Source: Mobula hypostoma | Taxonomy: Eukaryota | DNA: 64,000 nt | NCBI RefSeq assembly: GCF_963921235.1 | Contig: NC_086097.1 | Coordinates: 102,488,001-102,552,000 of the forward strand | Reading direction: 5' to 3' | Notes under the pieces: model-generated | Database searches by the model: none | What the model was told of the DNA's origin: nothing | What the model saw: the letters and a program-made list of their open reading frames with translations, nothing else | Shown here: one piece after another, positions 1 to 64,000 of the stretch | Layout: each line of letters opens with the position of its first letter | Numbering within the stretch: position 1 is the stretch's first letter | Position numbers and translations under genes: made by a program

Positions 1-994
1 CTGCAGGAAGTGCACCCAATTTTAGTTCTGGACTGACAGGTTCATGGAACTGGAGAGGGAGCTGGATGTGACCATCTAGTAGGCTGAAAACTTGATAAGA
101 CTTTTACTGAGGTGGTCACATCCAGACTGCAGGCTTCAGACAGTAGATAGGTGACCACCAGGAGAAATAAGGGGAGTTTACAATTAATACAAGGTTCCCC
201 TATGGTCATTCCCTTCAGCAACAAGTATACCCCTTTCGATACTACTGGGGGGAAAAACTTATCAGGGCACAGCAGCGGCAGCCAGGCCAGAGTATTGTAA
301 CTGGCTCTGAGGCTCAGCAGGGAAGGAAAATGTCAGGCAGACCGATAATGATAGGAGACTCAATGACAGGGGGACGAACAGGAGATTCTGTGGTTGTGAT
401 AAAGACACCGGTATAATGTGTTGTCTCCCAGTTGCTAGAAAAAGGAAGATCTGGGAAGACGTTGGAATTGATTATTAAGTATTTGGTGTTGGAGTACTGG
501 AAGGCACATGATACAATAGGCCATATTCAGTATGGTTTCCTCAAGGGAACAACTTGCTTGACAAATCTGTTGGAATTCTTTGGAAAAATAACAATCAGGA
601 TAGACAAAGGAGAATTGGGTGATGTTGCGTACTTGGATTTTCAGAATGCCTTTGACAAGGTACCACACATGAGGCTGCTTAAAAAGTTAAGAGCCCGTGG
701 TATTACAGGAAAGATTTTAGCATGGATAAAGCAGTGGCTGATTGGTAGGAGGCAATGAGTCAAAATAAAGGGGGCATTTTTTGGTTGGCTGTCACTAATT
801 AGTGGTCTATAGGGGTCGGTATTGTGGCTGCCTCTTTTCACATTGTGTCAATGACTCAGATGATGGAATTGATTGCTTTATGGCCAAATTTGTTGATGAT
901 ACGAAGATTGGTGGAGGGGCAGGTGGTGTTCAAGAACCAGGGAGTCTGCAGAAGGACTTAGACAGATGTTGAGAATGGGCAAAGAGGTGACAGG
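1..994 (+). mobile_element. CR1-type LINE relic (ORF1 esterase remnant joined by deletion to RT)
   Basis: IGDS...RRFCG...CCLP near 350-430 resembles the SGNH esterase of CR1 ORF1. GFLKG-TCLTNLLEFF and YLDFQNAFDKVPH occur in ORF 432-758. Many stops. Confidence 0.8.
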
Positions 995-1272
995 TAAGAC
1001 CATAAGACTCAGAAGCAGAATTAGGCCATTCAACCTTTCGAGTTTGCTCCACCATGCCATCGTGGCTGATCCCAGACCCCACTCAATCCCACACACCTGC
1101 CTTCTCACCATATCCTTTAATGACCCGACTGATCAGGAAACAGTCAACTTCTGCCTTAAATATACCCATAGACTTTGCCTCCACTGCAGTCTGTGGCAGA
1201 GCATTCCACAGATTTACTACTCTCTGGCAAAAAATTCCTCCTTGCCTCTGTTCTAAAGGGTCGCCCCTCAAT
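995..1272 (-). mobile_element. CR1 LINE 3' end fragment
   Basis: Minus ORF 1083-1286 reads QRVVNLWNALPQ...KGYGEKAG. The 3' UTR and a short TCTTATGG-type tail end at ~995. Confidence 0.8.
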
Positions 1273-2280
1273 AGGGAGTTTAACATAAAGGAGCCCTTAG
1301 GAGGCAGTGATCATAATATGATTGAATTCGTACTGCAGTTTGAGAGGGAGAAGCATAACTCATATGTATCAGTATCGGAATGGAATAAAGGGTATTTCAG
1401 AGGCACGAGAGAGGAGCTTGCCCAGGTGGATTGGAGGAGGATACTGGCAAGGATGACGGCAGAGCAGAGATGCCTGAAGTTTCTGAGAATAGTTCACAAA
1501 GCACGGGATAGATATGACCCACAGAAGAAATTCTCAAATGGCAGGGGTAGGCAGCTGTTGCTGACAAGGGAAGCTAAGGGCTGCGCAAAACCCAAGGAAA
1601 GAGCATATAAGGTAGCAAAAGTGAGTGGGAAGTTGGATGATTGGGAAGTTTTTAAAATCTAACAAAAGGCAACTAAAAAAGCCATAAGAAGGGAAAAGAT
1701 GAAATATGAGGGCAAACTAGTCAATAATATAAAGCAGGATACTAGAAGTTTTTTCAGTTATTTAAAAAGTAAAAGGGAGATGAGAGTTGATATTGGACCA
1801 TTGGAAAATGATGCTGGTGAGGTAGTAATGGAGGACAAAGAAATGGCAGATGAACTTAATAGGTACTTGCAATCAGTCTTCACTGTGGAAGACACTAGCA
1901 GTGTGCCAGAGATCCGTGAATGTCAGGGAGCAGGAGTGAGTGCCATTGCTATTACGAAGGAAAATGTGCTAGGCAAACTCAAAGGTCTTAAGGTGAATAA
2001 GTCACCTGAATCAGATGGACTACATCCCACAGTCATGATAGAGGTTGCTGAAGAGATAACAGATGTATTAGTCATGATCTTTCAAGAATCACTTGACTCT
2101 GGCATGGTCCAGGAGGACTGGAGGATTGCAAATGTCACTCATCTCTTTACAATGGGAGGAAGGCAAATGAAAGGAACTTATAGGCCAGATTGCCCTTCCT
2201 CAGTGGTTGGGAAAATGTTGGAGTCTATTATTAAGCTTGAGATTTAGGGGAAATTGGAGACTGACAATAAGATAAAACAA
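1273..2280 (+). mobile_element. CR1 LINE ORF2 fragment (end of endonuclease to start of RT)
   Basis: Motifs LGGSDHNMIEF, KSPESDGLHP and EDWRIANVT. Confidence 0.85.
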
Positions 2281-3983
2281 CATCTGTGATCCCTGCCATG
2301 ACGGTGATAAAGTAGTTTGATTTAGTACAGTTGATTGAGAGTCAGGAAACTGACAGAAACCCCTTTGCTTTTGATTGAATATGGAAAATACAGGATCTAA
2401 GGATTGGTTATCTGTTTCACCAGATAGACAGAACCTCCAACAGTACAGCCACCGCTCTGTATTCAAGCAAACCATCGGCTGGAGTTTGTCCTATGGAAAA
2501 CTGAAACTCTCAATCTTCTCAGTCAGAGTTAAGAATGCTGTCCACTTCACCTCAAGCCAGCAACAACAGCAGTAACATCTATACCTGAAAGATCTGTAGA
2601 CTTTGATTTGTGAGCCCCTGTGAACTTCTTAGAGCTGTACAATCAGAAACACTCCTTTGGCCCACAATGTTCATGCTGACCATTGTACCCATCTGTACTG
2701 CATTCACCAGGAGCCTCTATTGCCATGGGTGGCACAGTGGTGCTTGTGATCCCCAGTTCTAGACACGCTCATTTTTTCCAATGCTCATGAGAAAGTAGGC
2801 CCAGTCTGCTTAACCTATCCTCAGATGACAACTACCCAGCTCCCACTTCCCATGTCGGGAATCAATCACAGCACTCCCCTATCCCATACACTTCCTTCCT
2901 CAGAAAGGGAGACCAGACTTGTACACAATATTTCAGATGTGATTTTGCCGAGACTCTACATAATTGCAGCAAGAAGTCTCCATTCTTTGCTCAGATCTTG
3001 CATTCAAGGCCAACATACCATTTCCTTTCTGATATCTTGCTGTATTTTTTTTTCATATTTTCTTGCCTTCAACCCATTGAAACTGTCAGTTCTCAGATCA
3101 GTCCCCTTCAGTCCCCTGCATTCCCCTTTAACCAGTTCAGAATCAGAATCACTTTTTTGTCAATTTGCTTCGAGCAAAAAACACAGGACAATACCACAAC
3201 AGACACACAACAGCAACCAACAATTTATAAGACAATAGTGCAAACAGCCACAAGCGATCAACAATGAGCAGAACGGTCGCATGAGCAAACATCAATAATC
3301 AGACTTAAATAAATGTTAACACGTGAAGTCAGGAATCAAAAGGTTGAGTATGGTGTGCCTAGTGTCCTGAGCTACAGATACTTCAATAGAAGTAGTATCG
3401 TAGGAAAGGTAGGTGAGCTCAGGGCATAGATCAACACCTGGAATTATGATACTAATTCCATGAGACCTGGTTGCAGGAGGGGCAGGACTGGCAGCTCAAT
3501 ATTCTGGGGTTCCATTGTTTTAGATGTGACAGAGCAGGAAGGATTAAGGGAGGAGGAGAGCTGTTACCAGTCATGGAAAAGTCAGTCAGGACAGACTGAA
3601 GACCTCACCTAGTGTGGCGTTTTGGGTGGAACTGAGAAATAAGAAAGGTATGACCATGTTAATGGAGCCATATTACAAACCACTCAATAGTCCGTGGGAT
3701 TTAGTGGAACAAATCATAGAGAGATCGTGGACTATTGCAAGAAACAGAAGGTTGTTACAGAAGGTGATTTTGAATTTCCACATGTTGACTGGGACCCCCC
3801 TACTGTAAAAGGACTAAATGGGATAGAGTTTATCAAATGTGTTCAAGGAAGTTTTCTAAATCAGTACTGAGAAGTCCCAATCAGACAGTGTGCGATACTG
3901 GTTCAATTATTAGAGAATAAGACAGGGCAGGTGGCAGAAGTTTGTGCAGGGGAACACTTTGCATCCAGTGATCACAATGCCAC

Positions 3984-6900
3984 GGTAGGGTAATGAAATT
4001 GGGAGAAATGTACATAATTCACAAACACCCACATTGTGTTGGGGTGTCGCTTTAAGAGACTGGTCTGACATGATGACATTGTTACGTACAGATTTTTAGC
4101 TTACTTTTGTTGTTTAGGTTTTGGAGTTTAATAAAATGTGTTATGGGTTTCATTAAACATAAAATGCTTCAACTCATCCTATTTGTGAAAACCTGCATTG
4201 ATGACCCTGATGCTCTCGGGCAATTCCAGAGTAATTAAACACGTCGGCCAACACAGTCACTTTGAAACTGCTGGGGTTTTGGGAGCAAAATGCCCTCTCT
4301 TAGTTCGTACAAGCTGAGGCCGATGACCCCAAATTCTGCTACGTGGTAGCAATGCTCAGCAATTCCATGTGGTGAGTGGGGAGTCTGCTTGGACATCTGC
4401 CTGAACATGATACATACCAATCGCTGAAAATTCACCTTTTACAGACTGTTGGACTATCTCAGTCTGAGCATGCCAGTTACTCTCCTAACCCAGTCTCGAT
4501 GATGCTGGGCCTTCGGAGCAAATGGACCACATGCTGTCTCTCCTGGGAAATCACCATCCTTGTCTTATTTTAAAGAACTCTTCATGCAGCAAATGCCTGA
4601 TCAAGTTTGCATATCCCTCACTAATGCACCCGTGATGGACTATAGGGAGCTTGCAAAGATGGCTGATGGTCTGCACTCAGCCAGGCAGTGGTGCATCATT
4701 CCTCCTCCTTTCTCTACCTCAATAAGCCTGGTCTACATAAGGACGCTCACATCTGTGAAACAGACAATGCTTTATTTTTAAAACCACACACGAACAGTGC
4801 TACCGCATTGGGACATCAGAGGTCTGTGAACACTGTGGGTTCCAGCTGGCAAGGTCGTCTACTGTTCATTACAGACACCCTTCCAGGACGATGCTTCCTG
4901 TGTAACACGGGTGCTGAAGTGATTGTGCTGTCGGCATCGTCTATTGATGAGAAGACAAAGAGCGACGAAACCTCGCTGGAGACCTCCAACAGCAGCAGGA
5001 TCCAGACTTACAGGACACGATGGGTGACGCTCTGCTTCAGTAGGTAACGTTACACATGGGACTTCATCCTCGCTGAACTGACTAGACCTCTGCTCGGTGC
5101 AGATTTCCTGTGTGCCCAAGGACTGTTGTTCGATCTGAAGAACTGCCGGCTTGTGGATGTCAAGGACTTTGTGTCGTTACCCGGCTCCCCCAGTAAGTTC
5201 CCCACAACGACCCTGTCAAGCACATGCACCACTGCATGTGAGTTTACTCGACTGCTGAGTGAACTCCCAGACCTCAGCAAGCCCACATTCTCCACTACAG
5301 TCATAAAACATGGGGTCATGCCCATTCCCACAACTGGCTCACCAGTCCTTGCTGTGCGCATAGACTGGACCCAGAAAAGCTGGCAACCACGAAGGCTGAG
5401 TTTGTCAACGTGGAGAGACTTCGCATTGTACACCGGTCGAATAGCCCCTGGGGTTCACCCCTCTGCACGGTCCCCAAGTCCAATGGTGGTTGCCGCCCAT
5501 GTGGTGATCACCAATGCTTTATCGAGTCCACCACCCCCGATTGTCATCCAGTCCCACACATCTAAGACTTTACTCCATGTTTAATCAGAAAGTTAACTTT
5601 TTCCAAAATTGATCTAGTTAAGGGTTACCCTCAGGTGCCAGTGTGCTTGGAGGACATTCCCAAAACAACTGTGATAAACAACACACATCAAAGTTGCTGG
5701 TGAATGCAGCAGGCCAGGCAGCATCACTAGGAAGAGGTACAGTCGACGTTTCGGGCCGAGACCCTTTGTCAGGACTAACTGAAGGAAGAGCTAGTAAGAG
5801 ATTTGAGAGGGGGAGGGGGAGATCCAAAATGATAGGAGAAGACAGGAGGGGGAGGGATGGAGCCAAGAGCTGGACAGGTGATTGGCAAAAGGGATATGAG
5901 AGGATCATGGGACATGGGAATGGGATGTGGAATTAAAATGTGTGGCCACTGGGAGATCCTGCTTTTTCTGGCGGACAGAGACCACAGACCCATTCCCATT
6001 CTGATATGTCTATCCACGGCCTCCTCTACTGTAAAGATGAAGCCACACTCAGGTTGGAGGAACAACCCCTTATATTCCGTCTGGGTAGCCTCCAACCTGA
6101 TGGCATGAACATCGACTTATCTAACTTCCGCTAATGCCCCACCTCCCCCTCATACCCCATCCGTTATTTATTTTTATACACACATTCTTTCTTTCTCTCA
6201 CTCTCCTTTTTCTCCCTCTGTCCCTCTGACTAAACCCCTTGCCCATCCTCTGGGTTTTCCCCCCTCCCCCTTTTCCTTCTCCCTGGGCCTCCTGTCCCAT
6301 GATCCTCTCATACCCCTTTTGCCAACACCTGTCCAGCTCTTGGCTCCATCCCTCCCCCTCCTGTCTTCTCCTATCATTTTGGATCTCCCCCTCCCCTCCC
6401 CCTCCCACTTTCAAATCTCTTACTAGCTCTTCCTTCAGTTAGTCCTGACGAAGGGTCTCGGCCCAAAATGTCGACTGTACCTCTTCCTAGAGATGCTGCC
6501 TGGCCTGCTGCATTCACCAGCAACTTTGATGTGTGTTGCTTGAATTTCCAGCATCTGCAGAATTCCTCGTGTTTACAGCTGTGTTAACCCCGTTTGGCCT
6601 TGTTTAGTTTCTGTGCATGCCATTTGGACTGAAAAATGCAGCACAGACTTTCAAATAGCTGATGGACTCCAAGAGTTAGAAGTTCTTTTTGTTTACCCAC
6701 ATGACATACTTGCCCCAGTGCATCCAAATCCGAACACATATCTCACCTCTGTACTTTTCCAGTCCTTAAGCCAGCACGAGTTGATTATTAACCCTGCTAA
6801 ATTCCAGTTTGGGTTGTCAACCATTGATTTTCTCAGCCTTTCAAAGGTAGACGTTATTATAAATTTCCCATCACCTCGTACTACTAAAAAGCGACAGGAG

Positions 6901-8549
6901 TTTTTAGGCACGGTGTATATCTATCACCGCTTCATTCGGCAAGCTGCTGAACGTATGCTCTTCCTGTATAGTGTGCTTAAAGACAATACCCTTGATCACG
7001 TGCTTGACTGGTCAGCGGACATGACCAGGCCACTTGATGACACCAAACGAGCTCGTTCAAACGCAGCCCGATTGATGCATCTGCTCCCTACCAATGCCTC
7101 AGACTATACTGTGGGTGCTGTGCACGAACAATTGGTTGGAGGCATGTGGCAGCCGCTTGTCTTCTTGAGCCAGCTGCTCAGTCCCCTGTGAAAGGAAGTA
7201 CAGCATGTTTGACCGTGAACTTCTCGGTCTCTATCTGGCTGTCCACCATTTTAGTTCTCTTCCAGAGGGTCAGCATTTCACAGCATTCATTGACCTTGAA
7301 CCGCTCATGCACACAATGTTTGCACTAAAGTTTGTTTGGCACGGCCTCAGAAAGGACGTTGTACCTCTTGAGGTTCCTGAGCGATGGTTTGACCATGTCA
7401 ACATGGGCCTAGTTGGTTCTCTTCTCCGCTCCCGTGGTTTCACACATGTCCTTACCATGATGGACCACACCACCAGGTGCCAGAGGTTGTGCCTCCAGTA
7501 CCGACGATGGCCGCAGACGTGGCTCGACATTCATCAGCACCTGGGTTGCTCAGTTTGGTGCCCCATTTGATATTTCCTCTGACCATGGTCCCCAATTCAC
7601 ATCAAACCTCAGGGCTGCGATGGCCCAGAACTTTGGTGTTAGGCTACATCATAACACAGTGAATCACCGGCAGTCCAATGGCCTATGTGAGCAGTTTCAC
7701 TCCTCCTTAAAGGCTGCTCTAAGGGCTTCCCTGACCGATGAGTGTTGGCATGATCGTCTCCCATGGGTCTTGCTGGGGCTCAGAACAGCTTTGAAAAAGG
7801 ACCTGCAGTTGTCCGCAGCTGAGTTGGTATACCAGCAGCTGTTACTAGTGTCAGGTGATTTCATTCCTGACGCCCCGACCGTCTGGTCAGGCTCTCAACA
7901 GCATTCCACCCTCCTCAGTAAATTCAATTCCTTTTCACCTATTCCTACCTCCCATGGTGTACAACACTCTTGGGTTTTTGTTGACCTCCATTCCACCTTA
8001 TTTGTTTTCATAACGCATACCAACATCCCCTTCAGCCCCCTTACGATGCCCTGTTCCATGTTTTTGAACAGGGAGAAAACATTTTTGTCATAGATAAGAG
8101 GGGCAAACCTGAATGTATTTTGGTAGATTTCCTTAAACAGGCCCACCAAGATTTGAAGTATTCTGCTGCCATGTCCCCGGCATCATAATGTGACCGTGTG
8201 TGTGTCAACGCACCTCCAGACAAGCCAAAGGCACCTGCTGTTCCTCCACCCAGGGACATTGGACCTGAACTAGCTGGCTTGTCTGAGCTCTAGATAGGCT
8301 CACAATGTCAGTTTAAGTGAATACTGAGGGGGCTTGTGTGGGGGAATGTAATTGAGAGAAATGTACATAGTTCACAACCTCCGACATTGAGCTGGAGTTT
8401 CTCTTTAGGAGGCTGGTCTGATATGATGATGTTGTTACATAAGAATTTTTTGGGTGTTTTTATGTTTTGGTTTTGGAGTTCACTAAAATGTGTTACAGGT
8501 TTCATTAAACATAAAATACCTCACTTCATTTGATTTGCGAAAACCTACA
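3984..8549 (+). mobile_element. Gypsy (CsRn1-like) LTR retrotransposon relic with both LTRs
   Basis: Alignable but diverged LTRs at 3984-4197 and 8337-8549. PBS-like ttgatgaccc follows the 5' LTR and a polypurine tract precedes the 3' LTR. 4 bp TSD ccac/ccat (3980-3983, 8550-8553). Degenerate gag, protease (NTGA), RT, RNase H (TNASDY) and integrase (QSNGLCEQFH) remnants. Confidence 0.88.
5678..6574. mobile_element. Penelope-like fold-back element inserted in the Gypsy RT
   Basis: Inverted arms, with a GIY-YIG C-terminal remnant (LEEQPLIFRLGSLQPDGMN). TSD-like acaactgtgataa/acagctgtgttaa at 5665-5677 and 6575-6587 interrupts the RT motif IPKTAV.TPFG. Mutated hammerhead motifs at 5741-5776 (-) and 6441-6476 (+). 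Confidence 0.85.
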
Positions 8550-8768
8550 CCATTAGTTTCAAAGTAAATATGCTGAAAGATAGGTCTAGTCTACAGGTTG
8601 AGGTTCTAATTTGGAAAATGGCCACTTTTGATGGCATCAGCAAGTATAGACTGGGACAGGATGTTTTCTGGCAGAGGTATATATGGTAATGGGAGGGCTT
8701 CAAAAGTGAAATTTTGAGAGTACAAAACCAGTATGTGCACGTCAGAATAAAAGGTAAATATAATAGGT

Positions 8769-11275
8769 TGTGGCAATCCACTTTCTACGCAGGCAAACCG
8801 GCCCCAAAATGGTGCTGGGCCTTCTTCTTCACCAGCAAGGGGAGAAAGCCTATGCGCGGGAAGAGACTTTTGTAATGCACCTCTGGTGTCATTTCCGCCC
8901 GGAGAGGGTGGGAACGGAACTGCGTAAAAGCCAGTGCCGCGAAGTTTGAATAAACTAGTCTTGAGTGCAACTTACAGACTGCGTGTCGTTATTTCTAGCT
9001 CTGTGTATAGCACATCGCTGCATTGGTGACCCCAACGGTCCAAACGGGATTTGGACCAAAGATGATCGACTCTTCATCTGTTCACACAGTTTCGCTAAAA
9101 CTGCCAACATTTTTTAGCATATTTACTTTGAAAATAATGGTGCAGGTTTTCGCAAATAAAATGAAGTGAGGTCCTTTAACATCTGTCGGACGATGTTGAG
9201 GATGTTCTACGAGTCTGTGGTGGCCAGTGCGATCATGTTTGCTGTTGTGTGCTGGGGCAGCAGGCTGAGGGTAGCAGACACCAACAGAATCAACAAACTC
9301 ATTCGTAAGGCCAGTGATGTTGTGGGGATGGAATTGGACTCTCTGACGGTGGTGTCTGAAAAGAGGATGCTGTCCAAGTTGCATGCCATCTTGGACAATG
9401 TCTCCCATCCTCTACATAATGTACTGGTTGGGCACAGGAGTACATTTAGCCAGAGACATTACACCGAGATGCAACACTGAGTGACATAGGAAGTCATTCC
9501 TGCCTATGGCCATCAAACTTTACAACTCCTGCCTTGGAGGGTCAGACACCCTGAGCCAATAGGCTGGTCCTGGACTTATTTCCATTTGGCATAATTTACA
9601 TATTATTATTTAATTATTTATGGTTTCATATTGCTGTATTTGTACTCTATTCTTGGTTGGTGCAACTGTAATGAAACCCAATTTCCCTCGGGATCAATAA
9701 AGTATGTATCTATCTATCAACTTTCTGGACGCTGCGACCACGCGTGTAGTTTGACCAAGCAGAAGCCTAGTTCCAGATTTGGCAGATATCTTCTGATTCC
9801 ACGCATTACTATTATGTGGTGAGCTCCCTTGACCAGGAGACAGCTGCCCAGGTTGAGGATTCCATATAGTCACCCCCGGAAGAAGGCAAATATGCAGCAT
9901 TCAAAGCACTGCTCATAGGGACCTTTGGCCTCTCAAGGCATGAGGGAGGTGTCTGCTTGCTGCACCTGGACGGTTTGGGAGACAGGCCGCCATCAGCATT
10001 AATGAACGAAATGCTGGCCCTGGCTGAAGGACACAAGCCCTGCCTCATGTTTGAGCAAGCGCTCCTAGAACAACTGCCGGAGGATATACAACTGCTGCTA
10101 GCCGACGCAGATTTCAGTGACCCCCGGAAGGTGGCGGCCCGGACAGACGTGCTGTGAAAAGCCAAGAGGGAGAGCAGATTACCAAGCCGTGTGCCCAACA
10201 GCAGGCCAGACCAGGCCCAGCAACGGAGCACACACAATCCAGGGGCAGGAGTGAGGAGGCCAATGAACAGTGGTGTTTCTACCACCAGTGGTGGGGCACA
10301 GAAGCCCGCTGTTGTTGCCCGCCCTGCAAGTTCCTGGGAAACGCCAGGGCCAGCTGCCACTAATGGCTAAAGTGGCTGGCCACCAGGACAGCCTCTTGGG
10401 CTCTTGTACATCTGGGACAAACAGTCGGGACGCCGCTTCTTGGTCGACACCAGAGCAGAAATCAGTGTCTTACCCCCACGGGGTACGACACGTGCAACAG
10501 GGAGCCGAGACTCACCCTGAGGCCTGCAAACGGCAGCACGATACGGACCTATGGCACCGCACGGTGCGGCTACAGTTTGGCGCCAGCCGGTTCACGTGGG
10601 ACTTCACACTGGCTGCCGTGGCCCAACCACTCCTGGGGGTGGACTTCTTGCGAGCTCACAGCCTGCTGGTCGATTTGCAAGGGAAAAGACTGGTCCATGC
10701 CAAGACTTTCCAGATGTTCTCCCTGGGTGAAGCCAAGTTGCCGGCCCCTCACCTGGACTCCAGCACGCTGTCTGACAACGAATGCACCAGAATCCTGGTG
10801 GACTTTCCATCGGTTCTGGCACCGCAGTTCACGGCAGCCATGCCCAGACACAGAGTACAGCACCACATTCCGACCCAGGGACCACCCCTCCACATCTGCG
10901 CATGAAGTCTCCCCCCAGACAAGCTCCGCCTGGCGAAGGAGGAGTTCAAGAAGATGGAGGAATTGGGGATCATACGGCGGTCCGACAGCCCATGGGCCTC
11001 CCCGCTGCACATGGTGCCCAAAGCAGCCCGGGGCTGGAGACCATGCGGCGACTACCGCAGACTGAATGAAGCTACAACTCCAGACCACTACCCCGTGCCA
11101 CACATACAGGACTTTGCAGCAAACCTGCACGGGACAAGCATCTTTTCCAAAGTAGACCTTGTCCGGGGATACCATTAAATTCTGGTACACCCTGAAGACA
11201 TCCCCAAAACAGCATTCATCACCCCGTTCGGCCTGTTTGAATTCCTCCAAATGCCGTCGGCCTGAAGAATGCCAT
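8769..11275 (+). mobile_element. Second Gypsy CsRn1-clade element, 3'-truncated
   Basis: 5' LTR TG...CA at 8769-9022 and PBS ttggtgacccc at 9023. Gag CHCC motif CFYHQWWGTEARCCCPPC (Cx2Hx9Cx3C). Protease LVDT, and RT SPWASPLHMVPK...WRPCGDYRRLN...KVDLVRGYH. Stops and frameshifts throughout. Confidence 0.88.
9109..9717 (+). mobile_element. Rex1/Babar-like LINE 3' fragment inserted in the Gypsy gag
   Basis: RSFNICRTMLRMFYESVVASAIMFAVVCWG, then AATAAA and a (TATC)n tail. A caac duplication flanks it (9105-9108, 9718-9721). Gag KLPT|FW resumes afterwards. Confidence 0.8.
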
Positions 11276-12230
11276 TACAGCTGTTTGCTGTCCTGATGTG
11301 ATTCAGGATGGATAAATCCCCAGGGCTTGCAAGGTATTCCCTCGGACACTGTGGGGGGCATCTGAAGAAATTGCCCAGGCACTAGCAGAGATATTTAAAT
11401 CATTCTTCGTAACAGGTGAGGTACCAGAGGACTGGAGGAAAGCCAATGTTGTCTCCTGTTTAAGAAATGCTCTAAAAATAGACCAGGAAATTTAGGCCGG
11501 TAAGCCTGACATCAATGGTGGGAAAGTTATTGGGAGGTATTCTAAGTATTTGGATAGACATGAACTGATTAAGGATAGTCAGCATAGCTTTATGCATGGT
11601 AGGTCATGTCTAACTAATCTTATAGAGTTTTTTGAGGAAGTTACCAATGTTGTCTACATGGTCTTTAACAAGGCAATTAACAAGGTCTCACATGGGAATT
11701 TGTTCAAGAAGGTTCAGTCGCTCGGCATTCAAGGTAAGGCAGTAAATTGGCTTTGTGAGAGAAGCCAGAGAGTGGTAGTAGACGGTTGCCTCTCTGACTG
11801 GGCACCTGTGTCCAGTGGTGTGTTGCAGGGATTGGTGCTGGGTCCATTGTCGTTTGTCATCTCGCTCAACGATTTGGATGATAATATGGTTAACTCGATC
11901 AGCAAAGTTGCGAATGACACCAAGATTGGGAGCGTAGTGAACAGCAAGGAAGACTATCAAGGCTTGCAGCAGGATCTGGACCAGATGGAAAAATGGGCTG
12001 AAAAATGGCAGATGGAATTTAATGCAGATGAGTATGAGGTGTTGCTCTTTGGGAGGACAAACCAGGGTAGGACTTACACAACGAATAGTAGGGCACTGAG
12101 GAGTGTGGTAGAACAAAGGGATCGGGGAATACAGACAACAGGAATTCTGCAGATGCTGGAAATTCAAGCAACACACATCGAAGTAGCTGGTGAACGCAGC
12201 AGGCCAGGCAGCATCTCTAGGAAGAGGTAC

Positions 12231-12266
12231 AGTTGACGTTTCAGGCTGAGACCCTTCGTCAGGACT
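12231..12266 (-). ncRNA. Minimal type I hammerhead ribozyme motif (PLE-associated)
   Basis: Reverse complement reads AGTC-CTGACGA-AGGGTCTCAGCCT-GAAAC-GTC-AACT. Core boxes are present; the stems carry substitutions. Confidence 0.65.
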
Positions 12267-14203
12267 AACTGAAGGAAGAGTTAGTAAGATTTGAAAGTGG
12301 GAGGGGGAGGGGGAGATCCAAAATGATAGGAGAAGACAGGAGGGGGAGGGATGGAGCCAAGTGCTGGACAGGTGATTGGCAAAGGGGATATGAGAGGATC
12401 ATGGGACAGGAGGTCCGGGGAGAAAGACAAGGGGCGGGGGGGGGGGACCCAGAGGATGGGCAAGGGGTATAGTCAGAGGGACAGAGGGAGAAAAAGGAGA
12501 GTGAGAGAAAGAAAGAATGTGTGTATAAAAATAAATAACGGATGGGGTACGAGGGGGAGGTGGGGCATTAGTGGAAGTTAGAGAAGTCAATGTTCATGCC
12601 ATCAGATTGGAGGCTACCCATATGGAATATAAGGTGTTGTTCCTCCGACCTGATTGTGGCTTCATCTTTACAGTAGAGGAGGCCGTGGATAGACATGTCA
12701 GAATGGGAATAGGATGTGGAATTAAAATGTGTGGCCACTGGGACATCCTGCTTTCTCTGGCAGACAGAGCGTAGGTGTTCAGCAAAGCGGTCTCCCAGTC
12801 TGCGTCGGGTCTCGCCAATGTATAGAAGGCCACATCGGGAGCACCGGACGCAGTGTATCACCCCAGCTGACTCACAGGTGAAGTGTTGCCTCACCTGGAA
12901 GGACTGTCTGGGGCCCTGAATGGTGGTAAGGGAGGAAGTGTAAGGGCATATGTAGCACTTGTTCCGCTTACAAGGATAAGTGCCAGGAGGAAGATCAGTG
13001 GGGAGGGATGGGGGGGGGGACAAATGGACAAGGGAATCGCGTAGGAAGCAATCCCTGCAGAAAGCAGAGGGGGGGGGAGGGAAAGATGTGCTTAGTGGTG
13101 GGATCCCGTTGGAGGTGGCGGAAGTTACGGAGAATAATATGTTGGATCCGGAGGCTGGTGGGGTGGTAGGTGAGGACCAGGGGAACCCTATTCCTAGTGG
13201 GGAGGCGGGAGGATGGAGTGAGAGCAGATGTGCGTGAAATGGAGGAGATGCGTTTGAGAGCAGAGTTGATGGTGGAGGAAGGGAAGCCCCTTTCTTTAAA
13301 AAAGGAGGACATCTCCCTCGTCCTGGAATGAAAAGCCTCATCCTGAGAGCAGATGCGGCGGAGATGGAGGAATTGCGAGAAGGGGATGGCATTTTTGCAA
13401 GAGACAGGGTGAGAAGAGGAATAGTCCAGATAGCTGTGAGAGTCAGTAGGCTTATAGTAGACATCCCTCCCCACTGATCTCCCCCCTGGCACTTATCCTT
13501 GTAAGCGGAACAAGTGCTACACATGCCCTTACACTTCCTTCCTTACCACCATTCAGGGCCCCAGACAGTCCTTCCAGGTGAGGCGACACTTCACCTGTGA
13601 GTCAGCTGGGGTGATATACTGCGTCCAGTGCTCCCAATGTGGCCTTCTATATATTGGTGAGACCCGACGCAGACTGGGAGACCGCTTTGCCGAACACCTA
13701 TGCTCTGTCCGCCAGAGAAAGCAGGATGTCCCAGTGGCCACACATTTTAATTCCACATCCCATTCCCATTCTGACATGTCTATCCACGGCCTCCTCTACT
13801 GTAGAGATGAAGCCACACTCAGGTTGGAGGAACAACACCTTATATTCTGTCTGGGTAGCCTCCAATCTGATGGCATGAACATTGACTTCTCTACCTTCCG
13901 CTAATGCCCCACCTCCCCCTCGTACCCCATCCGTTATTTATTTTTATACACACATTCTTTCTTTCTCTCACTCTCCTTTTTCTCCCTCTGTCCCTCTGAC
14001 TATACTCTTTGCCCATCCTCTGGGTTCCCCACCCCACCCCCATCTTTCTCCCCGGACCTCCTGTCCCATGATCCTCTCATATCCCCTTTGCCAATCACCT
14101 GTCCAGGGCTTGGCTCCATCCCTCCCCCTCCTGTCTTCTCCTATCATTTTGGATCTCCCCCTCTCCCTCCCACTTTCAAATCTTACTAACTCTTCCTTCA
14201 GTT

Positions 14204-14239
14204 AGTCCTGACGAAGGGTCTCGGCCTGAAACATCGACT
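14204..14239 (+). ncRNA. Minimal type I hammerhead ribozyme motif (PLE-associated)
   Basis: AGTC-CTGACGA-AGGGTCTCGGCCT-GAAAC-ATC-GACT, with stem I formed by AGUC/GACU. Confidence 0.65.
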
Positions 14240-14615
14240 GTACCTCTTCCTAGAGATGCTGCCTGACCTGCTGCGTTCACCAGCTACTTCGATGTGTGTT
14301 GCCGGGAATACAGATCTGTAATTCGTTGAAAGTTGAGTCACAGGTAGATAGAGTCACAAAGAAAGCTTTTGGCATATTAGCCTTCATAAATCAAAATACT
14401 GAGTACAGGAGATGAGATGTTATGTTGAAGTTGTATAAGACATTGGTGAAGCCTAATTTGGAGTATTGTGTGCAGTTTTGGTCACCTACCTATAGGAAAG
14501 ATATAAATAAGGTTGAAAGAGTGCAGAGAAAATTTATAGGGATGTTTCCAAGTCTGGAGGACCTGAGTTGAATGGAAAGATTGAATAGGTTAGGACTGTA
14601 TTCCTTGAAACATAG

Positions 14616-15331
14616 GTGTCATTATACACCAGTCATTGAAAGTGGGCATGCAGGTACAGCAGGCGGTGAAAAAGGCGAATGGTATGCTGGCATTTATAGC
14701 GAGAGGATTCGAGTACAGGAGCAGGGAGGTACTACTGCAGTTGTACAAGGCCTTGGTGAGACCACACCTGGAGTATTGTGTGCAGTTTTGGTCCCCTAAT
14801 CTGACGAAAGACATCTTTGCCATAGAGGGAGTACAAAGAAGGTTCACCAGATTGATTCCTGGGATGGCAGGACTTTCATATGAAGAAAGACTGGATGAAC
14901 TGGGCTTGTACTCGTTGGAATTTAGAAGATTGAGGGGGGATCTGATTGAAACGTATAAGATCCTAAAGGGATTGGACAGGCTAGATGCAGGAAGATTGTT
15001 CCCGATGTTGGGGAAGTCCAGAACGAGGGGTCACAGTTTGAGGATAGAGGGGAAGCCTTTTAGGACCGAGATTAGGAAAAACTTCTTCACACAGAGAGTG
15101 GTGAATCTGTGGAATTCTCTGCCACAGGAAACTGTTGAGGCTAGTTCATTGGCTATATTTAAGAGGGAGTTAGATATGGCCCTTGTGGCTACGGGGGTCA
15201 GGGGGTATGGAGGGAAGGCTGGGGCGGGGTTCTGAGTTGGATGATCAGCCATGATCATAATAAATGGCGGTGCAGGCTCGAAGGGCCGAATGGCCTACTC
15301 CTGCACCTATTTTCTATGTTTCTATGTTTCT
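14616..15331 (+). mobile_element. Young 5'-truncated CR1 nested in the older CR1
   Basis: Open ORF 14636-15235 (LYKALVRPHLEYCVQFWSP...NFFTQRVVNLWNSLP), (TTTCTATG)n tail, and a flanking atag duplication at 14612-14615 and 15332-15335. Confidence 0.9.
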
Positions 15332-15784
15332 ATAGAAGATTAAGAGGGGATTTGATAGCGATATACTAAATTATGAGGGGTACAGATAGGGTAAATGCAA
15401 GCAACTTTTTCACTGAAGTTGGGTGGGACTACAACCAGAGGTCATGGGTTAAGGATGAAAGGTGAAAAGTTTAAGGAGAACATGAGGGGAAACTTCTTCA
15501 CTCAGAGGGTGACGAGAGTGTGGAAGGAGCTGCCAACACATGTGGTTCATGTAAGCTTGACTTCAAAGTTTAAGAGAAGTTTGGATAGGTACATGGATGG
15601 TAGATGTATGAAGGGCTATGGTTCCAGTGCAGGCTGATGAGAGTAGTGGTATAGATAAGTGCAGCACAGATTAGATGGTCCAAAAGGCCTGTTTCTGTGT
15701 TGTAATTTTCTATGACGCTTGATGAACAGATTAAATAAAAAATTAAATTTAAAAAAATGAACAAGGAGATGAGCAAAGATCATT

Positions 15785-16550
15785 TAACGGATATTGTACA
15801 GGGACAGTGAGGGTATTACACATGAGTGAGTTTTGTTGAGAAGCTGGAGAGCTACAGGAAAGAAGCTTCGGAGGTGACATGTAGTCCTGGTGGTGATGGA
15901 CTCGTAGCGTCTCTCTGATAGCAATTTGGTGAATAGATGACTGCTAGGGTGGGTGGAGTCAGCAGTGATTTTTTCCACTCTTTTCTTCACTTTGGCAATG
16001 AGCAGGTCTTCTCATGTTGGTAGCTGATAGCCAATGATCTTCTCTGCTGGGTGAACCACTTGCTGCAATGTGGACTTGGAGAGGGAGGAGGTGGCAGGAA
16101 ATCAAATGGTGACAGAAGCAGTCACAACACTCTCACTGATGGCTGAGTAAAAATTCATCAGGATACACCCTGAGATGTTACGTTTCCTAAGCTGGCATCG
16201 GAAGAACCATCTCTGCTGGGCTTTCCTGGTGATGAGCATAAAGTGCTTGCCCCACTTCAATGTATTGGTAACGGTAGTCCCCAGGAATTTGAATGACTCA
16301 ATCACGGACACAGCCCGACCATTAATTTCCAGGGGGTGGGGGAGGGGGGCTGATAGGTGTTACCAGCATAAGTAAATCTAATTTTCACTGCCTCAATAGC
16401 ATTAAGCTCCATCATACTGCAAGACGGCCGACCCCTTTTTAATAGAGATTAGACCAACGACAGCCGTGTCATCTACCAACTTCAGGGTTGAAAGGATTTG
16501 CCTGGGGAGGTACAGTCATTTGTATAAAGTAAGAACAGGAGGGGTGAAGG
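15785..16550 (-). mobile_element. Rex/Babar-like LINE RT relic
   Basis: Minus-strand DDTAVVGLIS near 16450, plus FKFLGTT and HPSSHLF...RSFFPVA. Confidence 0.7.
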
Positions 16551-17989
16551 AGCTTAGGAGGATTAATGGCGCCTAACAGCAACTCCTTTGCTTGCATCTT
16601 CGGAAACAGCTCTATTTTCATTTTTAATATCTCTATTTTTTCCTTTCAGGTTTCTTTTGAAGACCCTGACCTGGAGTTACACGCTGACTACGGTTCTTTG
16701 TGGGAATGGGACCCGCTCTTGGGGTCTCATGACTGGCATGCTAAGGGCTCGGCTCAAGAGCTCAGCTCACCTTCAGAGGGCCAAGATCTCGTGGCTCTGG
16801 AAACGGGCAGGTCAAAGGTCGGTGTCCTGGCAGGAGATTGGTGTGTCGCAGGAAATGGAAGATCTAAGGCTGTGTGCCCAGAGACCAGGGATCTTTGGGC
16901 ACAAGGTTGGAAATTAAATGCACCTTTGAAAGAACACAGCCCTGGGGAGAGCCTGTGCTTTTAGACATTGGATTAGACCAGTAGGAGCCCAGCCTCACAT
17001 ACTGTTTCCTTCCAGTTGGGAAGTTCACAATCCACTGATGGATATTGTAGGGTATAGCTCGCTGGGTTACATCTGCTCATTCTCCTACGACCCACTTACG
17101 CCGAAGTACACCTTACAACATCCAATTAACCTACGATCAGCACATCTTTGGGATATGAGGGGAAGAAACAGGACACCAGGAGTATGTACTAACTCCACAG
17201 AGGGTCCACTGGAGGTCAACATCAAAGCTGGAGTTGTGAGATATCAGTGGTAATTTTCGGTGATTTTTGTATAAGACCACATGGATCACTGTAAATACCA
17301 ACACTTTCAATCTGTAACCATGTTTGGGGGTACATCTCTCTTTCTCTGTCAGGGCACTGAGTGCAAGAATTAGTCGTCATGTTACAACTGTACAAGCCAC
17401 TGGTGAGACGACTACTTGGAGTACTGTGCAGAGCTCCGGCTGCCAAACGATAACAAGAATATCATGAAGCTTGGAAGGGTGCTGAACCAATTTACCAGGA
17501 TGTTACTGCAAGTAAAGACTTTGAGCTGCAAAGAGAAACTTGATAGGCTGGAGAGCAGGAGGCTAAGGGGGTGACTTTGTAGAGGTGTATATCACAGACA
17601 TTTTTTTTCCATTTAAATCTAAAGATATTGTTTTAAGGTGATTAGATTAGCTTATTGTCATACAGACTGGGTGCGAAGAAAGTCCTTGCTGGCATGAGGG
17701 TCACTGAGCAGCGGTACACACAGTCAGAATAAATACAACAATAAATATATTGACAAATTCAGAACAGCAGGATGATGCAAAAAGTGTTGAGCAAGCCAAC
17801 ATTTAAAGGGCATCTGAGGGGCAACTTTTCCACGTGGAGGGAGCTGGGTATATGAGACAAACTGCCAGAGGAAGTGATAGGGGCAGTTACAATTACAACT
17901 TTGAAAGATACTGAGACATGATAGGAAATGTTTAAAGGAATATGCAGGCAAATAGGACCAGCTCAAGTAGTTATCTTGGTTGGCAGAGG

Positions 17990-18655
17990 AATTAGGAGGG
18001 AGGAGAAGATGGCGGCGTGACACAGCGTGCAGCAGCCACTCCGGTGATGATATCTGTTATCTGTCAAGTAGGGTGCCTGGCACAGTCCTGATTTGATGGA
18101 GACAGACGTGAGAGCATGGAGGAACATCTGGTGAAACTTCTGAAATGCCTGCTTCGCTGCTGCTGCTACCGTGTGATCCAGAATCTCCGGAGGGGAAGGC
18201 CCGAGTCCTTGGCTTTGCTTGTTGCTCGGTGGCTGGGGTGGGGTTGAAGCGCTCGGCAGAGATGGTGCTCGGTGCTCAGTGTCGGAGGTTCGAAGTTTTC
18301 AGACGGACTCAGAGTTGGTTGCGGTCGGGTGCTTCCAATGCATCAGCAAATTTGTGGTGCTTGAGGGTTCATATCAGGGAGAGTTTCTCACTTCTACCGT
18401 CTGCGTGAAATGATGGGGCTATCGGGACTTGAGACTTTTTTTTACCGTGCCCATGGTCTGCTCCTTATTAAATTACGGTATTGCTTTGCACTGTTGTAAC
18501 TATATGTTATAGTTATGTGGATTTGTCAATTTTAGTCTTGGTGTGACCTGTGTTTCTGTGATATCTTTCTAGAGGAGCATTGTATCATTTTTTAATGCAT
18601 GCATTTCTAAATGACAATAAGCGAGGACTGAGTGTTCTCATAATCTAATCTAATC
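17990..18655 (+). repeat. Non-coding retroposon-like interspersed repeat with (TAATC)n tail
   Basis: CpG-rich 5' end (aagatggcggcg), T-rich 3' part, then aataa and taatctaatctaatc. Family not identified. Confidence 0.45.
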
Positions 18656-19029
18656 TTCATGCTGTTTAACTCTACTGCTCTATTTTTAAAAATATTCCGT
18701 TTTCTATTTTTCTACTGAAGTGGTGACAGCATTTTTTCAACACTATGTTCCTGATGAAGCATCTCAGCCCAAAACATTTTCCACAGATGCTGCCTGGCCT
18801 GCTGAGTTCCTCCAGCATTGTGTGTCTTATATCTCAACTCCATTGAATTAAGCTGCCCATATTTTACCGCGAAACTTCCTCATAACCTACACAGCTGTGT
18901 CTTGTAAGTCAACTTAACTCTGGAACTTTGGTGGTGTCAGAAGAGCAGATTTTCCAAATTACTGAATGTTATCCCTAGTAATACCTCAATAGAATTTAAA
19001 TTCACTTTTATCGATCTTGCACACTATTT

Positions 19030-19250
19030 GCCATGAAGACCCAGGTTCAATTCCTGCCACTGCCTGTACCTTCTCCACGTGGCTGTATGGTTTTCCTGCG
19101 GGTTCTCTGGTTTCCTCCAAAAGTCCAAAGACCTACTGGTTGGTAGGTTAATTAGCCATTGTAAATTGTCCCTTGGTTAGTCTAGAGTTAAGTCAGGAGT
19201 TGTTGGGCAGCGTGGCTTGAAGGACCATTTCACGCTGTACCTCAATGAAT
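19030..19250 (+). repeat. tRNA-derived V-SINE/HE1-like SINE
   Basis: B-box-like ggttcaattcc and core ggtttcctcc...tccaaaga...ggtaggttaatt.gccattgtaaattgtccc. Related copies occur at ~47390-47600 (-), ~49880-50095 (+) and ~61530-61820 (-). Confidence 0.65.
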
Positions 19251-19759
19251 TAGAGGTGGGTTAGGATGCAGGATCCTGGCTACTTAGTACAGTGTGGTAT
19301 ATTCTTCACTGTTTTTTTCTGTTAAGCTATTTTCCCAACAAATTTACCATCTACTTGCATACTAAAGACATTTTACAGTGAACATACGGACCACACTGCA
19401 GTGTCTTTGGAATGTTGGAGGAAACCAGAGCAATCGGAGGAAACCCGTAACTCAAGGAGAATGTACAAACTCCATTCGAACAGCTCCTGAGGTCAGGACT
19501 GAACTATTGTCACGACAGCTATGAAACAGCGGCTCTATGCAGCATACCCTTGGAAAACCTCTCAGCAACCAGATCAACAAGCCACAGATTTAGCTCCGAT
19601 AAAGGGTCATTAACCTGAAACAGTAACTCTTCTGCTGGAAGAACATGTAACGGCAACCATTCCTCGCACTCCACAAATGCTACTCGACTTGTTAAGTATC
19701 TCCAGCCTTTTCTGCCTATAGGTCAGATTTTCATTACCCGTAAACTGTTGCTTTTCTAC

Positions 19760-20145
19760 TTCGAGCTCAGAGAAATGATACAAATCGGCTGGCAGTGAGC
19801 CTGGCCGTGGTGTTTTGAGTTGATGCCGACGAGCGCCGAGAGGTGGCGTTAGACACCGCAGCCTCGCTTCCTGTGAGTTGCCGTAGAACGTCGACGGCCG
19901 CAGCTGCAAAATTTCCGTGAATCGGCGACGAGGAGGGACGAAGATGGCGGATGAGGAGGAGGTGAAGGAGCCGACTGACGGCCGAGGGGAGTTAGCCGGC
20001 GTTTGGCTGGAGCCCGAACAAGTAGTCAGGGTGAGCGAGCGAAAGAAACCAGCGGGGGTGATGGTTGTTAACGACTCAGCAGGTGTTGGCAACGACTGGT
20101 TGCTGGGATTGGGATTGGAAGATCGTCCGGGGACGGGCCGAGAAG
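19760..20145 (+). promoter_or_regulatory. UBR1: CpG-rich promoter/5' UTR of UBR1, with a YY1-type motif overlapping the start codon
   Basis: Locally dense CpGs around the first coding exon. AAGATGGCGG at 19941-19950. Confidence 0.7.
19944..20030 (+). CDS. UBR1: E3 ubiquitin-protein ligase UBR1, coding exon 1
   Basis: ATG in a strong context, encoding MADEEEVKEPTDGRGELAGVWLEPEQVVR (29 codons; the MADEE start matches mammalian UBR1). Donor AGG|GTGAGC at 20031, phase 0, matching exon 2. Confidence 0.8.
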
Positions 20146-20460
20146 GTTTGCGGGGAAGGTGATGGTAGGGTCGGGACCTGATGGAAGGGGGAGGGTGAGG
20201 AAGAGGGGTTGGAAATTGGAGGGGAGGTAGAGGGATTGGGACTGCGCGGGGGGTGGGAATGGGAGTTGGGTTGGGACTGTGGGGAAGGGAGAGGTTGGGA
20301 GATGGAGTGTGTGCGGACCATGCGGAGGGGAGGAATGGCAGGAGGGTCGGGACCTGATGGAGGGGGGAAGGGTGAGGAAGAGGGGTTGGAAATGGGAGGG
20401 GAGGTAGAGGGATTGGGACTGCGGAGGGGATGGGCGGAGGTGAGGGACGGGTGGCAATAG
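20090..20460 (+). repeat. G-rich start of intron 1 with an ~80 bp direct repeat
   Basis: agggtcgggacctgatgg...gggattgggactgcg occurs at 20167-20246 and 20343-20423. Many GGG runs. Confidence 0.8.
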
Positions 20461-23400
20461 AGTCTGGTCTGGCTGGAGTGGAGCAATGCTAAGTAAAGTT
20501 TAATGTTGCAGGTTGTCGTCGTCTAGTTAACTGTGGTTTATTGAAACAGAGGACATTCTGTGGGTTAGAACGTGTGGATTAATTTCATCTTGTAATTCCA
20601 AAACTCAGCATTTTGAAATAGATTAATATGTATGCGAATTTGATAATGTAAGAGTTTAACTCTGTGTATTGGTTGATAAATTTTTCACTTACATATATGG
20701 CAGTGTATAATGTGTGTCAGGTGGCTGGGTCACCTGGAGCTATGAGTACCTTTAAGAGGGAAACCAGGAGGACAAGTGGGTATACGATAGCTTTGTCAGA
20801 TAAGGTAACAGAGACTGGTAAGAAATTCTGCAAGTATATTAAGAGTAAAGGATTAACTAGGGAATAAATAGATTGTGAGGATCAATGTGGTTGTGTTTGG
20901 AGCCCTAAGAGATGGTTGAGGTGTTCAATGAATAAATCTCATCTGATACCTCCTGGAGAAGGTAATGGAAGCAAAGGAATTGAGGAATATAGTAATGTAT
21001 TGGAGCATATCCATACTTCAGCAGAGGAGGAGCTGGTGGTTAAATCCTCAGGGTCTGATCAAATAAATTCCAGGACATTGTGGGAAGCCAGAGAGAAAAA
21101 AATACTGGGTCCCTGACAGAGATACTTGCATCATTGATGAGGTACCAGAAGACTGGAGGGTGATGAGCAGTGCCCTTTTATTTTAGAAGGGCTGCAAAGG
21201 TAAGCCAGGGAACTACAGGCTGTACAACCTAACATCAGCTTTGGGAATGTTACTGCAGGGGATTCTGCAGTATAGGATCTGTTTTTATTCAGTTTTTTTT
21301 GAAGAGGTAACAGCATATTGATAACAGGACAGTATACATTTTAGCAAGGCCCACAAGTCTATTTTGTAATGTAAGGATTCACGGGATTCAGGATTCTCTC
21401 CCGTTGGCTTGATAGAAAGAGACAGAGTCTGGTAACGCGGGATTGTTAGTCATATTGGAGGCCTGCTACCAGTGATGTGCTACAGGGACCAGTGCTAGGC
21501 CTGCAGGAGGACCGCCCCTGTCTGCAAATGGAGTAGCAGTATTTTTGTGCTACTCTTAGTTTCTTTCTCTCCCCCTAGTTTAAGCTTTGAAATTAAAATT
21601 TTTACTTGCTGATTCTTGAGGGGGAACAATATGTCTATGTCTACAAGAAGTGGGAAGAATTTACCTGAACCTAGTGATAAAGGTAATGGGAAAGGAAAGG
21701 TGCAAAAGGAAAGATCTGATGAAATGCCATCGTGGGCTGAAGATATCGTTCGGACACTGAATTCAATTAAGGATCAGAATGGATCAATTAAAGACCAACT
21801 GGAAAAGAATAGTTATTTCTGGGAAAACTTAAAGACCTGGAAACTCAAGTTATTTCACATGAAGAGGAATTGAAGATAACTAAGCAAAAGTTGTCTGAAG
21901 CTACAACTCGTTCGGAAAGATATCAAAATAAGATTATAGACCTGGAAACTAGGTCTCGACGAAAGAATATGCGAATTGTTGGGCTGCAAGAAGGAGCTGA
22001 AGATGGAGATTTAACTGCTTACCACACTTTATTTCCTACCATTCTATCAAAGCCGCCTGCTATAGAAAGGGCATTTATCTCAAAATTGAAGGATTCTAGT
22101 AAACCAAGATCTGTTTTGGTTTGCTTTCATCACTTTAAAATTAAAGATCAAATAATGCGACAGGCAAGAAAACAGTTTTTAGATCTATGGAATCTGAGCT
22201 CCGCTTTTATGAAGATTATCCAAGAGAGATAATGGAACAAAGATCAAAATTTGCCCTGGTAATGAAACAAGCATATGAGAAAAAAAACGTTTTCCATCTT
22301 TGAGGTACCTGACAAGAATTAAAGTTTTCCTTTCTAATTCTCCTCCTCATACTTTTTTTGATCCAAAAGCTGCACTGGACTTTGTTCAGGCTATACCCGT
22401 CGCTGTTACTGACGCTGCTGTTGAATGATCTATCTGAAAGGCTGTTTGGCTATCTGTATATTATTTGCATTTTGGAAAGAAGATTTATGAAGGTCATTTG
22501 TATATTTCATTGAGAGACTAATTAAAGAAGACAAGGAGAGTTGTTCATTATTGCATACTGTTGGTTTTCCTTTGGAAAGATTTATGGCTTAAGTACATCT
22601 GTCTAAATGATCTCTGAACATTCTACGACTGAGAGAAGAAGATAAGGGGATTTGTTCCTTTAATTTAATACTTGGTTTGTTTCTTTTTTAATCAACTAAT
22701 TGGTAGTTTTTTCTTACTAATAGGGCTTTTTATGTATTTTTTCTGTTTTATTGTAACATTTTATAATTGAATTTAAAGCTATTTTAGGGAATTAATATTA
22801 AACTTAAAGATGGCGCTGGTTTTTCTCTCTAAGAGATAACATTATTTTGGTTCTTGTTTATTAGTTGATGGAATGTAAATACTTTTTTGCTGAGACTTTA
22901 TTGTTTTTTTTCCACAAGGTCATTCTACTTTTTTACTAACTGGGGGGAGGGAAAGAAAACACAGACAGAGCAGTCAGTAGCTTTGAATTCTATCATAGAT
23001 CGCTTGCCTTTTCAGGCTTCTGGGTGTGGGTGGGTAGGTTTAGAGTTAGGAGTATTTTTCCATTGGGTGGTTCCGGAGCGTGCGTGTTTTTTATCTGGTT
23101 GTATTCTTCATCACTGCCATTTTTGATCATCCCGTATTGGTATGTGCTCTGTGCATGTATAAAGTAGAATAAAATTATAGTATGGTATTTAAACGGATTA
23201 ATATAATAAGTTGGAATATACCTGGTTGGAATCATTCTATTAAATGAAAAAAGACTTCTAAAATTATTAACTGATTCCAAACTGATATAATTTTTGCTTG
23301 AGACACATACTAGATTTTTTAGATGGTGGAATGGTTTGCAATTTCACTCTACTTCTCAGAGTAAAACAAAAGGCGTGTCTATTTTTATTAAACTTAATAT

Positions 23401-23941
23401 ATTTATTCAAGAGGATATTGAATCAGATTCTAATGGTAGATTTTTAATTGTTAAAGGAACAATCTGTAACAGAAAAGTTGTTTTGGTTAATTTGTATGGT
23501 CCTAACTTAGATGATCCTTTTTTTAAAAAGGTATTTACTTTACTGCCTGATTTAAATGAATATATGCTGATAATGGGTGGGGATTTTAATTGCTGCTTAA
23601 ATCCTATGATTGATAAGAGCTCAACCAATCAGTGACTTCCAAATCGATCCGCATCATTTATTAATTCCTTTTTGATTGATTTTGGGTTGATTGATTTGTG
23701 GAGGTATCTCCATCCCGATAATAGAGAATAATCTTTCTTCTCACATGTTTATAAAAAATATTCCAGGATCGATTATATTATAATCGGGGACTTCCGGTAG
23801 CGCTCATGGAGTGAAGTCGCGTTCTTGACTCGCTCCATTACCTCTGAGTTTTTTTTCTCTATGGTCAGCTATACTTTAATTAACCATTAAGGCATCAACT
23901 CTTACAATACTTTGAATTAAACTGAATTCTCCGACAACTGG

Positions 23942-24841
23942 ATGAAACTTAGATCTGCTATGTCTAAGAACGGGAAAAACGGCAAGGATGGTAAACCTCC
24001 GGTTAAACCGAAAGCTACGGATCTCCTCCCGACTGAATCACCGGTGACTTTGAAAGCTATATCGGAGTTAATTCAGAGGGAAATTTCAACCTCTGTTAGG
24101 GAGATGATTCGTACGGAAATTGCAGACTCTGTTAAAGACCTGATTCATACGGAAATCTCAACTAATCTCCAGAAAATTGCCGATTCAATTGATAAGATGC
24201 AAACATTTATTGCGGAACATCAGTCGGCTATATCTGATCTTCAAAAATTCGCGCAACAAAGTGAGCTTAAGATGGGGAAAATCGAAGAAACAATTAATGT
24301 AATGAAGAAGAAACTTGACTTTCTGACTTTTAAAAACTCTGACTTGGAATCTAGAATGCGACGGCAGAATTTACGAATGATTGGGGTGCGGGAAGCTGTG
24401 GAATCTAACAACCCCATGAAGTATTTTTCTCAACTTTTAAAAGATGCATTCCCTACTGTATTTCCTGACCAACCACCGCTACTGGATCGTGTTCACAGAA
24501 TCCCATCATACTCGTCTAGGTCAGATAGACCTAGGCATGTTATCTTACGTTTTCATTACTTTCAAGACAAGGAGAGACTGTTTCGATTCGCTCGATCTAA
24601 AGGTTTCATTGATTTTTCGGATCTTAGGTTCCGATTCGTGGAAGATTTCAGTAAACCAATCTGGGACCAACGGGTTCGCTACAGATCTGTGATGTCGGAA
24701 TTCTATAAGATGGATTTAAGACCAGCGTTGCTGTACCCTGCACGTCTAAGGATTCGCATGTCAGATGGAGTCCTTCGTTTTTTTGATTCTCCATCGGATG
24801 CCCAGAGTTATCTGGATCAACTTTCACCTTCAACATCTTAA
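23942..24841 (+). CDS. L1 ORF1p (coiled-coil, RRM, CTD; Transposase_22-like)
   Basis: 299 aa open frame with DLESRMRRQNLRMIGV, DRVHR, PRHVILRF and LYPARLRI. The true start may be the ATG at 23960. Confidence 0.93.
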   Translation: MKLRSAMSKNGKNGKDGKPPVKPKATDLLPTESPVTLKAISELIQREISTSVREMIRTEIADSVKDLIHTEISTNLQKIADSIDKMQTFIAEHQSAISDLQKFAQQSELKMGKIEETINVMKKKLDFLTFKNSDLESRMRRQNLRMIGVREAVESNNPMKYFSQLLKDAFPTVFPDQPPLLDRVHRIPSYSSRSDRPRHVILRFHYFQDKERLFRFARSKGFIDFSDLRFRFVEDFSKPIWDQRVRYRSVMSEFYKMDLRPALLYPARLRIRMSDGVLRFFDSPSDAQSYLDQLSPSTS

Positions 24842-25559
24842 TTGCTATTTTTTTTAATTATCTCCGTTGATCGGAGGCTGTGAATTGGTTGGTTTTAACT
24901 TTTTCGTGCCCTATTTGGGCAGAAAAGTTTATTTTTGATTTCTTAATATGGTTGCTAAACTTTCTTTTCAACTGCGTCATTTCTTTCTTTTTCCAGGGGA
25001 TTCTGGGTGGTTACTTCCTTTTTGTCATCTTACGTATTTCCTGTGTGGCCTTAAATTTTGTAGTTTTTTAAAATTTTATTCTGTTTTGCTTTTTATAACC
25101 ACTTTATGTCAATAATCTTATTTTTTCTTGTTGCTGTGTTTATTCATGGGTTTGGGGTTTATTGTGGTTTTTTTTTAATATATATTTTCTGGCTTTTGTT
25201 CTGTTGTGTGTGTATTTTAATTGAGCTACCTTTTTTTTACTTTTTTACTGTTTTACAATTAGCTGATCTTTTTCATATTTATACCTTTTTTTAGGGAGCG
25301 TATACCGGAAGTCATGGGGGTAGTTTTAGCGCTTGCTTCTTTCGGGCGGGTCTGCTTTAGATTTTGCCTTGGGCTCTTGGGGCGGGGGGGTGGTGGGAGG
25401 GGCTTCACGTTTTAGTTTGTTTCTCTTTGGGCTATATACATTATTGAAGTACTGGTTGCGTCCTTTTTCCCGGTATCTTTCGTATGTTCTGTTTCCTCTC
25501 CGGGTTTGTGGGTCGAGCCTATCGTCAATCCTCCTTGTTGTGGGTTGACTTTAGGATTT

Positions 25560-28500
25560 ATGGAGTCTATTATTAATTTTGTCTCCTGGAATACTAACGG
25601 TCTTAATCATCCTATTAAAAGGAAAAAAGTTTTTAAAGTGTTCCGGAGACTTAAAGCACAAATTTTATTTTTACAAGAGACCCGTGTACGGAGGGGGGAC
25701 AGACTACGTTTTTTTAAATTCTGGAAGGGACAACAATTTCATTCGAACTCCAATGCTAAGATTCGAGGCGTCTCTATTTTTATAGATTCCTCAGTTACTT
25801 TTATACAACAGGATATTATTTCTGATCCGAATGGTAGATTTTTATTGGTTAGTGGTTTACTATTTAATAAAAAAGTAGTTTTGGTTAATGTTTATGCTCC
25901 TAATATGGATTGTCCGGAATTTTATAAATCATTGTTTAATCAGTTTCCGAATTTGAACGAGTTTTCATTGATCTGGGGCGGAGATCTTAATACCTGTTTG
26001 TCTCCAGCTTTGGACCGTTCGGCTCCTTTACGGACCTTACCTAATAAATCTGCAAATTTGATTAATTTTTTCCTTTCTGATTCTGGGTCGACGGACATTT
26101 GGCGTTTTCTGCATCCTCAGGAAAAAGATTTTTCCTTCTTTTCACATGTTCATCATTCCTATTCAAGAATTGATTATTTTCTTATTGATTCTCGTCTTAT
26201 TCCTTCAGTGATTAAATGTGATTATGATTCTATAACCATTTCGGATCATGGTCCACTTAAGCTTTCTATTAAAATTATGGCCAATATACCAAATAATAGA
26301 CAATGGCGTTTTAATTCGCTGTTGCTTCAGGACTCGGACTTTGTTAATTTTATGAATGAACAGATTGAGCTTTTTTTTACAATTAACCATACAGAAGATA
26401 TTTCGGTTAACACTCTTTGGGACACTTTTAAAGCCTATATTCGGGGTCAGATTATTTCGTATTCTGCTGCTTTGAGGAAGAAACAGAAGCAGGAGGAGAT
26501 GGCAATTGTGGACAAGATTAAAGAAATTGATAAGAAATATGTTATGGCTCCTTCTGAGGAGTTATACAAACAAAGAACTGAACTTCAAATGGAACACAGT
26601 TTACTACTCTCGTCCTCGATTGTAAACCAATTAAAGAAAACAAGAAGTGACTTTTATGTTCACAGTGACAAAATTGGCAAGCTGCTGGCTAATCAATTGA
26701 AATCTAATTATGTTAAATCTCAAATCAATCATATTTATAACCAAAATGATCGATTGATACTGGATCATGTGGGGATTAATCAAACCTTTTGTGATTTTTA
26801 TTCTCCTTTATATCAATCAGAGTCTCCTCGAGATTCTAAATATATGAATGATTTTTTAGATAAGTTACACTTCCCTCAGATTTCACAGGATATGTCTTCT
26901 TTATTAGATACTTCCATTACAATGGATGAGATTAAGAATGTTATTTTTTCTATGAATCTGGGGACAGCTCCTGGCCCGGATGGGTTTACCGTTGAATTTT
27001 ATAAATGTTTTGCTTCTTTATTGATTCCTTGGCTCTGTAGGGTTTTTGAGGCTTCTCTGAAACTTGGTAAACTTCCTGAATCTTTTAATAGAGCATCAAT
27101 TTCTCTAATACTAAAGAAGGATAAAGACCCTGTTCAATGTGCATCTTATAGACCAATATCTTTATTAAATGTTGATTCTAAAGTTTTTTCTAAGTTATTA
27201 GCAAATAGACTAGAAAAAGTACTTCCTTCTATTATTTCGGAAGACCAAACGGGTTTTATTAAAGGTCGTTACTCTTTTTATAATATTCGTACATTGTTAA
27301 ATATCGTTTATACTCCCTCACAAAATGTTCCTGAGTGTGTTATTTCTTTAGATGCCGAGAAAGCTTTTGATAGAGTAGAATGGCCTTATTTATTTAAGGT
27401 GCTTGAAATGTTTAATTTTAGCTTGAAATTTATATCCTGGATTAAACTGTTATATCATTCCCCTGTAGCCTCGGTTCGTACTAACTCTTTAAACTCACCT
27501 TTTTTTCCTCTCTTTCGAGGTACTCGACAAGGCTGTCCTCTTAGTCCCCTATTATTTGATATTGCATTAGAACCTCTTGCAATTGCTATTCGAGAATCTT
27601 CAAATATTACTGGGATAACTCGGGGATTAAAGTCCCATAAATTATCACTCTATGCTGATGATTTACTTTTATATATTTCTAATCCTGAGAAATCCATTCC
27701 TGCTGTTTTAGAGTTATTAGCACAATTTGGTTTTTTCTCAGGTTATAAATTAAATCTTAGTAAGAGTGAACTTTTTCCGATTAATGAACATCTTCCCTTA
27801 TATTATAAATTTCCATTTAAATTGATTAATAATTATTTTTCATATCTTGGGATTAAAATTACTTGTAAATACAAAGATTTATTTAAGACTAACTTTTTAC
27901 CATTAATAGACCATATTACTCAACTTTCATCTAAATGGTTTCCCTTATATTTAACTTTGATTGGTCGTATTAATGCAGTTAAGATGTTTTTTTTGCCAAA
28001 ATTTTTATATGTGTTTCAGGCATTACCAATTTTCGTTCCAAAATCTTTCTTTGATAAAGTTGACTCTAAAATTTCTTCATTTATTTGGCAGAATAAGAAT
28101 CCGAGACTGGGTAAAATACATTTACAGAAAGCTAAGAGAGATGGAGGTTTAGCATTACCTAACTTTAGATTCTATTATTGGGCTATTAATATTCGACATA
28201 TGAAATTTTGGTTACTTGACCAGGACATACTATCTATTCCTAAATGGGTAGCATTGGAATTACAATCTGTTCAGGGTTATACACTTGGCTCTATTTTAGG
28301 CTCCTCTCTCCCTTTTGATTCGAAACGCCTTAAGCAGGTCTCTAACCCGATAGTTAAATATGCTTTGCGCATTTGGTTTCAATTCAGAAAATTTTTTGAT
28401 CTTAATCAATTCGGGTTAGCGATTCCTATTTTAGGTAACATATTTTTTCCTCCCTCTTTTACGGATCGCGCTTTTCAAACTTGGAAGACTAAGGGTATTT

Positions 28501-29336
28501 TACGGTTTTTGGATTTATTTTTAGATGGTTCCCTTATGTCTTTTGAACAATTATCTAATAAATATAACTTATCAAGAATACATTTTTTTAGATATTTACA
28601 AGTTAGAAATTTCCTAAGTACTATACTTTCTTCCTTTCCAATGCTTCCTCCTACATATATTTTAGATTCGATAATTAACCTCAATCCATGTCAGAAAGGT
28701 GCATCAGCTATGATTTATAATATTATTATGAAACTTAGGAAAGCTCCATTTGATAAGATTAGGGTAGATTGGGAACAGGAATTGGGGCTTACCATTTCTG
28801 TGGATGATTGGGGGCAGATTTTACAATTAGTTAATACTTCCTCTATTTGTGCTAAACATTCCCTAATTCAATTTAAAGTGGTTCATAGAGCACATATGTC
28901 CAAAGATAAGTTGGCGCGTTTTTACTCGCATATTAATCCTTTCTGTGATAGATGTTCGGGGCAGATAGCCTCTTTAACTCATATGTTTTGGTCTTGCCCT
29001 ACTTTGGAAACTTTTTGGAGAGATATTTTTAATATTATTTCTAAGGTATTAAATATAGATATCTCTCCTCACCCTATTACTGCTATCTTTGGACTACCTA
29101 AAATTTCTAGTAATCTTTCCCCTTCAGCCCGTAGAATGATTGCATTTCTTACTTTAATGGCGAAAAGATGTATTTTACAACATTGGAAAGAGCTTAATGC
29201 TCCAACTACCTTTTTTAGGTTTTCTCAGACGATTTTATGTTTGAATTTGGAGAAAATTAGAAGTAACCTTTATGATTCTTCATTTAAATTTGAACAGATT
29301 TGGGGACCTTTTATTCGATATTTTCATTTAATGTAA
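25560..29336 (+). CDS. L1 ORF2p (APE endonuclease, reverse transcriptase, C-terminal Cys/His motif)
   Basis: 1258 aa from the ATG at 25560. Motifs: SWNTNG, LQET, GGDLN, SRIDY, SDH, YRPISLLN, LDAEKAFDRV, GTRQGCPLSP, YADD, YLG and CDRC...HMFWSC. Confidence 0.96.
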   Translation: MESIINFVSWNTNGLNHPIKRKKVFKVFRRLKAQILFLQETRVRRGDRLRFFKFWKGQQFHSNSNAKIRGVSIFIDSSVTFIQQDIISDPNGRFLLVSGLLFNKKVVLVNVYAPNMDCPEFYKSLFNQFPNLNEFSLIWGGDLNTCLSPALDRSAPLRTLPNKSANLINFFLSDSGSTDIWRFLHPQEKDFSFFSHVHHSYSRIDYFLIDSRLIPSVIKCDYDSITISDHGPLKLSIKIMANIPNNRQWRFNSLLLQDSDFVNFMNEQIELFFTINHTEDISVNTLWDTFKAYIRGQIISYSAALRKKQKQEEMAIVDKIKEIDKKYVMAPSEELYKQRTELQMEHSLLLSSSIVNQLKKTRSDFYVHSDKIGKLLANQLKSNYVKSQINHIYNQNDRLILDHVGINQTFCDFYSPLYQSESPRDSKYMNDFLDKLHFPQISQDMSSLLDTSITMDEIKNVIFSMNLGTAPGPDGFTVEFYKCFASLLIPWLCRVFEASLKLGKLPESFNRASISLILKKDKDPVQCASYRPISLLNVDSKVFSKLLANRLEKVLPSIISEDQTGFIKGRYSFYNIRTLLNIVYTPSQNVPECVISLDAEKAFDRVEWPYLFKVLEMFNFSLKFISWIKLLYHSPVASVRTNSLNSPFFPLFRGTRQGCPLSPLLFDIALEPLAIAIRESSNITGITRGLKSHKLSLYADDLLLYISNPEKSIPAVLELLAQFGFFSGYKLNLSKSELFPINEHLPLYYKFPFKLINNYFSYLGIKITCKYKDLFKTNFLPLIDHITQLSSKWFPLYLTLIGRINAVKMFFLPKFLYVFQALPIFVPKSFFDKVDSKISSFIWQNKNPRLGKIHLQKAKRDGGLALPNFRFYYWAINIRHMKFWLLDQDILSIPKWVALELQSVQGYTLGSILGSSLPFDSKRLKQVSNPIVKYALRIWFQFRKFFDLNQFGLAIPILGNIFFPPSFTDRAFQTWKTKGILRFLDLFLDGSLMSFEQLSNKYNLSRIHFFRYLQVRNFLSTILSSFPMLPPTYILDSIINLNPCQKGASAMIYNIIMKLRKAPFDKIRVDWEQELGLTISVDDWGQILQLVNTSSICAKHSLIQFKVVHRAHMSKDKLARFYSHINPFCDRCSGQIASLTHMFWSCPTLETFWRDIFNIISKVLNIDISPHPITAIFGLPKISSNLSPSARRMIAFLTLMAKRCILQHWKELNAPTTFFRFSQTILCLNLEKIRSNLYDSSFKFEQIWGPFIRYFHLM

Positions 29337-32300
29337 TATTTACCCTTGTTTTTTTTTCACTGTTTTTAATGGAGGTCGGGATTGAGGACGTGATTTTAAG
29401 TTTAACTCTGTTTGGTTTCAAGTTAGCCCATTGCTTTGCCTTGCTTTTAGTTAGTTGCACGGTGGGGTTTTTTTTGGGGTTTTTTTTTCTTTTTTTCCAT
29501 TGATATATATAAAATTTAGTATACTATTATGTTATCTTGGTTTCTTATGTTTAAATTACATTGTTTGTAGTATTTTTTTTTGGTATTGATACCTTTTGGA
29601 ATTTTATTATACTTTAACATTGTATTAATGTTTATATGGCTTACCTTTTTTGTATACTTAATAAAAAGATTTAAAAAGAAAGAAAGATTATATTATAATC
29701 GATCCCCGCTTCTTACCTAGTGTTAAAACTTGCAAATATGACGCTATTGCTGTATCTGATCATGCACCTCTGAGTTTGTCTTTTGAATTTGATGATGTCA
29801 TTCTTGCCCGCCCACCTTGGCGCATGTCTCAGACATTATTGCAAAACTCTGACTTTGTCAGTTTCATTGAAACACAGATAAAATAATTTTTTCTTTTTAA
29901 TGATGTAGGCAGTATGTCTAAATTAGTTATATGGGATACATTTAAAGCATTTTTACATGGTCAGATTATTTCTTATTCAACTAAACTTAAAAAAACAAAC
30001 TAAAGCAGAATTAGATAGAATTTCAAAACAAATTAAAGATTTTGATAATATCTATGTAATTTCCCCCAATACTGATTTATTTAAACAAAGGGTGGAACTT
30101 CAATCACAATATAACCTGTTATTAACTCATCCCATTGAAGGATATTTGCTTAAGTTAAAGAGCCAATTTTATATGTTTGGAGATAAAAATGATAAACTAC
30201 TTGTATCTCAATTAAAAATAGCTGCAACCAAAAGGTAAATCATGAAAATTTGTAGGAAAGATGGTACCCTAGCTCAGGAATATGAAGAAATTAATGAGAT
30301 TTTTCAAGATTTTTATGTTGAGCTTTATAAATCTCAATGTCTGTTAGATTCCTCTGAAATGAATGCTTTTTTACAAAAGATTGTTTTTCCTAAAATCTCG
30401 GTTGAGGATCAAAAAACTCTCTGCTCAAATCACTGAAGCCAAAATTCATAAAGCTATTTTTTCAATGCAATCTGGTAAGTCCCTGGGACTTCATGGCTAT
30501 CCTGTAGAATTTTATAAAAAATTTGGGAAGATGCCTTCTCTGTATATGTTGGAAATGTTTAAGGATTCTTTTGTGAAAGGTGACTTGCCCTCTACTTTTT
30601 ATGAGGCTTCTATTTCTTTAATTCTTAAAAAAGATAACGATCCTACTGACTGTGCTTCATATAGACCTATTTCATTACTGAACGTTGATGCTGAGATTTT
30701 GTCAAAGATAATGGCCAATCGGTTGGAGAAATATTTTGGGTAAAATTATTTTTAAAGATCAAACAGGCTTTATAAAGGGTCGCTATTCTTTTTCAAATGT
30801 TCAGAGACTATTTAACATTATATATTCACCCTCTTTTCAAACTCCACAATGTGTTGTATCTTTGGATGCTGAAAAAGCGTTCGATCGAGTTGAATGGAAA
30901 TATTTATCCAATGTTTTAGAGAAATTTGGCTTTGCTAATTTTAATAATTGGATTAAAATGATATATAAAGCCCCTTTTGCTACACTTGTCACTAACAATT
31001 GTAGGTCTTTTTTTTCAGCTTTCATGGGGGGCAAGGCAAGGTTGTCCATTAAGTCCTTTGTTGTTTAATTTAATATTAGAACCCCTTGCTATTGCTCTTC
31101 GTGAGGCTAAAAATATCCATGGGATTTTTGTGAATGAGACCATGCATAAGATCTGTCTTTACGCTGATGATTTATTGGTTTATATATCTAACCCTGACGA
31201 ATCCATTCCTGCCTTGCTAAAATTATTTAATTAATTTGGAGATTTTTCAGGATATAAAATAATTTTTAGTAAAAGTGAATTGTTTCCTTTAAATGATTCT
31301 GTCTCTATATAAGATAATACTCCTTTTAAAGTTACAGATTCTTTTAGATACCTAGGTATTATAATTACTAAAAAATATAAGGATCTTTATAAAGCCAATT
31401 TTGTTCCCTTAGTAGACTCTATGAAGTATTTATTTAGTAGATAGAGTCCACTTACATTTTCACTTGTTGGTCGTATTCATATAGTTAAAATGATGATTTT
31501 ACCGACATTTTTATATTTATTTCAGAATATTCCTGTTTTTTTGACTAGGAAGTTTTTTGATCGGACTGATTCTATTATTTTATCTTTTATTTGGAATAAT
31601 AAACGGCCAAGAATTAGTAAATGTCACTTACAGAAATTGAAAAAGGATGGAGGTCTTGCTTTGCCTAACGTAAGAATGTATTATTGGACTGTTAATGTGC
31701 GATATATGTCTTTTTGGTTATACTGCGTTGATAGGAGTGATCGGCCAATTTGGGTAGACCTGGAACTGGAAGTTGTAAAACAGTTTTATTTAACCTTGTT
31801 ATTGGGAGCTCCTTTACCTATGCAATTAGTTAAAGTTGTTAATTTAAACCTATATCCCGTGATTAAGTATTCTTTACAAATTTGGCTCCAGTTCCGCAAT
31901 TTTTTTTAATCTTAAAAAATTTAAACTTTGTAGTTTAATTTACCGAAATTACTTTTTTTAACCTTCTTTGAGTGATCCAATTTTTTTACTTTGGAAAAAT
32001 AAAGGTATTAATTCTTTTTTGGATTTATTTAAAGAAGATAGATTGATGTCTTTTGAACAATTAATTGATAAATATTCTCTTTCATACTCATACTTTCTGC
32101 AATACCTTCAAGTTAGACATTTTTTACAAAAATATTTAGTAATTTTCCTTACATATTGGAGGCTGACCTGTTAGATACTATTATGAGTATGAATCCTTGG
32201 ATTAAGGGTTCTATTGGAAGAATTTATAATTTATTATTGCAATTGGATAAGCGTCCTTTATGTAAGATTAAACAGGATTGGGAAAAGGAACTTAATTTGA

Positions 32301-35188
32301 CTTTTATGACGGAGGATTGGATGCGGATTTTGAAGTTGGTTAATTCTTTTTCAATTTGTGCTAGCCATTCATTGATTCAATTTAAAATTGTACATCGTTA
32401 TCATTTGAGAAAGGAGAGACTTTCTAAAATCTTTTCTAATGTTAGTCATTGTGATAGATGTAAAACTGAGATAGCTACACTGACATGTATGTTTTGGTCT
32501 TGTTCTATATTGGAACAGTTCTGGAAGTCGGTTTTTTCAACAATTTCTAAAGCACTTAAAGCTAATTTACAACCTAATAAATTAACTGTGCTTTTTGGAA
32601 TAATTCCTCAAAATATTCATGGTATTTCTGTGTCTGACCAACATGTTATTGCATTTGTTACATTGATAGCTGGGAGGGCCATTTTGTTGAAGTGGAAGGA
32701 TACATCAGCTCCCACTTTGTCACAATGGTTCTGTCAAGTGATACTATGTCTTAGTTTGGAGAAAATTAGAAGTCGAACCTTTGAACCTTTATTTGTTTTT
32801 GTGGAAGATGGGGCTCATTTGCTCATTATTATCATTTGAGTTAATTGATATAATTTTTCCATGATCTAATTGTAAATTTTTTAGTATATTTTCTTGCTGG
32901 CGGTGTGATGTTTACTTTTAGAAGCTTTTTGTATGACATAGGACTCCGGGGTTGTACACCTAATGAGTTCTTTTTTTTTCTCACTTTTCTGCTTAGAAGG
33001 TTTTTTTTGTTATCACAAAAAATTTTTTTCAATCTTTAAGATAATATCTTTTTTGAGACATTGTAAGTGTTGTTACTTCAATGTATTCATGTTATTTTTC
33101 CTGAAAAACAATAAAAAGATTTGAAAAGAAAGAAAAAGACATTTGTATTAATGATTTGGATGAGTGTTGTTAATATGATTAGTATGTTTGCAACTGATAC
33201 CGCAATTGTTGGTCCAGTTCACAGTGAGGAAGATTACCACAGGCTGAACTGGGGAAGTGGGCCAAGAAATGGCAAGTAGAACTCAGGCAAGTGGTAGGTA
33301 TTGTATTTTGAAAAGTTGTACCAGGGCAGCACTTGGTCCCTGAAAATTGATGTAGAAAAGAGAGATCTAGGATACAGGTACATAATTCCTGTAATGTTGT
33401 ACACAGATAGGTGGAGAAGGTGTCGGGTATGCTTGCCTTCATTGATTGGTGTGTTGAATCCAGGAGTTGGGACATCATCTTGAAACTGGACAAGTCATTG
33501 ATGTGACCACATAGAAGATTATGCTTAATACTGATCACTCAGCTATAGGAAGGATATCATTAAAATGGAAAGGGTGCCGAAAAGATTCACAAGGATGTTT
33601 CCAGAATTAGGGAATCAATAGATCTTGAGGATCAATGTGGTTGCATTTGGAGCCCCAAGAGCTGGTTGAGGTGTTCAATGAATAAATCTCATCTGATACC
33701 TCCATGAGAAGGTAATGGAAGCTAAGGAATAACGGAACATAGTAATGTATGGACAGGCTGGGACTTTATTACCTGGAGTATAGATGGCTGAGGAGGTGAC
33801 TTTGTTTAAGTATGAGAAGGGGTTTACCAGCACATGCACTAAGAATTAGAATGCATGTGTTATAACTTGGGAAAGTCAGAAAAACTTGGGTCGTTTTCTT
33901 GGGAGCAGCAGAGGCTGAGGGGAGATCTGATGGAGATTTACAAGATTCTGAGAAGCATAGATAGAGTATACAGACAGTATGTTTTCCCAGGGTTGAAATG
34001 TCCAATAACAGAGGGTATGCATTTAATGTGAGAGGAAGAAAATTCAAGGGAGATGTGATGGGCAAGTTACTCTGACTTTTGGCAGTTGGAAATACTCTTA
34101 ATCAGTTCCTGTACCTCAATGTTCACCCCATTGCCTGATCTCTATCCTCTGATTCCTATAATATCCAAAAATGCATTGCTCTCGAGTAGAGAATTCTGAA
34201 AGTTTGTAATCTATGGAGTGAGTACATTTCCCAAAGTAATTCATAACAGGAAGAGTATTGTATCCAACACCCTCAATGGTTCTAGAATCTCTGAGAGGAA
34301 GTGGGCTATTGATATCTACCCTGGCATTCCTTATCTGAGTTTTTTTCTGGTATCAATGAAGTCAGCTCTTGTTCATCTAAACTCTTCTGTGGTTATAGGG
34401 TGCTTTTATTAATCTTTCCTCATAGGACAACCTCTTTCCCAAAGGAATCACTTCAGTAATTTGATACTATGTTAACTCCAAGGTTTCCCATATTTTCCCA
34501 TTCGAATATATAACCTTTAATTTGAACTTTTTTCTTTATTTTTAATTAACCACTGTTAAGTGTCTCCTTCACTTAATCTGGTTAACCTATTGCTACTTTA
34601 TCCTTTAAATCTGTAAGCTTTCCCACACTTGAAACCCTTTAAAGTGTCATCTACAACCTTTGTTAAACAGTTTAGCAAAATATGCAGAGTCTCTGCTCCA
34701 GTGTAGCAGCAGCACTCTTCCAGTACTTTATGCTAGTGTCCTGTGAATTGAAATCCTTCTCCCAAGTTATTCTTCTTTCATTCAAACTTTCATTCATGGA
34801 GTACCAATCTCCATGCTGTTAAGTTAACAATACTGACATTACCGTCAGTGAGACTTTTAAAATTTCAGCCCAAGCTTCTGGATATATCTTGAGGAATCTT
34901 GTTCTTGATTTTATCTATATTGTTGATTTCTACATTGACCTTGACAATGGGATCCTTTAATGACAGAGGAAAAAGCCATTCTGTCTGTCTAGCTGTCAGG
35001 GGAGCAAGCTTTTATTTCCATTCCCCTCCCCTCATTTCCTTATCATCCTGCAACCTATTATCAGAGGCCGATCAATTCCACTTTGATTCTTTTTGCCATT
35101 AACCCACACAGTGATAACCTACCAATGAATTCTTGGGATATGTGAGAAAACTCGGAACACCGACGGCAAACTTCTACAGTAACGAAGT

Positions 35189-36361
35189 AACATCTGCTCT
35201 CATGATGAGGCTTTTCATTCCAGGACGAGGGAGATGTCCTCCTCTTTTAAAGAAAGGGGCTTCCCTTCCTCCACCATCAACTCTGCTCTCAAACGCATCT
35301 CCCCATTTCACGCACATCTGCTCTCACTCCATCCTCCCGCCACCCTACTAGGAATAGGGCTCCCCTGGTCCTCATCTACCACCCCACCAGCGTCCGGGTC
35401 CAACATATTATTCTCTGTAACTTCCGCCACCTCCAAGCACATCCCACCACTAAGCACATCTTTCCCTCCCCCCCCCCCCCGCTTTCCACAGGGATCGCTC
35501 CCTACGCGACTCCCTTGTCCATTCGTCCCCCACATCCCTCCCCACTGATCTCCCTCCTGGCACTTATCCTTGTAAGCGGAACAAGTGCTACACATGCCCT
35601 TACACTTCCTCCCTTACCACCATTCAGGGCCCCAGACAGTCCTTCCAGGTGAGGCGACACTTCACCTGTGAGTCAGCTGGGGTGATATACTGCATCCGGT
35701 GCTCCCGATGTGGCCTTCTATATATTGGCGAGACCCACGCAGACTGGGAGATCGTTTTGCTGAACACTTACGCTCTGTCTGCCAGAGAAAGCAGGATCTC
35801 CCAGTGGCCACACATTTTAATTCCACATCCCATTCCCATTCTGATATGTCTATCCACGGCCTCCTCTACTGTAAAGATGAAGCCACACTCAGGTTGGAGG
35901 AACAACACCTTAAATTCTGTCTGGGTAGCCTCCAACCTGATGGCATGAACATTGACTTCTCAAACTTCCGCTAATGCCCCACCTCCCCCTCGTACCCTAA
36001 CCGTTATTTATTTATATACACACATTCTTTTTCTCTCCTTTTTTTCCCCTCTGTCCCTCTGACTATACCCCTTGCCCATCCTCTGGGTTTCCCCCCTCCC
36101 CCTTTTCCTTCTCCCTGGGCTTCCTGTCCCATGATCCTCTCATATCCCTTTTGCCAATCACCTGTCCAGCTCTTGGCCCCATTCCTTCCCTCTCCTGTCT
36201 TCTCCTATCATTTTGGATCTCCCCCTCCCACTTTCAAATCTCTTACTAGCTCTTCCTTCAGTTAGTCCTGACGAAGGGTCTCGGCCCGAAACGTTGACTA
36301 TACCTCTTCCTAGAGATGCTGCCTGGCCTGCTGCGTTCACCAGCAACTTTGATGTGTGTGG
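35189..36361 (+). mobile_element. 5'-truncated Penelope-like element (single orientation)
   Basis: Same family as 12136-14303, with a frameshifted GIY-YIG domain. TSD cagtaacgaagt/cagtaacaaagt at 35177-35188 and 36362-36373. Confidence 0.9.
36264..36299 (+). ncRNA. Minimal type I hammerhead ribozyme motif, sense to UBR1 intron 1
   Basis: AGTC-CTGACGA-A-GGG-TCTCGG-CCC-GAAAC-GTT-GACT. Both core boxes, stem I and stem II are intact; the cleavage triplet is GUU. Confidence 0.7.
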
Positions 36362-37617
36362 CAGTAACAAAGTGAATGTGTAAACTGCTTCACTCTCCCA
36401 TCCTTCCATTCCAGCCCACTTATCTCATGGATAAATAGCAGCAAGCATGTAAAGGAATATTTCTTTAACTGGCACCAGCAAGACAGTGTGCTGTTTTTGA
36501 CCTTCCTCTCAAGGAAGTGTCTATTGTAGATATTCTTTTTCTTTTTTTTTACACCGAACTAGTCTGCAATATCCTTTGTTCACATCAACACTTGGCGGTA
36601 AGTTTTGTTTTCTGTATTCACAATGATTTGATTTATTTAATAGTCTGTAAGATTATTGAATGTTATAAAAGTGTACTATATTTGGCATTTCTTTAGATTT
36701 TGTAACTGCACTAATCATTAGCTTAAATTTGAAATACTACAAGTTATAAAATGAAATACATCTTGAATCTATTTCTCAACTGGATCATTTTTTTGTGTAT
36801 ACACTCAGTTAACATTTCACTCCATTTGAGTGTCTTCTGTAGCAACTCTCCCCTTCTCTTTCCCTGTTAACCTCAGAATTTTTCTTCCTTCAAGCATTTG
36901 GCCAACTTCCTTCTGAACATTGATACTAAAGCAGTTCAAACAGCTTGGGTCAGTTTAGGTTTTAGAGGGGAATATGTCATATACAGCAGAAGGGGTTATT
37001 TGTCCTGTTAAGCCTGACTTGGAATTATGAAGGCATGTTTTGATTCCATTTTTTGAAAGAAATTTTGGATTGATTTTAAGAATTGCTTGCTTTCTCTGAA
37101 TTTATGAATAGAGGTTCATTGCTCGGTCCTGGGCAAATAATTTGTTCTGGGAACTTCATCAGTTACGTGGAAACTTAAGTTACGTTGCATTTTATTTTTA
37201 CTGTTAACAGTTGATTGTTCAGTAAATTTTAAATGGGTGTTCTCTGCTCATTGTTTTGGGGATGTGCAAATGGATGAGGATTAATGCAATTTATGAGGAA
37301 CTGTATCTGAGATATACTAATTAATGGTTCTTTGTTTTAAAATCAACAAATGAATAAAGGCTAATGCTGTGAAACCATTGAGGTGGGGTAAAGTTGCATT
37401 CATATGGCATATTTAAATTACAGGTGATTTTGAAATATGTCATAAGTCAGCAATTTTTTATGTGTGGAAACAAGTCAATTTTGAAATATGGCGTACAGAG
37501 GCTCCGATAAACAATACTTCTTCATTTTAAGGAATAAAGTCAGGACCTGTGGAAATTCCCCTGTTCATACTACGGAGGAATTTACACAAGTGAAAAAACA
37601 AATACCATGGCAAAGAT

Positions 37618-39584
37618 TAGTGGTCGCCAACCACCGGGCTGTGAAGCATGTGCTACCGGGACACGAGGAAACGATATGAGTCAGCTGCACCTTTCCTCAT
37701 TCCCTGTCACGCCCACTGTTGAACTTAAACGCACGCGAGGTCATCAGTCGGCCATTAACCTACAACTACTCGATGAGTAAAAAAAAACAAATGTTGCTTG
37801 AGAGTTTCTTTGGAAGAGATGGTAGGGGACATAAAAGGCCTAACGATGATGATAACGCAGAGACACCTGAGGCTGAGACTGCAAGAAAAGAAAGCTTCCT
37901 TCAACAGAAAATACGACGATTCGTACATAAAATATGGCTTTATTGTGACCGGTGACTCGCACGCTCCAAGCCCCCTGTGTGTGATATGTGGAGACAAGCT
38001 GTCTAATGAGGCAATGAAGCCCTCAAAACTGCTTCGGCACCTTGGGTCCAAGCACCCTGCACTTAAAGACAAACCCATTTGAGTTTTTTGAGTGGAAAAA
38101 ACGTGAGCAAGCGGGACAGAAGCAAGTGCTGAGAGCCACCACCTCCACAAATGCTGCTGCTCTGAGAGCATCGTACTTAGTGACTGGCCGTATTGCTAAG
38201 GCTAAGAAGCCTTTCGCTGTTGGTGAAGAATTGATTCTGCCTGCTGCCAAGGACATGTGCCATGAACTGTTGGGAGAGGCTGCAGCTAATAAGATGGCAC
38301 AGGTTTCTCTTTCAGCGACCACAGTTTCAAGAAGAATCGATGATATAGTGGAGGACGTCGAAGCACAGCTGGTGGAACGGCTTAACAAGTCTGGTTTCAC
38401 TATCCAAGTCAAAGAGGTTGCTCCTGAATGCCAGTCTACACACAGGGAAATGCTGGCTAGCCAAAAAATGTCACCTGATCTTAACAGCCTATTGAGTAAC
38501 GTTGTTGAAGTTATAAATCACATCAAAACAAAAGCCCTTAACTCACGTCTGTTTGAGCAGCTTTGCGAGGAAATGGATGCAGAGCATTAACGCCTTCTCT
38601 CATTGAAGTCAGGTGGCTATCAAGGGGAAGAGCCCTGGCCAGAGTTTTTGAGTTAAGAGAGCAGCTACAGAGATCTCTTACAGGAAAAAAGTCACCACTG
38701 GCAGCAAACTTCAGTGATGAGGAGTGGATAGCAGAACTCACTTATCTGTGTGACATCTTCAACCTGCTCAATGAACTCAATTTGTCACTTCAGAGGAGAA
38801 TGATAATTGTCTTCAAATTGGCAGATAGTGTCTGCTTTCAAAGCTAAACTGGAACTGTGGGGACGGCGAGTGGACAGGGACATATTTGACATGTTCCCAA
38901 CATTAGCTGGGATGTTGGGAGAGACTGAGGCTGCACCGTCTTTCTCACAGCTGGTGCGTGATCACCTATCTTCGCTGTCGACAGAATTCGAGCATTACTT
39001 CCCAACCGCAAATGACCCAAGACATGCAAAGGAATGGGTCTGTGACCCATTTGTGAATGTCCCCGGTGAATCATCCATGTCAGCGTGGGAAGAAGATCAA
39101 CTCCTCAAGCTTGCAAATGACGGTGGGCTGAAAAGTATGTTTGACATAACATCTCTGCTGGCATTCTGGATCAAAGTCAAGGCTGAATATCCTGAGATAG
39201 CCACGAAAGCACTGAAAACGTTGTTTTCATTTCCAACATCACATCGCTGCGAAGCGGAGTTTTCTGCAATTAATGCAAAAGAAACCAAATTCCAAATAGA
39301 CTGGACATAAAGAACCCCCTTATGACTTATAATTGATTTATCACTATACTGATGCAAGGAAAATATGCGCTGTGTGTTTAATATTAAATTGGTTAGATAA
39401 ACCCTTCTAGAAACGAAATTGAGTGTATTAGCCACTGATAAGTGACTTATAGTTGACTTATCACCTATATTCCAGTGGTGATTAACACGTCCCCCCCCCC
39501 CACCCCCGCACCCTGTTGGCCGGTCCGCAAGAATATTGTCAATATTAAACCGGTCTGCGGTGCAAAAAAGGTTGGGGACCCCTG
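37618..39584 (+). mobile_element. hAT-Charlie/Buster DNA transposon, internally deleted
   Basis: TIRs tagtggtcgccaacc / ggttggggacccctg and a perfect 8 bp TSD gcaaagat (37610-37617, 39585-39592). BED finger CVICGDKLSNEAMKPSKLLRH, EVRWLSRG, and an hATC region FPTSHRCEAEFS. Frameshifted. Confidence 0.93.
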
Positions 39585-40406
39585 GCAAAGATGATCCATT
39601 TGTATTTTTAGATGAAAGAAGGTTAAATTGGTAAACTGTAATGTGAAATGGTTTAGGTCTCAATTACTTGTTTAAGTTTATTGATAATACAAAGGTAATA
39701 GTTAATAGCATTGAGGGCCTCATTCAGATTGGGCACAATTAGTTATCTTATCTATGCACACCTAAGAAATTGTGTTGCTTTCTCTTAATTATGTTTCTTG
39801 TGTCCTAATCACGTAACTTCACCTCAGTGGCAGATGTTGTCTTAATCTTGGCCGAAAGCAATTGCTCAGTACTACACTGGGCTCTTGCTTTGGCTTGTAT
39901 CCTCTGATATATGGATAGGAGCTTTGAACCATAATTTTGAGAGCTACAGTCCATCTGCTCATGGTGAAAATTCAGCCCACAACACACAATTTTGTCTGCA
40001 TGTTTCCTTATTTCAATCACATTCAATAGAAGCAAGTGTAATACTTTGTGATTGGTGACATATACTGTTTTATGTATTCTAGTTATGTTAATGTAATTGA
40101 TTATAAACGATTAATTGTATTCAAGCCCAGCTAATGCAGAAAGTTGGATGTCTATCCACCTTTAATGATATGAAACCTACAATAACTTTTTCATCCATGG
40201 GATGGATTTTTAGGTAATGAATTCAGACCACCTTACAGAATGATATATTGACTGGTACTGCATCATTCATCATGTGGAGCAGAAATTCTGCATTGAATTC
40301 AGTCTTTTCATGTTTGTAGTACTCACCCTTTAGGATGGGCAATTTTCTTATTTATAGTGGGTGAGGCGAGGAGGAGAAATGCTTAGCTATTTAACCACGT
40401 GGGTAT

Positions 40407-40610
40407 CACACACAAAATACTTGAGGAACTCAGCAGGCCAGACAGCATCTAGGAAAAGAGTACAGTTGACGTTTCAGGCGGGAACCCTTTGGCAGGACCG
40501 AAACGTCGACTATACTTTTTTCCTAGATGCCGTCGGGCCTGCTGAGTTCCTCCAGCATTTTGTGTGTGTTGCTCAGATTTCCAGCACCTGCAGATTTTCT
40601 CTTGTTTGTG
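40407..40610. mobile_element. Short PLE-terminus fold-back element
   Basis: gaggaactcagcagg...gacgtttc is inverted against gaaacgtcgac...cctgctgagttcctc. No convincing TSD. Confidence 0.7.
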
Positions 40611-40685
40611 ATTGGCTATGGGTAGAATTCTTTTGTTCATTTTTGCAATTTGCAGCTTTTAAGTTCCAGTAAGTTTCTTCTAACT

Positions 40686-41930
40686 CAGTGTATCCCAACC
40701 TTTTTTTAGCTCAACGCGCCCCTGCCCCCTCCAAACACCTTCATACTTGCCAACACGCCTCTTAGGCACAATATACTTTCCAGCTCCCCCATAGTGTAAA
40801 AACATGTCTACCATATGCTAACATGAGAAAAATTAATCTGCTTAAAATTTTTGTCTTTAAACCTAGCCTGCACAGTACCTTCGATGTCAATGTGATCCTT
40901 GAGCTTGATGGTTTTTAGCAAGAGTTGAAACATGTGGTTCAAGTTGTGACAGCAAAAGTTTCAAGTCCCCACATGTAACAATGTCCAAGCGGTTTTTCTG
41001 TTTTCTTTGTGTGAGTATGTAGTGCACTGCACTGAAGCCTCTTTAAACAAGGTAGGAGGATGGAAATACAATGAGAAGTAATTTGGCTCTTCTCCAAAGA
41101 CCATGACAGTGTAGCCACGTACCACAAAAGCTGTCGTTTTTGAAAAGCATTTTTGCTTCATCATTCTGAATATTGATAACTTGCAAGCTTTCTTCCTGTT
41201 CTTCCACCTTGCAAAGAAATGGGTTAATTACCCAGGCCGGAATTTCGCACAAACCATTGAATTTATTCTGAAAATCCTTCAGTAACTGCAGGTGTAAGCA
41301 GTTCTCTTGCAAATCACCATTTGTGAAAGGGTGCATTCTTCTCCAATGCTCCACCAGAAGTGGACACTGCACTTTTTGCGTGGATTAAATTGAAATTCTG
41401 ACCCTGCAGTTTCTTATTTAGAATGTTCATTATGTCATACAGACAGCTAATATGCCACACCTCCATGTGGATGTTCAATCTTATTTCCCAAGCTCTTGTT
41501 GACTTTGAGCAAAAATTCAACCACAGTGCCAAAAAGATCAAAGAAACATTTTAAGCAGCGGCCTTTTGACAGCCAGTGCACTTCGGTGTGAAGAAGCAAG
41601 TGTTCAAACTCTTCATCGTTATCCTGACATAACTGGCAAAATATTCTGCTGTTTAATGGATGAACTTTAATTTTGTTGATAGCAGATACTACAAGAGTCA
41701 TGCTTGAAAAAAGTTGCTGGCTGTGGTTTTTGGCTGTGAGATGTTGATGATGAATTACACAATGGATTGCAAACAAACATGAAATTAATTTTTTATATAA
41801 ATGCTACTAAACTAGCATGGTGACCTTTCATATGTGATGCTCCACCTGTTGCACAGGAAATCATGTTCCTAATTGGAATACTTTTATCCTCAATATACAT
41901 TTTGAGTTCATTGTAGATTGATTCTCCAAT
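40686..41930 (-). mobile_element. Degraded hAT (Buster/ZBED8-like) transposon
   Basis: TIR-like cagtgtatcccaacc at 40686. Minus-strand AIHCVIHHQHL, HTEVHWLSKG and FPSSYLV. Confidence 0.8.
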
Positions 41931-44169
41931 GCCTAAGTAGCCTTTTCCTGGTGTCTTTTACCGAAGTGTTCCTGCAATCTTGGTTTCGTGGTTTCATGAT
42001 TAGATAGTACAGTATTACAAATAGACACATGGGGTGTTGCTGATTACAACGGAATAAAACCATACTCCAGGTAGGTAACATTGTATTGACACACTTTCTA
42101 TAGTTTGTTTCTTAGCAGGATTAAAATTCAAGGCTTCACCACCTTCAGTCTAAAAGAGATTGTGCCATACATCTAATCCATCATTAACAGGGCTAAATTA
42201 AAATAAAAAATTGGGAATGCCTATTGGATGTTAAAAATGGCAGTGAGATGACACGGATGAAACGATGATAGTAGCGAGGCAAAACTGAAAATGATCATAT
42301 CTGTGAAAATTACATTGGCAAGGATTCAGATTGGAATCTGAATTAGTCAGGATAGAGCTGGTGTTTGACAAGTTACCTTTGTACTATTTCAGTTGGCACA
42401 ATTGAACTAAGGTCTCAGTATGCACAAAGATGGTTCTTGATCGTACATATGAAGCTGGGGTTGGCAGGTTCACTGGCTCTATTTCACCGTTTGGTTCTGG
42501 CCAGTGCTGTATTGTATGGTGACCTGTTTACCGTAGATCTGTAGAGAAAGTTGAGGGGATGTACTTGACTTACCAACTGTTAAATTGCATGAAATCGTTC
42601 CGTGCTGCAAGTCAAGGGGAACTGTTGGGCACCCAATAACGTCTGTCTAGTTGGTAAGGTCGGATTCCAGAGTTTCAGACACATTGTGACAACGAATGTA
42701 CACCGCCTGCAGAGCTGTGATTGTTCCAGTGCCTCATCCTTTTACTCTACTAGCAGTTGGTCTGGTCTCGTGCATCAAGTTGGGTGCTGCTTACTGTTTC
42801 TCCCCCCCCCCCAGGAATCTTGAATGCCCCTTCCTCCCAGCAACTTCTATTTCCCCTAATGCCCTCTTAGGACATGTAACTGCCTCCATGGGAATCACTT
42901 TTATAACTGCTTGATGTGGCTAGTGACAGGTTTTTGGGGAAGAAAATCGGGGAGCAATAGAAGAGAGGGGACTCAAATGGGAGGGGTTTTTGAAAGGTGG
43001 GACTTGTAGAGGGTGGGGAGGGATTTGGGGACCATGGGTATGGGAAGGTGACCTTTGGTTGGAGAGGCGGTTTGGGGAGAGGACTGAGAGAAAAGGGGCT
43101 TGGAACAAGAGATTGTAATTTGGAGTAAAAGAAGAGGGAACAGGGTTGAGGGGCCTTTTGATTTCCTTTGAAGAGGGAGGAAGACAAACAACAATGTGCT
43201 AATGTCAAAATGCAGGCTTTGACAACCAAATACATTAATCTTTTTACTGTTTCCTGTGCTATCCTCTATTCCTTAATTTCCAGGTATTTCCATATCATTT
43301 TTGAAGAGGAGAGGCCATACTGGATCTGGTATGAGGTAATGAGCCAGGTTGGGTGAAAGATCTCTTGATGGGTGAGCACTTGGAGAGAGTGACCACAGCT
43401 CCCTGACCTTTACCATAGTCTTGGAGAGGGATAGGAGCAGATGGTATGGGAAAGTAATTGGAGGAGGGGGAATTATGTTATTAGGCAGGAATTTGGAGCA
43501 TAAATTGTGAATATGTATGCAAAGGAATGCACAAAGGAAATGTGGAGGTTGTCTAGGAAGCACTTGTATAGGGTCTGGGTAGGTTTATCTCATTGAGGCA
43601 GGGAAAGGATGGTAGGTGAAGGAGCCATGGTTGACGAGATGTGAAACATCTAGTAAGTTTAGGAAGTAAGGATCAGACGGGGCTCTAGAGAACTACATCA
43701 CTGTAGAAGTGAGTGCAACTGGGTGATAGTTGTTGAGGCACCTTGCCCTGTTCTTGGGCACTGGTGTAATTGATACCCTTTTGAAGCAGGTGGGAAGCTC
43801 CAGCTGCACACACTCACTTTCTGGCTGGCACAGGTTTTCAGTGCCCAAGCAGGTACACCATTGGAGCCTTATGACTTGCGAGGGTTCACCCTCATCATTG
43901 ATGTTCTGTTATAGGCCTCTGAGACAGGGGCCACAGGGCCATCAAATCCTGCAGGGATTCGCACGTGCAGTTTTATTCTTCCTTTCAAAGTGTGCATAAA
44001 AGGTGTATACCTTATCTGGAATGAAGCTTCACAGCCATTTATGATAGGTTTAGCCTTGTAGGAAGAAACAGCCTATAAACCCCGCCAGAGTTGCCATGCT
44101 TCCAATTCCATCTCTAACTTCAGCTGGAATTATTATTTTGCTCTTAAAATAGCCTCATGATGGTGTAGC

Positions 44170-45105
44170 TCAGGTGTTGGTGTTGGGACTGTTTCTCTTC
44201 ATGTATGTCAAATGACAGAATTGTTGGCTTTCTGGCCAGGTTTGAAGACGATACAAAGATGAGTGGAGGGGTAAGTAGTGTTGAGGAAGCAGGGAGTCTG
44301 CAGAAGTCTTTGACATTAGGAGAATGGGCAAAAAAGTGGCAGATGGAATATAGTGAATGGAAGTGTACGGTTATTGACTGGAAGAAGGAATAAGGGGGAA
44401 TTCAAAAATCTGAGTGCAAAGTAACTTGGGAGTCCTTGTGCAGGATTATCTGAAGGTTAACTTGCAGGCTGAGCTGGTGGTAAGGAAGGTAAATAAAATG
44501 TCGGCATTCATTTCGAGAGGATTAGATTACAAGAGATGGATGTGATGCTGAAGTTTTATAATGCATTGGTCAGACCGTACTTAGACTGTTGTAAGAGGGT
44601 TGTGAGCCCCTTATCTAAGATGTGCTAGCATTGGAGAGGGTCCTGAGGAGGTTCTGGGAATGATTGCAGGAATGAAAGGGTTGATGCATGTTTGAACATT
44701 TGATGGCTGTGGGCTTGTACTTGCTGGAGGTTAGAAGAATGAAGGGGGGAAATCTCATTTAAGCCTACTGAATTTTGAAAGGCCTAGACAGCGAATGTGA
44801 AGAGGATGTTTCCTACAGTGGGTGAGTCGAAGTCCAGTGGGAAATCTATTTAGAACAGATGAGGAATTTCTTTAGCCAGAAGGTCATAAATCTGTGGTAT
44901 TCGTTGCCACAGATGGATGAGGAGGTCAAGTCATTGAATATATTTGAAGTGGAGGTTGATAGGTTCTTGATTAAGGGGGTCAAAGGTTACATGGAGAAGG
45001 CAGGAGAATGGGGCTGAGAGGGATAATAAATCAGCCATGATGGAACAGTGGAGAAAACTTGATGGGCCAAGTGGCCTAATTCTGCTTCATGTCTTGTGGT
45101 CCCTC
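44170..45105 (+). mobile_element. CR1 3' relic
   Basis: FEDDTK and WAKKWQMEY, followed by a CR1-type 3' UTR. Confidence 0.75.
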
Positions 45106-45373
45106 ACGATGCATCACTTGCTATCCCTAATCAGACAATATTTCTCCAAGTGTCTGTAAATCTCGTCTCTAAGAGTCTTCAAAAATTTGCCCACCACTGA
45201 AGTAAGATTCTGTTCTCGGGTTTTGCAAGCGTTAGTCCTTCTTCCTTTCTTGAACAAAGGCATAATATTTGCAATTCTCCAATCTTCTGGTACCATTCTG
45301 GCCAGTGAAGAAGCAAAGATAATTGCCAAACATAGAGCAATCTCTTCCCTGCTTCCTGTAGTAACCAGGGGTA

Positions 45374-46877
45374 CAGGTTTCCCCCGCCAACCGAAGGTAG
45401 AGCGTTCCTATGAAACAGTTCATAAGCCAAAATGTCGTAAAGCGAAGAAGCAATTACCATTTATTTATATGGGAAAATTTTGTGAGTGTTTGCAGACCCA
45501 AAAATAACCTACCAAATCATGCCAAATAACATATAAAACCTAAAATAACAGTAACATTTAGTAAAAACAGGAATGATATGATTAATACACGGTCTATATA
45601 AAGTAGAAATACTTTTCCACAATCATTGCTGGCACTGTTCGCCGAAGCAAAAATCTCAGCAAGCACTCTTCAGTAACCTTTAAGCTATGAAGTTGCCAAA
45701 TCATACCAAATAACACGTAAAAATACACAGCCCATATAAAGTAGAAATAATGTATGTACAGTGTAGTATCACTTACCGGAATCGGGAAGACAGCTTGCCG
45801 ATGGTGTGTTAGACTGAGTTGTCGCAGGCTGGGGTGGTGCAGTGGCCCCCACCCTCCAGGCCGCCGACCGATACATTGCTGCGAGGCACGCAGGAGTCCA
45901 GCGGTAGCCCGGAGGCACACAGCACATATTTAAGAAAAAAGCCGAAATAAACACGTAATTGTCGGCTCAGATCAGTGCCGATTGCTGATTGCATCGCCTC
46001 TGATCTGGGCCAACATTTACATGTGGGGCGGCACCTAATTAATTAATGTTTATTTCGGCTTTTTTCTTAAAGATGTGCTGTGGGTCTTCCGGCTACTGCT
46101 GCATTCTCCGCGAATCGGTACTATATCTGTCCGCGGCTTGGGTGTTGGGGTGGTGGGACACTGGGGTGTTATCTCGTCGTCTGTTTCCATTAGAGCAGGT
46201 GGCTCATCTTCTCCTATGACTGCCCGCCTCGATGTCGGAAGGTCGAGGTTCATCGTCTGCTGTGGCTGATGTGGAAGGCTTGTTTGACTGCTGAGCCTCG
46301 CGCATTTTTCTATCATACAGTTCTTTGAAGGACTGAAACCATCTTGCAAATATCCCCTAAAATGACGTGCCTTTTCAAAATTAAAGTCGTACTTTATCAT
46401 TGCAGCGAAAATCTCATGCAGTGGCTTTACATACATTTTGCTACTGCATTCGGTTTCGATTGTTATCCTTTCCTCTTCCAATTGCATCAGCTCTTCATCT
46501 ATCAGTTCTTGGTCATGAGATGCCAAAACTTCTTCAACATTATCTTTGTCACTTCCACAAGTCAAACTCACTTTGTCCTTACTTCGTTCACCACAATCAA
46601 AATGCTTAATTGCGTCTAAGTTTTACGCTAAATGTAACACCCTTACGAGCTCTTTCAGGCTTTTCTCAGAACTCATCTTGCAAACGGCTGCTCAATGCAA
46701 CGTGTTAAAGCAATCCCGTTCCAAATCCGGGGGAGAGCGGCTGTGGCTTTTTATTGCGCACTGATTTTTTTCGTAACGGTGAAAACACTTTCTGAAAGCA
46801 AAAACAGGGTACTAATGTAGGCCTTTCATAACAGTGAGGTTTCGTAAAGCGAACGTTCGAAAAGCGTGGGATACCTG
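45374..46877 (-). mobile_element. Tigger/pogo-like non-autonomous DNA transposon
   Basis: TIRs caggtttcccccgc / gcgtgggatacctg with TA TSDs (45372-73, 46878-79). Acidic C-terminal remnant DNVEEVLASHDQELIDEELMQLEE. Confidence 0.8.
45840..46163. mobile_element. Probable palindromic hAT MITE nested in the Tigger-like element
   Basis: Degenerate hAT-type ends (cagtggcccccacc... / ...ggacactg). Internal inverted repeat at 45903-45952 vs 46047-46097. Homologous to 51747-51890. Confidence 0.55.
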
Positions 46878-49800
46878 TATATCCCATCTGGCTCCAGGGA
46901 CTTAACTATCCTAAAGTTTTTCAGAAGTTCCTGCATATCCTCTCATTATTTTTTTTCCCCAAGTATGAGCCTGTTTTATTTTGTCCTCAGACACAAGGTT
47001 CCCCTCACTGGTGAGAACTGGAGAAAAATATACATTAAGGATACCTCAGTTTTTTCTTTTATTTTGCATTTTTTGCGCTAATCTATAATTTTTAAAAAAG
47101 TGAGGTAACATTCATGGGTTGGTTCTTAGTCTTTTCAGAAATCTGATGCAGAAGGAAAGAAGCTGTTTGTAAAACATTGAGTGTGTGCCTTGAGGCTCCT
47201 ATACCACCACCTTGATGGCAGCAATGAGAAGTAGGCAAAGAAATCCAATCTTTAGAAAGAAATGAAATCTGATTAGAAGATGTGATTCCTTGTGGGTAGA
47301 ATTAAGAAACTGCAAGGGTACAAAGATCCTGGTGGGAGATATATACAGGCCCCCAAACAGTAGTTAGGATGTGGGGTGCAAATATCTTGTGATATAGTGT
47401 GGAACATGCCCTTCCAGCCCACCGAGGTTTGCTGCCCAGCAACCCACCAATTTAACCTTGGTCTAATCACAGGACAATTTACAATGACCAATTAGCATAC
47501 TGCCTGGTATGTCTTTGATCGTGGGAGGAAACCAGAGCACCTGGAGGAAACCCAGGTGTTCATAGGGAATAGGCGGTGCTGGAATTGATCTCTGCCAAGA
47601 GCTATAATAGTGTAGCAGTCAAACTTGATAAAAATTGTAAGAGTTGAGGCACAAACCCTGATTCCTGTACTACTAAAGTTTCTAAGAAACATCTGCTTAT
47701 TCCTATTTTGTTTCAAAACAACTCTCAATTCATGTTAGTATAATATACAAAGCTTCTTTGTAGCCTGTCCTTGTTGATCAGCCTCCTGTGTGGGACTCCA
47801 CCACTTTAACCTTTCTGTCATCGTTCGCATTGTTTATTGAGAAGAGAGTGTGGAAACAAGCAGGGGTTTGCAGGGCAAATACAACAGTTTGGATAATGGG
47901 AAAAACTCATTTGGTTTGATTGTTCATCTTTGAAATGTGGGTTCAGGTCCATGCGATGAAAACCTCATTGCTGAAATTATCAGTCATTGGTTGTGTGGAA
48001 ATAAAGCAAAAACAGTGTGTGAAGACACAAGACTGCAATTGCTAGAATCTGGAACAAAAATTAAATTGCTGGAGGAACTCAGTGGGTCAAGCAGCATCTG
48101 TGGAGGCAAGAGGATAGCTGACATTTTGATTTGAGACCCTGCATCAGTACTGAGAATGCAGAGGGGGTTTGTGTAACAGTAGCTGTAAGATGTTCATCAT
48201 GGGAAATTGATCAGAAGGAAAGGATTTTCCATCTTTAAGAACCTTGTTTGCTTAATTTTTAGTGTCTGGCAGTACAGCCTAAGGAAGGACTTGGCTAGCT
48301 TTGTCATTATGATAAGTGAAGGAATTGAGCTCAATCCAGAGTGAGAATTTAAAAGAATCTGATATTGAAAATGATAAAAAATTGTTGATTGGCATCAACA
48401 TTGTGTAAATAATGAACAAATTAAGTTTTGCTCATGCCGTTTGAGCAAAATAATCTTGCTGTTCACTTTTGATTTATCTGGGACTCTTGTTCTATTATAT
48501 TGACATACAAAGTGGTCCAACGAACTTGGTTGTGCCGGCAAGATAATCTGAATGGCATTGCCAGTAAATAAGCCTGTGACAGGCCCATTCTTGTTTGGAG
48601 ACTGTCGTTATTTTTCTGCTCAGAAAGGCTGACTCTGGCACTCAGAGCTGTGATGGTAGGTACATTGTGGTATTATTGTAGTGTACTTGGATGCAGTGGC
48701 TACTTTTGGTCCACTGCAACCAAGCTGAACCTGGACAACTTGCCATCTATTCTACAGTCATGCATTCAGGGACTTGGGCTATATTTTGTTTGTTCTTTGA
48801 CTGTGTTTCTGAAATTATGACCATATGTGCTATTTGTGCTATGTGCTGTTGGTAATTAATTTTGCGCCTTGGCCCTGGAGGAACACTTTTGTTTGGCGAT
48901 ATTCATGCATGGTTGAATGATAATTAAACTTAAACTCATGGGGTTCATTGGTAAAATGTACTGTTAATTTGTTTTTTGCATATGCATGCTGTATCTTAGG
49001 TCATCTATTTTTTAAAATTGTTTCCAAGAATACTATCAATAGATTTGACTGACTTTTGGATTATTGTGAATGTTGAGCTTTCGAAGTAGAAAGCCTGGGT
49101 CAGCGTGTCAGCTTCTATTAGCACAGTGGACCACATTTTCAGAGGGACTTTTTTCTTTGCCAGTGGTTGCACTGATTAACCTGAAGCCAGGCTGCATTGT
49201 GGTCTGCACTGGAAGAAATGACCAAATCCAGGATCTGGGAAGCTGGATTCTTCTTCATGAGTGGTGATCTCAGGCCAGTGGAATAATTGCCCAAACAATG
49301 GCTCCAAAACTGCTATAGTGGTTTGTGAATACCTTACAGCATCTTCATGGTCTAACTATAAATGTTAATCTAACCAACCTTGCATGTCTCAAATTCAGTC
49401 TTGTAGTACAGAAGTAGGCCCTTTGGTTCAACTGGTCTGTGCTGACCAAGTTGCCCATTCAGGCTAGCGTTTGGCTTGCATCCTTCTGAACTTTTCTTAT
49501 CCATGTCCCATCCAAATGTCTTTTCAATGTTGTTATACTTGCCTCAGCCACTTCCCATAACAGCTTATTCCATATATACATATTAATTTTAAAAATTAAA
49601 GTTCCTATTAAATATTTCTTGTCTCCTTGTATGTCTTATTCTTGATTCGTCTTCACTGGGACTAAGACTATGAGTATTCACCCTATCAATACCCCTCATG
49701 ATTTTTTACACTTCTATTGGTTCTAAGGAATAAAGTCCTAGCCTACTGAACCTCTCCCTGTAGCTTAGGCCCTCAAGTCCTGACAACATCCTCATACCTT

Positions 49801-51082
49801 CTCTGCATTATTTCCAGTTTAATAGTGTCTTTCTTAAAACAGAGTGACTACTGAAGTTAAACACAGTACTCTGTATGTTGGTAGCACACTGATATGTTCT
49901 CTCCATGACCACGTGGATTTTCTCTCTGGTTGCTCTCGTTCCTTCCCATAGTCCAAAAACCTACTAGTTAGTAGGTTAATTGGTCATTGTAAATGTCCTG
50001 TAATTAGGCTAGTGCCTAACAGATGGGTTGCTGGCTGGTGCAGCTCTTTGGGTCAGAAAAGCCTGTTCTGTGCTGTATCTCTAAATAAAATAAATGTCCC
50101 AACTTGTATACTCAGTACCCTGACTAATAAAGGCAAGTATGCCTAATGCAAACTTCACCCTGTTAACTGTGATACTGCTGTCAGAAAACTATGTACAGTA
50201 CTTGAACTCCTCTGTTCCATAACACTTCTCAGGAGCTAACTGTTCACTGTATAAGTTTTATTCTGGTTTGATTTCCCAAACTACAACACTTTACCCTTAT
50301 TGTTGAAAAATGCCATCCGAAAAATAAACCCCAGCTTCAAACAACCAAACTTTCAACTTCCACCCACCAAAAATTATAAGGGCAACAGACACAGAAATGG
50401 GCAGGTAACTGTGCTCTCTGCTTCAATGTCCTAAGGAAACTTAGCACTGATTTTTCATTGTTGCTGGTTAAAAATGGCAGTGACTTACACTAGTATGGTG
50501 CAATCTTTACTATAAGTGGTTCAACTGGTGAAGCAATTTAGTTGTGGGTATTGAAATCATTCTTTCCAGCAATGCCTACAACCCTTGGTGGGGTGATAGA
50601 CCTGGGCGAGTTTTTAAAGTGGGAAAACTATTGCACTGGGGCATTTCCACTCTTTCTAACTTGGAGGTCCAAGTCCAGTGGTACAAAATAGTTGTCATAA
50701 AACAGGGGACTTGGTTGCAGTAGATTACCAAGACATCTTCTGTGCCTTGTCATGTCCTTCGCTCTCCATGAAGTGTTGCAGAACTGCCTTCCTGCCTGTT
50801 GGATCTCGTTGTTTATCTCATCCGCCCAGTCTGCCAGAGCTGACCTCGCATGCTCGGACAGGCATGTTCCTGTCTCTCTGGGGGATGAGGCCAGCCGGCT
50901 ACCTTCACCTGGTTTCGCCTACCTGGAGAATGGTGTACTGGGTTGCATGCAAACAGCCACTTGGAGCCACAGTGTCCAGTTGGGACCAAAGGTGAGTGAA
51001 CTTCCCCAGAATGGACAAGACAAGACAAGCCCCTTCATGAGAGGTGCTACCCCTCCCTTGACATCCCATACACCCCCTACAT

Positions 51083-51890
51083 CAGCGGTCCCCAACCACC
51101 GGGCCGCAAAGCATGTGCTACCAGGTCACGAGAAAACAATATGGTTTGGTGATATAAAACAATATGAGTCAGCTGCACCTTTCCTCATTCCTTGTCATGC
51201 CCACTGTTGAACTTTATGACACGCGAGGTCATCAGTGGCCCAAGACGCGCAAAGGAATGGGTCTGTGACCCATTTGTGAATGTTTCCAGTGAATCTTCCA
51301 TGTCAGTGCGGGGAAGAAGATCAACTCCTCGAGCTTGCAAATGACGGTGGGCTGAAAAGTATGTTTGACATAACATTTCTGCCGGCATTCTGGATCAAAG
51401 TCAAGGCTGAATATCCTGAGGTAACCACGAAAGCACTGAAAACGCTGCTTCTATTTCCAACATCATATCTCTGCAAAGGGGAGTTTTCTGCAATGAATGC
51501 AACGAAAACTAAATTGCGGAATAGACTGGACATAAGGAACCCCCTTCGAGTATCGCTGTCTCCCATCACCCCTTGATGGGACCGTCTTGTTGCAGGGAAA
51601 CAAGCCTGGAGCTCCCACAGATTCAGCAATATTGGTGTGTTGCAATGATTTTATAGATTCATACAGGGAAAATATGCGCTGCGTGTTTAATATCCAAACC
51701 TTACGTAAAATGTTATTATGCTATTGACTTATAAATGACTTATAATTAAGTGGTCCCCAGCCTCCGGGCTGCGAAGAATGCAGTGGTACAGCGGTGGCCG
51801 GAACGCATTTTTAAGAAAAAAGCCGAAATAAACAAGCTAATTAATTAGGTGCCACCCGGCACGTAAATATCAGCCCAGATCAGAGGCGAT
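51083..51890 (+). mobile_element. hAT-Charlie deletion derivative followed by a half MITE
   Basis: TIR cagcggtccccaacc and a 5' region matching 37618-37750 join directly to the hATC segment (FPTSYLCKGEFS). A second TIR-like agtggtccccagcc starts at ~51748. Confidence 0.8.
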
Positions 51891-54584
51891 TGTTTCCTAT
51901 TCTCTTTCAAATTGCTTCCCAATTTCATTCCATTGCTTTGTTGGTTTCTGAACTTGGGCAGAGTTGATTGACATTCCATTGACTTCTTCTTTATCTGGCC
52001 TCAAGATCCCTCACTTATCAACTATTTTATTTATTCAGTTCCCAAACACTTGTAGGGCATTAGTATTGTAAAAGTTTCTGTATAACCAGCTCATGTAGGT
52101 TGCTGCTTTTTTTCCATATTGTGGTACTTGTGTTGTAAACCTGATCCTATCACTTCTGTTTTCATTCACTTTCCTCCCTTGTTTAATAGTTTTATTGTTA
52201 ATCATCTGTCTTTCAGTGAAATTACATGATTTCAAAGGTTTGTGTATTGTCAAAGTATACAACCCTGAAATTATTCTTCTCCAGGTAGCCATGAAACCAA
52301 GAAAGAAAAGAAAATCATCAACCCCAAATTCTTCCTCCCCAGCACAAAAAAGCCACAAACTGAACAGCCACACCAACCCTCAAATCCCCCTCCCCTGCAC
52401 ACATAAAAATGAGAAAGATCAGGTGAAAAACAAAGAATATATTTTTAAAAAAAGACTAAGAAAGAGTCTTTAGTCCATATGAAACATGCAGAAAATCTGG
52501 ATAACATTCTCTGGGGCCCAGTGGCAGGCCTTTCCCCCTCCGTAGCAGAGTGATCCCACCAGTGATCAAAGGGTAGTCTCCCCCTTCCGTAGCAGAGCAA
52601 TCCCACCAGTGATCAAAGGGCAGGTAGCCAACAGTCACCTTCCACGCTTGCCTCAATGTTTCAATCTCCCTCGTCCTTGGTCCTACATTCCATCTGACAG
52701 CAATTTCAGAGCTGGATTCGCTGATGTCTTCTGCCTCTCCTACCACAGGCAGTTTGCAGAGATCAAGGTTGTACTGTTGCTCTTGCCACAAAAACACACC
52801 TTGATCAGTTTCTTCCTCCTAGACACTCTTCCCCTTCGAAATCCTTTGGCAATATATTTCCTTTCACCATTTTTCTAGTTTACATATAAACATAGAAAAC
52901 CTACAGCAAAATACAGGCCCTTTGGCCCACTGAGTTGTGGCAAACATGTCCCGACCTTAGAAATTACTGGGCTTACCTATAGCCCTCTATTTTACTAAGC
53001 TCCATGTACCTATCCAAAAGTCTCTTAAAAGACCCTACTGTATCCGCCTCCTCCACTGTTGCCGGCAGCCCATTCCATGCACTCACCACTCTTGAGTACA
53101 AAAACATACCCCTGACATCTCCTCTGTACCTTCTCCCCAGCACCTTAAACCTGTGTCCTCTTGTGGCAACCATTTCAGCCCTGGGAAAAAGCCTCTGACT
53201 ATCCACACGATCAATGCCTGTCATCATCTTATACACCTCTATCAGGTCACCTCTTATCCTCTGTTGCTCCAAGGAGAAAAGGCCAAGTTCACTCAACCTA
53301 TTCTCATAAGGCAGGCTCCCCAATCCAGGCAACATCCTTGTAAATCTCCTTGCACCCTTTATATGCCTTCCACATCCTTCCTGTAGTGAGGCGATCAGAA
53401 CCAAGCACAGTACTCCAAGTGGGGTCTGACCAGGGTCCTATATAGCTGCAACATTACCTCTCGGCTCCTAAATTCAATTTCACTATTGATGAAGGCCAAT
53501 ACACCGTACGCCTTCTTAACCACGGAGTCAACCTGCGCAGCTGCTTTGAGCGTCCTGTGGACCGGACCCCGAGATCTCTCTGATCCTCCACACTGCCAAG
53601 AGTCTTACCATTAATACTATATTCCGCCATCATATTTGACCTCCCAAAATGAACCATTTCACGCTTATCTGGGTTGAACTCCATCTGCCACTTCTCAGCC
53701 CAGTTTTGCATCCTATTAATGTCTCGCTATAACTTCTGACAGCCCTCCACAGTATCCGCAACACCTCCAACCTTTGTGTGATCAGCAAACTTACTAACCT
53801 ATCCCTCCACTTCCTCATCCAGGTCATTTATAAAAATCACGAAGAGTAAGGGTCCCAGAACAGATCCCTGAGGCGCACACCACTGGTGACTGACCCGCAT
53901 GCAGAATATGACCCGTTTACAACCACTCTTTGCCTTCTGTGGGCAAGCCAGTTCTGGATCCACAAAGCAATGTCCCCTTGGATCCCATACCTCTTTATTT
54001 TCTCAATAAGCCTTGCATGGAGTATCTTATTAAATACCTTGCTGTAATCCATATACACTACACCTACTGCTCTTCCTTCATCAATGTGTTTAGTCACATC
54101 CTCAAAAATTTCAATCAGGCTCGTAAGGCACGGCCTGCCCTTGACAAAGCCATGCTGACTACCCGTAATCATATTATACCTCTCCAAATGTTCATAAATC
54201 CTGTCTCTCAGGATCTTCTCCAACAACTTACCAGCCACTGAGGTAAGACTCACTGGTCTATAAATTCCTGGGCTATCTCTACTCCTTTTCTTGAATAAAG
54301 GAACAACACGCGCAATCCTCCAATCCTCTGGAACCTCTCTTGTCCCCACTGATGATGCAAGGCTCATCGCCAGAGGCTCAGCAATCTCCTCTCTCACCTC
54401 CCACAGTAGCCTGGGGTACATCTCATCCGGTTCCAGCGACTTATCCAACTTGATGCTTTCCAAAAGCTCCAGCATATCCTCTTTCTTAATATCTACATGC
54501 TCAAGCTTTTCAGTCTGCTGCAAGTCATTACTACAATCACAAGGATCCTTTTCCATAGTGGATACTGAAGTAAAATATTCATTA

Positions 54585-54914
54585 CACAAACACGAGGAAA
54601 TCTGCAGATGCTGGAATTTCAAGTAACACACTTAAAAATTGCTGGTGAACGCAGCAGGCCAGGCAGCATCTATAGGAAGAGGTACAGTCGATGTTTTGGA
54701 CTGAGACCCTTCGTCAGGACTAACTGAAAGAAGAGATAGTAAGAGATTTGAAAGTCTTCTCCTATCATCTTGGATCTCCCCCTCCCCCTCCCACTTTCAA
54801 ACCTCTTACTATCTCTTCTTTCAGTTAGTCCTGACGAAGAGTCTTGGCCCGAAACGTCGACTGTACCTCTTCCTATAGGTGCTGCCTGACCTCCTGTGTT
54901 TACCAGCAATTTTA
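54585..54914. mobile_element. 330 bp PLE fold-back with two opposed hammerhead motifs
   Basis: Motifs at 54686-54721 (-) and 54827-54862 (+; CTGACGA...GAAACGTC-GACT). TSD taaaatattcatta/taaagtattcatta at 54571-54584 and 54915-54928. Confidence 0.85.
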
Positions 54915-55128
54915 TAAAGTATTCATTAAGTACCTCTGCTATTTCCCCTGGTTCCATGCACACTTTCCCACTGTCACACTTGATAGGTCTTATTCTTTCA
55001 CGTCTTATCCTCTTGCTCTTCACGTACTTGTAGAGTGCCTTGGGGTTTTCCTTAATCCTGCCTGTCAAGGCCTTCTCATAGCCCCTTCTGGCTCTAATTT
55101 CCTTCTTGAGTTCCTTTCTATTAACCTT

Positions 55129-55889
55129 TTAGATGACATAGTCCTACTCTCTGACCAGATGGAGGAAGCACAGCAGCTACTGACAAAATGGAAATAGTAT
55201 GCAATAAAGTTGGACTTCACCTAAACGCTGAAAAGACAGAGTACATGGCATTTAACTGCGACGAAGGTACTCTCAAGACCGTAGAGAATGATACCATTAA
55301 GAAGGTCTTTGACTACAAGTACCTCGGGTCAAGAATGATGAGTTCAGAGAAGGACATAAAGATACGGAAGGCGCTGGCGTGGAGGGCTATGAACGACATG
55401 AAGGAAATCTGGAAGTCGAACCTGACCAGAGGGCTTAAAAAGAGGATTTTCATAGCAGTCATAGAGTCCATTCTCACGTAAGGATGCGAGACGTGGACAC
55501 TCACCAAGACGATGCGAAAGTCCCTAGATGGTTGCTATACACGAATGCTCTGGATGGCTGTTGACGTGAGTTGGCAACAGCACATGACGAATGTTGAGCT
55601 CTATAACAACCTACCGATGCTCTCCACTAAAATCGAGGCGAGAAGACTGCAACTAGCGGGGCACTGTCTACGCCACCCCGAGCTACCTGCCAGCTTAGTC
55701 ATTATATGGGAGCCGAAGCACGGGAGGATGAACCCTGGGTGCCCTCCCAAGACTATGATCAACACGCCCCTCGAAGACAGCAGTGCGGCTAATGTAAATG
55801 AACTGAACATACTGATGAGGGAGAGGGAGGAGTGGAGAGTCCGTCATCCTGCCCGATGCCGGCCCCCTAGGCCTGAGTGGACGTAGTAG
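55129..55889 (+). mobile_element. RTE-clade LINE 3' fragment
   Basis: DDIVLLS, GLHLNAEKTEYM, YKYLGS, GCETWTLT and LAGHCLRH, then a (GTA)n tail. Flanked by taacctt/tagcctt. Confidence 0.8.
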
Positions 55890-57236
55890 TAGCCTTATAA
55901 TTTTCCAGATCTCTAACATTACCTAGTTCTCTGAACCTTTTGTAAGCTTTTCTTGACTAGATTTATTACAGCCCTTGTACACCACGGTTCCTGTACCTTC
56001 CCATAATTTCCCTGTCTCGTTGGAACGTACCTATGCAGAACTCCACACAAATATCCCCACATTTGCCACATTTCTTCTGTGCTTTTCTCTGAGGACATCT
56101 GTTTCCAATTTAAGCCTCCAATTTCCTGCTTGATAGCCTCATGATTCCGCTTACTTCAATTAAACACTTTTCTAACTTGTCTGTTCCTATCTCTCTCCAA
56201 TGCTGTTGTAAAGGAGATAGAATTATGATCACTGTCTGCAAAATGCTCTCCCACTGAGAGATCTGACACCTGACCTGGTTCATTTCCCAATACGAAATTG
56301 AGTACATCCTCTGCTCTTGTAGGCTTATCTACATATTGTGTCAAGAAACCTTCTGAACACACCTAACAAACTCCACCCTATCTAAACCCCTTGCTTTAGG
56401 GAGATGCCAATCAATATTTGGGAATCTCCCAATTAAAATCTCCCATCATGACAACTGTTATTATTACAGCTTTCCAGGATCTGTTTCCCTATCTGCTCCT
56501 CGACATCCCTGTTACTATTGGGCGGCCTATAAAAAACAGCCAGTAAAGTTATTGACCCATTCCTGTACCTAACCTCCACCCACAGAGACTCAGACAATCC
56601 CTCCATGACGTCCACCTTTTTTGCAGCCGTGACACTATCTCTGATCAACAGTGCCACACCCCCACCTCTTTTGCCTCCCTCCCTGTCCTTTCTGAAACAT
56701 CTAAAACCCAGCACTTGAAGTAACCATTCCTGTCCCTGAACCATCCAAATCTCTGTAATGGCCACCACATCATATCTCCAAGCACTGATCCATGCTGTAA
56801 GCTCATCTGATTTGTTCACAACACTCCTTACGTTAAAATAGACAAATCTCAAACCTTTGGTTTGAGCTTGTCCCTTCTCTATCACCTGCCTATCCTCCCT
56901 CTCGCACTGTCTACAAGCTTTCTCTATTTGTGAGCCAACCCAGTCTCTTCACTTTGGTTCCCACCCCACAACAATTCTAGTTTAACCTCTCCCCAGTAGC
57001 CTTAGCAATATCCCTGCCAGGATATTGGTCCCCCTAGGATTCAAGTGCAACTTGTCCTTTTTGTACAGGTCAGACCTGGCCCAAAAGAGCACTTTTTACC
57101 TCCACTTTTCTCTTAAATTTCTTGTTATTTGTCACCTACCCAAATATCATAACTTTTCTCACTTTCTGGCTGTCTTTCCCTCTCAGCCTCTATATCACTT
57201 GCTGTCCTAAATTCATCATGCTCCCTGCCTTCTCAA

Positions 57237-57448
57237 AGCAACACTCACAACACACTGGAGAAACTCAGCAGGTCGGGCAGCATCCGTGGAAACGATCAGT
57301 CAAGGTTTTGGGCCGGAACTGACGAAGGGTTCCGGCCCGAAGTGTTGACTGATCGTTTCCACGGATGCTGCCCGACCTGCTGAGTTCCTCCAGCGTGTTG
57401 TGAGTGTTGCTTTGACCCCAGCATCTGCAGAGTATTTTGTGTTTATGA
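57237..57448. mobile_element. Short PLE-terminus fold-back (different subfamily)
   Basis: Inverted arms around CTGACGA at 57319-57325. TSD ccctgccttctcaa at 57223-57236 and 57449-57462. Confidence 0.82.
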
Positions 57449-57639
57449 CCCTGCCTTCTCAAGTTTGTTACTATCATGTCTATGCTTATTCTCTCCTGAC
57501 ATATCCCATTGCATATTAATGGTCACCCATTTGATCCAAGCATTCATGTAACATTGTACCCATTGCCTCATTCATGGAGAACCATGCCTGATCATGTTCT
57601 TGAATGGTCTACCCACCAAGATCTCTCCTCGTCCCAATC

Positions 57640-58120
57640 CTTTTGTCTCAGAATCATATTATCATTGACGTGTTGTGAAATTTGTTTTGCTGCAGCAGTA
57701 TAGTGCTAGATAAATTAAAATAGTGCAAGAGAAGAATAATGAGGTAGTGTTCATGGACTGTTCAGAAATTTGATGGTGAAGGGAAGAAATTGTTCATAAA
57801 ATGTTGAGTGTTGGTATTCAGACTCCTGTACCACCACCTGTCATAATGAGAAAAGGGTGTGGCCTGATTGGTGATAGTCCTTCGTGATGGATGCCAGTTT
57901 CTTGAGGTGCTGCCTCTTGAAATTGTCCTCAGTGGTAGGGAGGGTTGTGTCTATGATGGACTGGCTAAGTATGCAACTGTCTTCAGTCTCTTTTGAACCT
58001 GTGAATTGGAGCCTCCATACCAGGTGGTGATAAAGCAGTCGGAATACTCTCAACAGTACATTTATAGAAATTTGCAAGAATCTTTGAAATACCAAATCTG
58101 AAATTCCTAACAAAATGTGG
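57640..58120 (-). mobile_element. Degraded Rex/L2-like LINE 3' fragment
   Basis: Minus-strand KLASITKDYHQSGHTLFSL, similar to the Rex C-terminus. Confidence 0.5.
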
Positions 58121-59160
58121 CTTCTGATATGCCTCTTTTGTGATTGCGACATTGAGGGGTTAGCAGCTGCAACATCTCTGAGGATCTTAGGCCCAACAGA
58201 GGACTGGTCTGTGTTCTGCCGAATTTTTTTCTGCAAAATCTCAGCTATTAAATCCTTTTCTCACTCTACACCTTAATATTTTGGAAGTTAAACTGATTCT
58301 TTTTCTTCCTTTACAACTTCACCTGCACCTTGTTTTGATTCTTTTGAATGTTTCTGGTGAGAGATGAATGTATCCATTTTTGTTCGTAGGGAGTGAGTAT
58401 GTTTCAGGGGCACTCAGTTGATTGACCATTAATGTTAGAGATTAGTAACAATGTTTTGGGTAAGCTCGCATTCTGATGAAGGGTCTTTGATCTGAAACAT
58501 TCACTGTTTCTCTTTCCTTAGATGTTGCCTGACCTTAGTAATTTTTTTTGTTTATACTTTGGATTTCCAGCATCTGTAGTCTTTTTAATTTTCAAGTTCT
58601 AATGTATTTCATTTTCAGGAATTGAGTGTTGCTGGTGAAGCCAGCATTTATTACCTATCCTTGTAGCCTTTGAGCTAAGTAGCTTGGTGGGTCACGACAG
58701 TCAACTGTATTGGTACGTCTGGAGTCACGTAAGGTTTTCCCCAGACCCCAAATATGTGCTGATTGCTTAAATAGCCACTGCAGTTCATCCCTTAGTGTGG
58801 GAGTGTTGCTGGTGAGTCGGGGGCAGGTATGCAAAAGAAAATAAATTACAGGGAAATGAGATGCACAGATAAAATAGGATATGGTTTTCTTGGATTTGAG
58901 TTCAAGAGCATTGAAGGAGAAATAAACTCGGACCAAATATGAGAATTGAAGGTAATAGTACACCTGTTTACCATTTAGTTTGAATATTTGGCTGTGGGTT
59001 AAGGAGGTGCTGTTGACACTTAATCACACTTGGGTGATGTGTAACACCAGCCTATGTCTGCTTATATTTGTTATTAGGATAGTTAAAGTAGGCAACAATA
59101 AATATTAAAAAATATTTGTTGATGTTTCACCTCTGTTAATGGCAATTTGATGGATTAATG

Positions 59161-59358
59161 CAACACACATCAAAGTTGCTGGTGAACGCAGCAGGCCAGG
59201 CAGCATCTCCAGGAAGAGGTACAGTCGATGTTTCGGGCCAAGACCTGATGAAGGGTCTCGGCCCGAAACGTCGACTGTACCTCTTCCTAGAGATGCTGCC
59301 TGGCCTGCTGCGTTCACCAGCAACTGATGTGTGTTGCTTGAATTTCCAGCATCTGTGC
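59161..59358. mobile_element. 198 bp PLE fold-back with a hammerhead core at the hairpin apex
   Basis: Near-perfect inverted arms of ~80 bp. CTGATGA-AGGGTCTCGGCCC-GAAACGTC at 59245-59272. Perfect 16 bp TSD atttgatggattaatg at 59145-59160 and 59359-59374. Confidence 0.92.
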
Positions 59359-59468
59359 ATTTGATGGATTAATGATTGGATTTATGTTTGCAAGAATATG
59401 TTCAGCAAATGAGGTTGGAATATTCAGTTGATGAACACTGCAGCTAACAGTTTTATTTTGTCTTGTAG

Positions 59469-59722
59469 ATTTGGCAGGAAGGAGTTGATCTGTGTTCTGG
59501 AATATACCAATACTTCATGGAATATGTCCCTCTAGTACACTGTTCAGGATCAGAAGTCAAGTTACCTGAGGAGGAACAGGCCTATCATGTGTTACTTCAA
59601 ACCCTGGAATGGTTTCTCTTTGGGGAGTCCCCTGAAGCTGGTTTTGCAAAGCTGGAACAAAATAATACTTCACAACTATGTGGCCGAGTTTTCAAAGGAG
59701 GAGAAACCACATATTCCTGTCG
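59469..59722 (+). CDS. UBR1: E3 ubiquitin-protein ligase UBR1, coding exon 2 (start of UBR box)
   Basis: Acceptor ttttattttgtcttgtag. Encodes IWQEGVDLCSGIYQYFMEYVPLVHC...LEWFLFGESPEAGFAKLEQNNTSQLCGRVFKGGETTYSCR. Donor CG|GTGAGA, phase 2. LEWxLFGE and GETTYSCR favour UBR1 over UBR2. Confidence 0.88.
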
Positions 59723-60279
59723 GTGAGAAGTCATGTGAATTTAGCACCTCACTTTACCCTGATTACTTTTCATGTTGATTTACATATGGTTTTAACCACC
59801 TTTTGGCCAACTCTTTTACATCTGTGTTAGTTCCAACTATTTGAAAGAAGCTGAGGTACCATTAATTTGGAAAAAGAAATAGGTCATCTATTATATTGAC
59901 TTATTGGTATCACAAAGTATGAAGGAAGTAACTTAGAAGTATAGCCATTGTGTAAGGTAATAGATAGTAATATTAAAATAGTTTTGGGAATGAATATGGA
60001 GCCGTGTCTCAGGAAGATGTGTATTCCATGTGTTTACCATCAGGATAGTAATTCCATAAATCATGTAGAGCTACCAGTAATCAATTCTTAACACATCAAT
60101 GTCAATATGCCTCTGTATGATCTTGTTCATCTGCTTTGCTGATGTAGTAACTTGTGCACATAATATATGCTGATAGTTAAGAGTAATGTGAATAAGGAGA
60201 CTTGCTTTTATATAGTGCCTTTCATAATTTCAGGGCAAATGATATCACTTTGCAACAGGTGAAGTACACCAGAAGTACA

Positions 60280-60663
60280 ATAGAACAATAGACAATAGGT
60301 GCAGGAGTAGGCCATTCAGCCCTTCGAGCCAGCACCGCCATTCACTGTGATCATGGCTGATCATCCACAATCAGTACCCTTTTCCTGCCTTCTCCCCATA
60401 TCCCTTGACTCCGCTATCTTTAAGAGCTCTATCTAACTCTTTCTTGAAAGAATCCAGAGAATTGGCCTCCACTTCCTTCTGAGGCAGAGCATTCCACAGA
60501 ACCACAACCCTCTGTGTGAAAAAGTTTTTCCTCAACTCCATTCTAAATGATCTACTCCTTATTCTTAAACTGTGACCTCTGGTTCTGGACTCCCCCAACA
60601 TCGGGAACATGTTTTCTGCCTCTAGCGTGTCCAATCCCTTAATAATCTTATATGTTTCAATCA
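60280..60663 (-). mobile_element. CR1 3' end fragment
   Basis: LIETYKIIKGLD...NFFTQRVVVLWNALP, followed by 3' UTR and tail. Confidence 0.88.
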
Positions 60664-62039
60664 GTGTAGTCACTGTTGTGTTTTGGGAACTATGCCAGTG
60701 AATTTGCATGAGTAAGATTCTATAAAGATTGGCAAAATGATAAATCTGTTTTTATGATTTGCTCAATCACTGAGGTGACCTTTGTTATTTTGAAGTTTGT
60801 CTTGGGACTTCTTAATGTACCTGAGCGTCCCATAGGTCTCAGTTTAACATTTCAAAGCAAGGAGGTGAGTCAGCGGTGTAGAGCAATTGAGACATAGCAG
60901 ATGATGAACAAATTGAATAGCTTTCTTTCACAAGTCAGAAGCAGTCAAGTGGGACAGATGTGAGTGAATAACTGGACACTGCCACTCTTAAAACTTTAAA
61001 ACCAAAAGTGGGGCTATGCCGCTCAAATCATTTGCAGTAGTGGAGTGCTGCGACTCGTTCATTGGCAGCAAACTCTTCCCCCACCAATGAGAGAGAGAGC
61101 AATTCATCGAGTACAGGGATCTCTGGTTGACCCTCTGTCTCTGATATTCCGCTTTTCTCCTGTGATGCTTCATTTGGCGGCACCAGCATAGAACTGGCTT
61201 ATCCACGGGGCTGCAAAGCCTCGAGACCATGAAGGCACTCTCGTCTTCTAGGCCACGCGCTTGGGATATTGAAAAATGGCCACTTGGTGAGCCCCAGCAG
61301 CAGGAACCATCACCATAAAGAACTGCAGTTTGAGTACAGCTGTATGTCAAGGGCACTGACAGAACCCTTCCACCTTGAAAAAGTTTTAAAAAAAGGCATT
61401 AAATGTAGAAATTAAGCTGCTTCCACAGATGAGCTCGAAGAAGGTATCTAGTGCCATGGTAGCTCCGCCCACAACCCTTTGCTGTTGAAAGGGTTATGGG
61501 AGCTGCACTTTTGAACTTTAAAGGAGGTTTGTTTGTTTATTTAGAGATGCAATGTGGAACTGGCCCTCCAGGCTCACCAAGCCATACCACCCAGCAACCC
61601 ATGTAGCCTAATCACAGGGCAATTTCCAATGAATAATTAACCTACTAAACAGAATGTCTCTGGACTGAGGGAGGAAACCAGAGCACCAGGAGGAAACCCA
61701 CGGGCACATGGGAAACAGCATGTAAACTTGCCTACAGAGGATGTCAGAATTGAACTCTGAGTTCCAACAACGTAAGCTGTAATGGTGTTGTGCTAACTGC
61801 TACATTACCATGGCACCCAGGTGCTGGGTCAGCAAGCTCCAGGATGTAGGAAAGGTGAAACATTGCTAAGTATGACAAATATGGGTATCTTGCTGGTAGA
61901 ACTGTTCCCGATGCTTGGTGACTTTGTATTGCCAGGTTAAGGGGGTGTTTTCGAGAAGGCTGGGTGAATAAGTTTTGTTAATTCTGTAGATGGTATGCCT
62001 TGAAGCCAATATGTAGCAGCAAGGAGGGAATAAGTATTT

Positions 62040-62928
62040 AGCAAGTCAGGCAGCATCTGTGGAGGGGAATAAACAGTCGATGGTTTGGGCTGAACCCTTC
62101 ATCAAGGGAAGGGGACGGAAGCTAGAATAAGAAACGGGGGGGGGGGAGGAAGGAGTGCAAGCTGGAAAGGTGACAGATGTAGAGAAAACTGCATTAACAG
62201 CACCAGGTTAATTGATGAACCCAACAGTTGCAAGTGAAGTGTTGCTTCTGGTAACTCCTGCCCTTGAAAGGACTGTTTGGGTCCCTAAATGATGGTGAGA
62301 GAGGAGGTGTAGATCTAATGGTGAGACCTGACATAGATTTTGGGATTGCTTAATTGAGCACCTTCGTTCTGTTCACTACAAAAGGCAAGATATCCTGGTG
62401 GTTACCTCTACCACAATGTCTCCAAACTATGTTTGGAAGAGAAACACAGCATTTTCAGCCTGGGTAGTCTCAATTTCTCTTGACTTCCAATAATTTCTTC
62501 CCTATTCCTCCTCGCTTTTTCCAAGACCCTTTCTGATTACCCTCTCATCCTTCTCCTGCCCATCATCTCCTTTTGGTTTCCCTCCCCCTTCCCATTCCAT
62601 GGGTTGCTGGGTAGTCCCCTCCTATTAGATTCCTTCAGTACTTTGCCTCTTCCACCTATTCCTTTCCAGCTTCTTAATCCTCTGTCCCCCACCCATCCAC
62701 CTTCCCCCTCTCCTGGCCTCACCTATCACCTTTCCAACTTGCACTTCTTCTTTCTCTCCCCTCCCCCCTTATCTTATTCAGCTTCTGTCCTCTTCCTTTC
62801 TAGTCCTGATGAAGGGTCTAAGCCTGAAATGCCAGCAATTTATTCCTGTCCATAGATAATGCCTGACTTGCCAAGTTCTTCCAGTCTTTTGTGTGTGTGT
62901 TGCTTCGGATTTCCAGCATCTCTTGTAT
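62040..62928. mobile_element. Older, diverged PLE fold-back
   Basis: Degenerate hammerhead motifs at ~62075-62105 (-) and 62802-62835 (+), GIY-YIG-region remnants, and a pyrimidine tract. Confidence 0.65.
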
Positions 62929-63399
62929 TTGAGTAATTCTTAAGTTAATGGACAGAATCTAATCAAGTAGGCTGGTTTTTCCTTGGTGGTGCTGGGAGTA
63001 TGTTGTTTTAGGGATGCTTTCTTACAAGTAAATGGGTAGTGTTCCACCACACTTGGGAGGAAGCAGATGATTAATCTATTGGGCCTTTCTATTTGAAGAT
63101 GGTTGTGTTGTCTATGGCACAAAACCGCAGGTGCTGGAATCTGGAGGGACTCACGGCAGGCCGTGGTTTAAGTAACTGGGTTCCTCCAGCAGATTATTGC
63201 CTTGGGTACTCAACTCAATTTTGAGGCTGCAAATAATTACACTTGAAAACTTCATCCTCATTTCCAAACAATATTGTGAAGTTTTGAAATGTACTTCACA
63301 AGTGCAAGCTCCTTGCTTTTCATGACTTAGTGAAATCAGTGTGGAGCATGATAATATGCTAGGGCATTTTGAGATTTAGAATGTAGTAGTGCTGGGTCT

Positions 63400-64000
63400 C
63401 TTGAAGAATATTAAGGTGGATAATTCTCCTGTGCCTGATGTGATTATACCCCAAGATAGTCAGAGAACCAAGAGGTGAGATTGCTAGGATTTTAACCAAA
63501 ATCTGTCGTCTCTATCTACAGTGAAGTCCCAGAGGACTGTTGAAGTACCCTAATGTTGCTTTGTTCAGGAAGGGAAATGGGGATAATCCTAGAAATCATA
63601 GACCAGTTCGTCATACATCAATGGGAAACTATAGGAGAGAATTCTTTAAAGTAGGATTTATGAGCATTGAGAAAACCATGGCCTAATTAGCGGCAGTTGG
63701 CATGACTTTGTTGTGGGATAAGTTTGTGTCTTACTAATGAGTTTTTTTTTAAAGAGATGATCAATGTAGGTAGAACAGTGAAAGTTGTCCATGTGGATTT
63801 TGGTAAGGCATTTGAAAGTGCTTTAATGCAGGCTCATCCAGAAGATAAAGGTGCATGGGATCCACAGTGATGGCCATTTGGATTCAGAATTGACCTTCCC
63901 ATGGTAGACAGGGTAGTGGTTGATAGTTTATATGCTAGCTAAAAGGTTTGATTAATTGGATGTTTGACTAGTGGTATTCTGCAGGGATTTGTACTGAGAC
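63400..64000 (+). mobile_element. CR1 RT relic running off the window
   Basis: Degenerate KVDNSP, PEDC and DFGKAF motifs. Confidence 0.7.

Follow-up and report, generated by a model that had tools for sequence, protein, structure and literature searches.

Head-to-head fold-back insertions of a Penelope-like element in Mobula hypostoma: inverted 5'-truncated copies carrying a hammerhead motif, and their probable origin

The window analyzed here, a stretch of 64,000 nucleotides of Mobula hypostoma DNA, contains fold-back insertions of graded size, the smallest of ~200 bp, whose arms carry a hammerhead-like motif. They may be products of the integration of a Penelope-like element (PLE) or, as a sequence-only reading of the window offered as another option, a non-autonomous ribozyme family.

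At all seven intervals given by that reading, two inverted copies of a PLE terminus are indeed found: these are head-to-head fold-backs of the element's 3' end, with the 3' ends facing outward (Table 1). A 5' truncation with an adjoining inverted copy is seen in 7/7 cases, and both arms of each fold-back belong to the same subfamily. The arms are 86–97% identical in six fold-backs (shared ~80 columns) and 69% identical over the shared columns of the old, decayed 62040–62928. Each fold-back has the 3' tail on one arm, while the other arm ends short, by 32–50 nt in five; the offsets between the two 3' ends are 36, 32, 42, 49, 37, 20, and 56 nt. Three of the seven offsets fall within 30–40 nt, and the remaining fold-backs are either decayed or clipped at one end. 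Counted from the predicted cleavage site, tail-less ends lie at +56 to +67 in six arms and at +39 in the decayed seventh, and tailed ends at +86 to +105.

Five of the seven fold-backs are flanked by target site duplications (TSDs) of 11–16 bp, in agreement with the earlier claim. Among 300 random position pairs searched identically, none scored as high as the top four TSDs, and five scored as high as the TSD of 5678. In these cases one TSD encloses both arms, which supports entry as single units. TSD searches at the boundaries of 40407 and 62040 found none, and a flank search for empty sites gave no usable second copy. The earlier list is correct for the fold-backs; it overlooked one TSD-bounded and four decayed solo arms. 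In total, the PLE family covers ~10% of the window.

Table 1. PLE-derived features of the window. Arm positions with a sign are counted relative to the predicted cleavage site.
Feature	Coordinates	Strand	TSD (left / right)	Remarks
Fold-back 1	5678..6574		5665-5677 / 6575-6587, 13 bp, 2 mismatches	tail-less arm - (5678-5980, interrupted by a gap at 5914); tailed arm + (~5982-6574)
Fold-back 2	12136..14303		12125-12135 / 14304-14314, 11 bp	tailed arm - (12136-13460); tail-less arm + (13461-14303)
Endonuclease end of PLE ORF	13461..13904	+		C-x4-C-xx-C linker
Decayed solo arm	18749..18826	+		similarity starts at hammerhead core
Weak, very decayed solo arm	19589..19716	+		profile E=4e-4; best control match E=0.16
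Solo 5'-truncated arm, young subfamily	35189..36361	+	35177-35188 / 36362-36373, 12 bp, 1 mismatch	tail-less end
Short fold-back, older subfamily	40407..40610			tail-less arm - reaching -30; tailed arm + from -9; core decayed
Decayed solo arm with tail	48028..48170	-
Fold-back 4	54585..54914		54571-54584 / 54915-54928, 14 bp, 1 mismatch	tailed arm - (to -63); tail-less arm + (from -102)
Short fold-back, third subfamily	57237..57448		57223-57236 / 57449-57462, 14 bp	tail-less arm - (to -17); tailed arm + (from -27); core GAAA changed
Decayed solo arm	58473..58580	+		core letters kept, helix I lost
Short fold-back, young subfamily	59161..59358		59145-59160 / 59359-59374, 16 bp	tail-less arm - (to -18); partial-tail arm + (from -28)
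Best-kept hammerhead motif among short forms	59241..59276	+		one mismatch, 5' strand of helix I
Old decayed fold-back	62040..62928			arms ~69-73% alike; endonuclease-region remnants; breakpoints tentative

The proposed Penelope-like origin is supported by a GIY-YIG domain with a Cys linker and by matches to ray proteins. The frame at 13461–13904 (+) matches the Pfam GIY-YIG profile with E=1.5e-4 and 22.4 bits, just missing the curated cut-off of 22.6, and shares 92% identity with a protein predicted in Mobula. The nearest proteins to the PLE frames come from rays: an arm in the window aligns at 71–75% to residues 150–448 of an RT-bearing ray protein, and in the long arms GIY-YIG and the Cys linker are colinear with RT-bearing ray proteins. 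The 12136–13460 (-) arm contains the RT thumb, Cys linker, GIY-YIG, 3' UTR, hammerhead, and tail; the tailed + arm of 5678 begins within the last part of the GIY-YIG region. RT is represented in the window by the thumb end, the RT core being absent. No direct pLTR tandem or full ORF was found within the window, and both fold-back arms are stubs; contigs of run X1 show one head-to-tail joint, from 6551 to 6441. An open frame across the terminus was considered as a PLE N-terminus and rejected, as the search led to two predicted proteins of the host that include an exonised fragment; in PAc, the Poseidon of Anolis carolinensis, the ORF starts inside the ribozyme according to the available part of PMC11167929. 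Fold-backs 12136 and 54585 each lie within a decayed LINE RT frame.

A linker of the CX2-5CxxC type is seen in frames 12568–13542 (-), 13461–13904 (+), and 35454–35948 (+). In the available part of PMC8557442 this motif is given for Neptune and Nematis; C-x4-C-xx-C before GIY-YIG fits the Neptune motif, although the linker is common to both clades and alone cannot tell them apart. Neptune and Poseidon are the PLE clades reported in vertebrates in the accessible text of bioRxiv 10.64898/2026.07.22.740005. By its cysteine linker the element would be of the Neptune type.

Taken as a class, all seven insertions are almost certainly inverted PLE insertions with the published structure of an inverted truncated copy plus tail. 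The fold-backs appear to be 5'-truncated, dead-on-arrival copies of very abundant, putatively Neptune-type PLEs of a ray-type fish rather than a novel sort of ribozyme element, and their structure is already known. Complex insertions of EN+ PLEs, as far as described in the available parts of PMC8557442, PMC3846280, and PMC2377424, consist of an inverted 5'-truncated copy and a 30–40 bp tail, and share with the window the inverted head-to-head 3' ends, the one-ended tail, the TSD around the unit, GIY-YIG after RT, and a hammerhead in the terminal region. The differences are in the TSDs, which are 8–10 bp in the rotifer cases (PMC8557442, PMC3846280) vs. 11–16 bp here, and in the smallest forms, which measure ~200 bp and have one arm that stops at the 5' edge of the hammerhead.

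The hammerhead motif had been ascribed to every insertion, intact or decayed. Decayed copies stand, while exact ones do not: 0/14 arms match exactly over 36 nt, five have one mismatch, and catalytic core letters are kept in 4/14. The search pattern of the sequence-only reading matches four times in the window (three fold-backs, one solo arm) and never in 200 base shuffles. The minimal type I geometry is supported by the core boxes, helices I and II, and the palindromic 15.2–16.2; at the family level, 87.8% of cells are paired vs. 18–43% when slid, with 0 compensatory pairs in the helices across 12 arms. In the best-kept short form, cleavage is predicted after 59272 by analogy with type I geometry. 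The suggested Rfam check gave no hammerhead at the gathering score in the whole window and none at E<=10 in 54000–64000, where the 19 weak matches are to 17 miRNA-hairpin and two lncRNA models; the negative is weak because minimal PLE motifs lack helix III. Hairpin shape alone accounts for the miRNA-type matches. For 12 arms, RNAalifold proposes a weak fold (-7.2 kcal/mol) other than the hammerhead and points to no convincing element downstream. Scanning for the motif yielded one match in viral contigs and 114 in metagenome contigs, all dismissed as chance, 0/115 loci resembling the element or the window.

Minimal type I PLE hammerheads, in the available part of PMC4209133, similarly have the core boxes, an extra base before helix II, the palindromic 15.2–16.2, and no helix III; helix II is 7–8 bp in Schistosoma vs. 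3–4 bp in the motif predicted here. The same source describes dual minimal hammerheads of Schistosoma on opposite strands, ~100–700 bp apart. In the window, two cores never occur on one strand of any fold-back, each short form has at most one core, and one arm of each ~200-bp form is cut within helix II. The description of the short forms as almost pure ribozyme hairpins is not supported: the hammerhead takes ~36 nt, and the remainder is ~65–105 nt downstream of it.

The fold-backs probably arise by two-ended priming, an account built by analogy with in vitro experiments on the PLE of the anole. Both target strands would be nicked by the RT-endonuclease, 11–16 bp apart, and each nick would prime reverse transcription of an uncleaved element RNA, starting at one or the other of two internal sites ~35 nt apart; both cDNAs would stop early, and their inner ends would be joined with a 1–2 nt overlap. 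The graded sizes would then reflect the distance travelled by the two RTs, and the ~200-bp forms would be the shortest products, with ~65–105 nt downstream of the cleavage site and part of the hammerhead, the ribozyme being cargo that is cut, single-copy, and buried in a hairpin. In the available part of PMC11167929, both strands undergo cleavage and extension, a 30–40 bp tail is delimited by two sites of RT initiation, the dominant substrate is unprocessed RNA, and later integration steps are called unvalidated; the part at hand deals with a Poseidon-clade element and does not address inverted products. Similar to the window, PAc has a hammerhead ~70–105 nt upstream of two 3' ends and insertions that cross the cleavage site, although it belongs to another clade.

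All 14 arms extend through the predicted cleavage site and none ends there, as expected with an uncleaved RNA template. Contigs ending at the tail position 6574 number 681 and 826 in runs of two other organisms. The arms are non-nested clearly in 5678, 40407, and 54585 and tentatively in 62040, the tail-less arm reaching further 5' and the tailed one further 3'; therefore, neither arm can be a plain copy of the other. Private variants common to both arms are seen in 11/551 columns at 12136 and 3/118 at 54585; the one in 5678 and none in 59161 count against the account. The two arms of a fold-back are coupled in length (Spearman 0.89, permutation p=0.006; seven fold-backs, one window), which two fully independent cDNAs would not be; two-ended priming would therefore require RTs working in step, an RNA end common to both, or trimming afterwards. 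Further points against it are the two fold-backs without a TSD and the sample of seven from one window.

The coupling and the shared private variants would be directly explained by snap-back or antisense self-priming, in which a single cDNA folds its end back close to the hammerhead helices and serves as its own template, the tail asymmetry then coming from trimming of one end by the endonuclease. Near-perfect hairpins with loops of 6–8 nt form at the junctions of 57237 and 59161, the nested arms of 12136, 57237, and 59161 are equally compatible with such copying, and for head-to-head PLE structures the available part of PMC3846280 suggests self-priming with an antisense strand as template. 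Nevertheless, we consider this origin unlikely, given the fold-backs in which neither arm is a subset of the other. Short forms could also be what remains of longer palindromic insertions after later loss of their centres, with gene conversion keeping the arms similar. Long palindromes are unstable, centre deletion would yield coupled arm lengths, and internal gaps are present in 5678 and 62040; however, it gives no reason for three independent ends within 4 nt at the helix I 5' strand, and 59161 is already short though among the youngest copies (97% arm identity), which leaves this origin improbable.

That the ~200-bp forms are a MITE-like or retrozyme-like family, transcribed and re-inserted by the PLE protein, we regard as very doubtful. 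In its favor, the breakpoint pairs of 57237 and 59161 agree within 1 nt, two of the three short forms have clean TSDs, and the presumed RT start region is kept at both ends. Yet the three forms are mutually 65–76% alike and represent three different subfamilies, 59161 is 91–97% alike to long coding copies, and the breakpoints of 40407 have the mirror arrangement. There is one core per element with no tandem repeat; in 59161 the hammerhead fold has to be forced at a cost of 44 kcal/mol, the core letters of 40407 and 57237 are not intact, and a hairpin RNA would presumably bury the RT start region. The short copies (n=3) are not homogeneous with shared derived changes, and lie nearer to long copies where a long relative is present. 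Non-LTR retrozymes, in the available parts of PMC7761336 and bioRxiv 10.64898/2026.07.22.740005, are likewise short (150–300 bp), non-coding, PLE-related, and equipped with a type I hammerhead, but form direct tandem repeats with a ribozyme per unit and circular RNAs, whereas every short form consists of a single inverted unit whose one core is damaged, and all seven fold-backs are inverted. Judged from this one window, there may be one non-autonomous family per subfamily. Of the options in the sequence-only reading, the retrozyme/MITE-like one is not supported, and a recurrent product of PLE integration is supported.

Each short form has one arm ending at -27 to -30, the ribozyme 5' edge (p 0.002–0.03, post hoc). 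Since 57237 and 59161 share breakpoints at 65–67% similarity, breakpoints can recur without common descent, and clustering by breakpoint, the test suggested earlier, is therefore confounded; the arm ends hint that the RNA has a fixed 5' end, and for this reason a propagating family would not be proved by common breakpoints alone. Tentatively, the short forms might be a discrete class of "double strong-stop" products: the template RNA would have its 5' end fixed at the helix I 5' strand (about -31 to -27), RT begun at the two internal sites of the upstream terminus would run off after 95–135 nt, and the two cDNAs would be joined nose to nose and integrated. If so, the genome would hold a very large fossil record mapping the PLE RNA 5' end and the joining step, and some strong-stop hairpins might be re-mobilised. 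Initiator-like and splice-acceptor-like readings of -31 to -29, based on familiar motifs, are both possible and were set aside as too short for evidence.

Contigs matching one arm number 187,518 and 222,969 in two public runs, where summed depth over the arm is not a copy number; raw reads of X21 gave one read against one arm. Given these counts and the share of the window covered by the family, ray genomes would offer a very large sample of PLE junctions. Counts of nested vs. non-nested arms, together with a map of inner breakpoints, would distinguish two-ended priming from snap-back; they would also show whether a fixed RNA end sits at the ribozyme. Contigs matching one arm seldom span a fold-back and are a weak junction test (15 of 295 joints listed). 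A peak of loose ends before 6441 (535, 678, and 70 contigs) was rejected as truncation, since the loose letters look like 3' UTR sequence from an older subfamily (agreement 0.40–0.44). Inverted Penelope copies of Drosophila are reported, in the available part of PMC3681739, to feed small-RNA silencing, and by analogy transcribed fold-back hairpins may do the same.

All seven fold-backs claimed by the sequence-only reading (named here by start position) are among the 20 pairs detected when the complete window is scanned for inverted repeats. Mapped onto the longest arm, each proves to be two copies (arms), placed head to head with their 3' ends outward, of the 3' terminus of a single retroelement superfamily, the Penelope-like elements (PLEs). 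The five target site duplications (TSDs), claimed at 11–16 bp, are present at their boundaries, and the same search at the boundaries of 40407 and 62040 found none; among 300 random position pairs searched identically, 0 reached the score of the four best TSDs and 5 that of 5678. A profile built from the arms detected four further decayed solo (unpaired) arms in the window, and the family as a whole takes up 6,528 bases, or roughly 10% of the window's length. The fold-backs are real and mostly ordinary, and their family is very abundant. Like other PLEs, they have an inverted truncated copy, a one-sided tail, and a TSD, described as standard features (PMC8557442; PMC3846280; PMC8969392; PMC2377424), and minimal hammerheads on opposite strands, 100–700 bp apart, were reported in 2014 (PMC4209133). 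Retrozymes, in contrast, are described as requiring direct tandem units (PMC7761336; bioRxiv 10.64898/2026.07.22.740005), which the fold-backs do not have. Neither ray PLE fold-backs nor ribozyme-clustered breakpoints appear in the titles and abstract openings listed by searches of the openly accessible literature.

Features of the window; inner ends are offsets from the predicted hammerhead cleavage site, for arms with (tailed) and without (tail-less) the extra 3' tail
Feature	Start or extent	Strand	TSD	Inner end, tailed	Inner end, tail-less	Remarks
Fold-back	5678		13 bp, 2 mismatches	about -480	-534	
Fold-back	12136		11 bp	-1225	-775	
Fold-back	40407			-9	-30	short form
Fold-back	54585		14 bp, 1 mismatch	-63	-102	
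Fold-back	57237		14 bp	-27	-17	short form
Fold-back	59161		16 bp	-28	-18	short form
Fold-back	62040			about -600	-708	inner ends tentative
Solo arm	35189-36361					TSD-bounded
L1-type LINE	23921-24841; 25416-29336	+				open 306-aa frame (Pfam Transposase_22) and uninterrupted 1306-aa frame
Decayed LINE RT frames	11496-15235; 52973-55197					Pfam RVT_1
Presumed decayed LTR-retrotransposon frames	4667-8093; 10267-11274					
Presumed decayed hAT-type transposase frames	38018-39310					
Inverted pairs outside the PLE family	8512-9178; 45894-46106; 19086-19449					arms of 70, 60, and 47 nt

The long arms code for the end of the reverse transcriptase (RT) thumb, for a C-x4-C-xx-C linker, and for a GIY-YIG domain, which scores 22.4 bits in Pfam (E=1.5e-4), just below the cut-off of 22.6. 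The linker fits the motif described for Neptune and Nematis PLEs (PMC8557442); Neptune is among the two PLE clades reported from vertebrates (bioRxiv 10.64898/2026.07.22.740005). The 12 protein relatives comprise 11 predicted ray proteins (Mobula, Hypanus; top identity 92%) and one unnamed eukaryote protein; one of the relatives carries RT motifs, and its alignment with the 12136 arm is colinear. By these relatives, the host is probably a myliobatiform ray. Pieces of the PLE also lie inside predicted ray host proteins P0003, P0008, P0012, P0013, and P0014, by exonisation or annotation artefact. Contigs matching one arm number 187,518 and 222,969 in public runs X1 and X2, and 10,664 in X17 (RNA only by guess); X21, of raw reads, has one matching read.

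Tail-less arms end at +56 to +67 in six cases and at +39 in the decayed seventh, tailed arms at +86 to +105; in two runs, 681 and 826 contigs depart from the element at the tail end of 5678, position 6574. Two-ended priming is probably the best account of the fold-backs: the protein would nick both target strands, each nick would prime reverse transcription beginning at either of two internal sites, and both cDNAs would stop early and then be joined. For an anole PLE, both strands are reported to be cleaved and extended, with two start sites bounding the tail (PMC11167929); two-strand priming may, by extension, also yield inverted products. Self-priming has been proposed as an origin of PLE structures (PMC3846280); however, three clear fold-backs have non-nested arms, which favours two-ended priming and makes pure snap-back copying unlikely. 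The weak point of two-ended priming is the coupling of arm lengths within a fold-back (Spearman 0.89, permutation p=0.006, seven fold-backs). Junctions of the short forms overlap by 1–2 nt. Private variants common to both arms number 11 in 551 columns in 12136, 3 in 118 in 54585, 1 in 244 in 5678, and 0 in 81 in 59161; unrelated arm pairs have 0–1 in common, except two pairs involving the TSD-bounded solo arm (6 and 7). Later central deletion is improbable, as is a non-autonomous family.

As to the latter, the suggestion of a single propagating short family finds no support: the three short forms are 65–76% alike, while 59161 is 91–97% alike to long coding arms (about 80 shared columns in both comparisons). 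With n=3 copies, separate short families, one per subfamily, are conceivable. Breakpoints of 57237 and 59161 are equal within 1 nt at 65–67% identity, hence matching breakpoints can arise more than once without shared ancestry, and the proposed breakpoint test is insufficient without trees.

The claimed hammerhead motif holds at the family level, where its layout is that published for minimal type I (PMC4209133), but not copy by copy: none of the 14 arms matches the 36-nt motif, five are one difference away, and four keep the core letters. Helices I and II have 87.8% of cells paired in 12 arms, vs. 18–43% when slid; no compensatory changes are seen among these arms, so the structure is without support from covariation, and the Rfam hammerhead check gave no match in the window. 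Every ~200-bp form has one arm cut inside helix II, hence at most one core; longer forms have two cores on opposite strands and cannot form a dimer within one transcript. Short forms fold into long hairpins (-114 to -172 kcal/mol), and the penalty for imposing the hammerhead fold is 44 kcal/mol for 59161 and 56 kcal/mol for 54585. All 14 arms traverse the cleavage site, which agrees with uncleaved RNA as substrate, reported as the main substrate of the anole PLE in vitro (PMC11167929).

The longer arm of all three short forms stops in the 5' strand of helix I, between -30 and -27. Three length models give a probability of 0.002–0.008 that three of seven fall within 4 nt by chance, and a short-biased model gives 0.03; the test was post hoc, the pattern having been seen beforehand. 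No window arm begins downstream of -9, except two non-significant fragments (E 0.08, 0.35). Among the 15 of 295 contig joints listed, two of four strand-changing ones involve 6442 (-30, on the tailed arm of 5678), and one head-to-tail joint goes back to 6441 (-31), in suggestive agreement with the cluster. Since RT pausing at a helix is expected on its 3' side, a fixed RNA 5' end would be the simpler explanation. In the D. virilis PLE, an intron is reported to terminate where helix I begins on its 5' side (PMC4209133), with the start site 46 bp ahead of the 75-bp intron (PMC2377424), so the edge of helix I serves as a landmark in a second PLE as well. Tentatively, the short forms might be double strong-stop products whose breakpoints record a fixed 5' end of the RNA.

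The cluster coincides with motif-like letters just upstream of helix I, at 14185-14207 (+) and in equivalent arms, which could be read as a branch-point-like heptamer, a pyrimidine tract, AG, and an overlapping initiator-like heptamer; an A variant at 6426, completing the heptamer, makes up about 31% of X1 depth. Among 12 of 314 joints listed, three exit the arm a few bases from the predicted cleavage site and re-enter it 35–50 nt upstream (6463 to 6414, 6427, or 6430); these may have arisen by template switching onto the ends of cleaved RNA, or as small duplications.

Fold-back 5678 lies inside frames 4667-8093, which, with 10267-11274, presumably represent protease/RT/integrase pieces; the two frames scanned gave no Pfam match, nor did the hAT-like frame scanned. 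Fold-backs 12136 and 54585 break the two decayed LINE RT frames, respectively. The L1-type LINE looks recently inserted, its 1306-aa frame having endonuclease, RT, and zinc-binding domains.
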